The notes under the pieces were generated by a model, which was not told the DNA's origin, did no database searches, and saw only the letters and a program-made list of their open reading frames with translations. This document shows positions 1-64,000 of a stretch of DNA of 64,000 nt, piece by piece (position 1 is the first letter of the stretch; each line of letters begins with the position of its first letter). Both the position numbers and the translations under genes were made by a program. The DNA lies in contig JAWMAR010000076.1 of assembly GCA_036785375.1 (NCBI GenBank), positions 7,936,001-8,000,000 of the forward strand, written 5' to 3'. This DNA is from Leucoraja ocellata. Lineage: Eukaryota.

Positions 1-1112
1 TCCAACTCAGTATCCCGTACCTGCCTTCTCTCCATACCCCCTGATCTCCTTAGCCACAAGGGCCACATCTAACTCCCTCTTAAATATAGCCAATGAACTG
101 GCCTCAACTACCCTCTGTGGCAGAGAGTTCCAGAGATTCACCACTCTCTGCGTGAAAAAAGTTCTTCTCATCTCGGTTTTAAAGAATTTCCCCTTTATCC
201 TTAAGCTGTGACCCCTTGTCCTGGACTTCCCTAACATCGGGAACAATCTTCCTGCATCTAGCCTGTCCAACCCCTTAAGAATTTTGTAAGTTTCTATAAG
301 ATCCCCTCTCAATCTTCTAAATTCTAGACAGTATAAACCAAGTCTATCCAGTCTTTCTTCATAAGACAGTCCTGACATCCCAGTAATCAGTCTGGTGAAC
401 CGTCTCTGCACTCCCTCTATGGCAATAATGTCCTTCCTCAGATTTGGAGACCAAAACTGTATGCAATACTCCAGGTGTGGTCTCACCAAGACCCGGTACA
501 ACTGCAGTAGAACCTCTCTGCTCCTATACTCAAATCCTTTTGCAATGAAAGCTAACATACCATTCGCTTTCTTCACTGCCTGCTGCACCTGCATGCCTAC
601 CTTCAATGACTGGTGTACCATGACACCCAGGTCTCGCTGCATCTCCCCCTTTCCCAATCGGCCACCATTTAGATAATAGTCTGCTTTCCTGTTTTTGCCA
701 CCAAAATGGATAACCTCACATTTATCCACATTATACTGCATCTGTCAAACATTTGCCCACTCACCCAGCCTATCCAAGTCACCCTGCAGTCTCCTAGCAT
801 CCTCCTCACAGCTAACACTGCCCCCCAGCTTAGTGTCATCCGCAAACTTGGAGATATTGCCTTCAATTCCCTCATCCAGATCATTAATATATATTGTAAA
901 TAGCTGGGGTCCCAGTACTGAGCCTTGGGGTACCCCACTAGTCACTGCCTGCCATTGTGAAAAGGATCCATTTACTCCTACTCTTTGCTTCCTGTTTGCC
1001 AGCCAGTTCTCTATCCACATCAATACTGAACCCCCAATGCCTTGTGCTTTAAGTTTGTATACTAATCTCTTATGTGGGACCTTGTCGAAAGCCTTCTGGA
1101 AATCCAGATACA
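1..1112 (-). mobile_element. CR1-clade LINE (HER1-like), 3' RT portion
   Basis: ORFs 745-1113 and 7-741: [42 protein letters not shown]; in-frame stop between them. Confidence 0.95.
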
Positions 1113-1424
1113 CCTCAGAGCTTGTCTCATGCAGCTACAACGGTATCCGTCAATGGACATACATTTAATGTTGTACTTGATTCTGGCAGTTCAGAAAGTT
1201 TTATAAATGAACAACTTGTGTCTTGTCTAAATCTAACTATAATTTCTTCAAATAGAGAAATCTCAATGGCTCTTACAACTCTCAATACACAAATTATTGG
1301 ATCTTGTATTGTAGACTTTATTCTAAACAAAACTAGTTAGAAATCTGTATGTCTTGATATTTTGAAAGATTTGTGTAGCGATATAATTCTAGGTCAGGAT
1401 TTTCAGAAACACGAAAATTTAATG
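1113..1424 (+). mobile_element. Gypsy-type LTR retrotransposon aspartic protease fragment
   Basis: VNGHTFNVVLDSGSSESFI...DIILGQDF (retropepsin DSG and ILGxDF motifs). Confidence 0.8.
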
Positions 1425-2610
1425 ACAACACCGAATGGATGTTGAACCATAAAGTGTTTGCTGATATTACAAAGCGGTATGGAACACCTGATATCGATCT
1501 CTTTGCATCCCGACTGAATCACCAGTTACCAACATATGTTGCTTGGGAACCAGACCTTGAGGCAGCAATGATGGACGCTTTTTCGCTGAATTGGGGAAAA
1601 TTGTTTTTCAATGCCTTTCACCCCTTCTGCCTCATCAGTCGGATCCTACGCAAAATACAAATGGACTCAGCTTCAGGTAATTTGGTAGTACCTGACTGGC
1701 CTACACAGCCATGGTTCCCTGTGGTCCTCGACATGGTCACTGAACCACTCATGACCATTTCCAAAAGACCAGATCTGTTGGCCCATCCTGTTACGGGCGA
1801 AAGTCATCCGTGCCATGACAGGATAAATCTGTTGGCTTGCAGAATTTGAAATGGCCTCTGTTGGATCTGGGATTATCGGACAGGACCATGAAGATGATCA
1901 TGGCGGCCTACTGAGAATTGACCAAGAAGCAGTACCTCTCCAGCATTCGGAAGTGGGAAGCGTACTGCTCGAGGACTGGGGTAGCATACAGATCAGCTAC
2001 AATTACCAACATCCTGGAGTTCCTATCCAGCCTTCACTTCGATGAAGGACTGAGTTACAGCACAATCAACAGTGCTAGGAGTGCTCTGTCAGCTTATCTA
2101 AAAATGTAAGTTCTACAAATATATAATTTAGCCCGAGGGAGCATTATTTTTCTTTGTTTCAAAAAGAAAAATCGTTATTGTTTTTAAAAAATTGATTCAT
2201 GTTTAATTACGATAACATAATTCCTCCCTTGGATGACTTCGGCAGTGAGTGAAGCATGGATTGTTCCATGGCTTGAAATCACAGATCTTTAAAATCTTCA
2301 CATAGTCACTCACGTGACTCCGCAGTAAAATAGTAACATAGTAAACGAGAACTTACTAGTTTGAAGTTTGATCTTTATTTTATGAGGAGTTACGATGAGG
2401 GATTACGTGCCCTCCGCTCCCACCCTCAATTATAAAGGTCAACTGGTATCCTAGTTCTTCTTATCTTACTATTTCTGTGATTCCACATCGCTGCTTTGAA
2501 GAATGGCACGCATGCGTGCTGGCGGGGTCTTCACGTAATTCCTCATCGTAACTCCTCATAAAATAAAGATCAAACTTCAAACTGGTAAGTTCTTGTTTAA
2601 TCTTACTATT
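1425..2610 (+). mobile_element. DIRS retrotransposon 3' half: methyltransferase-like domain, tyrosine recombinase N-terminus, terminal inverted repeats
   Basis: ORF 1439-1849 IDLFASRLNHQLP...DAFSLNW...VVPDWPTQPWFP; 1918-2109 TKKQY...GLSYSTINSARSALS; ~80-bp inverted repeat ~2328-2409 vs ~2532-2610. Confidence 0.88.
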
Positions 2611-2645
2611 CTAGCAAATTTCCTATAAATTATGTCAAGCTATCA

Positions 2646-2950
2646 GTGGCGCAATGGTAGAGTTGCTGCCTTACAATGCCAGGCACCCGGATTCGATCCT
2701 GACTATGGGTACTTGGCTGTACAGAGATTGTCCATTCTCATCATGACCCGCGTGGGTTTTCCCCAGGATTTCCGGTTTCTTCCCACACTCCAAAGACGTT
2801 AAAGTATGTAGGTTGGCTTGGTATAACTGTAAATTGTTCCTGGTGTGCATGGGATAGTGTTAGTGTTAGTGTGCAGGGATTGCTGGTTGGTGAGAACTCA
2901 ATGAGATGAAGTGCCTCTTTTCCGCGCTGTAACTCTAAACTAAACTAAAA
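2646..2950 (+). mobile_element. tRNA-derived V-SINE (HE1-like)
   Basis: A box GTGGCGCAATGG, B box GATTCGATCC, V-domain TTCCCACACTCCAAAGAC, (TAAAC)n tail. Confidence 0.85.
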
Positions 2951-2956
2951 CAGTTG

Positions 2957-3275
2957 TGATGGAAATGAAAAATTGTGATTTACTTAAACTTTATTTAAGT
3001 TTTAATCAACTAATTTCCATAATACACAACTTCAAACTGCCTGGAAATTATCGCTGATTCCGCAGGCCTCGCCAGCCCGATGCCCCACCCATAGGTACAC
3101 ATCATTCTCCCCTCCTATTTATAAGTTGAGACAGTCAGGAGGTTTAGTATGTCTCGTTGACTGTCGCAGCATCAGGAGATAATGGTGTTTCAATAGTTGG
3201 TGGTACATATATTGCTTGGTCATCAACTTCACTCATATCGTTATTTACGTTTTCAATTTTAGAATTTCTTATTGG
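2957..3275 (-). mobile_element. Gypsy 3' end: pol C-terminus, PPT and short LTR
   Basis: Minus strand ...KPPDCLNL* then AGGAGGGGAGAA (PPT, ~3105-3116), then TGATG...AATAAA...CATCA (LTR 2957-3104 with 5-bp terminal inverted repeat). Confidence 0.65.
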
Positions 3276-6200
3276 TGGTTTTAATATCTTGGTAAACAGT
3301 CTTGGGGCTATTGTTAAGCCATTAGGCAACACTGTATACTGCCATAGTTGCCCCATCCAGTTAAACTTTAGGTATCTACGATGATCCTTATGAATGGCTA
3401 CTGAATAGTATGCATCTTTCAAATAGATGCATGCCATGAAGTATCCTTTGGAAATTAATTGTTTAGCAGTAACAAATATTTCCATTTTGAAATGTATATA
3501 CCTGACAAAAGTATTCAGTGTAGTTAAGTCAATGATGATGCGACACCCACCATCTTTCTTGGTTTTTGTAGAAATATTCAATACAAATTCTTAAGAGTCA
3601 CATTCCGTTTTCTCTATGACTCCTTTTGCATGTAAACTCACCAGTTCTGCATGTCCCTCGCATTTTTCCCTTTGTGAGAGTACAAACTCCCTGTGAGGTA
3701 CATGTTGAACTGGTGGCATACTTTTTTGGATGAAATCAATTTTGTATCCCTGAATACTTTGTAGTATATATTTATCAAGTGTGATAGTCCTCCATGCTTC
3801 AAAAAACAAGTGTAACCTTCCCCCTGTTAGTACAGGCCCTACACCTTTTATGTTGTAGAAGGAACCAGACCCACCTACCTCCATGGTTACCGGTAGGGTG
3901 TTAATTTCTTCGGCCTCTGTTTCTTCGCTGGTCGAGGTGCCGGAGTGTGGGGTTGGCACATCTTCCATGAGGGCCGCTCTGGGCCCTGGCCTAAAAAAGA
4001 CCTCCGGGGATGATGTGCGGCCCCCATGCTTTCGCCAGCACCCAGGTGTTGACGCCTGCTGGTGGATGCATAGGGGTGCTGCTGCCTGGGTTATGTGGCT
4101 TTACTCATTCCTGGACCTGCACTCATGAGTCCAAGGGCTTTCGACTCTTCGTCCAGATCTTTGACTTTTTTCGCCAAGTCCTTCCCAAACAGCAGTATTT
4201 GTGGTTGTGCAGTTGCAGTTTTGCACAACCCTGCAAATTTGGGATTGAGGGCAGGTCTGATGACATCCTTCAGTAGGCAGTTTATCTCATACTGTGTGTT
4301 GCACAGTAGAGCCAGTGTGTCCTGCTAGTTATCGGTCATTTCAACCCCATCAACCGAACGAGCATAGGACATTATTGCTGGTGTTAGGAGCTTTAAGATT
4401 TTCTGGAGCTTCACCTCCTGGGTCCTTATCACCAGCCTAATGTACCCCCAGATTTGGCAGTTAACGGCCGGTACATTTAGTGAGATGCAGTTCTCCGGAG
4501 GTGTATATCTGTCCACAATCTCATTGACTACCTGTTCCTGCAGTGGGTGGAAGGACAGGTAGTCTACAATGGCCACCAGTTTCGACTGCAACGCCTTTTT
4601 GGAGCAGACCTTTGGAAAAGGGAACCTCCGTGCGGCTTGGCAGGGCCTCAAGAACATGGCAGCAGTGAACTCTGTCTCTACCAGCCGCAAGCCCATTCAG
4701 GTAGCAGGAAGCAGCTTCACTTCACTCCCGAATGATCTCAACTCCTTCTACACCAGATTTGAAAAGGACAATAGCACCCAGCTAGAATCAATCGTCTCCA
4801 CACTCAGACCTGATGACTCCGGCCTCAACATCAACACATCAAAAGGACTAAAAAGAACACAGCTCCAGGGCCAGACAACATCTGCGGGCGGACCCTATGG
4901 CACTGTGCTGAGCAGCTGGGAGGTGTGTTCCAGCATCTGTTCCAAGGCTCTTTGACCAGCAGCACAGTCCCCGCGATGTGGAAAAACTCAACAGTGATTC
5001 CCATCCCAAAGAAGGGCACCACCAAGGTCCTGAATGACCTTAGACCAGTGGCTCTCACCTCCCTGATCATGAAGGCCATGGAGAGGATCATCAAGGAGCA
5101 CATCACCAAGGCAACTGGCTCGATGATGGATCCACTGCAGTTTGCTTACCAGGCTGGCAGGGGTGTCGATGACGCAAAAATATTCATCTTAAACACCATC
5201 CATAAGCATCTGGAAATCCCCAAGGCCACAGCCAGACTTCTGTTTGTAGACTTCTCATCAGCATTCAACACCATGCAGCCACATATTTTGGCTGAGAAGC
5301 TCATCACCCGCTTCCACCTCAACCACCAACTCACTCTGTGGATTATAGACTTCCTCACCAACAGATCACAGAGGGTGTTGGTGAACCACACCTTGTCCGA
5401 CACCCTCTTCACCTTCACTGGCTCTCCACAAGGCTGTGTCCTCTCCCCACTTCTCTTCATTCTCTACACTGATGACTGCAGATCCACCCAGCCAAACTGC
5501 CGCTTTGTAAAATTTGCTGATGACACAGTTCTCCTGTCTCTTCTTCCCAGCCACACACAACATCACAGCTCAGCCCTGCAGGACTTTATAGTATGGTGCG
5601 AAAAGTCTTGTCTTGAGCTAAATATAAGCAAAACCAAGGACATGATTGTGACTTTTTCCCCCCAACAGAGACAGATGGCTGAGGCAGCTACCACTATCAT
5701 CCAGCAGGAGCCAGTGGAGATAGTGGAGGTATACAAATACCTGGGAACAGCCTTCGACAACCTGCTAAGGTTTTCCTCTAACATAGAGGAAATCCTTAAA
5801 AAATGCCATCAGAGACAGTACCTACTCAGGAAGCTGAAGTCATTTGGGATTAACAAAGACATTCTCACCACATTCTACTACGCATTCATTGAAAATGTAA
5901 TAACCTTCTCTTTCACTAGCTGGTTCCACTCCATCACCCTGCAAAACAGAAACCGCCTGTTGAATGTGGTCAAGGTCTGCTCAAAAATCATTGAGCAGCC
6001 CGTCCGAACTCTCACTGCCCTATGCGACCAACAGTCTGTAAAGTTAACATGCAGGATTCTTCAGGACCCCTCTCACATCCTGTTTCCTGAGTTTGAGTGG
6101 CTCCCATCAGGATGCAGGCTCCGCTGTCCGGGTTGCCGGACACAGAGGAGGAAGGCAACCTTCATCCCCAGGGCTGTCCAGCTTTTTAATGCTGATCACT

Positions 6201-7241
6201 GACTCATGAATATATTAAATGAAATAACCTTCTATATGCACTTTTTAATTGAAGCACTTAGGAAGCACTTTAAAAACTATTACTATGTGTTGAATGTTGA
6301 TGTGCGGTGTGTGTTGTGTGATTGTGCAGTGTGTCTGTGAAATGCGTGTGCTGGTTGATTGTGCAGTATGCGTGCTGCTTATGTTTGTTGATTGTGTCCC
6401 TTTTTAAAAAGCTACTGTAATGCGCCCTTTTAAATTGCCCCTCGGGGACGAATAAAGTGTTTGGAATTGAATTGAATTGAATTGTCCGGCGCGTGGTGAT
6501 ACCGCAAACCGGTTGACCACTCCCAGCAGCTCTTCCTGGTCCTGCACCCCCAGCACACTGCTGGTGTCTTCAGCCACGAGCCCCTCTTCCAGGTCAGCCC
6601 AGCCCAGGTCAGCCCAGCTCTGTCGAGGGAGATGCGATGGACAGCGCCAAATACGGTGCTGTTGTGGGTGTGCGAGCACTCCCATGGCGAGCTTGCTCCA
6701 TCTACCGGAGCAAGTCTCGCTGGAACATCTGCTCCATCAACTGCTCCATGCAGGATAAATGGTCACTTTTGCAGCTCTCGGGCAGCGCGTCTTCCTGACC
6801 AGACTCGTCCGAGTCTATCGGCCGGAGCGACTTCTGCTTTGCCTTGCCTCCAACCCGCTGCGGTAGTTCGAGCTGAGCAGCTTGCGCAGTTGGGCTTGGC
6901 TGAGCAGAGATTGAGTCAGTGACTGTGGACCGCCGCGAGCACGGTCCACGTGCCGCCGGTCGCCCCCCACTGCTGGAACCCTCCTGGGCCATCACAGTCA
7001 TACGGGGCGCGACCTTCTTTAGTTTTCTTCCTTTGTCCATGTTCGCTGAAACACAGAACACAGCAAGGGTTGGAAATAACGACCTCAGAATAAGCTTAAC
7101 TTACCTGTAGGTCCCGTTTTAAACTCTGTTGCGGGAGAGCTCTTTCCCCCGCCCGTCGCTGTTGCACTGCGTGAGACGCTATGTCGCACATGAATGCTGG
7201 CGGGGTCTTCACGTAGTCACTCACGAGACTCCGAAGTAAAA
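3276..7241 (-). mobile_element. DIRS retrotransposon 5' half (terminus, gag, RT), interrupted by a LINE
   Basis: RT KKDGGCRIIIDL...LKDAYYSV...LPNGLTIAPRLFTKILKP; GGRLHLFFEAW; gag PENCISLNVPAVN; terminal motif CTTCACGTAGTCACTCACGAGACTCCGAAGTAAAAT resembles ~2296-2331. Confidence 0.85.
4593..6484 (+). mobile_element. Rex1/Babar-clade LINE, 5'-truncated, nested in DIRS gag
   Basis: 425-aa ORF LNDLRPVALTS, DPLQFAY, FVDFSSAFNT, GSPQGCVLSPLLF, KFADD; AATAAA + (TTGAA)n tail. Confidence 0.92.
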
Positions 7242-9267
7242 TCTATGATAAACACGTCACTGAAAGCTAATATGCAGATGCACATGCAATGAAGTGTACA
7301 AATCACATGTTGCGCTAAGGTTTGGTCGAAGAGCAAAGTATAGTCATGTCTTATTTATAAGGCCTTGGTCAGACCACACAAGACGTACTGGGCACAAAAA
7401 TGAAACATTATTGCTTTAAGCTGAGTGCAGTGAAGATTTGTTAGATAGCTACTAGAACAATAGGTCTGTCATATGAGGCGATAGTGAGTAACTGCAGCCT
7501 AATGTTTAAAGTTAAAAAGATTGAGTAGTCTTCACTATATAAATTGGTTACAGGACTTGTCAAGGTCAATGTGGACAAGATGTTTCCCTGCTAGGAATTT
7601 AGATTCATGGGAGCAGTTACAGTTTTTTAAATTGAGATCAAGGTCATTTAGAAGTGAACTAAGGATAAATGTATCCACTCAGAAGCTGGTGAACCTTTGG
7701 AGTTCTTAACCCCAGAGTGTGAGGGCTCTATCATTCATTGTACTCAAAAAAGAATAGTGAGATGAGTGGATATTGGAAGAATCAGAAGATATGGAAATGG
7801 TACAGAAAGTGTATTGAGGTAAGAGTTTTGATTCAATTTAGTTTAGAGATAAGGCATGGAAACAGGTCCTTCACACAACTGAGTTCATTCCAGCATTCAA
7901 AGCTTCAAGTTCCTAGGAATAAATATCGTGAACAATTTGTCCTGGACCAGCCATGTCGAAATTATTGCGAAAAAGCACTGATACTTCAAAAAGCACACCA
8001 CACTTCTATTTTCCTAGAAGGCTTAGGAAGTTTGACATATCCCCAACTACTGTCACCAACTTTTACAGATGCATTTAATTGCGATGCTTCACAGCCTGGG
8101 TTTGAGAACAGTTCCATCCAAGACCGCAAGAAATTGCAGAGAGCTGAAAAGGAGGTAAAGTGGATGTGTTGCCGAGTATGGCCGAGCTGAATTTCTCATG
8201 TTTCCTGACCACATTCAGGCACATTCGGCAACACATTCTCTTTACCTTGTTGCATTGTTTATGTATTGAACAAATGTCAGACCCATTGCATTGTTAAATA
8301 CATTTCAATATATGTTAATTTGCAAATTGACATTTTCCTGTGGCACCCAGTAAGTATGAACTGTGACTGTTAATTCAATCATTACATTAATAAGGAGTAA
8401 AAGTACTATTGTTGATGAATTGCAGGAAGCCATGAAAGACTCTGCAAAAGGACGTACTCAGTCAAGTTGGCGAGAATGTGGCAGTCAGAGTATAATGTGG
8501 GAAAGTGCAAGGTAATTCACTTGTTTGGAAGAATAGCATAGTGGGTGTGTCTACTTGCAGGTGAGTCCACATCTGCATAGTGGGAAGCATTCAATGGAAA
8601 AACAATCAGAGTTCAAGACCAACATATTCCTAGAAGGGTAAATGCTAAGAGTATTAAGTACAGGGAACTGTCGATGGTTATTGAGGGTTGAATAAAGAGA
8701 AAAAGTGAAACGTGACTGGTATGGGGAACAAATGACCTGGAGGATTGTTAAGTATCAGAGGATTGGAGAGAGCTTAAAAAAATTAGGAAGGCTGTATGGG
8801 CCATTAAATTCTCTGGCAGATAGGATTAAGTTACACTTGAAGACATACATAAGGGCAAAAGAATAACTACGGAAAACGTAGCACCCATTAGGAACAACAT
8901 GGACAACATGGAGGCAGTAGTAGAGATGATACCCTAAATGTTTCTTTTCATTGGTATTTAAACAGGAAACAGCTTTATGGTTGGAAAGTTCAATGAAGGG
9001 GAGATGAACTCTCTTGTAAACATTTAGTTTAAAAATCATTTAGACAGGTATATGACAAGACTAGTTTAGACGGATATGGGCTAAATACAGGCAGGTGGTA
9101 CTGGTGTAGATGGAACATATTGGCCGCTGTGCAAGTTGGGCCAAACGGCCTGTTTCCATGCCATGAGAAGATACTGGAACTAATTCATGACAATAATTAA
9201 GGAGGGTTCTGTGCTGGTGTTTACCACTCACTTAGCTCTCGTGCGTTTACAGAAAAGATTGAATGCC

Positions 9268-10245
9268 TGACAATAGACAATAGGCAATAGGTGCAGGAGT
9301 ATGTCATTCAGCCCTTCTAGCTAGCACCGCCATTCAACGTGATCATGGCTTATCATCCCCAATCAGTACCCCGTTCCTGCCTTCTCCCCATATCACCTGA
9401 CTCCACTATTTTTAAAAGCCGTATCTAGTTCTCTCCTGAAAGTATCCAGAGGAACGGCCTCCACCCCACTCTGAGACAGATAATTCCACAGACTCGCAGC
9501 TCTCTGTGAGAAAAAGTGTTTCCTCGTCTCCGTTCTAAATGGCTTACCCCTTATTCTTAAACTGTGGCCCCTGCTCCTGGATACCCTCAACGTCGGGAAC
9601 ATGTTTCCTGCCTCTAGAGTGTCCAAACCCTTAACAATCTTATATGTTTCAATAAGATCCCTCTCATCCTTCTAAACTCTTGAGTATACAAGCCCAGCAG
9701 CTCTATTCTCTCAGCATATGACAGTCCCGCCATCCCGGGTATTAAACTTGTAAACCTACGCTGCACTCCCTCAATAGCAAGACCCTCAAATTAGTGGACC
9801 AAAACTGCACACAATACGTCAGGTGTGGTCTCACTAGGGCCATGTACAACTGCAGAAGGACCTCTTTGCGCCTATACTCGACTCCTCTTGTTATAAAGGC
9901 CAACATTCCATTCGCTGTCTTCACTGCCTGCTGTACCTGCATGATTACTTTCATAGACTGATGAACAAGGACCCCCAGACCCTGTTGTACTTCCCCTTTT
10001 CCCAACTTGACACCATTTAGATAGTAATCTGCCTTCTTTTTTTTGATACCAAAGTGGATAACCTCACATTTATCCACATTAAACTTCATCTGCCATGCAT
10101 CTGCCCACCCCCCCCCCAACCTGTCCAAGTCACCCTGCATTCTCATAGCATCCTCCTCACAGTTCACACTGCCACCCAACTTTGTGACATCTGCAAATTT
10201 GCTAATGTAACTTTGAATCACTTCATCCAAATTATTCATGTATAT
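9268..10245 (-). mobile_element. CR1 LINE 3' fragment
   Basis: RT C-terminal ORFs 9742-10239 and 9393-9626; (CAATAGA)n-type tail. Confidence 0.9.
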
Positions 10246-10587
10246 TGCAAAGAAGAGTCTTTATATCATCTATATATATATATGGCACGGTAGAGGCTGC
10301 ACTTGGAATACTGTGGTCAGTTTTGGTCACCCTCCTCTGTGAAAGATGTGATTCAGCTGGAAACAGTGCTGAAAAGATTACTGAGCATGTTGTCAGGACT
10401 CGAGGGATAGAGTTATCGGGAGAGGATGGGACTTTATTCCTTGGAGTTCAGGAAGCTCAGGAGTGATCTTATAAACTTGTCAAAATCATGAGGGCGTAAA
10501 AAGTGTGAAAGCTATTCTAAGGGGTTGGGAATCAAGAAATAGAGCGTAGTTTTACGGTACGGGTACAGTACAATATCAAGTACTTAC

Positions 10588-10670
10588 TGGTTACATTCAG
10601 CAGGGTTCCATCTCGAAATATTTCCATACATTGTATGAATCCTTTCTTAGTGAACTAATGATGTCTGTCT
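10588..10670 (-). pseudogene. Vestigial second VJ exon or orphan J-like segment
   Basis: Ends ...EIFRDGTLLNVT A|gtaagt; the last 34 nt match the VJ exon end at 30/34. Upstream acceptor caattttatag|; 83 nt, out of frame. Confidence 0.65.
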
Positions 10671-10685
10671 CTATAAAATTGACAA

Positions 10686-12324
10686 CATAGAAACATAGAA
10701 AATAGGTGCAGGAGTAGGCCATTCGGTCCTTCGAGCCTGCACCGCCATTCAATATGATCATGGCTGATCATCCAACTCAGTATCCTGTTCCTGCCTTCTC
10801 TCCATACCCCCTGATCCCTTTAGCCACAAGGGCCACATCTAACTCCCTCTTAAATATAGCCAATGAACTGGCCTCAACTACCTTCTGCGGCAGAGAATTC
10901 CAGAGATTCACCACTCTCTGTGTGAAAAAAGTTTTCCTCATCACGGTCCTAAAAGATTTCCCCCTTATCCTCAAGCTGTGACCCCTTGTTCTGGACTTCC
11001 CCAACATCGGGAACAATCTTCCTGCATCTAGCCTGTCCCGCCCCTTAAGAATTTTGTAAGTTTCTATATGATCCCCCCTCAATCTTCTAAATTCTAGTGA
11101 GTACAAACCGAGTCTATCCAGTCTTTCTTCATATGAAAGTCCTGACATCCCAGGAATCAGTCTGGTGAACCTTCTCTGTACTCCCTCTATGGCAAGAATG
11201 TCTTTCCTCAGATTAGGAGACCAAAACTGTACGCAATACTCCAGGTGTGGTCTCACTAAGACTCTGTACAACTGCAGTAGAACCTCCCTGCTCCTATACT
11301 GAAATACTTTTGCTATGAATGCTAGCATACAAATCGCCTTCTTCACTGCCTGCTGCACCTGCATGCCTACTTTTAATGACTGTTGTACCATGACACCCAG
11401 GTCTCGTTGCATCTCCCTCTTTCCTAATCGGCCACCATTCAGATAATAATCTACTTTCCTATTTTTGCCACCAAAGTGGATAACCTCACATTTATCCACA
11501 TTATACTGCATCTGCCATGCATTTTCCCACTCAACCCAGCCTATCCAAGTCACTTTGCAGCCTCCTAGCATCCTCCTCACACTGCCTAACACTGCCCCCA
11601 GCTTCGTGTCATCCGCAAACTTGGAGATGCTGCATTCAATTCCCTCGTTCAAATCATTAATATATGTCGTAAATAGCTGGGGTCCCAGAACTGAGCCTTG
11701 CGGTACCCCACTAGTCACTGCCTGCCTTTTGTGAAAAGGACTCCTCTCTTGCTTCCTGTCTGCCAACCAGTTCTCTATCCACATCAATACTGAACCCCCA
11801 ATACTGTGTGTTTTAAGTTTGTATACTAATCTCTTATGTGGGACCTTGTCGAATGCCTTCTGAAAGTCCAGATATAACACATCCACTGGTTCTCCCTTAT
11901 CCACTCTACTAGTTACATCCTCGAAAAATTCTATAAGATTCGTCAGACATGATTTACCTTTCATAAATCCATGCTGACTTTGTCCAATTGATTTCACCAC
12001 TTTCCAAATGTGCTGCTATCCATCTTTAATAACTGATTCTAGCAGTTTCCCCACTACCGATGTAAGACTAACTGGTCTGTAATTCCCCATTTTCTCTCTC
12101 CCTCCCTTTTTAAAAAGTGGAGTTACATTAGCTACCCTCCAATCCACAGGAACTACTCCGGAATCTAAAGAGTTTTGAAAAATTATCCATATTGCATCCA
12201 CTATATCTGGGACTACTTCCTTAAGTACACTGGGATGCAGCCTATCTGGCCCTGGGGATTTATCAGCCTTTAATCCATTCAATTTACCTAACACCACTTC
12301 CCGGCTAACCTGGATTTCACTCAG
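10686..12324 (-). mobile_element. CR1 LINE (HER1-like) inserted between the VJ exon and the vestigial exon
   Basis: 407-aa RT ORF 10777-12000 plus [15 protein letters not shown] in 12016-12297; (CATAGAAA)n tail. Confidence 0.95.
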
Positions 12325-12409
12325 GTGACATCATAACATCATGATTCCTCGTGATGTTAGGATTGGAAATAGAACCAATTTAAATACTGTTTAAATACTA
12401 AATACTCAC

Positions 12410-12760
12410 TGGTTACATTCAGCTTGGTTCCATTTCCAAATATAATCCCCCAAATGCCACAGATGTAATCAGCAGAGTCGGCAATCACCACCTTTGTAAT
12501 GTTCAGTGAGTAGCTGTTACTGGTGATGTTCCTGGAAAGCTGAAATCGCTCGGAGAAGCCTTGTGACCTGTAAATGTGGCCACTGTCAGAAAGACTAAGT
12601 TTGATTTCTCCATTACGTGAGTTGTACCAGTGAACTCCGAATTTGTTCACAATGTAATTCACATTGGTGCTGTTCAGGACACACCGTATTTCCACTCTTT
12701 CACCTTCACGCACCACCAGAGCTCCTGGGGATTGGATCAGGAATGTGTTTGCCTTTAGAC
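12410..12760 (-). CDS. Germline-joined VJ-type Ig variable domain exon of a non-rearranging antigen-receptor-like gene (gene 1)
   Basis: Acceptor ...ttattaaaacccacag| at 12761 and donor A|gtgagt at 12409; 351 nt, phase 1-1. Translation (G)LKANTFLIQSPGALVVREGERVEIRC...GVHWY...GFSERF...YSLNI...DSADYIC-GIWGII-FGNGTKLNVT has the B-strand Cys, C-strand Trp, DxxxYxC and J motif FGxGTxL in one exon, with no RSS. Confidence 0.93.
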
Positions 12761-13071
12761 CTGTGGGTTTTAATAAACAAAGATCAGAACAGATGATGAC
12801 CTGAAAAATGATAATAATTTGAAACATGAGGCAGCATGGATATTTATGAATTTTCTGCATATTCATTCCCAATTTGTAGTCTCATTTTCTTTTCATCTGA
12901 TCTCCACACTTTCACTCAGCACTGAAATGACCAACAATCCTTTTGGTAAAAGTACAAACACTGAATGTCAATGGATAAACCCTATTCAATGTAAGTGTTT
13001 ATTGACTGTAACTGTGTTAAACTGAGCAGTATATTAGGAACAAAACTAGTATTTCTAGTAACATTCGTTTA

Positions 13072-13460
13072 GTATAGACAATAGACAATAAACAAGAGAC
13101 AATAGGTGCAGGAGTAGGCCATTCGGACCTTCGGGCCAGCACTGCCATTCACTGTGATCCTGCCTTCTTCCCATATCCCTTGACTGCTATCTTTAAGAGC
13201 TTTATCTAACTCTCTCTTAAAAGCATCCAGAGAATTGGCCTCCACTGACTTCTGAGGCAGAGAGTTGCACAGATTCGTAACTCTCTGGGTGAAAAAGTGT
13301 TTCCTCATCTCCGCTTTAAATGGCCAACCCCTTATTCTTAAAATATGGCCCCTGGTTCTGGACTCCCCCAACATCAGGAACATGTTTCCTGCCTGTCGCG
13401 TGTCCAATCCCTTAATAATCTTATATGTTTCAATAAGATCCCCTCTCATCCTAAATTCCA
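13072..13460 (-). mobile_element. CR1 LINE 3' fragment
   Basis: RGDLIETYKIIKG...TRGH...FFTQRV. Confidence 0.85.
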
Positions 13461-13944
13461 GTGTATGCGAACCGAGTCACTTCATCTGCCAACTCTCCAA
13501 GCCTGTCCAAGTCCCCTCCATGCTTTGAGAGGTGGGGTAACAATCCCCCCCCCATGTTTTCTCATTCGGACTTTATCAGCCACTTTCTAAGGGCTGAATC
13601 GGGCCATTTGCGGGGCCTTTCTGTGCCCGTTGCGGCATAAAATCAAACTACTGCATCGAGGCGATCAAGGCTACTGATGTTGAAGCCTCCACTGGCCGAT
13701 TAAAGCCCATGAACGGGCCGATTCCAGCCCACGGCCGAAGCCTAACATGCATCTCGCTCACTCCTCCAGCCAGCGCGCCACTTGACTCGGGGGTGATTCG
13801 GTGCAGCGTGGAGTCGGCGCCCAATGAGCAGAGGGAACCAGGGCTGGGTCACCCCCAGGGATGCGCTTTTCTAACTGGAAGGCGGAAGGTCTGCTGGCAG
13901 GTACAGGTTCGTTGCTGCTGCCTCACATCGCCAGGGACACGTGT

Positions 13945-14770
13945 TTAGATCCTAACTCCGTCATCAAGTTTGCTGACGACACCACTGTTGTGGGACATAT
14001 CAGTGATGGGGACGAGTCAGAGTATAGAAGTGAGATCGACCAATTGACCAAATGGTGCCAGCATAATAACTTGGTTCTCAACACCAGCAAAACCAAGGAA
14101 CTGATTGTGGACTTTGGAAGGGGTAGGATGGGGACCTACAGTCCCGTTTATATCAACGGGTCGATGGTGGAGAAGGTCAAGAGCTTCAAATTCTTGGGCG
14201 TGCATATTTCTGAAGATCTCTCCTGGTCCGAGAGCACTGATGCAATTATTAAGAAAGCACATCAGCGTCTCTCTCTAACTTCTACAGGTGCACAGTAGAG
14301 AGCATGCTGACCAGTTGCATCATGGCTTTGTTCGGCAACTTGAGCACCCAGGAGAGGAAAAGACTACAAAATGTAGTAAACACTGACCAGTCCATCATCG
14401 GCTCTGACCTCCCTACCATCGAGGGGGTCTATCTCAGTCACTGCCCCAAAAAGGCTGGCAGCATTATCAAGGACCCACACCATCCTGGCTACACACATCT
14501 CCCCGCTACCTTCAGGTAGAAGGTACTGGAGCCTGAAGACTGCAACGTCCAGGTTCAGAAATAGCTGCTTCCCCACAGCCATCAGGCTATTAAACTCAAC
14601 TGAAACAAATCTCTGAACATTAATGGACCATTATCTGCTTATTTATTGATGTGTGTATATATTTATATAATGGTATATGGACACTGATATGTTCTGTATT
14701 CATGCAAAGCAAGAATTTCATTGTCCTATCTGGGACGCATGACAATAAACTCTCTTGACTTGACTGGACT
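13945..14770 (+). mobile_element. Rex1/Babar-like LINE 3' fragment
   Basis: IKFADDTTVVG...LNTSKTKELIVDF...FKFLGVHI; AATAAA + (CTTGA)n tail. Confidence 0.85.
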
Positions 14771-15917
14771 TGACGTCTGTATGGAATCTTTTTCTCCCCC
14801 ACTAGCGCCTTGTCTGATGTTGATCTCACCCTTGCTGCTGAACAGACCGAGCACCAGCAACGAGTGCTCGATCCGCCACCTCTCTTGCTTAAATTTAATT
14901 TGACAGTGGGTCTCCACAGGCCCACGGCTGAAACCTCCGAAGCCTCGTGTGTGTGTGTGTGAGTGTGCGCATGCGCGTGCGGCCACCAATAAATTGTGTG
15001 TCCCCAGTCCACCCCATGTTTTGATAGCGATTTCCGTGCCTGATTCAGATAATAATCTGCCTTCCTGCTCTTGACACCAAAGTGGATAAAGTCACATTTA
15101 TCCACATTCAACTGCATCTGCCAACTCACCTAGCCTGTCCAAGTCACACTGCATCCTCATAGCATCCTCCTCCCAGTTCACACTGCACCCAGCTTTGTGT
15201 CATCTGCAAATGTTACTTTTAATCTCTTCATCTAAATCATTAAAGTATATTGGAAATAGTTGCGGTCGCAGCACCAAGCCTTGCGGCTCCCCATTAGTGG
15301 TGCCTGCCATTCTGAAAGGGACCCGTTAAAATATGTAAGATTCTGTTGTAGATTCAGATGAAGACAACTAAGGAAATTCAGCACATCTCCAACAGCTCTT
15401 ACCAACATCTACACATGCATAGTAGAAAGCATCCTAACAGGATACATCACAGCCTAGTTAGGGAACTGCTCTACCCAAGACCACAAGAGTTTGCAGAGTT
15501 GCAGCTCAGTCCATCACACAGAACAGCCTCCTCTGCATTGACTCCATCTGCACTGCACAATGCCTCAGAAAAGCAGCTAACATAATCAAAGATAATTCAC
15601 ACTCCTGTCATTCCTTCGTCTTCTCTCTCCTGTCAGGCAGAAGATGCAAAAGCTTCAAAGCATCTGCCAACAGATTTAGCAACAGCCCTCACATTCCCTG
15701 GCTCCTACACTTTCCCTGGTTACCCTCTTACACGTATACAATTGTACATCCCTGGGATTCTCCTTATTTTTGACTGCCAGTGATATTTCCTCATCCATCT
15801 TTTGAATCCGAATGTTTTTAAAAGTACTCTTTTGCACTCTCAACACTCAAGGGTCTCTTCTGTTTTCATATGTCTATTTCTGCTAAAGGCTTTCCTTTAC
15901 CTTCTCGAATGTGATGC

Positions 15918-16440
15918 ACAGTCGTGTAGCTGGTAGAGCTGCTGCCTCACAGAACCAGAGGCATGAGTTCAATCCTGATCTCCAGTGCTGTCTGCGTGGA
16001 ATTTGCATGTTTCCCTAGAGAGCACCTGGGTTTCCTCTGGGTTCACTTACATACCCCAAAGACGTGCGGGTTTGTTGATTAGATGGCCTCTGTAAATTGC
16101 CCCTAATGTGTAGGGAATGGATGAGAAATTGGGATAGCATAGAACTGGTTAATTCGTTCATGTGTCAGACGTTGTAGCTCGCTGTTGGCTTCTGTCGTCA
16201 TCCAACATGTTGACAGAATTGCCGCCCGACGCGTCGCAGAGTTCATCGTGTCGTCGCTTCCAGGGATCACCACGGGGAGGCTTCTGTCATGATCCCCATA
16301 GAACTGGTGTGAACGGGTGATCAATGTTCAGCATGGACTCCATGGGACAAGAGGTCTGTTCCACCCTATATCTATAAACCAAACAAAATTAAACTAAATT
16401 AAACTAAAACTAAGAATTAAACTAAAAACTGAACTAAAAC
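15918..16440 (+). mobile_element. HE1-like V-SINE carrying an internal 147-bp insertion
   Basis: GGTAGAGCTGCTGCCTCACAG, GTTCAATCC, (TAAAC/TAAAT)n tail; insertion 16150-16296 flanked by CATAGAACTGGT. Confidence 0.8.
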
Positions 16441-16607
16441 TTCAACCTCTTTGGTCAATGTGTTCCCCGATCCTACCATCCTTACCTTTCATTTCTCCAG
16501 GAAGCTGTAAGCCCTGAATTTGCACAAATATCACTTTAGAAGATTCCCACTATTTGGATGTTGTTCTACCCACAACCAAATGCTTGTCTACTCTACTAAC
16601 CTATCTA

Positions 16608-19372
16608 CAGGGCTCGAAATTAACGGTTGCCTGGGTGCCACTGACCACTCAAAGTGCCGCCAGGCAACCTAAATGGCGAGCCGGCTTGGCAACTTGGTTT
16701 ATACCGAAGATAGACACAAAAAGCTGGAGTAACTCCGCAGGTCCGGCAGCATCTCTGGAGAAAAGGAACGTGACGTTTTGTTTCGGCGACGGTTGTGAAA
16801 AAGATGCTAAGTGTGGCGTGACGGAGGGTTGGAGCGAATCACGGGCCCCGCGCAGCAGCAGCAGCAGCAGCGACAGTGGCTCCATCTCCTCCTCCTCCCG
16901 CACCCCGCCCGGCCTGTTAGCGGCCGCTGCTGCCACTCCGTCAACGGCGCTTTCAAAACAGACCCTTGGAGGAGGAAGGTGTCGGTCAGAGGCGGAAGTA
17001 GAGTGGGGGGGGGGGGATGTGATTGGAGGAGGGAGACGTGCCAAAACACTCTCGGCAGCCCTGCACCGCAGCCAGGATCGTTCCCGGCTCTCCGGCGCTG
17101 CAATCGCTGCCGAACTCCCACTGGACCCGCCCCCCCACCCACCCGAGAGCCTCCACACGCCCAGGGGTGGCCAGAGGCATCGGGAGTCAGACGGCGTGGT
17201 GCCCCCAGGTCCACAGCCAACGCAAAAACCAGCTCACTCTGCCTGTCCCGCCAGGTTAACCAACAGCCCTGTCTGGATTGAGATGGGGCTGTAGGCGAGA
17301 CAGGCAGTTGAGCTGCATTTAGCGCTGGATTGAGCTGAAATTACCGTTCACAGAAGCCTCGCGTGTGTGTGTGTGCGCATGCGCGCGCGGCCGCCAAGAT
17401 ATTGTGTCTGCCGTCCCCTCCATATTTTGGTTGTGATTTCCGTGCCTGACAGGTGTTGTTCGAGGAGCACTGGCCTTCCTTCCCACCTCCTCTGCCCCTT
17501 CCTCTCTCAGTCTCTCTCGTACGCCCCCCTCCACTCCCCTTATCCTGAGACCCATCCTCTCCATCCCACACTGATCCCCATTCCTGCCTCACTGACATCC
17601 CGTGAGCTCCCCACTCCCCCCCCCCCCCCCCCCCCCCCCCCCCATCTATTCATCCTGCACTGATCTCCCTAGCCACCTCGCATTGATTCTCCTGCCAATC
17701 CCCATCAATCCAACACTGGTCCCCCAGTTCATCCTGTACTGACCCCCCTTCCCTTCCATCCTGCACTGCTCACCCCTTCATCCTGCACTGCTCCCCCCCA
17801 TCCATCCTGCACAGATCCCCCCCCCCCCCCCCCCCCCATTCAACCCCACTGACATCCCCCGCACTCTCCCCTCACAATTTTACCTACTTGAAATAACACT
17901 CACTAATTACCCTGCCTCAATAGACAATAGGTGCAGGAGTAGGCCATTCGGCCCTTCGAGCCAACACCGCCATTCAATGTGATCATGGCTGATCATCCCC
18001 ACTCAGTACCCCGTTTCTGCCTTCTCCCCATATCCCCTGCCTTCTCCCCATATCCCCGCCTTCTCCCCATATCCCCTATCTTTAAGAGACCTATGTAGCC
18101 TCAATCCATCCGATCAGCACTGATTGCCTTCTCAAGCCCCCCTCCCCCACCACCACCACCACCCCCCCCCCCCCCCCCCCCACCACCCCACCCCCCCACC
18201 ACCATCTATCCATCCTGCACTGCTGATTCATACACCCCCCCTCCTGACCCTATTGTGCTGGAGAGCTAACATTGACTATGTTTGATAACGGAATGCAATC
18301 AAATATGTTTTAATTCCCAATGTTATTATTTGTTTTAATCCATAAAGATGGATTAATTAAATTTTGAACACGTGAAACATTAAAACCGCAGTGTTCGATT
18401 GTCACACACGTTATTACAGAATTCATTTTAATGGCAAATCAATGCTGTTAATATGGAGTATCAGTACTGTAGTTATTTAATGAGTAACATTCACAACTAT
18501 ACGTTGGATTTATCCAGGTTTTACTTCCACTGTCAGTCACATACATCACAAATTTGGTCAGGAGATATTTCAGTTGAAATTTTAACGTTAATTCAGAAGT
18601 GGGAATGATGGAAAAAGCGTTTATCAACAATTTGTTTTTAAATGGTGCTTACAAACTGGGTATCTTCATTGCCACATACATCTAATCTGAATGTCCGGTA
18701 ATGTGGCGTCTTGACACCTTTAAATGTTTTACCAAACATTTATTGCATTTATGTCCTTTGGCCATCTCTTGTTAGTTAGTGTAATGGCAGATGGTTATAG
18801 TCAAAATACCTTTAGAAAATTCCTTGCAAGCTATATATTTTGTTGTGGATAAATTATGTGGGAAGCGAGAGTGTTTCTATAACAATAGCAATAATGCCCC
18901 ATGCTAGGGCCATGTCATGATAATTTTCGATCCTTCACAGAAAACATGCTTGCATCAATCTGTAGTGTGCATGGTTACACATATATGTTATCAAGGTACA
19001 GGATTTATTGACGCAGGTTGATCATACGCTGAATAATCCAACCACATTTTTGTTTGGAAGTGGAAAGAAATAATAAAAATTGCATTAATTGCAATGTGTA
19101 AAAAGCGTTGAGATACCGTATTATAACTTTGCTGCATGTCATTGTGGTATATATCATGTCTTGATTGGTGAATATGTTAGTTTATGACTTTATTTGAAGC
19201 AAAAATAATATGTGAATGCTTCATTGAGCATAATTCCGACTGGTAACTACGCACTTCGTCCGAGCATGCGTCACGCGTCTTAAATGACCGCCTAAAATGT
19301 CATTTGGCAACCTAAAAAGCTGCCAAGGTTGCCCGGCTGGCAACAGGGAAATAAAGTTAAGCGAGAGCCCTG
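16608..19372. mobile_element. Non-autonomous TIR DNA transposon (hAT-like CAGGG ends) with 5-bp TSD
   Basis: ATCTA|CAGGGCTCGAAATTAAC ... GTTAAGCGAGAGCCCTG|ATCTA; subterminal GGCAAC/GTTGCC repeats at both ends. Confidence 0.75.
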
Positions 19373-20591
19373 ATCTACTTCCACCAGGTCCTGTCTTATA
19401 GAAATCGGGCTTCCCCAATTAAGAACTTTCACTTCCGCACCAATTCCATAACTGCCTTGAAACTTAAAGCAAAATGACACCTATCTCCAACATGATTCAT
19501 TGACAAAAAGCAAAATTGCTGGAAGAATCCAGCCTGTCAGGCAGCATCTGTGGACTAGTCTGGACCTGAAACGTCAACTGTCAATGTCCTTTCCCAGAGG
19601 TTCCCTGACCCTCTGAGTTCCTCCTGCATTTTGTTTATTGTTCCACATTCCAATGTCTGCCATCTCTTGTGTCTCCATGCTCCAGGAGCACTGCTACCAT
19701 CTGCCAATCTTTACTTCCCAAGATTACGTCCAGTACAACTTATAGGACTATCTATGTATTGGCTGAAAAATCTGTACTGGGTTCACTTTACTAATTCTTC
19801 CCCATTTAATCCCATTGCACTAAAGCACTCTCAGTCAATACTAGAGAAGTTTAAATCCCCTACTACCATAACACAAATTGTCAACATTAGAACGCTTATT
19901 GAGAAATGAGGCCGGGAAAGTGACTGAAGCATCAGTGGGGTAGCACTTTGGGAGAATGGCCATACTTCCATCAGTTATAAATGGCTTATTTAGAGAAGAC
20001 AGGGAGTTGTGGTGGAAGGCAGATATTCTGGCTGGAGTTATTTGACCAGTGGAGTGCAGCAGGATCTGCACTGGGACCTCTGCTGTCTGTGATGTATATA
20101 AATGACCAACATGTAATTGTATATGGGTTGGTGAGTAGGTTTGCAGATTACACCAAAATTGGAGGAGTTGCAGACAGCGAGGAATGCTGTCAGAAGATAC
20201 AGGGGAATATAGATCAGCATCATATGGGCAGAGATATGGCAGATGGAGTTTAACCCTAGCAAGTGTGAGGTGTTGTATTTTGGGAGGTTGAATGTAAGGG
20301 AAGAATATACAGATAATGGCAAGACCCTAAACCGCATTGATGTGCATTGAGTGATCTTGGAGTCCATGTTCATAGCTCTAGAGAAGGTGCAGAGGAGGTT
20401 GACCAGAATACTACCTGCAGCAATGGACTTCAGCTGCAGGGAGAGATGGGATAGAAATGGATTGTTTTCTCTGGAACATCAGAGGTTGAAGGAGATTTGA
20501 TAGAAATATGTACATTTATGAGGTATAGATAGGGTAGTCAGTCAGAACCTATTTCCCAGAGTGGAAATGTCCAGCCATGAAGGGTATGTTT

Positions 20592-20860
20592 TGTCAGGTC
20601 GGGGAGAGTTCCCACCACCACTGGTACCATGTAATCCCGTGCTACCTGTTCCATGGTCGGATAGTCGGCGACTAAACCATCTCCCCCACCTGGGGGCTGT
20701 GGACCCCCAGCAGGACCAAAAACAAGACCTGTCAAAGGGCGGATGAGCTCCTAGCGAGGCAACAGCCATCCACATTTCAGTAGAAGTTGCGATCACTGTC
20801 GTACATGGCATTGTAAAGCATCGTGCCTGTTGATGATGATGATGATGATGATGATAATAA
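20592..20860 (+). mobile_element. Short retroposon with (GAT)n tail inserted in an old CR1
   Basis: Distinct ~270-bp block ending in (GAT)n; CR1 relic on both sides. Confidence 0.45.
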
Positions 20861-22454
20861 AGGGTATAGCAATATGGTAAAGATGGGAAAATCTAATGTG
20901 CGGGGCAAGTTTTTTACACAGAGAGTAATGTGGGCCTGGAATGCATTCATCCTCCACAGTGGAACTGTTGGTTTGTTTAGAAAAGTCTCTGTACATATTA
21001 AATTTGCACATTTTTCCTGCAATGTCAATTTTTCTGTGTATCTCTATTTTCCTGTTTCATGCCCTTCGTCCCATTATCACAACAGTTTGGATGCCTATAG
21101 ACAACTCCCATCAAGGTCTTCTGACACTTGCTGCTTGTTAGATTCAACCCTGACTGATTCCCCACCTTTGTGTCTGTCTTTGGTATAAATCAGCATCTGC
21201 AGTTCCTTGCTATTATCTTTAATCTTTCCCAATTCTGACATAGGATCGTTGATCACAAATGTGTACCGTTTCCCTTTTCACAGATGCTCTCCGACCGGCT
21301 GGGTATTTCCATAATTTTGAGATTTAGTTCATGTTTGCAGAATCAGCAGTATCTTGATTTTCGTGGAATGGGAAATGTTGATTAGAAAGGATCAGTTACT
21401 GAAAGCAAACACACAATGGCAGTGAGTGGTTAACAGGGGGAATGTGTTGTGTAGTCTTTATTGAAAGAGGTTAATGCACAATAGGAAGGATATCACAACA
21501 ATTACACAGGGCCATTTTCATTTTCCAACCCAGGGGTATAATTACCAAATGCATAAATTATAATATGTCTGCAGCTTGCTTGCTTATTTCTTTTCATAAC
21601 CTGGGTGGGAAAGGGTCAGGTCTTAGGTAGTTGTTTGTGTCCCAATGTTTCTGCCAAAGAATTTCTTTGAGATAATTTACATTAAACTGGAAAAAGTGCA
21701 GAGATTATTTGCAAGGAGGTTGCCAGGACTCGAGAGACTCAGTTAGAGGGTGAGGTTAGGTAAGCTGGGATTTTTTTTCCTGGAGCACAGGTGATTGAGG
21801 GGTGATCTTATAGTGGTGTCCAAAATCACCAGGGACATAGATAGGATGAGTTCACAGTCTTTTCCCAGGGGAGGGTAATAAAAAAACAGACATCATAGGG
21901 TTAAAATGAGAGGGGAAAAATGCAAAGCGATTAGAGGAGCAACAGATAGTGTTTGCTATATGAAGCATTTTGAGGCAAGTACAATTCAACATTTAAAATA
22001 CATTTGGACAGATACATTGATAGGAAAGTGTTTGAGGGATGTGAGCAAACATGGGAAAATGGGACCAGCTTAGTGCTGTTTGGCTCGATGAATCTTCGTT
22101 TTTGTAGTGGAATACAGATTTTTTTTTTTCCCCATGATCTGTAATTTCCATGATCTATTTGAAAATCTTGCCTGGGTTTGATCTTATAGAATCTGATGAA
22201 TGTTTACCTGCCTGAAACTAACTTGGTTTCTCTCCCCACACGCTGTTCTGAGCTGCTGAGTGTTCCTGGCTTTTGTGTTATTTTCCCTCCTGCCTTTTGC
22301 CTGTATCCCTTTATTGGACCAATAGTTCCCCCCTGGGTAATATTCTCTCTCATTATAGATAATAAAATCTATTGTCGTTAGTTATGAATTTCTTCACACT
22401 TGTTTTTAAGAGAAACATATACGTCAGGCTATTGTTCAATGACTGAGGCACAGC

Positions 22455-23345
22455 GTTCCATCCTGTCCAAACTCAGGGATCGGTGTCTCTGCTCCACCCT
22501 ATTCAACTGGTTGCTCAACTTCCCCATTGGCGGACCTCAGTCAGTGTGTATTGGCAACAATATCTCAACCTCAGTGACCATCAGCACAAGGGCACCTCAA
22601 GGCTGTGTGTTCAAACCCCTGCTCTACCCTCTGTATACCCATGACTGTGTAGCCAGACGCAGCTCCAAAGCCATCTTTAAATTCTCCAATGATACCACCA
22701 TCCTTGGATGAGTAATGGCCAACGCTGAGTCAGGTTACTGGAGGGAGATCGATAATTTAGTGGAATGGTGTCAGAACAAGAATTTTGCTCTCTTTTTCAG
22801 CAAGAAAAAGGAACAGGTTATTGACTCTAGAAGAGAAAGCAGAGGGACTATGCACATGTCCATGTTGGTGGAATGGCAATGGAGAAAGAGTTAAAGGCTT
22901 CATGTTCCTGGGCTTTCACATCTCTGATGGTCTGTCCTGAGCCCAGCGCACTGGTGCAATCTCAAAGAAAGCTCACCAATGCTTCTACTTCCTCAGAGGT
23001 TTGAAGAGATTTGGCACATTGCCCAATACTCTATCAAACCTCCACAAGTGTACAGTGGATAGGTTACTAGCTGGTTGCATCATGGCCTTGTTCAAAAATC
23101 GAATGCTCAGGATTGAAGGAAGCAGCAAAAATCAATTGACATTGCCCAGTCCATCATCGATACTGACCTACACATCTTCGAAGGGAACTACAGGAAGCGC
23201 TGCCTCAAGAAGGCAACTAATATCGTCAAGACACGCACCATCCAGCCCACACTCTCTTCTCACCGCTATCATTGGGAAGCAGGTGCTGGAGCCCGAGAAC
23301 TGTTATCTCTAGGTTCAAGAACAGCTTTTTCTAATCAACCAACAG
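22455..23345 (+). mobile_element. Old Rex1/Babar-like LINE fragment (shared with 53990-54630)
   Basis: RAPQGCVFKPLLYPLYTHDC...IFKFSNDTT. Confidence 0.8.
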
Positions 23346-24025
23346 GTAATTGAATTAATTTGTACATTCTAACCACAACCCTATCTCAGCCGTGAACAGA
23401 CTTTGCACGACTGTGGTTACTTTACATACTTTGACAATGCTTTATCATCATCTAGTTTAGTTAGATAACATAGTGCTCTTGTTGTTGCTGTTCTGACAAA
23501 TCTTTACTATAGAGATACAGCGTGGAATCAACCCCTTTGGCCCACTGAGTACGCGCCAACCAGTGATCACCCCGTACCCTAGCATTATCCCACACACCAG
23601 AGACAATTTAACCGAAGTCAATTAATGTACAAACGTGTATGTTTTTGGTGTGTAGGAAGAAACCAAAATACTCCCACATGATCACACAGAGAATGTACAA
23701 ACTCCGTACAGATTAATGTGCCTAAAGCAAGTAAGAATTTAATTGCTCCAGTCCACTTCCGCCACATATGAAAAATAAACACTTCCCGTTATTATGTCCC
23801 CTTCACACATCTCATTACTTTTCTTCCCTCCATTACATCCACCTGTTTAATCACCACTCTTTCTTGCATTTGCATCATGCATTTCTTTTAGATATGGTTT
23901 GTGAATGCACACGTGTTTCCCATCTTTCTGATATTTCAGCCAAATAATTTGCTCAGAGATAAATCAGAACAGCCTCAGATTACTTCTAAACCACGATTAG
24001 CAAAGCAGTAAAAACAATTGGTATC

Positions 24026-24437
24026 AATAGACAATAGACAATATGTGCAGGAGTAGGCCATTCGGCCCTTCGAGCCAGCACCGCCATTCAATGCGATCAT
24101 GGCTGATCATCCACAATCAGTACCTCGTTCCTGCTTTCTCCCCATATCCCCTGACTCTGCTATCTTTAAGAGCCCTATCTTGCTCTCTCTTGAAAGTATC
24201 CAGAGAACCAGCCTCCACTGCCCTCTGAGGCAGAGAATTCCACAGACTCACAACACTCTTTGTTTCCTCATCTCCGTTCTAAATGCCTTACCCCTTATTC
24301 TTAAACTGTGGCCCCTGGTTCTGGACTCCCCCAACATCGGTAACATGTTTCCTGCCTCCAGCTTGTCCATACTCTTAATAATCTTATACGTCTCAATAAG
24401 ATCCCCTCTCATCCTTCTAAATTCAAGAGTATACAAG
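24026..24437 (-). mobile_element. CR1 LINE 3' fragment, specific to the left arm
   Basis: LYTLEFRRMRGDLIETYK; not present at the paralogous position near 53400. Confidence 0.85.
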
Positions 24438-24629
24438 CATGCTAGGAACTCCAGAGCAGTACACTTCAGTGTCCTTCTCACAGGCAACCAAGAACACAAA
24501 ACATCTCAATTTTAAACAGAAATATTCAACTGTAAAATCTTAGATAAACATCACTGCAATATGTAAATTGAACTTGAAAGCAGATGAAATTAACCCAGAC
24601 TGGGCCACCCATCCTGGGACTGTACTTAC

Positions 24630-24678
24630 CCACTGCACAGAGGGACAGAGTCAAGGTGGAGAATATCAGTGCAAACAT
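24630..24678 (-). CDS. Signal-peptide (leader) exon of gene 1: MFALIFSTLTLSLCAV(G)
   Basis: aacaacATG...GCAGTGG|gtaagt; 49 nt, phase-1 donor compatible with the VJ exon (G+GT=Gly); hydrophobic; 45/49 nt identical to the paralog at 53164. The splice to 12760 is inferred. Confidence 0.85.
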
Positions 24679-25060
24679 GTTGTTAAACTTGGTTTGCAAG
24701 GATTAGACTTTAGTTCATTCAGACCCGATGTTCCCGTTGCTGTTTTAGAAGTGACTGTGTCATCTTCAACTTCCCAACAAGATTGTTTCATCATAATGTG
24801 TGCAATGTAAAGAGGAAGTCATGGGCAAAGTGAGCAGTGGAAACTACTGAAAATACTCTCTCAAACTGTAGGCAGATCACCAGAGTAGTTTTCACCATTC
24901 TCTCTGAATGCATCGACGATGGTCACAGAGGCAGGTTTTAGACAAACCGAGGGCAAATCCTCATGGTCACCCATGATGTTCATGCACATTTTTCAGATTC
25001 AAATGTGGAAACAAAAACTAATTCTCTGATTAATTTTTCTCTTCATTGGGAAAATTTACT
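24679..25060 (-). promoter_or_regulatory. Conserved upstream/promoter region of gene 1
   Basis: Non-repeat sequence conserved with 52790-53163; shared ETS/PU.1-type AGAGGAAGTC (24811-24820) and GGGAAGTT. Confidence 0.5.
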
Positions 25061-26390
25061 CCAGTATTTTGGGAAATTGGGAAGGGCAAGTGACTCCCTA
25101 GTGTTTTTGAGGCCCTCTGAGGGGGCGCTGTAAACAGTTTATGTATGTATTGTTAGGTCAGTGTACCATTGTATGTAGCACATTAGTATCTGCACTGATG
25201 TACAGCACTTTGGTCAACATGAGTTGTTTTTAAATGTGCTATACAAATAAAATTGATTGACTGACTCAGTAGGTGAGGATTTTGGAACAAGCGAACACAG
25301 GTTCTATCTTTAAAATAGTTAAAGAAAAGATAGGGCCCATCTGAATTGGGTCAACTTTAGTATCAGACAGGAACTTGCTAAAGTTGTTTAGAATAGGCTT
25401 TTAAAAGTGTGATGACAAGAATTCAATGTTTGCATATTCCTGTTGGAGTGAAAGGCAAGGCTGGTGGGAGTAAGGAAGCTTGGATGAGGAGAGAAATTGA
25501 GGCTGTCAGGAAGAAGGAGGAGGCAAGGGCCAGGTATAGGGCCTTGGGCTCGTGCACCCCTGGAGGGGTTTTGAGAACTGAGGGGCAGGATTAAAATGGA
25601 AATCAGGAGGGAAACAAGGGGGCAGGGGATAGCTCTGGCAGATAATATAAAATAAAATTGAATTTAATGATTTGAAATAACAAGGAACTTCAGATGCTGG
25701 CTTGTACCAAAGATAGACACCAAATAATGGAGTAAATCAACAGCAGCACTGGAGAAAATGGATAGGTGACATTTCGGGACAGGACCCTTCTTCAGACTGA
25801 CTGCAGAGGGGAGCACAAGAAAAGTGGAAGAGAGAAGAAGGGTTGGAGTGAGTGAGGGCGCCGTTGAGTATGGTTGCCGTGGAGCTTGGGATCTGTCGCC
25901 GAGATCGCCAGTGTTGGAGCTCCGACCAGCGCGGCCTGTGGACTTCAGGACCGCCGTCTCTGGCAGCAAGCGGCCGTTCCAAACACTCTGGAACGGCCAT
26001 CATCCATCATCCATCATCCATCATCCATCATCCATCATCCGGCGAGAGGGCCTGGTACATGCGGCGACTGCGGAGGCCTCAAATAGGCCCCGAGCAAGGG
26101 GCGAACTAGAGGATGAGGACTGGACTTTGTTGCCTTACCTCACAGTGGGAAACATTGCAGGGGGATGTTTTATGTTTGGTGTTAAATTCTTCTTTGGTGT
26201 TGTGCCTTATTTTTATTGGTGTGCTGCAAATGAGAAATTGTGAAGTGGCTGCCGGAAATGAGAGTGAACGCTGGCGCGACTAGCTGCCGCTGCTCTCTCT
26301 CTGAATACTGTAATTTGTTGCAAACTTGTAATTTGTCTGTAAACTTGACTTAACTGTAAGGTGTCCAGCAAGGCGTCCATAAATAAAATA

Positions 26391-26391
<1 letters not shown>

Positions 26392-26478
<87 letters not shown>
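26392..26478. repeat. (ATT)n microsatellite, tail of a retroposon
   Basis: Direct reading; follows AATAAA. Confidence 0.95.
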
Positions 26479-26480
<2 letters not shown>

Positions 26481-26693
26481 ATCACGGCCGGTAACAAATC
26501 AGAGGAGGGGGTTCCCTGATAGGGAGATTGCTGGATAAATGCGGGAGATAGTTTGCAACTATGTATAACCGTTGGGCTCACAACTGCTTCTGTAAAGCTA
26601 GTTTTTAATGAAGACCATTTGATATAGACTATTGCTGGAAGGGGTGGGGGAAAGAAACTGGTGCAAAGTTAGCCAGGATTCAGGTGAAGGGAG

Positions 26694-26901
26694 ACAGACA
26701 CAATGCTGGAGTAACTCAGCGGGCCAGGCAGCACCTCCGGATAGAAGGAATGGTGACGTTTCGGGTCGAGAGCGAGGAATGGTGTCGACCTGAAATGTCA
26801 CCCATTCCTTCTATCCAGAGATGCTGCCTGTCCTGCTGAGTTACCCCAGCATTTTGTGTCCATCTTCGGTGAAAACCAGCATCTGCAGTTCCTTCCTACA
26901 T
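26694..26901. mobile_element. Fold-back Penelope-derived mini-element with 16-bp TSD
   Basis: Inverted arms of the GCTGGAGTAACTCAGC...GTTTCGGGTCGA repeat; flanked by ATTCAGGTGAAGGGAG at 26678-26693 and 26902-26917. Confidence 0.7.
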
Positions 26902-27395
26902 ATTCAGGTGAAGGGAGTGGAGGAGGGGTAAAGCAAGGGGAGAGAGTGAGGGGAGAGGGAAAGGAAGTGGAAGGAAGGTGTTAGGTGTTAGCTAAAGTAG
27001 TTAAAGATTTGATAATTGAGTTGAGTTGAAAAGCTCCAATGGCCGAATGTCCTACTCCTGCACCTATTTTCTATGTTTCTATGTTTCTATGAAATCTGAG
27101 CTTTTTGAAGAAGTGACCAAAAAGGTTGATGAGGGCACAGCCATAGATGCTGGAGGTACTCCAGTATTTTGTGTCTCTGCAGCCACACCCACTTTTCTCT
27201 CTCATTCACATACATCCCTTGCCACCAGCACATCCTCAGCTCTGAGCATATCATTGCTTTTCCACTGAAGCTTTTCCACCACCTGTCCCCCTCCCAGGGG
27301 AGTATTGCCTGGGTGTAAATCTTGGCTCATATTCTCTGCCTCAGGTCAAGTCGAGTGTATTGTGTATCTGCAGATGTACGGTGATGTACAGGTAC

Positions 27396-27937
27396 AGGAT
27401 ACTGAGTTGGATGATCAGCCATGATCATATTGAATGGCGGTGCAGGCTCGAAGGGCCGAATGGCCTACTCCTGCACCTAATTTCTATGTTCCTATGTTTA
27501 CAGCGAACCTCCTCCTTATACTTCATTATTAATGCAATTCCATTTCTTAGGCCTGCTTTTCAGGGTCATAGAAACATAAGAACAGAAAATAGGTGCAGGA
27601 GTAGGCCATTCGGCCCTTCGAGCCTGCACCGCCATTCAATATGATCATGGCTGATCATCCAACTCAGTATCCCGTACCTGCCTTCTCTCCATACCCCCTG
27701 ATCCCTTTAGCCACAAGGGCCACATCTAACCCTCTTAAATATAGCCAATGAACTGGCCTCAACTACCTTCTGTGGCAGAGAATTCCAGAGATTCACCACT
27801 CTCTGTGTGAAAAACGTTTTCCTCATCTCGGTCCTGAAAGATTTCCCCCTTATCCTTAAACTGTGATCCCTTGTTCTGAACAATCTTCCTGCATCTAGCC
27901 TGTCCAACCCCTTAAGAATTTTGTAAGTTTCTATAAG
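27396..27937. mobile_element. Two CR1 3' ends in opposite orientation (27396-27497 +, 27567-27937 -)
   Basis: CR1 3'UTR GGATGATCAGCCATGATCATATTGAATGGCGGTGCAGG on both strands. Confidence 0.85.
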
Positions 27938-28489
27938 GGTCCTACATCTTCCCCTTTTAATTATCCCTTCAGGCAGTTCATCCCTCTCTCGAAGAACCAG
28001 CATGTTGCTGGGACTGGAGCCATACAGAGGCCGAGCATGGTCTGGGTGGCAGATCTTCCCTGGGGCACATGGGTGGGTTTTTATAACAACCCAGTATTTT
28101 CCTAATTACAAACATTGATACCAACCTTTACATTTAAATTTCAGGTTCATGTTATTTATTATCGTTATATACCTCAAGTTAACATCCCCCATGTGGATAT
28201 TAATATACATGTCTCGGGATGAATGGCTCAACTCTCTGGATATCACTCTACTGACCTATCCACAATGTTACTGGGCTCTGGAAGCAGATGAAGAATGAGG
28301 GTGAGAAGCTATTGTGACCAAATGAGGACAGAGTTAGTGCACAATTAATCAGGAGGGAGATCCTCCTAGTGTGGGGGAGGGGAACCTACTGGGAAAGCGA
28401 GTCACCATGAACCATATGAGTTGTACGTGCCTGATGCCAATATGTGTCATAGTCCTGATGAAGCATCTTCTGCATGAGGGGTGAGCAAG

Positions 28490-29052
28490 CATAGACCAGG
28501 CGACCGTTTCCCTGAACACTTGCGCACCAAGGTCTGCTGGAGCTCCCCGTTAGTTATCTTAACTCTCCTTCCCCATCCCATACCGACCTTTCTGTTTTTG
28601 GCTTCTTCTGCTGCTAAAGAGAGGCCACAATCAAACTTGATGAACAGTATCTGATTTTCTGCGTTGGCAGCCTTCTACCTAATCCTATAATTCGCCAATT
28701 AAAAGAAAAAGATCCTCAAACCTTCCTCTCCCCATCCTATTCCCAGTGGCCACACTTTTTCCCACCTCGGTCTTAACATTTCACTCCTACTGTTTCCTTA
28801 TGTGACACACTTTGTCTTCTTTCACCTCTGGCCTTTGTCATTTACTCCACCCATCTGCATATCAGCTCTCCTCAGCTATCACTTGCCAGGCTGTGCCCCA
28901 TCCCAACGTCTCTTCTCCCCCTACTCCATCAGTCTGAAGAAAGGTCCCGACCTGAAATGTCGTCTGTTCATTTACCTCCACAGGTGTTGCCTGACCAACT
29001 GAGTTCCTCCAGCACTTTGTTTTCTGTTCACGATTCCACCATCTGCAGTCTC
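28490..29052 (+). mobile_element. Penelope-like element 3' relic (GIY-YIG C-terminus and terminal repeat)
   Basis: Degenerate GDRFPEHLR...SPSPSHTDLSV...KLDEQYLIFCVGSLLPN, followed by CTGAAGAAAGGTCCCGACCTGAAATGTC. Confidence 0.7.
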
Positions 29053-29102
29053 TCATGGTCCCATGCTTTGTATGACAGTGGATGAGTGTGCAGGATACTC
29101 AC

Positions 29103-29120
29103 ATTTTGGTCCATGGTGGC
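29103..29120 (-). CDS. Candidate first coding micro-exon end (Kozak + M-D-Q-N + donor)
   Basis: Minus strand GCCACC ATG GAC CAA AAT|GTGAGT in apparently unique sequence. Confidence 0.35.
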
Positions 29121-29194
29121 AAGTGTGGAGATGGTTGAACTGATCAAAGGGAATTTGACAGTCACCCACTCGACAGAGGTTGTGGACTTTGGGC

Positions 29195-29381
29195 TGAGAG
29201 GAACTGCATGCGGTTGCCAGCGAGCCCTCAGTGTGGGGAAGTGAGACTGTGGTTATTGAAAGCGTGCAGGTATTACACACCAGGAGAGTAGAAGCACGTT
29301 TATGTGGCATTGAACCAAGAAATGCGGTAGAGGAACGGAACGACATATAGAGCATTGTGACTCCATGTGTAGCTTTGTGGT
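29195..29381. promoter_or_regulatory. Candidate lymphoid promoter/enhancer (RUNX + ETS motif cluster)
   Basis: TGCGGT 29209, GGAAGT 29237, TGTGGTT 29248, TGCGGT 29323, GAGGAA ~29330, TGTGGT 29376; motif evidence only. Confidence 0.3.
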
Positions 29382-29499
29382 AAAAATGGGAAATATAAAC
29401 CTAGGAGGAAAGGCTTTACAAATATAAAAGGCATAGAAACAAAGTGTACTGGAGGAAGTTACGGTTTGAATTTCAAATCCATCGTTGAGTTCAACTTCT

Positions 29500-29796
29500 T
29501 AGTTTAGTTTAGAGATACAGCGTAGTAACAAGCCCTTCAGCTCACCGAGTCCGCGCCGACCAGCAATCCTAGTACACTATAGCACTATACTACACGCTAA
29601 GGACAATGAACAATTTTCACAGATGCCAATTAACCTATAAACCTGTACGTCTTTGGGGTGTGGGAGGAAACCGGAACAACCGAGGTAAATCTGCAGGTCA
29701 CAGGAAAAACATACAGATTCCATACAGACAAGCACCCCTAGTCGGGATTGCGCCCTAGTCTCTGGCGCTGTACGGCAGCAACTCTACTGCCGCGCC
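29500..29796 (-). mobile_element. HE1-like V-SINE
   Basis: Reverse complement of GGCGCGGCAGTAGAGTTGCTGCC...CTCTAAACTAAACT. Confidence 0.85.
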
Positions 29797-30389
29797 TCCG
29801 TCTCTCACATCAGAAGAGAAGAGAAGGCGCAAGACAGGGGTCATAGGTAATAGATGTACCAAGGACAGGATGATGGGGAAACTGGACTCTGGTGGGAGAG
29901 GTGAAGGTGAAGACAAAGGCTGGAGGGTGATAATTAGGGGGACAAAGACTACAATCTGATCAGTAAGGAAGGTGACGAGGGAGAGGGAAAGGGTAGATGG
30001 AATCAGATGAGGGATGGGATCCAGGGGGGAAATGTATAGGGAGCAGGTTTGGAGGCATGTGTCTGTGCTGCATAAATCTGTGACACTGTCCGTGAATCGA
30101 TTTGTTCTGCTGATCTGATCCTCAGCCTTAGCTAAAGAATGCAACAATGTGGATCCTGGTGTGTTAAAGGTCAGAGCTACATAGCTGCAACATCCTGCAA
30201 CATCCAGTGGAATATCAGCACCAATCAGTGGAATATTTACACCAGTTATTGGCCGATTTAGGCTATTGGCCGATTTAGGCATTCTGTGGGTGAGCAGGCC
30301 CGGGCAGACTCATTGGCATTGGTCCAGAAATGTGCCCGGTCTCTGTGATTGGTGGTAATGGGATTACCTGCCACATCCTTTACAAACAT

Positions 30390-30596
30390 GTGTTCAAGAA
30401 GGAACTGCAGATGCTGGTAGATCAAAGGTTCACAAAAATGCTGGAGAAACTCAGCGGGTGCAGCAGCATCTATAGACCGACGGAAATAGGCGACGTTTCG
30501 GGCTAAAGATGGGTTTCGGCCCGAAATGTCACCTATTTCCTTCGCTCCATAGATGCTGCTGTACCCGCTGAGTTTCTCCAGCACTTTTGGGTACCT
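30390..30596. mobile_element. Fold-back Penelope-derived mini-element with 14-bp TSD
   Basis: Inverted arms; flanked by TCCTTTACAAACAT at 30376-30389 and 30597-30610. Confidence 0.7.
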
Positions 30597-31453
30597 TCCT
30601 TTACAAACATTCCTTGTTGGTAATACCATAGAAACGTAGAAACATAGAAAATAGGTGCAGGAGTAGGCCATTCGGCCATTCAATATGATCATGGCTGACC
30701 CTTAAACTCCAGGCAGTATTCTGGTGACCATGTCTGCATCCTGTTCAAAGCCTCCACATATTTTCGGTAATGAAGCAATCAAAACTGCCCACAATACAAT
30801 AAATGCGGAAAGTTTTACATACTGTAAAATCAACATGGTTGTCATTGTGCGTGATTTTAACTTCCCCAACATTGATTCAGACTTCCTTAGTGCTGGAGGC
30901 TAGAGGCTTAGATGGGGCAGTGTTTGTTAGGTGCAATCCAAGAGGGTTTCTTGAAACAGTGTGTGTCCAACTTGAGGTGTGACCATACTGGAACTTGTCC
31001 TGGGAAGTTATCCTGGCCAGGTGACTTGGATGGATCGCAGTGGGAGAGCATTTTAGGAACAAAGATCATAAGTTTTAAAATAGTTATGAATAAAGATAAG
31101 TCTGGACCGTGCGGCAAGGTACTAAATTGGGGTACTGCAAATTCTAACTTTTTTAGTCAGCAACTCGGGAGAGTAAATTTCCTCTGGGTGCTCCGGATTC
31201 CTCCAACATCCCAAAGATGTGCGGGTTTGTAGTTTAATTGTCCTCTCTAAATTGCCTCCCAGTGTGTAAATGATGGATGAGAAAATGGGATTACATTGAA
31301 CTAGTGTGAATGTGTGATCAATGGTCAGCATGGACATGGTGGGCCGAAGGGCCTGTTTCCCTGCTGTGTAATTAAATCAATTCAATCAATCATATTCAAT
31401 CATCTTTAACTAAAGTCCTCTAATCACAGTAAATCAACTGAGGAAGATGGAAC

Positions 31454-31762
31454 TAGTTTAGTTTAGTTTAGAGATACAGCGCGGAAACAGGCCTCTCAGC
31501 CCACCGGGTCTGCACAGACCAGCGATCACCACACATTAACACTATCCTACACACACTAGGGCTAATTTACACTTATACCAAGCCAATTTATCCACATACC
31601 TGTACGCATTTGGAATGTGGGAGGAAACCGAAGATCTCGGAGAAACCACACGCAGTCACGGGGAGAACATACAAACTTCGTACAGACAGCACCCGTAGTC
31701 GACATTGAAACCAGGTCTCCACATGCTGTAAAGCAACAATTCCACCACTGTGCCACCGTGCT
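31454..31762 (-). mobile_element. HE1-like V-SINE
   Basis: Reverse complement of GCACGGTGGCACAGTGG...; (TTTAG)n tail. Confidence 0.85.
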
Positions 31763-32602
31763 GTCCTTCTCTGCACACTTTCCAGCATAATCACATCCTT
31801 CCTATAATGTGGTGACCAGAATTACACCTGGTACTCCAGATGTGGCCTTACCGATGTTTGTAAAAGTTGAAACATAATCTTCCAACAATTATAGTCAATA
31901 CACTGATCTAGGAAGGCAAGGATGCTATATGCTTTCTTCAACTATCCTAACCAAGTGTGGTGGCACTTTCAAGTAACAATGGACTTGAAATCTTTGGTCT
32001 CTTTGTTCTTTGTTCATCAACAAATTTTAGTGCCGTCATTTATTGCTTTTGTCCGACACGTATTTGACTTTCCAAAATGTATCATCTTGCACTTGCCTGA
32101 ATTAATTTCCATCTGCCAATACTCTGCCCAACATTTCATTTAATCTCTATCCTGCTATAATCATATACAACCTTCCTCACTATCAAGAACACCGTACGAG
32201 CAAATGGAAAGGCCACACGGAGTTGGGTGCACTCTATAACATATTCAGTGAAATTCCTGAAACTTGGATGGTGTCACTGCTGCATTCCATGTCTTTACAT
32301 TTAGGCTTTGTCTGTGGTTCACTGTCAACATGTTAGCACAATTCACTTCCCTATTTACTAGTCATTTGCCTTCACTATTCTTTCCCCTACAAAAGCCCCC
32401 CACCTCTCCATCCCTCACCCATTTCTAGGTCTTTAGACTAGGGTCACCAATAGAGCCAAAAGATTAGATCCCTAACAGCACCCTTGTTTGGTCTATTGAA
32501 CGACTATCCCCCTAACGCCAACGCATAATCTGCTGCTGCAGTTCCCACACTAAAATAATGTCATTAAAATCAGCTGTACAACAATGATAATGTGGGAAAT
32601 GC

Positions 32603-32885
32603 AGGTGCAGCGGTAGAGTTGCTGCCTTACAGTGCCAGAGACCCTAACTACAAGTGCTTGCCTGTACGGAGTTTGTACATTTTCCCCGTGACCTGCATGG
32701 GTTTTTCCCGGTTGTCTGGTTTCCTCCCACATTCCAAAGATGAACAGGTTTTTAGGTTAATTGGCTTCAGTGAAAATTGTAAATTGTCTCTAATGTGTAG
32801 GATTGTGCTGGTGTACAAGGATTGCTGGTTGGCGGAGACTCGGTGAGCCGAAGGGCCTCTTTCTGCGTTGTATCTCTAAACTATA
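32603..32885 (+). mobile_element. HE1-like V-SINE
   Basis: GGTGCAGCGGTAGAGTTGCTGCC...TTTCCTCCCACATTCCAAAGA...TATCTCTAAACT. Confidence 0.85.
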
Positions 32886-33074
32886 CAAAGAAGTTGAAAT
32901 TCAAACCATTACTATATTTCACTTGCCAGGTTTTACCCCATCCCTACTGCATTTTTCTAGCGTTCTCCTTCCTACTCCATATGTCTGAACATGGGCCCCA
33001 ACACAAATCGTCCATCCACAGATGCTGCCTGAGCCAGTAACTTTTTCCAGCACATTTTGTTTCTAGATTTTTTA

Positions 33075-33684
33075 ATGTTCTTCCTAAGAACATTAAAAAA
33101 GACTGGTCTGCCCCAACAGCTGCTGTCAACCTTCTACCACTGCACCACAGAGAGCATATTAACGTATGGCATCTCTGTGTGGTATCTCAGCTGCACGGAG
33201 GTGGAGAGGAGAGCTCTTCAGCGCGTCGTCCACAGAGCGCAGAAGATTATTGGGACTCCGATACCAGCCTTGGAGGGCATCTACCACACAAAGCGCCTCA
33301 GGAAGGCTGTCAGCATCCATAAAGACTCCTCACACTCTTGTAATGGACTGTTCGAACTACTTCCCTCCGGCAGACGTTACAAGGCCTTCTACGCCCGCAC
33401 CTTCAGACTCAGGAACAGCTTCATTCCCAGAGCTATAGCGGCTCTGAACTACTGAGTCTGCTGGGTGCCCCCCCACCCCCACGGACTGTCTCCCTCAGAT
33501 GGTCATGTCGCACAGACACATCTGCACTTTAGTCTGTTTGAACTGTTTTGACTATTTACTGTTTTAATGTTCTTTTTACAAACCATGTTCTCGGGGTATC
33601 TAAATCTAAATTTTATTAGTTATGACATCGGATGGAAGCTGCATACCAAATCTCGTTGCACTTATGTGCAATGACAATAAAATA

Positions 33685-33722
<38 letters not shown>
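33075..33722 (+). mobile_element. Rex1/Babar-like LINE 3' end with (ATT)n tail
   Basis: FFLRTLKK...ESILTYGISVWY...LLPSGRRY...RLRNSFIPRAI. Confidence 0.85.
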
Positions 33723-33723
<1 letters not shown>

Positions 33724-34431
33724 AATCCCTTTGCACAGCTCAATCATTTAGTGATGATCCAATAAATGCAAACTAATAATTTCATTAAAATCTCAGTCTG
33801 TTATTTGTTATGATGATACTTGTTGTTGCCTCTCAGTTTTACGGTTTAATGTTTCATTGATTCCTCTTAGCTTGACTGAATGCAAGATTCCTTCAGTCCA
33901 ACTGGCCAGGCACAGATTTCCAAAGGGACATTAGCCTTCAGCAACGTTCAGCCATTCCAGGTGTCAGCAGAACGAGGGATGGTTCAGAGCAACTTACTGA
34001 ACTCATTCTAACCAAATACAACCATAGAATACTCATAACACCAGCAAGAAGATGATCTCCCATTGAGGAGCGGGTGTTTTACACATGCAGAGTTACTTAA
34101 CAATAATGAAATGATTAATGTAACAAGAGAGAAAGTGAGAGAGAAAGAGAGAGAAAGTGAGAAAAAGAGAGATGAGGGAGTGAGAGTAGGAGAGATAAGT
34201 GCTCAAATCATCAGGTCATTGAGGATTGAAGCAGCCTGAGGGTGATTATGGTCCACCAGACTTATCCCCTGAGATGAACAGTGAATCTGCCTGAAGGGAT
34301 AGTAATGAGCGAAGATGTAGGACCCTGAAAGGCAGGGCTAAGAAATGGAATTGGATTCATTGCAAAGTATAAGGAGGAGGTTCAGCGTATCTATACATCA
34401 CTTTAAGCATGCAGCTGACAATAGACGACTA

Positions 34432-35015
34432 GACACCCTCTGTGCTGCACAACATCACTTCTCCATCATCAACAATAAAAATAGAGGCGTTGGAGAGGCT
34501 ATTCAGAAGACAGAAAAGCCGACAATCTCCAGGACCAGACAATGTTTCCCCCTCTACTCTCAAGCTCTGTGCCGAACAACTGGCACCGGTCTTCACAGAC
34601 ATTTTCAAACAGTCCCTGCAAACCTGTACTGTCCCTGCCTGCTTCAAAGTCTCCACTATTGTCCCTGTAGCCAAAAAGGCAAGGTCTGTCACACTGTAGT
34701 CACACAAGCTGAAAAATATCACAAACCCCCTGCTGGACCCACTGCAGTATACATATCGGGCCAATAGATCTGTGCATGTCGCAGTCAAACTGGGCCTGCA
34801 CTTCATCCTCCAGCACCTAATCGGCAGGAGTTTGCGAGGAGTTTGTTTGTTGATTTTAGCTCTGCATTCAACACCATTGTGCCAGAGCTACTACTAGCTT
34901 TCCGAGTTGACTGTGCCTGAACCCTTCTGTCGGTGGATCACCAACTTCCTGACAGACAGGAAGCAGCATGTGAGCCTGGGAAAGCACATCTTGGACCCGC
35001 AAAGCCTCAGCATAG
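34432..35015 (+). mobile_element. Rex1/Babar-like LINE RT fragment
   Basis: SPGPDNVSPSTLKLCAEQLAPVFTDIF...DPLQ...FVDFSSAFNT. Confidence 0.8.
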
Positions 35016-36859
35016 GAAGGAATCTGGAGGCTTTGGAGGGAGTGTAGAAAAGATTTACTGCAGCAAAGCTTTAGTTTAACTTCTCAAAATGCAACACTTC
35101 GCCATTCCATCTACCATTCCTTCGTCCACTTTCCCAGTTGACTTGGATCCTGTTGCAATGTTAGATGACCTTCTTCACTGTTTATTCTACCATTAATTAT
35201 GGTGTCACCTTCAAACATATTAATCATACCAAATCCATTCAAATCCAAAACATTACTATGTGATCATATGACAGGATTTTACAAGTGTGGTCTCCGTGGT
35301 CACAGGTTGACCACAATGTTTCCTGAGATGAAGGGGATGGGTTGTCACACAAAAAGGAAGATTAAACTAATTAGGTCTATGCTTCTAAATTGCATAGAAT
35401 GTGATCCCTTTGAAACCTGCCAAATATTTAGCATTGTTTAGAGACTGCGCTGACCAGCGATCCCTGCACACTAACGCTATCCTACACACTAGGGACAATT
35501 TACAATTTTAACAAGCCAATTAGCCAATGCACCCAGAGAAAACCCACACAGGTCATGAGGAGAAGCTATAAACTCTGTACAGACAGCACCCATACTCAGG
35601 ATCATATCTGGGTCCCTAGCGCTGTGTGGACCGCTTGGACCAGGTAGAATAAATATAATTTGATATTTCCCCCGAGTAGGTTGTTTGGACCAAGGATCAA
35701 AGTTTAAAAAAATAAGGATTAAGGTTCTTATTTTAAACCTAAACCAGGTTCAAAAATAAGAATTTGCCCATTCACACAGATATGAGAAGAAATGTTTTCA
35801 GAAGGTTGTGAATCTGTGAAATATATATATGTGTGACACGATATATATATATATAACTTTTTTTTATAGTGTGCCTTTTTTCTATAGTGGACCTTTTTTC
35901 CATAACATTTTTTTATGGCTGGCCTTCTTCGTTGGAGCAATCAATCTCCTGCAATGGGGGGAAATCTCAGCTACCCCACGCCGGGGGATGATTATCACAT
36001 TGGTGAGACCAAGCATAGACAAGGCGGTTGCTTGGGTCGAGACCCTTCTTCTCAATTTGAAGACCGGTCTCGACCGCTCTCAGTTTGAAGAAGTATCTCA
36101 ACCCAAAACATCACCTATTTCTCTTCTCCATAGTTTCTGCCTGACCCACTGAGTTACTCCAACAATTTGTGTCTGTCTTCGGTGTAAACCAGCATCTGCA
36201 GTTTCGCCGGGTACTCTGGGTTCTTTCCACATCTCAGAGATATTGCGTTGAGAAGTAAACTTGCTGCTGTAAGTTGTCCCGGTATAGTTCAATGGAAGGA
36301 GAATCATTAACAGGGGATGGGAATGCGTGAGATAAATAGGATTAGTACGGATGGGTACATGATGGTTAACCGAAGGGTCTGTAATTGTGTTGTATGTTTC
36401 AGTGACTCTAACCTTTCTCACATCCGTCACCTTCACACTTAGACTAACAGGTGATTTAGCAGACTACCATTTACTAAGACTCTTATCCATTGAGTAAATC
36501 TGGGCTTATCACCATTTTGATCATTCTTCCATAGTTTGTTCTTGTCCTTTTCAATGACTAGGCTAAATTTGTCTGATTTATGATTAGTGCCACAATAATA
36601 CTCTTCCATAAATAGTCATTACAACATTGATCATGAGAACAGTACAGCACAGGAACAGGCCATTTGGGCCACAATATCCATGTTGAACATGATGTCTATT
36701 TAAACTAATCTTCGTGTGAGAAGAAGTTCTGATTGTCCATCCAATCGATGCCTCTCATGATTTTATATACTTTTGTTGGTTCGCTGCTGAGCCTCAGTCG
36801 CTCCATGGAAAAGAATTCAAGATTATTCAACTTCTCCTCACAGCTACTACCCTCTAATC

Positions 36860-37302
36860 CAGTGGTTCCCAGCGTGGGGCGTACGACCCACAGGGGGGCA
36901 ATTTGATTTTTAAGGGGGGCAATTGAGCGCGACTGAGGAGGTCTGGGTCCAAATTTTCGATTTTTTTTTTTGGATTTTCCATCAGGTAAACATATGTAGT
37001 TTATGTTTCAGATGTTATTTTGAGTAAATAATTTTTTGGGGGTAAAAAAGGTCTTTATTGTGTAGTTATTCCATAATCACCGCGCCATCGCTCTTCATGC
37101 ACATTGCACGAAGCGCGCGAGGTCATGGGAGAACCTTATTTATTGAATTGCATTTAGAAATGCGATTCAAAGAGCTTTTGCTAAGTTACCCTTATAATAT
37201 CTATTTCCTCTGTTTTCTCTCAAGGGAAAGCAAGGGGGGGGGGCATCAGGATTTTAGAGGTGATTCGGTGGGGCATGGCCAAAAAAAGGTTGGGAACCAC
37301 TG
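36860..37302. mobile_element. hAT (Charlie-type) MITE
   Basis: TIRs CAGTGGTTCCCA...TGGGAACCACTG with perfect 8-bp TSD CTCTAATC. Confidence 0.92.
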
Positions 37303-38136
37303 CTCTAATCCTTGCATCATTCTGGCAAAGCTCTCCAAAGCCTCCTTATTGTAATGGAGCACCAAATGTGGCCAAACCAAAGTTACATAAAGCCTCAACA
37401 TGACTTTCTGAACCTTATACTCAATGCCCCGACTAATGAAGGCAAGCATACCGTACGCCCTATTTACCTCTTTATCTAATGGTTTGCTACTTTCAGGGAG
37501 CTATGGAATTGTATTAAATGTCTTGCAATGAACTGTACACTTTCCCCCTTGCATTTGACCTCCCAAAGTGCAACACCTTATATTTCATTAATCTCCATTA
37601 ATTTCCATCCACCATTTCTCCACCCATATCTGTAGCTGATTGATAGCCTGTTGCATGTCTGTATCAGATATTCCTGCTTCACTTTGTTTGTAGGCAGGGT
37701 GTAAAATTACAGCTAGTCAGATTTCTTGTAATGTGGCTGGGGAATGGAGCAGTAGGTGTATTTTTTATGCGTTCTGGCCCCTTGTAGGAGAACAGACCTG
37801 CTAATACTATTTTGATAGTACACACTTGATTGCCGTCCCTGGCTACAATGACCAAGGCTTTGGGGTATTTTGTCTCAAGGCTATTGGTAACAGAGTACAG
37901 ATCAGTCAGAGAACGGTTGACACCCGCAGGGGGAGGGGAATGTAGACTTATGTCAGGATAGCTGGGGTGAATTCCCTGGGCAGGTAGTAGGGTCAGCACT
38001 TCACAGTCAGACATTCCAGGTCCGGGGATTGTCAGCACCACAAGGTATTGATTTGGAAGCAGACCCCACCGCCTCTAGCCTTGCCTGAAAATGCTGTGCT
38101 CTCCATCTTGTGAAGGGAGAAGCCCTGGGGCAGAAT

Positions 38137-38835
38137 GATACAAGATACAAGATACAACTTATTTGTCATTTGGACCCCTTGAGGTCCAAACGAAATGACG
38201 TTTCTGCAGCCATACATTACAAACAAATAGACCCAAGACACAACATAATTTACATAAACATCCATCACATCGCTGTGATGGAAGGCCAAAAAAACTTATC
38301 TCTCCACTGCACTCCCCCCGATGTCAGAGTCAAAGTCAAAGCCCCCGGCTGGCGATGGCGATTGTCCCGCGGCCATTAAAGCCACGCCGGGTGATGCAAG
38401 GTCGCACAACGGGTTCTTGATGTTAGAGCCCCCGGCGTGCGCTCGCAGAGTCCCGCAGCCATTCCAAGCCGTGCGGGGCGGTGCTGTAAGGCCCCGCTCC
38501 AGGAGCTCTTCGACCCCGCAACTCGGGCGGGAGAAGTCGCCGTGGCGGGAGCCCTGAAAAGCGGTCTCCCTCCAGGGACCTGCGAGCTCCTGGCCACCAG
38601 ACCAGCAGTTGCAGCCTCCGAATCTCCGGAGGTCGGGCCGCAGCAGCAGCAGCGCTCCACCGCCGCTCCACCCGCTCTGGACTCGGCAGCTCCGCGACGG
38701 TGAGGTGAGTAGTCGGCACCAGAGCCCCCGGTCTTCCTGTTGGAGGCCGCTCCTCATTGCAGCCCCAACGACAACGGAGACCCGACAAAGAAAAGATCGG
38801 GTCTCCCGTGCAGAGAGATTTAAAAGTTACCCCCT
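38137..38835 (-). mobile_element. GC-rich non-autonomous retroposon with (TTGTATC)n tail; related pieces at ~44165-44620, ~61970-62550, ~62750-62915
   Basis: Shared blocks GGACCCCTTGAGGTCCAAACG and CGGAGACCCGACA; inserted in a degenerate Rex1-like endonuclease region. Confidence 0.6.
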
Positions 38836-40109
38836 GGTAACTGAAGAATGGCACTGTCAGTTATGTTAGCGGTGAAACAGAGCACAGAGCAGCCTTTCAG
38901 AACTCTGCGGTAAGTCCGTCTTACTTTAAGTTCATCCAGCTTGTTCTCCATAGACTGCACATTAGCCAGTTATATGCTGGGGGTGTCCTGAAACAACGTT
39001 GCTTCAACTGCACCGACAGCTCAGTGCGCTTCCATTGTTTACTCAGCAGGTGGCAGCACATTGGCCCTGTGAGTCACTGGTGTCATCGTCTGCTCTTGCA
39101 TGGGTCAGGCCTGGGGTCAGAGTTGGCCGTGCTAGGTCTCACTGGTCGGGTCCTCACAGCTCCAAGAGTCATCCTGGGAGGTCCTTTGGTCTAGGTAGTC
39201 AGAGAGGAGATTAAGAAGAGCATAGTTAGAGTAAGACCTGCTGCTGTAGATATAAAGATTTAGATGAGTGGAGCAATTGTAATGTCTGATCACAAATCCA
39301 CTTCTGGGAGCTGCACACAACACAACAGGAGTCGCCTGACTACAACACCATAGACCGGTTAGAATAGTCAGAGGTTTTTTTTCCAGGGTAGAAATATCAG
39401 ATATTAGATATAAAGACTTTAAGATGAGAGTAGGAACGTTTAAAAAATATATATGAGGCAAGTTCGTGTTTTCACAGAGTGTTAGGTTCCTGTAACACAT
39501 TACATAGAAACATAGAAACATAGAAATTAGGTGCAGGAGTAGGCCATTCGGCCCTTCGACCCTGCACCGCCATTCAATATGATCATGGCTGATCATCCAA
39601 CTCAGTATCCCGTACCTGCCTTCTCTCCATATCCCCTGATCCCCTTAGCCACAAGGGACACATCTAACTCCCTCTTAAATATAGCCAATGAACTGGCCTC
39701 GACTACCCTCTGTGGCAGAGAGTTCCAGAGATTCACCACTATCTGTGTGAAAAAAGTTATTCTCATCTCAGTTTTAAAGGATTTCCCCCTTATCCTTAAG
39801 CTGTGACCCCTTGTCCTGGACTTCCCCAACATCGGGAGCAATCTTCCTGCATCTAGCCTGTCCAACCCCTTAAGAATTTTGTAAGTTTCTATAAGATCCC
39901 CTCTCAATCTCCTAAATTCTAGAGAGTATAACAAGTCTATCCAGTCTTTCTTCATAAGACAGTCCTGACATCCCAGGAATCAGTCTGGTGAACCTTCTCT
40001 GCACTCCCTCTATGGCAATAATGTCCTTCCTCAGATTTGGAGACCAAAACTGTACGCAATACTCCAGGTGTGGTCTCACCAAAACCCTGTACAACTGCAG
40101 TAGAACCTC

Positions 40110-40408
40110 TTAAGGATAAAGGGGAAATCCTTTAAAACCGAGATGAGAAGAACTTTTTTCACGCAGAGAGTGGTGAATCTCTGGAACTCTCTGCCACAGA
40201 GGGTAGTTGAGGCCACTTCATTGGCTATATTTAAGAGGGAGTTAGATGTGGCCCTTGTGGCTAAGGGGATCAGGGGGTATGGAGAGAAGGCAGGTACGGG
40301 ATACTGAGTTGGATGATCAGCCATGATCATATTGAATGGCGGTGCAGGCTCGAAGGGCCGAATGGCCTACTCCTGCACCTAATTTCTATGTTTCTATGTT
40401 TCTATGTT
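40110..40408 (+). mobile_element. CR1 3' end nested in opposite orientation
   Basis: Inverted relative to 39503-39800; ends in (TTTCTATG)n. Confidence 0.85.
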
Positions 40409-41079
40409 TCCCTGCTCCTATACGCAAATCCTTTTGCTATGAAAGCTAACATACCATTCGCCTTCTTCACTGCCTGCTGCACCTGCATGCCTACTTTCAA
40501 TGACTGGTGTACCATGACACCCAGGTCTCGCTGCATCTCCCCTTTTCCTAGTCGGCCACCATTTAGATAATAGTCTGCTTTCCTGTTTTTGACACCAAAA
40601 TGCATAACCTCACACTTATCCACATTATGCTGCATCTGCCAAACATTTGCCCACTCACCCAGCCTATCCAAGTCACCTTGCAGTCTCCTAGCATCCTCCT
40701 CACAGGTAACATTGTCCCCCAGCTTCGTGTCATCCGCAAACTTGGAGATATTGCCTTCAATTCCCTCATCCAGATCATTAATATATATTGTAAATAGCTG
40801 GGGTCCTAGCAGTGAGCCTTGCGGTACCCCACTAGTCACTGCCTGCCATTGTGAAAAGGACCCGTTTACTCCCACTCTTTGCTTCCTGCCAGCCAGTTCT
40901 CTATCCACATCAATACTGAACCCGCAATGCCGTGTGCTTTAAGTTTGCATACTAATCTCTTATGTGGGACCTTGTCGAAAGCCTTCTGGAAGTCCAGATG
41001 CACCACATCCACTAGTTCTCCCCTATCCACACTACTAGTTACATCCTCGAAAAATTCTATAAGATTCGTCAGACATGAT

Positions 41080-41523
41080 CAGAAATGTGGATTGCAAGTA
41101 TGTTGGACACCGCTCATCTTGAGGAAATGCGATTCCTCCTAATGGATAAATCAGACCAATTCATAACGAGTTGGTCTCCATTCGTCGTTTTTTTGGAATC
41201 ATATGGTGCAACACAATTGTAAAAAATAACTGTTTCAGGACTGGACGAGGGTTAAGACTATAAATAATGATCTCCTTTTCTTTTCACTATTTTCTCTCTC
41301 AACTTTCTTCATTTACTCGTTTTCTTTCTTCACACACTATATATTTCACATTTTTCTATCCTTTACTATCTAACTTCTTTTTCTTATTCTCATCTTTTTT
41401 CAATGTAACAAAAAAAAAAGAAGTTGTACATAAAATGTATTATGAAAATATATATTAGGCACTTTGGTGCCATATGACTGTGCTTACTTCTAATAAAATA
41501 AAATATTAAAAAAAAAAAAAAAA
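41080..41523 (+). mobile_element. L1-clade LINE 3' end with poly(A) and 9-bp TSD
   Basis: MLDTAHLEEMRF...WSPF ORF2-like C-terminus, AATAAA, poly(A), TSD AGACATGAT at 41071-41079 and 41524-41532. Confidence 0.8.
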
Positions 41524-44500
41524 AGACATGATTTACCTTTCATAAATCCATGCTGACTTTGTCCAATGATTTCACCACTTTCCAAATGAGCTGCTATCAA
41601 ATCTTTAATAACTGACTCTAGCAGTTTCCCCACTACCGATGTTAGACTAACTGGTCTGTAATTCCCCGTTTTCTCTCTCCCTCCCTTCTTAAAAAGTGGG
41701 GTTACATTTGCTACCCGCCAATCCTCAGGAACTACTCCAGAATCTAAAGAGTTTTGAAAGATTATTACTAATGCATCCACTATTTCTGGAGCTACTTCCT
41801 TAAGTACTCTGGGATGCAGCCTATCAGGCTCGGGGAATTATCGGCCTTTAATCCATTCAATTTACCCAACACCACTTCCCGGCTAACCTGGATTTCACTC
41901 AATTCCTCCAACTCCTTTCACCCAATCAACTCTCCCGTTTCTGACTGCAAGGGACCTACATTTGTTTTAACTAATCTATTTCTTTTCACATATCTATAAA
42001 AACTTTTGCAGTCAGTTTTTATGTTCCCTGCCAGTTTTCTTTCATAATCTATGTTTCCTTTCCTAATTAAGCCCTTTGTCCTCCTCTGCTGGTCTCTGAA
42101 TTTATCCCAGTCCTCCGGTATGCTGCTTTTTCTGGCTAATTTGTACGCATCAGCCTTCCCTTTGATACTATCCCTGATTTCCCTTGTTATCCACGGATGT
42201 ACTACCTTCCCTGATTTATTCTTTTGCCAAACTGGGATGAACAATTTTTGTAGTTCATCCATGCAGTCTTTAAATGTCTTCCATTACATATCCACCGTCA
42301 ACCCTTTTAGAATTAATTGCCAGTCAATCTTGGCCAATTCATGTCTCATACCCTCAAAGTTACCTTTCTTTAAGTTCAGAACCATTGTTTCTGAATTAAC
42401 AATGTCACTCTCCATCCTAATGAAGAACTCAACCATATTATGGTCACTCTTGCCCAAGGGGGCACGCACAACAAGATTGTTAACTAACCCTTCCTCATTA
42501 CTCAATACCCAGTCTAAAATAGCCTGCTCTCTCGTTGGTTCCTCTACATGTTGATTTAGATAACTATCCCGCATACATTCCAAGAAATCCTCTTCCTCAG
42601 CACCCCTGCCAATTTGATTCACCCAATCTATATGTAGATTGAACTCACCCATTATAACTGTTTTGCCTTTGTCGCACGCATTTCTAATTTCCTGTTTGAT
42701 ACCATCTCCAACTTCACTACTACTGTTAGGTGGCCTGTACACACCCACCAGCGTTTTCTGCCCCTTAGTGTTTCGCAGCTCTACCCATACCGATTCCACA
42801 TCCTCCAAACTAATGTCCTTCCTTTCCATTGCATTAATCTCCTCTCTAATCAGTAACGCTACCCCACCTCCTTTTCCTTTCTCTCTATCCCTCCTGAATA
42901 TTGAATATCCCTGGATGTTCAGCTCCCAGCCTTGGTCACCCTGGAGCCATATCTCCGTGATCCCAACTATATCATAGTCATTAATAGCTACCTGCACATT
43001 CAACTCATCCACCTTATTACGAATGCTCCTTGCATTGAGACACAAAGCCTTCAGGCTTGTTTTTACAACACTCTTACCCCTTACACAATTATGTTGAAAA
43101 GTGGCCCTTTTTGATTTTTGCCCTGGTTTTGGCTGCCTGCCACTTTTACTTTTCACCGTGCTACCTATTGCTTCTACCCTCATTTTACACCCCTCGGTCT
43201 CTACGCTCACACATTTAAGAAACCCTTTCCCTTTAACTCCATCCTCCACTATCCCATTCGACACCCCACCCCCCTTATTCAGTTTAAAGCCACCCGTGTA
43301 GCAGTGGCAAACCTGCCTGCCAGAATGCTGGTCCCACACCTGTTAAGATGCAATCCGTCCCTTTTGTACAGTTCCCCCTTACCCCAAAACAGATCCCAGT
43401 GATCTAAGAATCTAAATCCCTGCCCCGTGCACCAGTTCCTCAGCCACACGTTCAGGTCCCGTATCTCCCTGTTCCTGCTCTCGCCAGCACGGGGAACTGG
43501 AAGCAAACCGGAGATAACAACCCTGGAGGTCCTGCTTTCCAACATTTTTCCGAGCTCTCTAAAGTCACGCTGCAGAGTATTCATCCCCTTCTTTCCGAAA
43601 TGCACTACAACTTCCGGATGTTCACCTTTGCCCTTGAGGATTTTCTGCACTCTGTTCGTGACATCCTGGATCCTGGCACCGGGAAGGTAGCACACCATCC
43701 TCGCATCCCGTCTGTTGCCGCAGAAACCCCTGTCCGTACCTCTCACAATGGAGTCTCCCACTACAATGGCCTTGCCTGCCTTAGGAACATTGCCAGGGGA
43801 AGTGGTGGAGGCAGATCTGAGTAGTAGTTAATAGTCATTTAGACAAATACATGAACAAGTAGAGAATGGTGAGACCATGTGCAGGCAGATGAGAATAGTT
43901 TAAATTGGCATCATGTTCGACACAGATATGGTGGGTCATAGAACCTTTCCCTCCGCTGTACTGTTCTATGCTTGTGTGAAACACTTGATCAGAGTACTAC
44001 GTTTCAAAAAAGGAGGAGATAGGAAGAGAGCTTGGACAAGGGATGGGAGGGGGGAGTGGTGGAAAGTGTGGGGAGCGCGGAAGAGTGGGTAAGGAGAGGT
44101 GCATGTTAAAGGCATGACCATCAATAGCTGAATGAAAACAATGAGGAATGTACGAGAGCATGTTCAAGAGATTCAAGGTTCAAGAGAGTTTATTGTCATG
44201 TGTCCCTGATAGGACAATGACATTCTTGCTTTGCTTCAGCACAACAGGACATAGTAAGCATGAATACAGAACAGATCAGTGTGACCATATACCATTATAT
44301 AAATATATACACACACGAATAAATAAACTGATAAAATGCAAATAAACAGATAATGGGCTATTGCAGCCCTAGGTCGTTCTTGCTGGAGGCCGCTCCACGT
44401 TGCTCAGCCCCAACGACAACGGAGACCCGACAAGGAAAAGTCGGGTTCTCCGTGCAGGGGAAAGATTTCAAAATTTCCCCCCCCACCCCCCTCCCGCCCC

Positions 44501-47500
44501 ACACACACACACATACCACGTCAAAAAAAAGAAAAACTAACTTGAAACAAGACAAAAAATAATAAAAAGACAGACGGACTGCAGAGGCCACTGCGACGTG
44601 AGTCGCGCCGCCCATAATGAACGATGACCAGACGGAGGTCATCGAGCTGCTGCTCCAGGTTCCTAATAGGGTTCCTTAGGAGCCCCATCTCGACGCACCT
44701 GGCGCAGATGTGGACGTCTGGAAGGCTATCAGATTCCTTAACCTCCCACATCTGATATCCAGAACAGTAAATTGCCCTGGCAATCATACTCCCCTCTTAC
44801 CTAGGATACAATACAAGTACAATGCAAACTGCTACAATACAATCAGCAGGGATCTGACTCCCAATCAGCTGCTCCCTCTTGTCTGCTTCCACTAATCAGC
44901 GGCTTCCTCAAACCCACTTTGAAATGCGAAGGGACGTTGGAACGTTGCAGATTTGGGTTTAAACTTCCCTCTGCGACCGCTCCAACGGCTCTCGGCTCTC
45001 GGGCCTCTGTAAGAAACAAGCCCCGTGCTTGTTTCACACACATATATATATATATATAGTTATATATTCATATATAAATATACACCATTTTGTTTTCTTG
45101 TTTATCACATTCTTTACAGAGGACTATGTTTACAAATTCTGTTGTGCTGCTGCAAGTAAGGATTTCATTGTTCTACCTGGTATGTGAGAGAATAAAACAC
45201 TCTTGACTGCAGGCAGATGGAACTAGTGTAGATTGGGCATGTTGTTTGGTGTGGGCACGTTGGGCCGAAGCGCTTGTTTCTTTCCACACTGTATGATACG
45301 ATACGATAGAACTTTATTCATACCCAGAGGGGAATTGGTCTACGAACAGTCACAACACACAACAGGTACACAAAAACTTGAAATTAAAATTAAATTAAAA
45401 TAAAAGTGTAAAAATTGACAAGTGACTGTTGGCTGGCTGCCATGTGCACAGTGGCTTAACCGGAATGAACAAAGAAACAAATAAACAAACACAGGTTTAT
45501 CTCCTGGGCAGAGGATCCTGAAACTAGATTTTCCCCCCTTCAGCCACACCGGGTCCCTCTGTGATCTCCCACGGCGGTCCCCCCACACCGGTCCCCCCAC
45601 GCCGGGACCGAATTGTTCTTCATGGCAGTGCCCCCGCGCCAGGTCCTCCATTGTCTTCCCCTCCCTGCTGCACGCTCATCGACCGCTGATCGCGGGACGG
45701 TCATGAGGTGCCACTACCGCCAAGGCTCCTGTTGCTGCCGAGGCTCACACCGCCACCGATGCCCCACCGCCGCCTACGTCCAGGCTCTCGCTGCCGCTGC
45801 CCAGGATCCTTTGACCCAGACAGGCTTTGCTGCCCGGGTTCTCTGCAGTCTCCTGGGAGGCAAGTGCACATCAGGCCCCTGGGCGAGTCGGGCCTACTGG
45901 GATGCGTGTTGTTCGGCGGGTGGATCAGGCCTGTGTGGCTCCCCGGGACTCTATTGTTATTGGGTAAGTTCATCTGACATGCGGGGGGCTGTTAAAGACC
46001 AAATGATCAAGAGTTAAAAACCGGCATGTTCCAGTCAGGAGGAGGGACATGGTTGTCAAGGTTGGGTACATTGGATGGCAATAAATGTCAGTCGCATGGC
46101 TAGGACCAAATACCAGTACGTTTCCAGTATGGTCACTTTTCGAATTTGACTACCCACACACTGTTCAAGAAAGCTTTTCGGATTGAATCCAACAAACCCT
46201 GCCCTAACTATGCCTCTAGCACAAAGGAAGTCTGAGTTAATATTAGGGAAGTAAAAAATCGCTCTTTCTGACAACCCTGATAGTTTTATAGTTTCCTGTA
46301 ATCAGTTTATATATTTGTTCTTCTATTTCCTGCTGGTTTTTGGAGGGCCCATTATATCAGCATGATCGTGCCTTTATTTATTGTGAACTCTACCCGCTGT
46401 GAATAAACTACCCACAGTGGATTAATCCTCTAGTATGTCCTCTCCAAGTGCCACTGTGAACTTCTCCCTAATCAGTAATCATTTCCTCCACCTCACAGAA
46501 AAACTTTCAGCTTGATCGCCATCAGCACAGGAGCAGCTCAAGGCTGCGTGCTCAGCCCCGTACTCTGTACCCATTAATGTGTGGCCGGACACAGTTCCAA
46601 TTCCATCTTCAAATCTGCCGACGACACCACCATAGTTGAACCAATTATGGATGATGATGACTCAGAGTATTGGAGGGAGATCGATCGACTGGCCAAATGG
46701 TGCCAAGAAAACAACCTTTAAGCAGACCCACATCACCTTGGCCATACTCTCATCTCCCTGTACCATCAGGAAGAATGTACAGGAGCCTGAAGGCTGTTCC
46801 CTCCAAGTTGAAGAACAGCTCTTCCCATCAACTATCAAGTTCTTGAACCACCCTGTACAGCCCAACTTCAGCACCTCACTATGGACTATTATCCAGTGTT
46901 AAAACACATTTGTACTCCATATAACCATATAACCATATAACAATTACAGCACGGAAACAGGCCATCTCGGCTCAAAAAGTCCGTGCCGAACAATTTTTTT
47001 TTCCCCTTAGTCCCACCTGCCTGCACTCATACCATAACCCTCCATTCCCTTCTCATCCATATGCCTATCCAATTTATTTTTAAATGATACCAATGAACCT
47101 GCCTCCACCACTTCCACTGGAAGCTCATTCCACACCGCTACCACTCTCTGATTAAAGAAGTTCCCCCTCATATTACCCCTAAACTTCTGTCCCTTAATTG
47201 TGAAGTCATGTCCTCTTGTTTGAATCTTCCCTATTCTCAAAGGGAAAAGCTTGTCCACATCAACTCTGTCTATCCCACTCATCATTTTAAAGACCTCTAT
47301 CAAGTCCCCCCTTAACCTTCTGCGCTCCAGAGAATAAAGACCTAACTTATTCAACCTATCTCTGTAACTTAGTTGTTGAAACCCAGGCAACATTCGAGTA
47401 AATCTCCTCTGTACTCTCTCTATTTTGTTGACATCCTTCCTATAATTGGGCAACCAAAATTGTACACCATACTCCAGATTTGGTCTCACCAATGCCTTGT

Positions 47501-48310
47501 ACAATTTTAACATTACATCCCAGCTTCTATACTCAATGCTCTGATTTATAAAGGCTAGTATACCAAAAGCTTTCTTTACCACCCTATCTATATGAGATTC
47601 CACCTTCAAGGAACTATGCACGGTTATACCCAGATCCCTCTGTTCAACTGTATTCTTCAATTCCCTACCATTTACCATGTACGTCCTATTTTGATTTGTC
47701 CTGCCAAGGTGTAGCACCTCACATTTATCAGCATTAAACTCCATCTGCCATCTTTCAGCCCATTTTTCCAAATGGCCTAAATCACTCTGTAGACTTTGGA
47801 AATCCTCTTCATTATCCACAACACCCCCTATCTTGGTATCATCTGCATACTTACTAATGCAATTTACCACACCTTCATCCAGATCATTGATGTACATGAC
47901 AAACAACAAAGGATCCAACACAGATCCCTGAGGCACCCCACTAGTCACCTGCCTCCAACCCGATAAAAAGCCATCCACCATTACCCTCTGGCTTCTCCCA
48001 TTCAGCCACTGTTGAATCCATCTTGCTATTGCTGCATTTATACCCAACAGTTGAACCTTCTTAACCAACCTTCCATGAGGAACCTTGTCAAAGGCCTTAC
48101 TAAAGTCCATATAGACAACATCCACTGCTTTACCCTCGTCAATTTCCCTAGTTACCTCTTCAAAAAATTCAAGAAGATTAGTCAAACATGACCTTCCAGG
48201 CACAAATCCATGTTGACTGTTCCTACTCAGACCCTGTTTATCTAGATGCTTATATATATTATCTCTAAGTATCTTTTCCATTAATTTGCCCAGCACTGAA
48301 GTCAAACTTA

Positions 48311-49608
48311 TGGCTAGTTTTCACGGGGCGACTTGACGCAAGATGTAGCCAGAGTGGAGTGGTCGTGGTCTAGCACGATATCACACGATATAACGGGGGT
48401 AGAGTAAAGAGTTCCCACGGTACTCGGCAATTCTGTCATTTTTGCGAGTGACTTGTCCGTCTCCCGATCTTTCCCGTTAATCGTGAATGAACATCGTGGA
48501 CTGTAGTGTAGTTAATCACGTGGCACAAATGATGTTACTTTGTGTCACACACTATATTGGTTTTTTTCACCCGAGCTCTTTAATGAGCTGAAGAATAATC
48601 TGTGTTTTTTTAGACAAATGTTGTTTGGTGTGATGCACCTTCTCTCAATATGTGCAATAAGTCGTCTTTTTATTTTGTCAAATATGAATAAAGACTGTGT
48701 CTCACATTGACCGTGATGATTGTGTTATTTTATGATCTACTGAGAGGTGAAACTTTCAGTCTGAAGAAGGCTCTCGACCCGAAACGCCACCCGTTCCTTC
48801 TCTCCAGAGATGCTGCCTGTCCCGCTGAGTTGCTCCAAGCAACTGGTGTCTATCTTCAAAGGACTGACCAGGACTGCCTCTCTCTCTCTCTCTCTCTCCC
48901 TCCCTCCCTCTCACACAGGCATGACTGGAGGAACTCCGCGGGCCAGGCAGCATTTACGGAGGGAAATGGACAGGCGACCCATTCTTCAGGCTGCCTTATG
49001 TCTCTCTCCCCCCCCCCCTCCCCCCAACTCCCACCCACACACACGAATGCTGGAGAAACTCAGCGGGTGCAGCGGGGCCGAAACGTTGTCTATTTCCTTC
49101 ATTCCATAGATGCTGCTGCACCCTATGAGAGATAAGGCAGCCTGAGGAAAGGCTAGCCTGTCAATTTCCCTCCGTAGATGCTGCCTGGCCCGCGGAGTTC
49201 CTCCAGTTAGAAACTGCTTTCAGACAAAAAGAGACACACTGACATTAATGAAATGCTTGTTAGCTAGTTTTATTAGATTTGTATGTAAATAGCAAACTGG
49301 CTGGATTCACTCTATCCAACTTCCGGGTTCACCGTTCGCAGGAGTTCCCACGGTGACCGCAAGAGCTACTACGGATATCGCACTGGCCACTACGTTCATA
49401 AAATGTTGCAATGCTCAACCACAAGTGTACAAGTCACTCTTGGACAAATTCAAACATGTTTGAATTTTCTCCCGAGTACCCAAGTTACACGATTACCTGC
49501 CGTTAGCCCCACGGTGGTCCACGAATGCCGTACTGTTACCGCACGAGGTTCCCACGATGTTAAACTCTGGTTACCTCTTGCGTCAAGTCGCCCCGTGAAA
49601 AGGGGGTT
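48311..49608. mobile_element. Non-autonomous PIF/Harbinger-like DNA transposon
   Basis: ~40-bp TIRs TTTTCACGGGGCGACTTGACGCAAGA...; inserted at a TAA of the CR1 (flanks TTA/TAA). Confidence 0.75.
48761..48788 (+). ncRNA. Penelope-type minimal hammerhead-like motif (related copies at 52200, 28934, and ~25767-25796 minus)
   Basis: Consensus CTGAAGA-AGGG-TCTCGA-CCC-GAAA-CGTC; each copy has substitutions. Confidence 0.45.
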
Positions 49609-50381
49609 TAACAGGTCAATAATTGCTAGGTTTACTCTTAGAACCCTTTTTAAACAATGGAACAACATGCGCAGTACGCCAATCCTCGGGGACTATTCCC
49701 GTTTCTAATGACATTTGAAATATTTCTGTCATAGCCCGGCTATTTCTACACTAACTTCCCTCAATGTCCTAGGGAATATCCTGTCAGGACCTGGAGACTT
49801 ATCCAATTTTATATTTTTCAAAAGTGTCAGTACTTCTTTTACTTTGAACCTCATAGTATCCATAGCTACTCTGCTAGTTTCCCTTACCTCACATAATTCA
49901 ATATCCTTCTCCTTGGTGAATACCGAAGAAAAAAAATTGTTCAATATCTCCCCCATCTCTTTTGGCTCTGCAGATAACTGTCCACTCTGTCTCTCCAATG
50001 GACCAATTTTATCCCTCGTTATCCTTTTGCTATTAATATAGCTGTAGAAACCCTTTGGATTTACTTTCACCTTAAAGCAACCTCATATCTTCTTTTAGCT
50101 TTTCTAATTTCTTTCTTAAGGTTCTTTTTACATTCCTTATACTCCTCAAGCACCTCATTTACTTCATGCTGCCTATAATTATTGTAGATTCCCTGGCTTT
50201 TGACCATGCCTGAGTCTTTGCTTCGGTTTGTATTGTTTTTAATGTTTCTTTATTTTACATACTTTTCCTACTATTTCTTTTGATTGTTATTATTGGTGTG
50301 TATTAACTTTTTTGTCAATGATTAGTGATGTACAGCGCTTTGTTGCAACTATGATTGTTTTTAAAGTGCTCTATAAATAAA

Positions 50382-50416
<35 letters not shown>

Positions 50417-52789
50417 GAATGCTCCATATAATTTGGTGGGTCTTTGCACAGCCATAGCCCCATTTATTTAGAATAACATAATTGATAGTGCATTTATTTC
50501 TTGTTGTAGCTGTGTGTCGGAAGCTGCAGCAAGTAAGAGTTTCACTGTTGCAGTTCATTTCTGGTTTCTTGACTCCTGGTAAAGAAGGTCTACCATATAC
50601 TTGGCATCATTGACCAGGACATTGAGTGTAAAAGCTGGCAATCATGTTGCAGCTAGCATGAAACTTTGGTTGGGCACAGTTGTTTGTGCAGTTCTGGTCA
50701 CCACATTACAGGAATGATGTGGCGGCTTTGAAGACGTTGTAGAAGATGTTTACTAGAATGCTGCCTGGGCATTAGTTATCTGGCGAGGTTGCATAAATGT
50801 GGACTGTTTTCTCTAGCGCATCCGAGGCTGAGGGGCAATCTAATGGAACATTTATAAAATTCTGAGGCAGAGTACATTTATGTCTGAGGAAACCTATTCT
50901 CTCACTAGTTACCCTCTTTCCTTTAATGTACTTTTGGACTCGAGTCATAGTGTTACACAGGACAGAAATAGGTCCTTCAGTGAAGTCTAAATTTACCAAG
51001 TTGACCACAAGATGTCCCATCTGCACTACTTCCACTGGCCCAGACTTACCCTAGATCTCTCTAAAACTTTCCTATCAATGTATCTGACCAAATGCATTCT
51101 AAATGCAGTTATTGTACTTGCCTTGACTACCTTTTCTGTCAGATCGTTCCTTATATCCACCATCCTCTGTTTGAAAACGTTGCCCCTCAGTTTTCTATTG
51201 AATCTTTCCTCTCTCGTCTATGTCCTCTGGTTCTTGATACCCCAACTATGGGTAAAAGACTGAGCATTCACACTACCTATCCCCTTCATGATCCTATAAA
51301 TCTCTATAAAATAATCCCTCGGCCTCCTGGGCTCCAAGGAATAAAGTCCTGGCCAGCCCAAACTCTTGTTATAGTTAGGGCCTTCAAGTTGTGACAACAT
51401 GTTTATACATCTCCTTTGCACACTTTCTCGCTTAACAATATTCTTACTGTAACAAATTAATTATCTTCACTATCTATGAAATCAGCCATTTTAGTGTCAC
51501 TACAAACTCACTAATCATGCCTTCTACATTCTCAGCCAAATCGTTGAAATAAACTGCACAGCAATGGGCACAGCACCGATCCCTGGAACACACCACATAG
51601 ACTTCCAGTCCGATATACAACCTATCACCATCACCCTCTGCTGCCTTCCATGAAGCCAATTTTTTATCCAGTTGATTAACTCTCCCTGGATCTCATATAA
51701 TCTAAATTCCAGAGCAGTTTACCATGAAGAACCTAATCAAATCCTATGCTGAAGTTCATATGGACATATGTAGAAACCGGCAACTGCAGATGCTGGTTTA
51801 CCAAGGAAATACACAAAATGCTAAACTAACTCCACCAATTATGCCTTTGCACTCAAAAACCTTTTTGGTTAATTCTTCAAAAATTTCAACTCAACTGAAT
51901 TTTCAAATCTTTAACTTCTAACTTCAGGTAACGTCTACAAACACTTTCCTTCCCTCTCCACTTTCTCTCCCCCCACCCTCTTAACACTCTCCCCTCCCCT
52001 TACTTCCCACTCCTTCCCCCCTTACAACAAAAGTCCTTCAACTGTTCGCAACCATGTTTCCCTTTGGGGCTGAAACCTGCTTCTATCTCTCCAACAACCT
52101 GCCTATCAGGGAACCCACTCGCCTGAGGTCATCTGTTACCGGCTGTGAATTGTCCAGCCCCCTCTTCTACTTTTTTTCGGCCTCCACCCTGCAAAAAGTC
52201 TGAAGAAGGGTCCCGATCTGAAACGTCACCTATCCATTTTTTCCAGACACTTCCTGACCTACTGAGTTACTCCAGTATTTTGTGTCTATCTTTGGTATAA
52301 ACCAGCAACTGCAATGCCTTGTTCTTTCAAACCTTTAAACTCAATTTTCTTTAATATTATCTGCCAGATGTGTCTCCTGTCCCCTTATTTCACTCCTGAT
52401 TTCCTTCTCAATCCTGCTCCTCAGTTCTCAAAACTGCTCGAGGGATGCACAATCTTTGCTGCCTATACCTGGCCCTTGCCTCCTCCTTCTTCCTGACAAC
52501 CTCAACTTCTCTCCTCATCCAAGCTTCCTAACTCCCACCTGCTTTGCCTTTCACTCCAACAGGAATTGGCAAACCCTGAACACTTTTTATCACACTTGTA
52601 AAAGCCTATGCTAAGCAACTTTAGCAAGTTCCAATCTGATACCAAAGGTCGCCTTGCCCCAATTCAGAATTGTAACTAGTGGACCAACCCTGTGGTTATC
52701 CATAACTATTTTAAAGCTAATAGACCTGTGGTCGCTGGTCCCAAAAGGCTCGCCAACTTACACTTCAGTCACTTGCTCTTCCCAATATT

Positions 52790-53163
52790 CCTAATAAAAA
52801 GCGAAAATTAATCAGAGGATTTGGTTTTGTTCCAACATTTGAATCCGAAAAATGTGTATGAACATCAGGAGTGCCTATAAGGATTGACCCTCAGAACATC
52901 TAAAACTTGCATCTGTGACCATATTCGATGCATCCAGAGAGAATGGTGAAAACTACTCTGGTGATCTGCCTACAGTTTGAGAGTAAATTTTCAGTGGTTT
53001 CCACTGCCCACTTTACCCATGACTTCCTCTTTACACTCCACGCATTTGCGATGAAACAATCGTGTGGGGAAGTTGAAGAGGACACAGTCACTTGTAATAC
53101 AGCAACGGGAACATCGGGTCAGAATGAACTAAAGTCTAATCCTTGCAAACCAAGTTTAACAAC
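52790..53163 (+). promoter_or_regulatory. Conserved upstream/promoter region of gene 2
   Basis: Inverted paralog of 24679-25060; GACTTCCTCT at 53021-53030. Confidence 0.5.
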
Positions 53164-53212
53164 ATGGCTGCACTGATATTCTCCACATTGACTCTGTTCC
53201 TCTGTGCAGTGG
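53164..53212 (+). CDS. Signal-peptide (leader) exon of paralogous gene 2: MAALIFSTLTLFLCAV(G)
   Basis: aacaacATGG...GCAGTGG|gtaagt; inverted paralog of 24630-24678. No downstream V exon seen before 64000. Confidence 0.8.
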
Positions 53213-53989
53213 GTAAGTACAGTCCCAGGATGGGTCACCCAGTCTGGGTTAGTTTCATCTGCTTTCAAGTTCAATTTACATATTGCAGTGATGTGTGTCT
53301 ACAATTTTACAGTTGAATATTTCTGTTTAAAATTGAGATGTTTTGTGTTCTTGGTTCTCTGTGAGAAGGACACTGAAGTGTACTGCTCTGGAGTTGCTAC
53401 CAAGCATGGATATCAATTTGTTTCACTGCTTTGGTAATCAAGGTTCAGAAGTCATCTGAGACTGTTCTGATTAATCTCTGAGCAAATTATTCGGCTGAAA
53501 TGTCAGAAGATAGGAAACACCTGTACATTTGCAACCCATATCTAAACGAAATGCATGATACAAATGCACAGAAGAGTGGAGATCAAACAGGCAGATGTAA
53601 TGGAGGGATGAAAAGTAATGAGATGTGTGAAGGATATATAATAACGAGAAGAGTATTTATTTTTCATATGCGGCGGAAGTGGACTGGAGCAATTAAATTC
53701 TTACTTACTAGCTTTAGGCACATTAATCTGTACAAAGTTTGTACATTCTCTGTGTGACCATGTGGGATTTCTCCGAGTGCTTTGGTTTTTTCCTACACTC
53801 CAAAAACATACACGTTTGTATATTAATTGGATTTGGTAAAATTGTAAATTGTCTCTCGTGTGTACAGGGAGGTCACTGGTTGGCGCGTACTCAGTGGGCT
53901 AAAGGGGTTGATTCCACGCTGTATCTCTATAATAAAAATTAGTCGGAACAGCAACAACAAGTGTGCCATAACTTATCTAACTAAACTAG

Positions 53990-54630
53990 ATGATGATAAA
54001 GCATTCCCGATGATAGCAGTGAGAAGAGAGATTGGGCTGGATGGTGTGTGTCTTGAACATATTAGCTGTCTTCTTGAGGCAGCCCTTCCTGTAGTTCCCT
54101 TCGATGATGTGGAGGTCAGTATCGATGATGAACTGGGCAATGTCCACTGCTTTTTGCTGCCTCCTTAATTCCTGAGCATTTAAATTTTCAAACAAGGTCA
54201 TCATCCAACTAGCTAGTAACCTGTCCACTGTACAATTGTGGAGGTTTGATAGAGTATTGGGCAACGTGCCAAATCTCCTCAAACCTCTGAGGAAATAGAA
54301 GCATTGGTGAGCATTCTTGTGATTGCACCAGTGCGCTGGGCTCAGGACACTCAGAGATGTGAAAGCCCAGGAACATGAAGCTTTTAACTCTTTTAACATG
54401 AGAATTAAAAAATGGTTTTGGAGCTGCGCTGGCTACACAGTTACGGGTATACAGAGGGTAGAGCAGGGGTTTGAACACACAGTCTTGAGGTACCCCTGTG
54501 CTGATGGTCAAGGAGGCGGAGATATTGTTGCCAATACATTCTGACTGAGGTCCGCCAATAGGGAAGTCAAGCAAGCAGTTGAATAGGGTGGAGCAGAGAC
54601 CCAGATCCCTGAGTTTGGACAGGATGATGG
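53990..54630 (-). mobile_element. Old Rex1/Babar-like LINE fragment, paralog of 22455-23345
   Basis: FPIGGPQS...GVPQDCVFKPLLYPLY; FGTLPNTLSNLH. Confidence 0.8.
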
Positions 54631-54737
54631 CGTTGAATGCTGTGCCTCAGTCAATGAACAATAGCCTGAAGTATATGTTTGCATTAAATCCAGTGTGAAG
54701 AATATCAAATCTAATGACAAAAGATTTTATAAATCTA

Positions 54738-56286
54738 CTAGACCAAGTGCAGACCCGTTGGGTCTGTTCCCCCAACGTGTGGTTGTGGGGGGGGGGGGGG
54801 GGGAGGCGGCATGCAGCGTCACACACACTAGCTATCCCCCCCCCGGCACTCACGCTAATTATCCCCCTTGATATTATATTAATATTATTATTATTTTGCT
54901 CCTTTTACTCCATAACCACTCTATCTACTGACGCATAGCCCCCATCTTGCAGTCACATCTAGACAGGTCGGGGGGGGGGGGGGCGAGGGTAGAGAGTGAG
55001 GGCAGAGAGAGAAGGGGCAGATACAGAGAGAGAGGGGAGGAGAGGGAGAGGGTGAGAGTGAGGGGGAGAGAGAGGGGGTGCTGAGAGGGGGTGGGGTGAG
55101 GGGGAGAGGTGGGGAGCAAGGAGGGGGAGGGAGGGGAGAGGGTGGAGGGAAAGGGTAGAGGGTGTGGAATGGAGGGGGTTTAGGGGAGCGAGGGCGAGGG
55201 AGGGGATGGAGGGGAGGAGGGGGAGAAAAAGAGGGGAGAGAGAGAGAGGGATGGGAGGGAGAGGAGAGGGGGGAGAGGAGAGGGGAGAGGAGGGGGAGGA
55301 GAGGGGGGAGAGGAGAGGGGAGGAGTGGAGAGGGGGGGAAGAGGAGGGGGGGCAAGAGGAGAGGGGGAGGGAGAGGAGAGGAGAGGGGGAGGTAGAGGAG
55401 GGGGGAGAGGAGGGGCATAGAAGAGGGGGGAGAGGAGGAAGGGAAGAAGAGAGGGGGAGGAGAGGGGGGAGGGGAGAGGGTAGGGAGGGGGGAGGGGAGA
55501 GGAGTGAGAGGAGAGGCGGAGAGGGGGGGAGAGGAGATAGGAGAGGAGAAAGGGGGGAGAGAGGAGAGGGGGGAAGAGGAGAAGGGGGTGAGAGGAGGGG
55601 GTGAGAGGAGGGGGAGGGAGAGGAGAGGGGGGAGAGGATAGGGGGGGTAGAGGAGCGGGCGGTAGTAGAGGGGAGGAGAGGAGAGGAGAGAGGGGGGAGA
55701 GAGGTGAGGGGGAGGAGAGTGGGTGGGGGGAGAGGAGAGGGAGGAGAGAGGAGAGGGGGAGAGAGGATGGGAGAGAGAGAGAGAGAAAGGGAGAGAGACA
55801 GGGGGGAGAGAGAGAAAGAAAGAGGGATAGGGAGAGAGAGAGAGAGAGAGAATGCCTTTTTACTCAACCCAAACCCCCCCCAAAACAACCATTTGCAGGC
55901 AGTGCTTTTTTCCTCAAACTAACCATAGCCATATTTTCATTTTCAAACCAAATTAAGGGTACTTACTCACAGCTGTGTAGACATTTGTTCAGTCATTCAG
56001 AGCTCAGACCTCCATGTTGTAGAGACTGATAGGGGCACACCACTTGCTGGTTTTATAGTCCCTCCCCCTGCCGCCAGCGGGGGCAGCAGAGAGAATGGGG
56101 AATTTTGTAAAATCATTAATATCTCTGTCATTTTTCATCAACGGGAAAAATCCTTGGCACACATATGGCGGAGGGGGACTCTGAGCAAGGTGGCCAAAAA
56201 TGATGGTCGTAGGTGGCGGCGTTCACTCAGAAATTGCAGCACAGAATGCCAAAACCGGTCAAGAACAGACTTTTAGTAATATAAGA
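54738..56286 (-). mobile_element. Non-autonomous Helitron
   Basis: Minus strand A|TCTTATATTAC...CAGACCC-AAC-GGGTCTG hairpin, 8 nt, CTAG|T; no TSD; empty site present in the paralogous arm (~22341-22380). Confidence 0.9.
54968..55852 (+). repeat. Polypurine (GA/GGA-rich) low-complexity tract inside the Helitron
   Basis: Direct reading. Confidence 0.95.
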
Positions 56287-57084
56287 TTAGGAGAGAGAAC
56301 ATTGGCCAGAGAGGAATTTTGGCCAAATAAAGAGATTCAGGCAAAAGACTGCAGAGGCAGGAAAGATAATAACACAAAAGCCAGGAACACTCAGCTGCTC
56401 AGAGCTGCGGGTGGGGAGAGAAACCTAGTTAGTTACAGGCAGATTAACATTCATCAGATTCAATAAGGTCAAACCCAGGCAAGATTTTCAAATAGATCAT
56501 GGAAATGACGGATCATGAAGAGAAATTCTGTATTCGACAACAAAAACTGACAGATTTTAACATACAGCGTAAAGAGTCATAGTCATACAGTACGGAAATG
56601 GGCCGTGTCGGAAGGAACTGCAGATACTGGTTTAAACCGAAGATAGACACAAAAAGCTGGAGTAACTCAATGGGTCAGGCAGCATCTCTGAAGAAAAGTA
56701 ATAGGTGCCATTTTGGGTCGAGACCCTTCTGCAGATTGAGAGTGTGGGGAATGGGAAACGAGAAATATAGATGGTGATATGGAGAGATGTAGAACTAGGA
56801 TCAGTCAGTGCTGACCAAGATGCCCTAACTAACCTAGTCACATTTGCCCATGTTTGTTCACATCCCTCAAACCGTTTCCTATATGTGTTTGTCCAAATGC
56901 CTTATAAATGTTGAATTGCACATGACTCAAACACTTCCTCTGGCAGCATGTTCCATGTACAAAACACCACCTACAGGCCCTTCTACTTCCTATTAAATTA
57001 TTCCCCTCTCACTTTAAACTTATGCTCTCTTGTTTTTGTTTACCCTCCCCTGGGAAAAAGACTGCATGCTTTCATCTTATCTAT

Positions 57085-57795
57085 GAAACATATAAGATTG
57101 TTGAGGGTTTGGACACGCTAGAGGCAGGAAACATGTTCCCGGTGTTGGGGGAGACCAGAACCAGGGCCACAGTTTAAGAATAATGGGTAAGTCATTTAGA
57201 ATGGAGATGAGAAAACACTTTTTCTCACAGAGACTTGTGAGTCTGTGGAATTCTCTGCCTCTGAGGGCGGTGGAGGTCGGTTTTCTGGATACTTTCAAGA
57301 GAGAGCTAGATAGGACTCTTAAAGATAGCGGAATCAGGGGATATGGGGAGAAGGCAGAAACTGTGGCCCCTGGTACTAGACTCTCCCAAAATCGGGAACA
57401 TGTTTCCTGCCTCTAGCGTGTCCAAACCCTTAAAAATTGTATATGTTTCAATAAGATCCCCACTCCTTCTAAACTCCAGAGTGTACAAGCCCAGCCGCTC
57501 TATTGTCTCAGCATGTGACAGTCCCGCCATCCCGGGAATTAACCTTGTAAACCAACGCTGCCTTCCTCAATGGCAAGAATGTCCTTCCTCAAATTAGGGG
57601 ACCAAAACTGCACACAATACTCCAGGTGTGGTCTCACTTGGGCCCTGTACAACTGCAGAAGGACCATTTGCTCCTATACACGACTCCTCTTGTTATAAAG
57701 GCCTACATGCCATTCGCTTTCTTCAATGCCTGCTATGCCTGCATGCTTACTTTCATAGACTGATGAACAAGGACCCCCAGATCCCATTGTACGAC
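57085..57795. mobile_element. CR1 3' fragments in inverted arrangement
   Basis: 57085-57357 plus and 57358-57795 minus, overlapping RT C-terminal sequence. Confidence 0.8.
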
Positions 57796-58059
57796 GGTGA
57801 TGGTGATGAAGAGATGGTGCTTTCTTGTCTATATATGTGTTGCTGATGGCTGGGCAGGCTGTGTTAATGGAGAGAGAAAAAACTAAGACAGTCACAATTG
57901 GATGACTGGCAGAAATGGAGGGCACTTGCAGAACTTGCTGCTTCTAAGCTTCAACCCTGACTGATTCTACACCTTGCTTTTCTAAGCAAATGTCCATCAT
58001 AATTGCTCCATGGGAAAGCTCATTAATAATATGGGGCTGACAGGGATGGGAGATGAAGA

Positions 58060-59492
58060 GGGAGAGAGAAAACGGGGAATTACAGACCAGTTAGTCTAAC
58101 ATCGGTAGTGGGGAAACTGCTAGAGTCAGTTATTCAAGGTGGGATAGCAGCACATTTGGAAAGTGGTGAAATCATTGCACAAAGTCAGCATGGATTTACG
58201 AAAGGTAAATCATGTCTGACGAATCTTATAGAATTTTTCGAGGATGTAACTAGTAGCGTGGATTCGGGAGAACCAGTGGATGTGTTATATCTGACCTTTC
58301 AGAAGGTTTTCGACAAGGTCCCACATAAGAGATTAGTATACAAACTTAAAGCACACGGCATTGGGGGTTCAGTATTGATGTGGATAGAGAACTGGCTGGC
58401 GTACAGGAAGCAAAGAGTAGGAGTGAACGGGTCCTTTTCAGAATGGCAGGCAGTGACTAGTGGGGTACCGCAAGGCTCAGTGCTGGGACCCCAGCTCTTT
58501 ACAATATATATTAATGATTTGGACGAGGGAATTAAATGCAACATCTCCAAGTTTGCGGATGACACGAAGCTGGAGGGCAGTGTTCGCTGTGAGGAGGATG
58601 CTAGGAGGCTGCAAGGTGACTTGGATAGGCTGGGTGAGTGGGCAAATGCATGGCAGATGTGGATAATATGGATAAATGTGAGGTTATCCACTTTGGTGGC
58701 AAATACAGGAAAGTAGACTGTTATCTGAATGGTGGCCGATTAGGAAAAGGGGAGATGCAACGAGACCTGGGTGTCATGGTACACCAGTCATTGAAAGTAG
58801 GAATGCAGGTGCAGCAGGCAGTGAAGAAAGCAAATCGTGTGTTAGCATTCAGAGCAAAAGGATTTCAGTATAGGAACAGGGAGGTTCTACTGCAGTTGTA
58901 CAGGGTCTTGGTGAGACCACACCTGGAGTATTGCGTACAGTTTAGTCTCCTAATCTGAGGAAGGACATTCTTGCCATAGAGGGAGTACAGAGAAGGTTCA
59001 CCAGACTGATTCCTGGGATGTCAGGACTTTCATATGAAGAAAGACTGGAGGGAATCGGCTTGTACTCGCTAGAATTTAGAAGATTGAGGGGGGGGGGGAT
59101 CTTATAGAAACTTACATAATTCTTAAGGGGCTGGACAGGCTAGATGCAGGAAGATTGTTCCCAATGTTGGGGAAGTCCAGAACAAGGGGTCACAGTTTAA
59201 GGATAAGGGGGAAATCTTTTAGGACCGAGATGAGAAAAACATTTTTCACACAGAGAGTGGTGAATCTCTGGAATTCTCTGCCACAGAATGTAGTTGAGGC
59301 CAGTTCATTGGCTATATTTAAGAGGGAGTTAGATGTGGCTCTTGTGGCTAAAGGGATCAGGGGATATGGAGAGAAGGCAGGTACGGGATACTGAGTTGGA
59401 TGATCAGCCATGATCATATTGAATGGCGGTGCAGGCTCCAAGGGCCGAATGGCCTACTCCTGCACTTATTTTCTATGTTTCTGTGTTTCTAT
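58060..59492 (+). mobile_element. CR1 LINE (HER1-like), RT and 3'UTR
   Basis: ORFs 58108-58716, 58638-58958, 59155-59394 with frameshifts. Confidence 0.95.
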
Positions 59493-60527
59493 GAGGACAA
59501 GAGGAACCCTATCCTTGTTCTGGTAGGATGGAAAGAGAGCAGAAGTGTGAGACTTGTCAGCAGTCACAGTCTTTTTCACAAGCTTCAGGTAAAGAGATAG
59601 CGAGCTCGGTAATATGGTGTGAAGACCGCAACTTCTCCCTCATGATCAGCAATGGTGATGAAACTTTTATCGATGTTGCCTCCATTTAATTTACTGGAAT
59701 GATTTCATCAGGTTCCGAATATGTGAGCACACAAAATATGAGGTAACTTTGCAAAATAAGAGACAGAGACGTTGCATAATTGGCAGGGTGTGTCAAATGG
59801 CAACCCTTGGTAATCCTTAGGGACCTGCACTTTCAACCAGATGGGGGAATTCAGAGTTATATATAAAAGCAGAATCAGCTGCTGCAGATCTGAATGAAAA
59901 GCCCAATATTCTGAAAATATTTGTCAGTGAGACTGCAAAAGAAATGAGAGAAACTGAGTCAATAGATCAGACAGTGACCTGATGAGGTTCAGCCATGTTC
60001 ACAGACACTACTGAATTAGGCAGTGGTGCAAGTTACCAAGACACAAACAGAGTCATTGAGTGGCCAGACTGTGGAAGATGGAATTTATTGATGGAAAATC
60101 TGTCAACATATAATTTAGATCCATCAACATCAATGCATTTTATCAAAAGGCTATTTTGTGACATTGTTAGCTGGTATATACGTATTAATTATTTAGGTAT
60201 CCCTACACCATGCCATTGTTGCCTTTACTCACGACCGACCTCAAACAACTGACTTACTTTACTGGATCTTCCAGTGTTTATTCCACAACTCCTTAGCTTC
60301 CTTGACTTCCTCCACAGTAAGTACCAATGAGAAATATTAATTTAGGATCTCATACACTGCTTAAGAATCCAAGCATAGATGAACTACATTGCTCCTTAAA
60401 TGGACATATTCTCTCCCTCTTTACTCTTTTGCTCTCCATTTACTGTACTTACAGAATCTCTTAGGATTCTCATTTACTTACCTGCCAAAGCTATCCCATG
60501 TCCTCTTCTTGACCTCTAAATTCCCTC

Positions 60528-60920
60528 TTAGAAACATAGAAAATAGGTGGAGGAGGAGGCCATTCGGCCCTTCGAATCAGCACCTCCATTAATTGTGATC
60601 ATGGCTGATCGTCCCCTATCAATAACCCGTGCCTGCCTTCTCCCCACATCCCTTGACTCCACTAGCCTCTAGAGCTCTATCTCACTCTCTCTTAAATCCA
60701 TCCAGTGACTTGGCCTCCACTGGCAGGGAATTCCATAAATTCACAACTCTCTGGGTGAAAACGTTTTTTCTCACCTCAGTCTTAAATGGCCTCTCCATTA
60801 TTCTAAGACTGTGGCCCCTGGTTCTGGACTCGCCCAATATTGGGAACATTTTTCCTGCATCTAGCTTGTCCAGTCCTTTTATAATTGTATATGTTTCTAT
60901 AAGATCCCCCCTCATCTGAC
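60528..60920 (-). mobile_element. CR1 3' fragment
   Basis: RGDLIETY...TRGHSL. Confidence 0.85.
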
Positions 60921-61462
60921 TAAACTCTTGTGTACTTTAAGGACAAACTCATCAAGGGATTTGCTTAATCCCAAACTAACCACAATTCCTGCACATTGTA
61001 GGTGTCCCTCTATTCCCTGCCTGTTGATATGTCTTTCTGAATTCCTCTGAAACATTCTCTCATATCTGCTTTCACCACTTACTTCAGCAGAACCACTCTG
61101 TGTAAAAAAATAACCTTGTAAAGCTCCTTTAAATTTTCACCCTCTCACCCTTAAAGCTTTGTAGAATAGAATGTCTTTTATTGTCATTCAAACAGACAAG
61201 GTTTGAACAAAATTTAATTCCTATGAAATTCCTAAGTTATGACATTACAAAAAAAAACACACACTTAACACAATTTACACAAACATCCATCACAGTGAAT
61301 CTCCAACAGCTCCTCGCTGTGATGGAAGGCAAAAGTCTTATCTCTTCCTATGGTAGACAAAATTGCTGGAGAAACTCAGCGGGTGCGGCAGCATCTGTGG
61401 AGCGAAGGAAATAAACAACATTTCGGGCCGAAACCCTTCTACGGACTTATCTTCCCTTTATT

Positions 61463-61937
61463 TAGAAACATAGAAAATAGACGCAGGAATAATCCATTCA
61501 GCCCTTCGAGCCTGCACCGCCATTTGATATGATCATGGCTGATCATCCAACTCAGTATCCCATCCCTGCCTTCTCTCCATACCCCCTGATCCCTTTAGCC
61601 ACAAGGGCCACATCTAACTCCCTCTTAAATATAGCCAATGAACTGGCCTCAACTACCTTCTGTGGCAGAGAATTCCACAGATTCACCACCCTCTGTGTAA
61701 AAAATGATTTCCTCATCTCGGTCCTAAAAGTTTTCCCTCTTATCCTTAAACTGTGACCCCTAGTTCTGGACTTCCCCAACATCGGGAATAATCTTCCTGC
61801 ATCTAGCCTGTCCAACCCCTTAAGAATTTGTAAGTTTCTATAAGATCCCCCCTCAGTCTTCTGAATTGCAACGTGTACAAGCTGAGTCTATCCAGTCTTT
61901 CCTCATATGAAAGTCCTGCCATCCCAGGAATCAGTCT
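61463..61937 (-). mobile_element. CR1 3' fragment
   Basis: LDAGRLFPMLGKSRTRGHSL; 3'UTR. Confidence 0.88.
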
Positions 61938-64000
61938 TTATTCTTCTCCCGCGGTCTAGCAGTCCAAATACAATGTCGAGGCGACTGGGGCTCATGATTT
62001 TAATGCCCCTGGCGGGCGATGGTAAGTCCGGCAGCCATTTAAGCCACGCCGGGCAATGTTAGGCCTTGCTTGGAGTCATTTAAACCCCGCGATTCCGGCG
62101 GGAGAAGTTGCCATTGCGGGAGCTCCGAAAAGCAGTCTCCCACCAGGGACCTGTGAGCTCCCGATGTTCCTGTCCACCGGGTCTGCAGCCGGAGCCTCTG
62201 AAGCTCTGAAGTCGGGTTGCAGTCGCGCGCTACCACAGCTGTCCCCGCTCCGAAGTCGGCCAGCTCCGCGATGGCGAGTCCGCAGAGTCCGCGACTAGAG
62301 CCCTCAGGTTGGAGGCAGCTGCGGGCTCCACGATTTTATGCCCAACAACACCGGAGACCCGACAGGGAAAAAGGTCAGGTCCCCGTACAGGGAAGAAATT
62401 AAACGGTTTCACCCCCCACACCACCCCCTACATATACACAGTTAAAAAATAATAAAAATTAGAACCAAAAACATACATCTAATGGGACAAAAACAATTTT
62501 AAAAGACAGACGGACTGCAGCCGAGCCGTTGCCGTTAGGCACCGCCACTTCGCATAATTGATATTTGATGTTTTCATTCTCGAAAAGCTCTGTTCATCTA
62601 CTCTATCTACGCCTCTCATCATTTTATAAACTATCAGGTCACCCCTCAGACCCCAATGCCCCAGAGAAAACCAAACATGATGTCCAACCTCTCCTTATAG
62701 CTGATACACAGACAAGTCTAGGTGAACCTTTTCTGCTCCCTCACCAAAGATTCAAGATTCAAGATTCAATTTAATTGTCATTTGGACCCCTTGAGGTCCA
62801 AACGAAATGCCGTTTCTGCAGCCATACATTACAAACAAATAGACCCAAGACACAACATAATTTACATAAACATACATCACAACGCTGTGATGGAAGGCCA
62901 AAAAAACTTATCTCTCTTGAATCTTGAATCTTGAATCTTGATATAGTGAAAAGCTTTGTTTCCAGACAAATTACACTTTCCATGAGTACACTCCAGTCAT
63001 ACACAAGTACAACAGGTAGTGTAAAGAGAAAATTACCACACAGAATATAATGTTGTAGCATAATAGCATTAAAGTTATAGTCATACCGACCAACTTACCC
63101 ACGCCAACCAACATGCCCCGTCTAAACTAGTCCCGCCTGACTCTGTTTGGCCAATATCCCTCTATACATCTTATCCATGTACCTGTCCAAATGTTTTTGA
63201 AACATTGTGATAATGCCTCAGCTACCTCCTCTGGCAGCTCCTTCCATACACCTACCACCCTTTGTATAAAAACATTGCCCCTCAGGTTCCTGTTAAATCT
63301 TTCCTACCTCACCTTAAATCTATGTCCTCTACTTCTTGAAGTTACAGAGAAAAAGTCTTAATTTCAGCAATGAGATAAGTTGGAAGATCGGGCCGACACC
63401 CCATCTTAAGGGAGATCTCTTCAGAAGTTTAATAACAGTGGGGAAGGGCTTTTCCTGAATCTGGTGGTATGTAGTTTCAAGCTTTTATATCTTCTGCCCG
63501 AAATGAGAGAGAAGAAGAGGGAATAGCTGGGGTAAAAAAGATCCTTGACTATATTAGCTGCCTTATACAATACAATATTTATTGTCATTTGAGCCTCAGT
63601 GAGGCTCAAACAAAATTCCGTTTCCACAGCCATACAAACAAAGACAATTTCCTACAGACACACACACAATTGAATTCACACAAACATTCATAGATAGATA
63701 GATTACTTTATTAATCCCCTTATTCAGGGGAAATTCAGATGTCCTTGCAGCACACTAATAAAAATACAACATAGCATTCAAGAAGTTTAACATTAAAACA
63801 TAAAAACATCCCCCCACAGAGGTTCCCACTGTGGGGGAGGGCACAAAGTCCAGTCCCCATCCTCTTGTCCACCCAGAGTCGGGCCTATTGAGGCCTCCAC
63901 AGTCGCCGTTACGGGGCCCGATGTTCCCGGCCGTTCTCGCCGGGTGATGGTACTCCGACGTCGGGAGAACCCTCAGCAGCTTCGGGTGCCAGGAACGGCC

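What the first reader, a model, noticed from the sequence alone, without database searches (positions are those of the whole stretch)
21840..57085. Head-to-head receptor gene pair created by a ~5 kb inverted duplication
Seen: ~21840-27150 is the reverse complement of ~51840-57085, including promoter-like DNA, the leader exons (45/49 nt identical, both ATG and GTAAGT intact) and old TE relics. Younger TEs are arm-specific (CR1 24026-24437, Helitron 54738-56286). Inference: two divergently transcribed paralogs about 28 kb apart, possibly a paired or heterodimeric receptor system sharing intergenic control. By eye the leader and promoter look better conserved than the flanking relics, which would imply selection.
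Basis: partly seen in the sequence, partly recalled or inferred. Interest (0 to 1): 0.72.

Follow-up and report, generated by a model that had tools for sequence, protein, structure and literature searches.

The report
Skate on/off antibody-like receptor pair
The two back-to-back genes are a predicted activating and a predicted inhibitory member of an apparently unnamed shark-and-ray family of immune-cell receptors built from strings of ready-joined antibody-like domains, whose tip domain is unusually variable and is likely swapped between the two genes.

Summary
The inverted arms are real: 21836-27174 against 51811-57085, 87% identical, leaders 45/49. They are not a stand-alone 5 kb duplication. 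They are the 5' ends of two whole genes in a five-gene cluster, and two further genes share the same block.

The plus-strand leader is not an orphan; its V exon lies 12 kb beyond the window. The minus gene encodes three single-exon VJ domains, an uncharged transmembrane segment and an ITAM core. The plus gene encodes six VJ domains and an ITIM/ITSM tail. So the pair is built like paired activating/inhibitory receptors.

The first V exon differs more between the two likely haplotypes (6-9%) than its introns do (1-4%), with mean dN/dS 2.2. It shares sites specifically between these two genes, which suggests gene conversion as in CEACAM and SIGLEC11/16.

Both tail types occur in 13 of 22 shark and ray species sampled, and V relatives occur in chimaera. 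The closest outside V domains found are Ig sigma-2 light chains. I found no paper naming the family, but several key papers were unavailable.

Leader and promoter are not significantly more conserved than the LINE relic. Ligand, co-expression and signalling are untested.

The parts
24630..24678 (-). Leader exon (49 nt, phase-1 donor) of gene C, the ITAM-type receptor
   Evidence: matches the N-terminus of RefSeq model P0006
12410..12760 (-). First VJ exon (V1) of gene C. Two more V exons, the TM exon and three tail exons lie left of the window (C76:7932088 down to 7921059)
   Evidence: model pLDDT 92.6 with an antibody V fold
53164..53212 (+). Leader exon of gene D, the ITIM/ITSM-type receptor. 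Six V exons, TM and tail lie right of the window (C76:8012353-8044343)
21836..27174 (-). Left arm: promoter, leader and start of intron 1 of gene C
51811..57085 (+). Right arm: promoter, leader and start of intron 1 of gene D
24809..24819 (.). Purine box about 141 nt upstream of the gene C ATG, resembling a PU.1/Ets site (consensus recalled)
   Evidence: inside a block invariant in 8 of 8 leader copies; only 2 such 11-mers in the window; 4 of 5 in the 444 kb region lie at these promoters
53022..53032 (.). The same purine box upstream of gene D
24025..24438 (-). CR1 LINE 3' fragment inserted in intron 1 of gene C only
54738..56286 (-). Non-autonomous Helitron-like insertion in intron 1 of gene D
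   Evidence: terminal TC and CTAG, hairpin, A^T site; empty site in gene B
27175..51810 (.). Spacer between the arms. 68% is covered by other local repeat copies; no host gene recognised by eye among ORFs of 110 aa or more

Best explanation
The two genes encode cell-surface proteins of tandem single-exon VJ domains with opposite tail motifs, and they likely act as a paired activating/inhibitory immune receptor system whose shared tip domain is likely diversified by selection and kept alike by gene conversion. SHOWN: gene C (minus) is leader-V1-Va-Va-TM-DYENI-YMDL(x7)YGHI, and gene D (plus) is leader-V1-Va-Vb-Va-Vb-Va-TM-ILYADI-TEYAAI. On C76 their exons are open, with compatible splice phases. 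They sit at the border between three ITAM-type genes (A, B, C) and two ITIM-type genes (D, E); C is the only inverted one. INFERRED: D recruits SHP-type phosphatases on binding a self ligand and C recruits Syk-type kinases, so C acts as a decoy or counter-receptor when a pathogen exploits D's V1 domain. Also inferred: the inverted orientation of C lets its V1 exon exchange tracts with D's. The arms are the preserved 5' ends of an older whole-gene duplication, after which C was inverted or inserted in reverse.
For: Exon models and phases. The first YxxL of the ITAM is split by a phase-0 intron, which PMC5112662 calls characteristic of ITAMs (passage). TEYAAI fits that paper's ITSM consensus. 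The ITIM exon occurs only in D and E, with 4 matches in G000. Among 125 named homologs from 22 species, 24 are ITAM-type and 50 ITIM/ITSM-type, and both types occur in 13 of 22 species. V1 differs between likely alleles by 5.7-8.8% while its flanks are 96-99% identical. Mean dN/dS is 2.23 for V1, 0.54 for Va and 0.71 for Vb. Variable residues fall in 16 of 24 CDR-like loop positions against 21 of 89 elsewhere (p=1.5e-4). States that C shares only with D versus only with B/E are 13:1 in the V1 exon and 3:5 in the 5' intron (p=0.011). C76 V1 is closer to the other haplotype's D V1 (94.9%) than the two D alleles are to each other (91.2%). They share an identical 80-nt tract (Bonferroni p=0.034). 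A PHI-type test gives p about 0.003-0.004 at windows 30 and 60. ITAM-type V1 is closer to a same-species ITIM-type V1 than to any other species' ITAM-type V1 in 8 of 9 proteins from 6 species. A contig from run X1 joins the TM exon directly to the DYENI exon.
Against: No ligand, signalling or co-expression data. Gene D transcripts were not examined. X1 is another organism or strain and is only guessed to be RNA. RNA run X12 gave depth of 1.5 or less on C exons and none in the TM bin. The skate ITAM lacks the D/E at Y-3 of the strict consensus; 7 of 24 ITAM-type homologs have it. ILYADI ends in I, outside the strict L/V ITIM consensus. The PHI test is not significant at window 100 (p=0.13). The same-haplotype pair C76/D76 has no significant tract (p=0.12), nor has D76/C5 (p=0.94), while C76/E5 does (Bonferroni 0.028), so exchange is not confined to C/D. 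C-versus-D dN/dS is only 1.0-1.4. The pooled V1 excess of replacement changes is marginal (67:13, p=0.046), and the pairs are not independent. For Va domains the same-species pattern holds in only 10 of 17. C5 as a second haplotype is inferred from 98% colinearity over 253 kb. The exon after YGHIQ in gene C was not fixed.
Confidence: 0.8

Rival explanations
1. A discrete ~5 kb inverted duplication made the pair, and the genes share a bidirectional control region or form a heterodimer.
For: The arms are real and symmetric around the leaders. C and D share V1 sites specifically. V1 keeps a J-like FGxG motif that V-V dimers use.
Against: B and E carry the same block, and C-E identity is at least as high as C-D. 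C's tail introns match B and A at 82-91% and do not match D. Each gene has its own promoter copy 28 kb apart. Va domains carry R in place of the J phenylalanine.
Confidence: 0.08
2. This is birth-and-death of one multigene family. The inverted orientation of C is accidental, and V1 similarity reflects recent duplication or unequal crossover plus purifying selection rather than maintained pairing.
For: B has a D/E-like V1 intron (95%) on an ITAM tail, so hybrids arise by crossover. A and B carry broken V exons. Orientation in other species could not be checked.
Against: C-D synonymous V1 divergence (about 5 of 86 sites) is lower than 5' intron divergence (47 of 310), p=0.029. The exon-limited 13:1 site pattern. 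Both tail types are kept across sharks and rays, with V1 grouping by species.
Confidence: 0.25
3. These are the cartilaginous-fish orthologs of an already named family (SIRP, NITR, pIgR-like or MDIR) and only lack annotation.
For: NCBI auto-names four shark homologs 'tyrosine-protein phosphatase non-receptor type substrate 1-like' and several 'polymeric immunoglobulin receptor-like'. NITRs also have single-exon VJ domains and paired tails (bioRxiv 2021.06.11.448072, passages).
Against: No C1 or I domain in any exon of the cluster. The best outside V matches among the top 150 hits from 1.84 billion representatives were sigma-2 light chains and other V-C1 chains (up to 125 bits per domain). TM-bearing hits outside the family scored 49 bits or less. 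SEP-domain genes, recalled as a SIRP neighbour, are not on C76 or C5. That preprint cites a lack of evidence for NITRs in cartilaginous fish.
Confidence: 0.2

Closest known systems
Paired CEACAM receptors (Xenopus ceacam301/303; human CEACAM1/3), PMC5112662
   Same: ITIM/ITSM and intrinsic-ITAM members; opposite transcriptional orientation; conversion limited to the N-terminal V exon; diversifying selection; ITAM split by a phase-0 intron; extra YxN motif
   Different: CEACAM N domains are not VJ-type and are followed by C2-like domains (recalled); here the whole ectodomain is tandem VJ with a two-cysteine antigen-receptor-like fold
SIGLEC11/SIGLEC16, PMC5701461
   Same: Head-to-head inhibitory/activating pair sharing upstream region and first exons, homogenised by gene conversion
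   Different: There 9 kb apart, 97-99% identical over about 2 kb and DAP12-type activation; here 28 kb apart, arms 87%, exchange limited to the V1 exon, intrinsic ITAM, five-gene cluster
NITR (ray-finned fish), bioRxiv 10.1101/2021.06.11.448072
   Same: Non-rearranging single-exon VJ domains in activating and inhibitory receptors
   Different: NITRs are V plus I domain; these have 2-6 V domains and no I domain; activation by an ITAM in the tail
Ig sigma-2 (sigma-cart / type I / NS5) light chain
   Same: Nearest outside V domains: mean 37-46% identity against 25-32% for lambda and 25-31% for TCR alpha/delta; joined VJ exon; leader split with 4 residues in the V exon
   Different: No C1 domain; membrane-bound with signalling tails; very short CDR3-like loop; sigma-2 is its own clade (100/99) and the family is not nested in it
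UrIg/UrIg2 and NCR3 (non-rearranging VJ genes of sharks), PMC12227049
   Same: Single-exon VJ domain; UrIg2 has the split leader of antigen receptor genes
   Different: UrIg is secreted VJ-C1 and MHC- or Ig/TCR-linked; this cluster lies next to DUF4772, PAG/LIME1-like, PAQR and stathmin genes; UrIg and NCR3 were not in my tree
SIRP family; skate MDIR; hagfish APAR (all recalled, no paper read)
   Same: Ig-superfamily activating/inhibitory families; SIRP and APAR have VJ-type V domains; APAR genes recalled as arranged in facing pairs
   Different: SIRP has C1 domains, MDIR has I/C2-set domains, and the activating forms use charged TM residues; none of these features is seen here

Membership tests
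Paired activating/inhibitory receptors (kind) | Similar ectodomains with opposite signalling tails | tested here: met
   V1 84% aa identical between C and D; ITAM core versus ITIM/ITSM
Paired activating/inhibitory receptors (kind) | Homogenisation of the ligand-binding exon between opposite members | tested here: met
   not every pair or window is significant
Paired activating/inhibitory receptors (kind) | Co-expression on the same cells, shared ligand, opposite signalling | not testable with these tools
   only a spliced ITAM-type contig from a related sample
ITAM | YxxL/I-x6-8-YxxL/I with a phase-0 intron inside the first YxxL | tested here: met
   consensus from PMC5112662
ITAM | D/E at Y-3 | tested here: not met
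   N in gene C; present in 7 of 24 ITAM-type homologs
NITR | Single-exon VJ domain | tested here: met
NITR | Membrane-proximal I domain with extra cysteines | tested here: not met
   all Ig exons of C and D are V-type
SIRP | V-C1-C1 ectodomain (recalled) | tested here: not met
   no C1 exon in C or D; RefSeq models are V-only
SIRP | Synteny with NSFL1C and PDYN (recalled) | tested here: inconclusive
   SEP-domain hits on C14, C667 and C904 only; no opioid precursor in 444 kb; the assembly is in contigs
Ig sigma-2 light chain | VJ followed by a C1 constant exon | tested here: not met
   true sigma-2-like loci at C94 and C230 do have it
Ig sigma-2 light chain | V domain inside the sigma-2 clade | tested here: not met
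   sigma-2 clade 100/99; family and sigma-2 share only an 83/86 group with other V-C1 chains and a CD8beta-like row
Rearranging antigen receptor | V and J split by recombination signals | tested here: not met
   V and J are in one exon; the only heptamer-like match lies inside Va coding sequence
MDIR (skate) | I/C2-set modular domains and a charged TM in the activating form (recalled) | tested here: not met
   V-set by Pfam; no charged TM residue in ITAM-type members; no MDIR sequence was available for direct comparison

The most novel reading that the evidence does not exclude
This is an undescribed chondrichthyan-wide family of innate paired receptors whose domains come from a joined sigma-2-type Ig light-chain VJ exon, or from the unsplit VJ gene ancestral to it. 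It would be a direct example of an antigen-receptor exon co-opted as a germline on/off pathogen sensor, diversified in its CDR-like loops by selection and gene conversion instead of by RAG.
Probability: 0.3. Interest if true: 0.85.

Novelty: new variant of a known kind. Interest (0 to 1): 0.62.

Why it matters
Paired receptor families are little described in sharks and rays, and single-exon VJ genes are sought as clues to the origin of antigen receptors (PMC12227049). This family is old (V relatives in chimaera), keeps both signalling types across sharks and rays, and has V domains closer to an Ig light-chain isotype than to any other protein in the top hits. It therefore gives a testable candidate for the idea that a joined Ig gene can become a new non-rearranging receptor (PMC2193156). 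Its variable V1 loops point to a ligand under host-pathogen conflict. The head-to-head layout itself follows a known pattern (CEACAM, SIGLEC11/16).

Tried and rejected
1. Leader/promoter more conserved than TE relics: not significant against the LINE relic.
2. A pair-specific 5 kb duplication: rejected.
3. SIRP orthology by synteny: no opioid precursor motif in the region, and SEP-domain genes lie elsewhere; inconclusive.
4. Origin from an extant skate sigma-2 gene: the family is not nested in sigma-2. Family monophyly is neither shown nor rejected (24% of bootstrap trees; p-AU 0.48). The tree has only 116 columns and lacks SIRP, NITR, NKp30 and UrIg.
5. PDB sequence and fold searches returned only antibody V domains; they are uninformative on family.
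6. Sequencing-run search: no RNA holder listed. Expression of gene D was left unexamined.
7. No complex prediction was sent, because V-V pairs would pass by likeness to antibodies.
8. Leader of gene A: not found by blastn.
9. Left-flank Pfam scan found no host gene; 237 of 248 candidate flank ORFs were scanned.
10. Literature: ten full-text searches found no description of this family. Ohta 2019 (PMC6761025) and two Immunogenetics papers sought by recalled DOI were not held. The MDIR, APAR and SIRP-evolution papers and the elephant shark genome supplement were not seen, so prior description cannot be excluded.
Full report
OBSERVATION. Self-BLAST of the window shows colinear reverse-complement blocks linking 21836-27174 with 51811-57085. 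Over 3192 gap-free columns identity is 87.2%, and the leader exons match at 45 of 49 nt. The Helitron has A^TC and CTAG^T ends and a subterminal hairpin on the minus strand. The claim of better conservation in leader and promoter fails against the LINE relic (88.3% against 90.2%, p=0.32; core 93.0%, p=0.14), though the core does exceed the pooled downstream intron blocks (p=0.004).

CONTEXT. The window is G000:C76:7936001-8000000. The leader region has four copies on C76 and four on C5. C5 is colinear with C76 at 98.0% over 253 kb of long blocks, so I treat it as a second haplotype; this is an inference. The closest homologs are from skates. A V-exon search and annotation of 444 kb give five genes: A(+), B(+), C(-), D(+), E(+). 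The window holds the leaders of C and D and the first V exon of C. D's first V exon lies 23.1 kb after its leader, 12.4 kb beyond the window, so the leader is not an orphan.

ANATOMY. Every Ig exon is a phase-1/phase-1 V-set exon that includes its own J-like G strand. The V1 model has pLDDT 92.6 and matches antibody V folds. Gene C is leader, V1, Va, Va, an uncharged TM, an exon with DYENI, and YMDL-x7-YGHI split after Y-M by a phase-0 intron. Gene D is leader, six V exons, TM, and a tail ending ILYADI...TEYAAI. A and B have C-type tails and E has a D-type tail. On C76 the exons of C and D are open and in phase; the last coding exon of C is not fixed. On C5 one Vb exon of D has a 1-nt frameshift. 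A and B carry broken V exons. A purine box resembling a PU.1 site (consensus recalled) lies about 141 nt upstream of all 8 leaders, which hints at myeloid or B-cell expression.

HISTORY OF THE ARMS. The 5' block is shared by B, C, D and E, and C is at least as close to E as to D. In the intron before V1, B, D and E are 95-97% alike while C is 81-85% alike to them. C's tail region aligns with B and A and not with D. The arms are therefore the surviving 5' ends of whole paralogs, with C the older, inverted lineage, standing at the border between the ITAM and ITIM groups.

V1 EVOLUTION. Between likely alleles the V1 exon differs by 5.7-8.8%, other V exons by 0.9-3.5% and tail exons by 0-2.3%, while V1 flanks are 96-99% identical. 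Mean pairwise dN/dS is 2.23 for V1, 0.54 for Va and 0.71 for Vb. A pooled count gives 67 replacement to 13 silent changes (p=0.046); the pairs are not independent. Variation concentrates in the BC, C'C'' and FG loops taken from the model: 16 of 24 against 21 of 89 positions. C shares states only with D at 13 exon sites and only with B/E at 1, against 3 and 5 in the 5' intron (p=0.011). One C/D cross-haplotype pair shares an identical 80-nt tract (Bonferroni 0.034). Two other C/D pairs show none (p=0.12 and 0.94), and a C/E pair also has one. PHI-type tests are significant at windows 30 and 60 but not 100. Across species, ITAM-type V1 is nearer to a same-species ITIM-type V1 in 8 of 9 proteins from 6 species; for Va the count is 10 of 17. 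This fits concerted evolution of the tip domain, the pattern described for paired receptors in PMC3210942 (abstract seen) and PMC5112662 (passages seen).

FAMILY RANGE AND RELATIVES. A profile search found 122 proteins. Of the 120 listed, all named ones are from sharks and rays and carry automatic names only. Of 125 named proteins from 22 species, 24 are ITAM-type and 50 ITIM/ITSM-type; 13 species have both, 1 has only ITAM-type and 8 only ITIM-type in this sample (five ids, P0018, P0020-P0022 and P0128, were left out). No ITAM-type member has a charged TM residue. The search of 1.84 billion representatives added Callorhinchus V domains and multi-V models without recovered signalling tails. 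The best outside domains were sigma-2 light chains, with one cluster member named Igsigma-2, followed by other V-C1 chains. Mean identity to sigma-2 is 37-46%, against 25-32% for lambda. In a tree of 82 rows and 116 columns the family, sigma-2, other V-C1 chains and a CD8beta-like row (my label) form a group at 83/86. Sigma-2 is its own clade, and family monophyly is unresolved. SIRP, NITR, NKp30 and UrIg were not available for the tree. Neighbours on the right are DUF4772, PAG/LIME1-like, PAQR and stathmin genes.

EXPRESSION. A 668-nt contig of run X1 (RNA only guessed, about 93% alike) runs from the TM exon straight into the DYENI exon at the predicted borders. RNA run X12 gave depth of 1.5 or less on gene C exons, with first mates on one strand only, which is too little to use. 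Gene D was not examined. RefSeq models in related species join the same leader to V1 and the same tails.

MECHANISM. Most likely (0.8) C and D are opposite-signalling members of a paired family. D would inhibit through ITIM/ITSM and C activate through its own ITAM, with a YxN site for GRB2-type adaptors. V1 would bind a ligand under pathogen pressure, and conversion, helped by the inverted orientation, would keep the two tips matched. Exon structure, motifs, divergence and site sharing are shown; ligand, cell type, signalling partners and the role of orientation are inferred.

LITERATURE SEEN. PMC12227049: first part of the text and passages. PMC5112662, PMC5701461, PMC5985310, PMC11599192, PMC6795676, PMC10751288 and bioRxiv 2021.06.11.448072: passages. 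PMC2193156: abstract and one discussion section. PMC3210942: abstract. PMC2248247: term search with no hits. No supplements were read. Ten searches found no description of this family, but key papers were not held. An earlier AI note on another piece of this genome (e1-9533236) reached a similar reading; it may concern the other haplotype and is not independent support.

VERDICT. This is a known kind of system in an apparently unnamed family with an unusual all-VJ build. Interest 0.62.

Noticed in passing
G000:C76:8539466-8550094 (L077, L078, L123); also C5:871890-876900: A distant family member 430 kb away: a divergent V exon, then a Va-type domain continuing as a 1988-aa open frame rich in Asn/Ser/Gly repeats, like a giant mucin-type stalk. 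A similar fragment exists in Chiloscyllium (P0127).
   Followed up: partly
G000:C94:6734330, C230:195603, C384 and C531 clusters (L125-L128): Germline-joined VJ-C Ig light-chain genes: sigma-2-like at C94 and C230, dozens of lambda-like copies at C384 and C531.
   Followed up: partly
Proteins P0028, P0057, P0097, P0101, P0092 (carpet sharks, catshark): An inhibitory-type TM and first tail exon joined to ITAM exons, suggesting tail swapping by exon shuffling.
   Followed up: no
G000:C76:7837113-7844323 (gene A) and 7881478-7894211 (gene B): Gene A has a divergent V1, a stop-containing second V, a Glu in its TM and no leader found; gene B has two broken V exons. V-exon number differs between C76 and C5 for B.
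   Followed up: partly
G000:C76:8134600-8194716 and 8378000: Right-flank genes: DUF4772 family, PAG/LIME1-like adaptor, PAQR-type receptor and a stathmin. The human block they match (20q13 or 8q21, recalled) was not settled.
   Followed up: partly
window 16650-17450: GC-rich island-like stretch inside intron 1 of gene C, with an ATG followed by a short Leu run; RefSeq models in another skate use an alternative first exon (P0008, P0016). Possibly an alternative promoter, possibly a repeat.
   Followed up: no
window 1053-4700 and 4817-6202: Fragments resembling a DIRS/LTR-type retroelement, and a long L2/Rex-type LINE reverse-transcriptase frame, in the intron after V1 of gene C (identified by eye).
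   Followed up: no
C5 allele of gene D intron 1: About 2 kb present on C76, including the left end of the Helitron, is missing on C5.
   Followed up: partly
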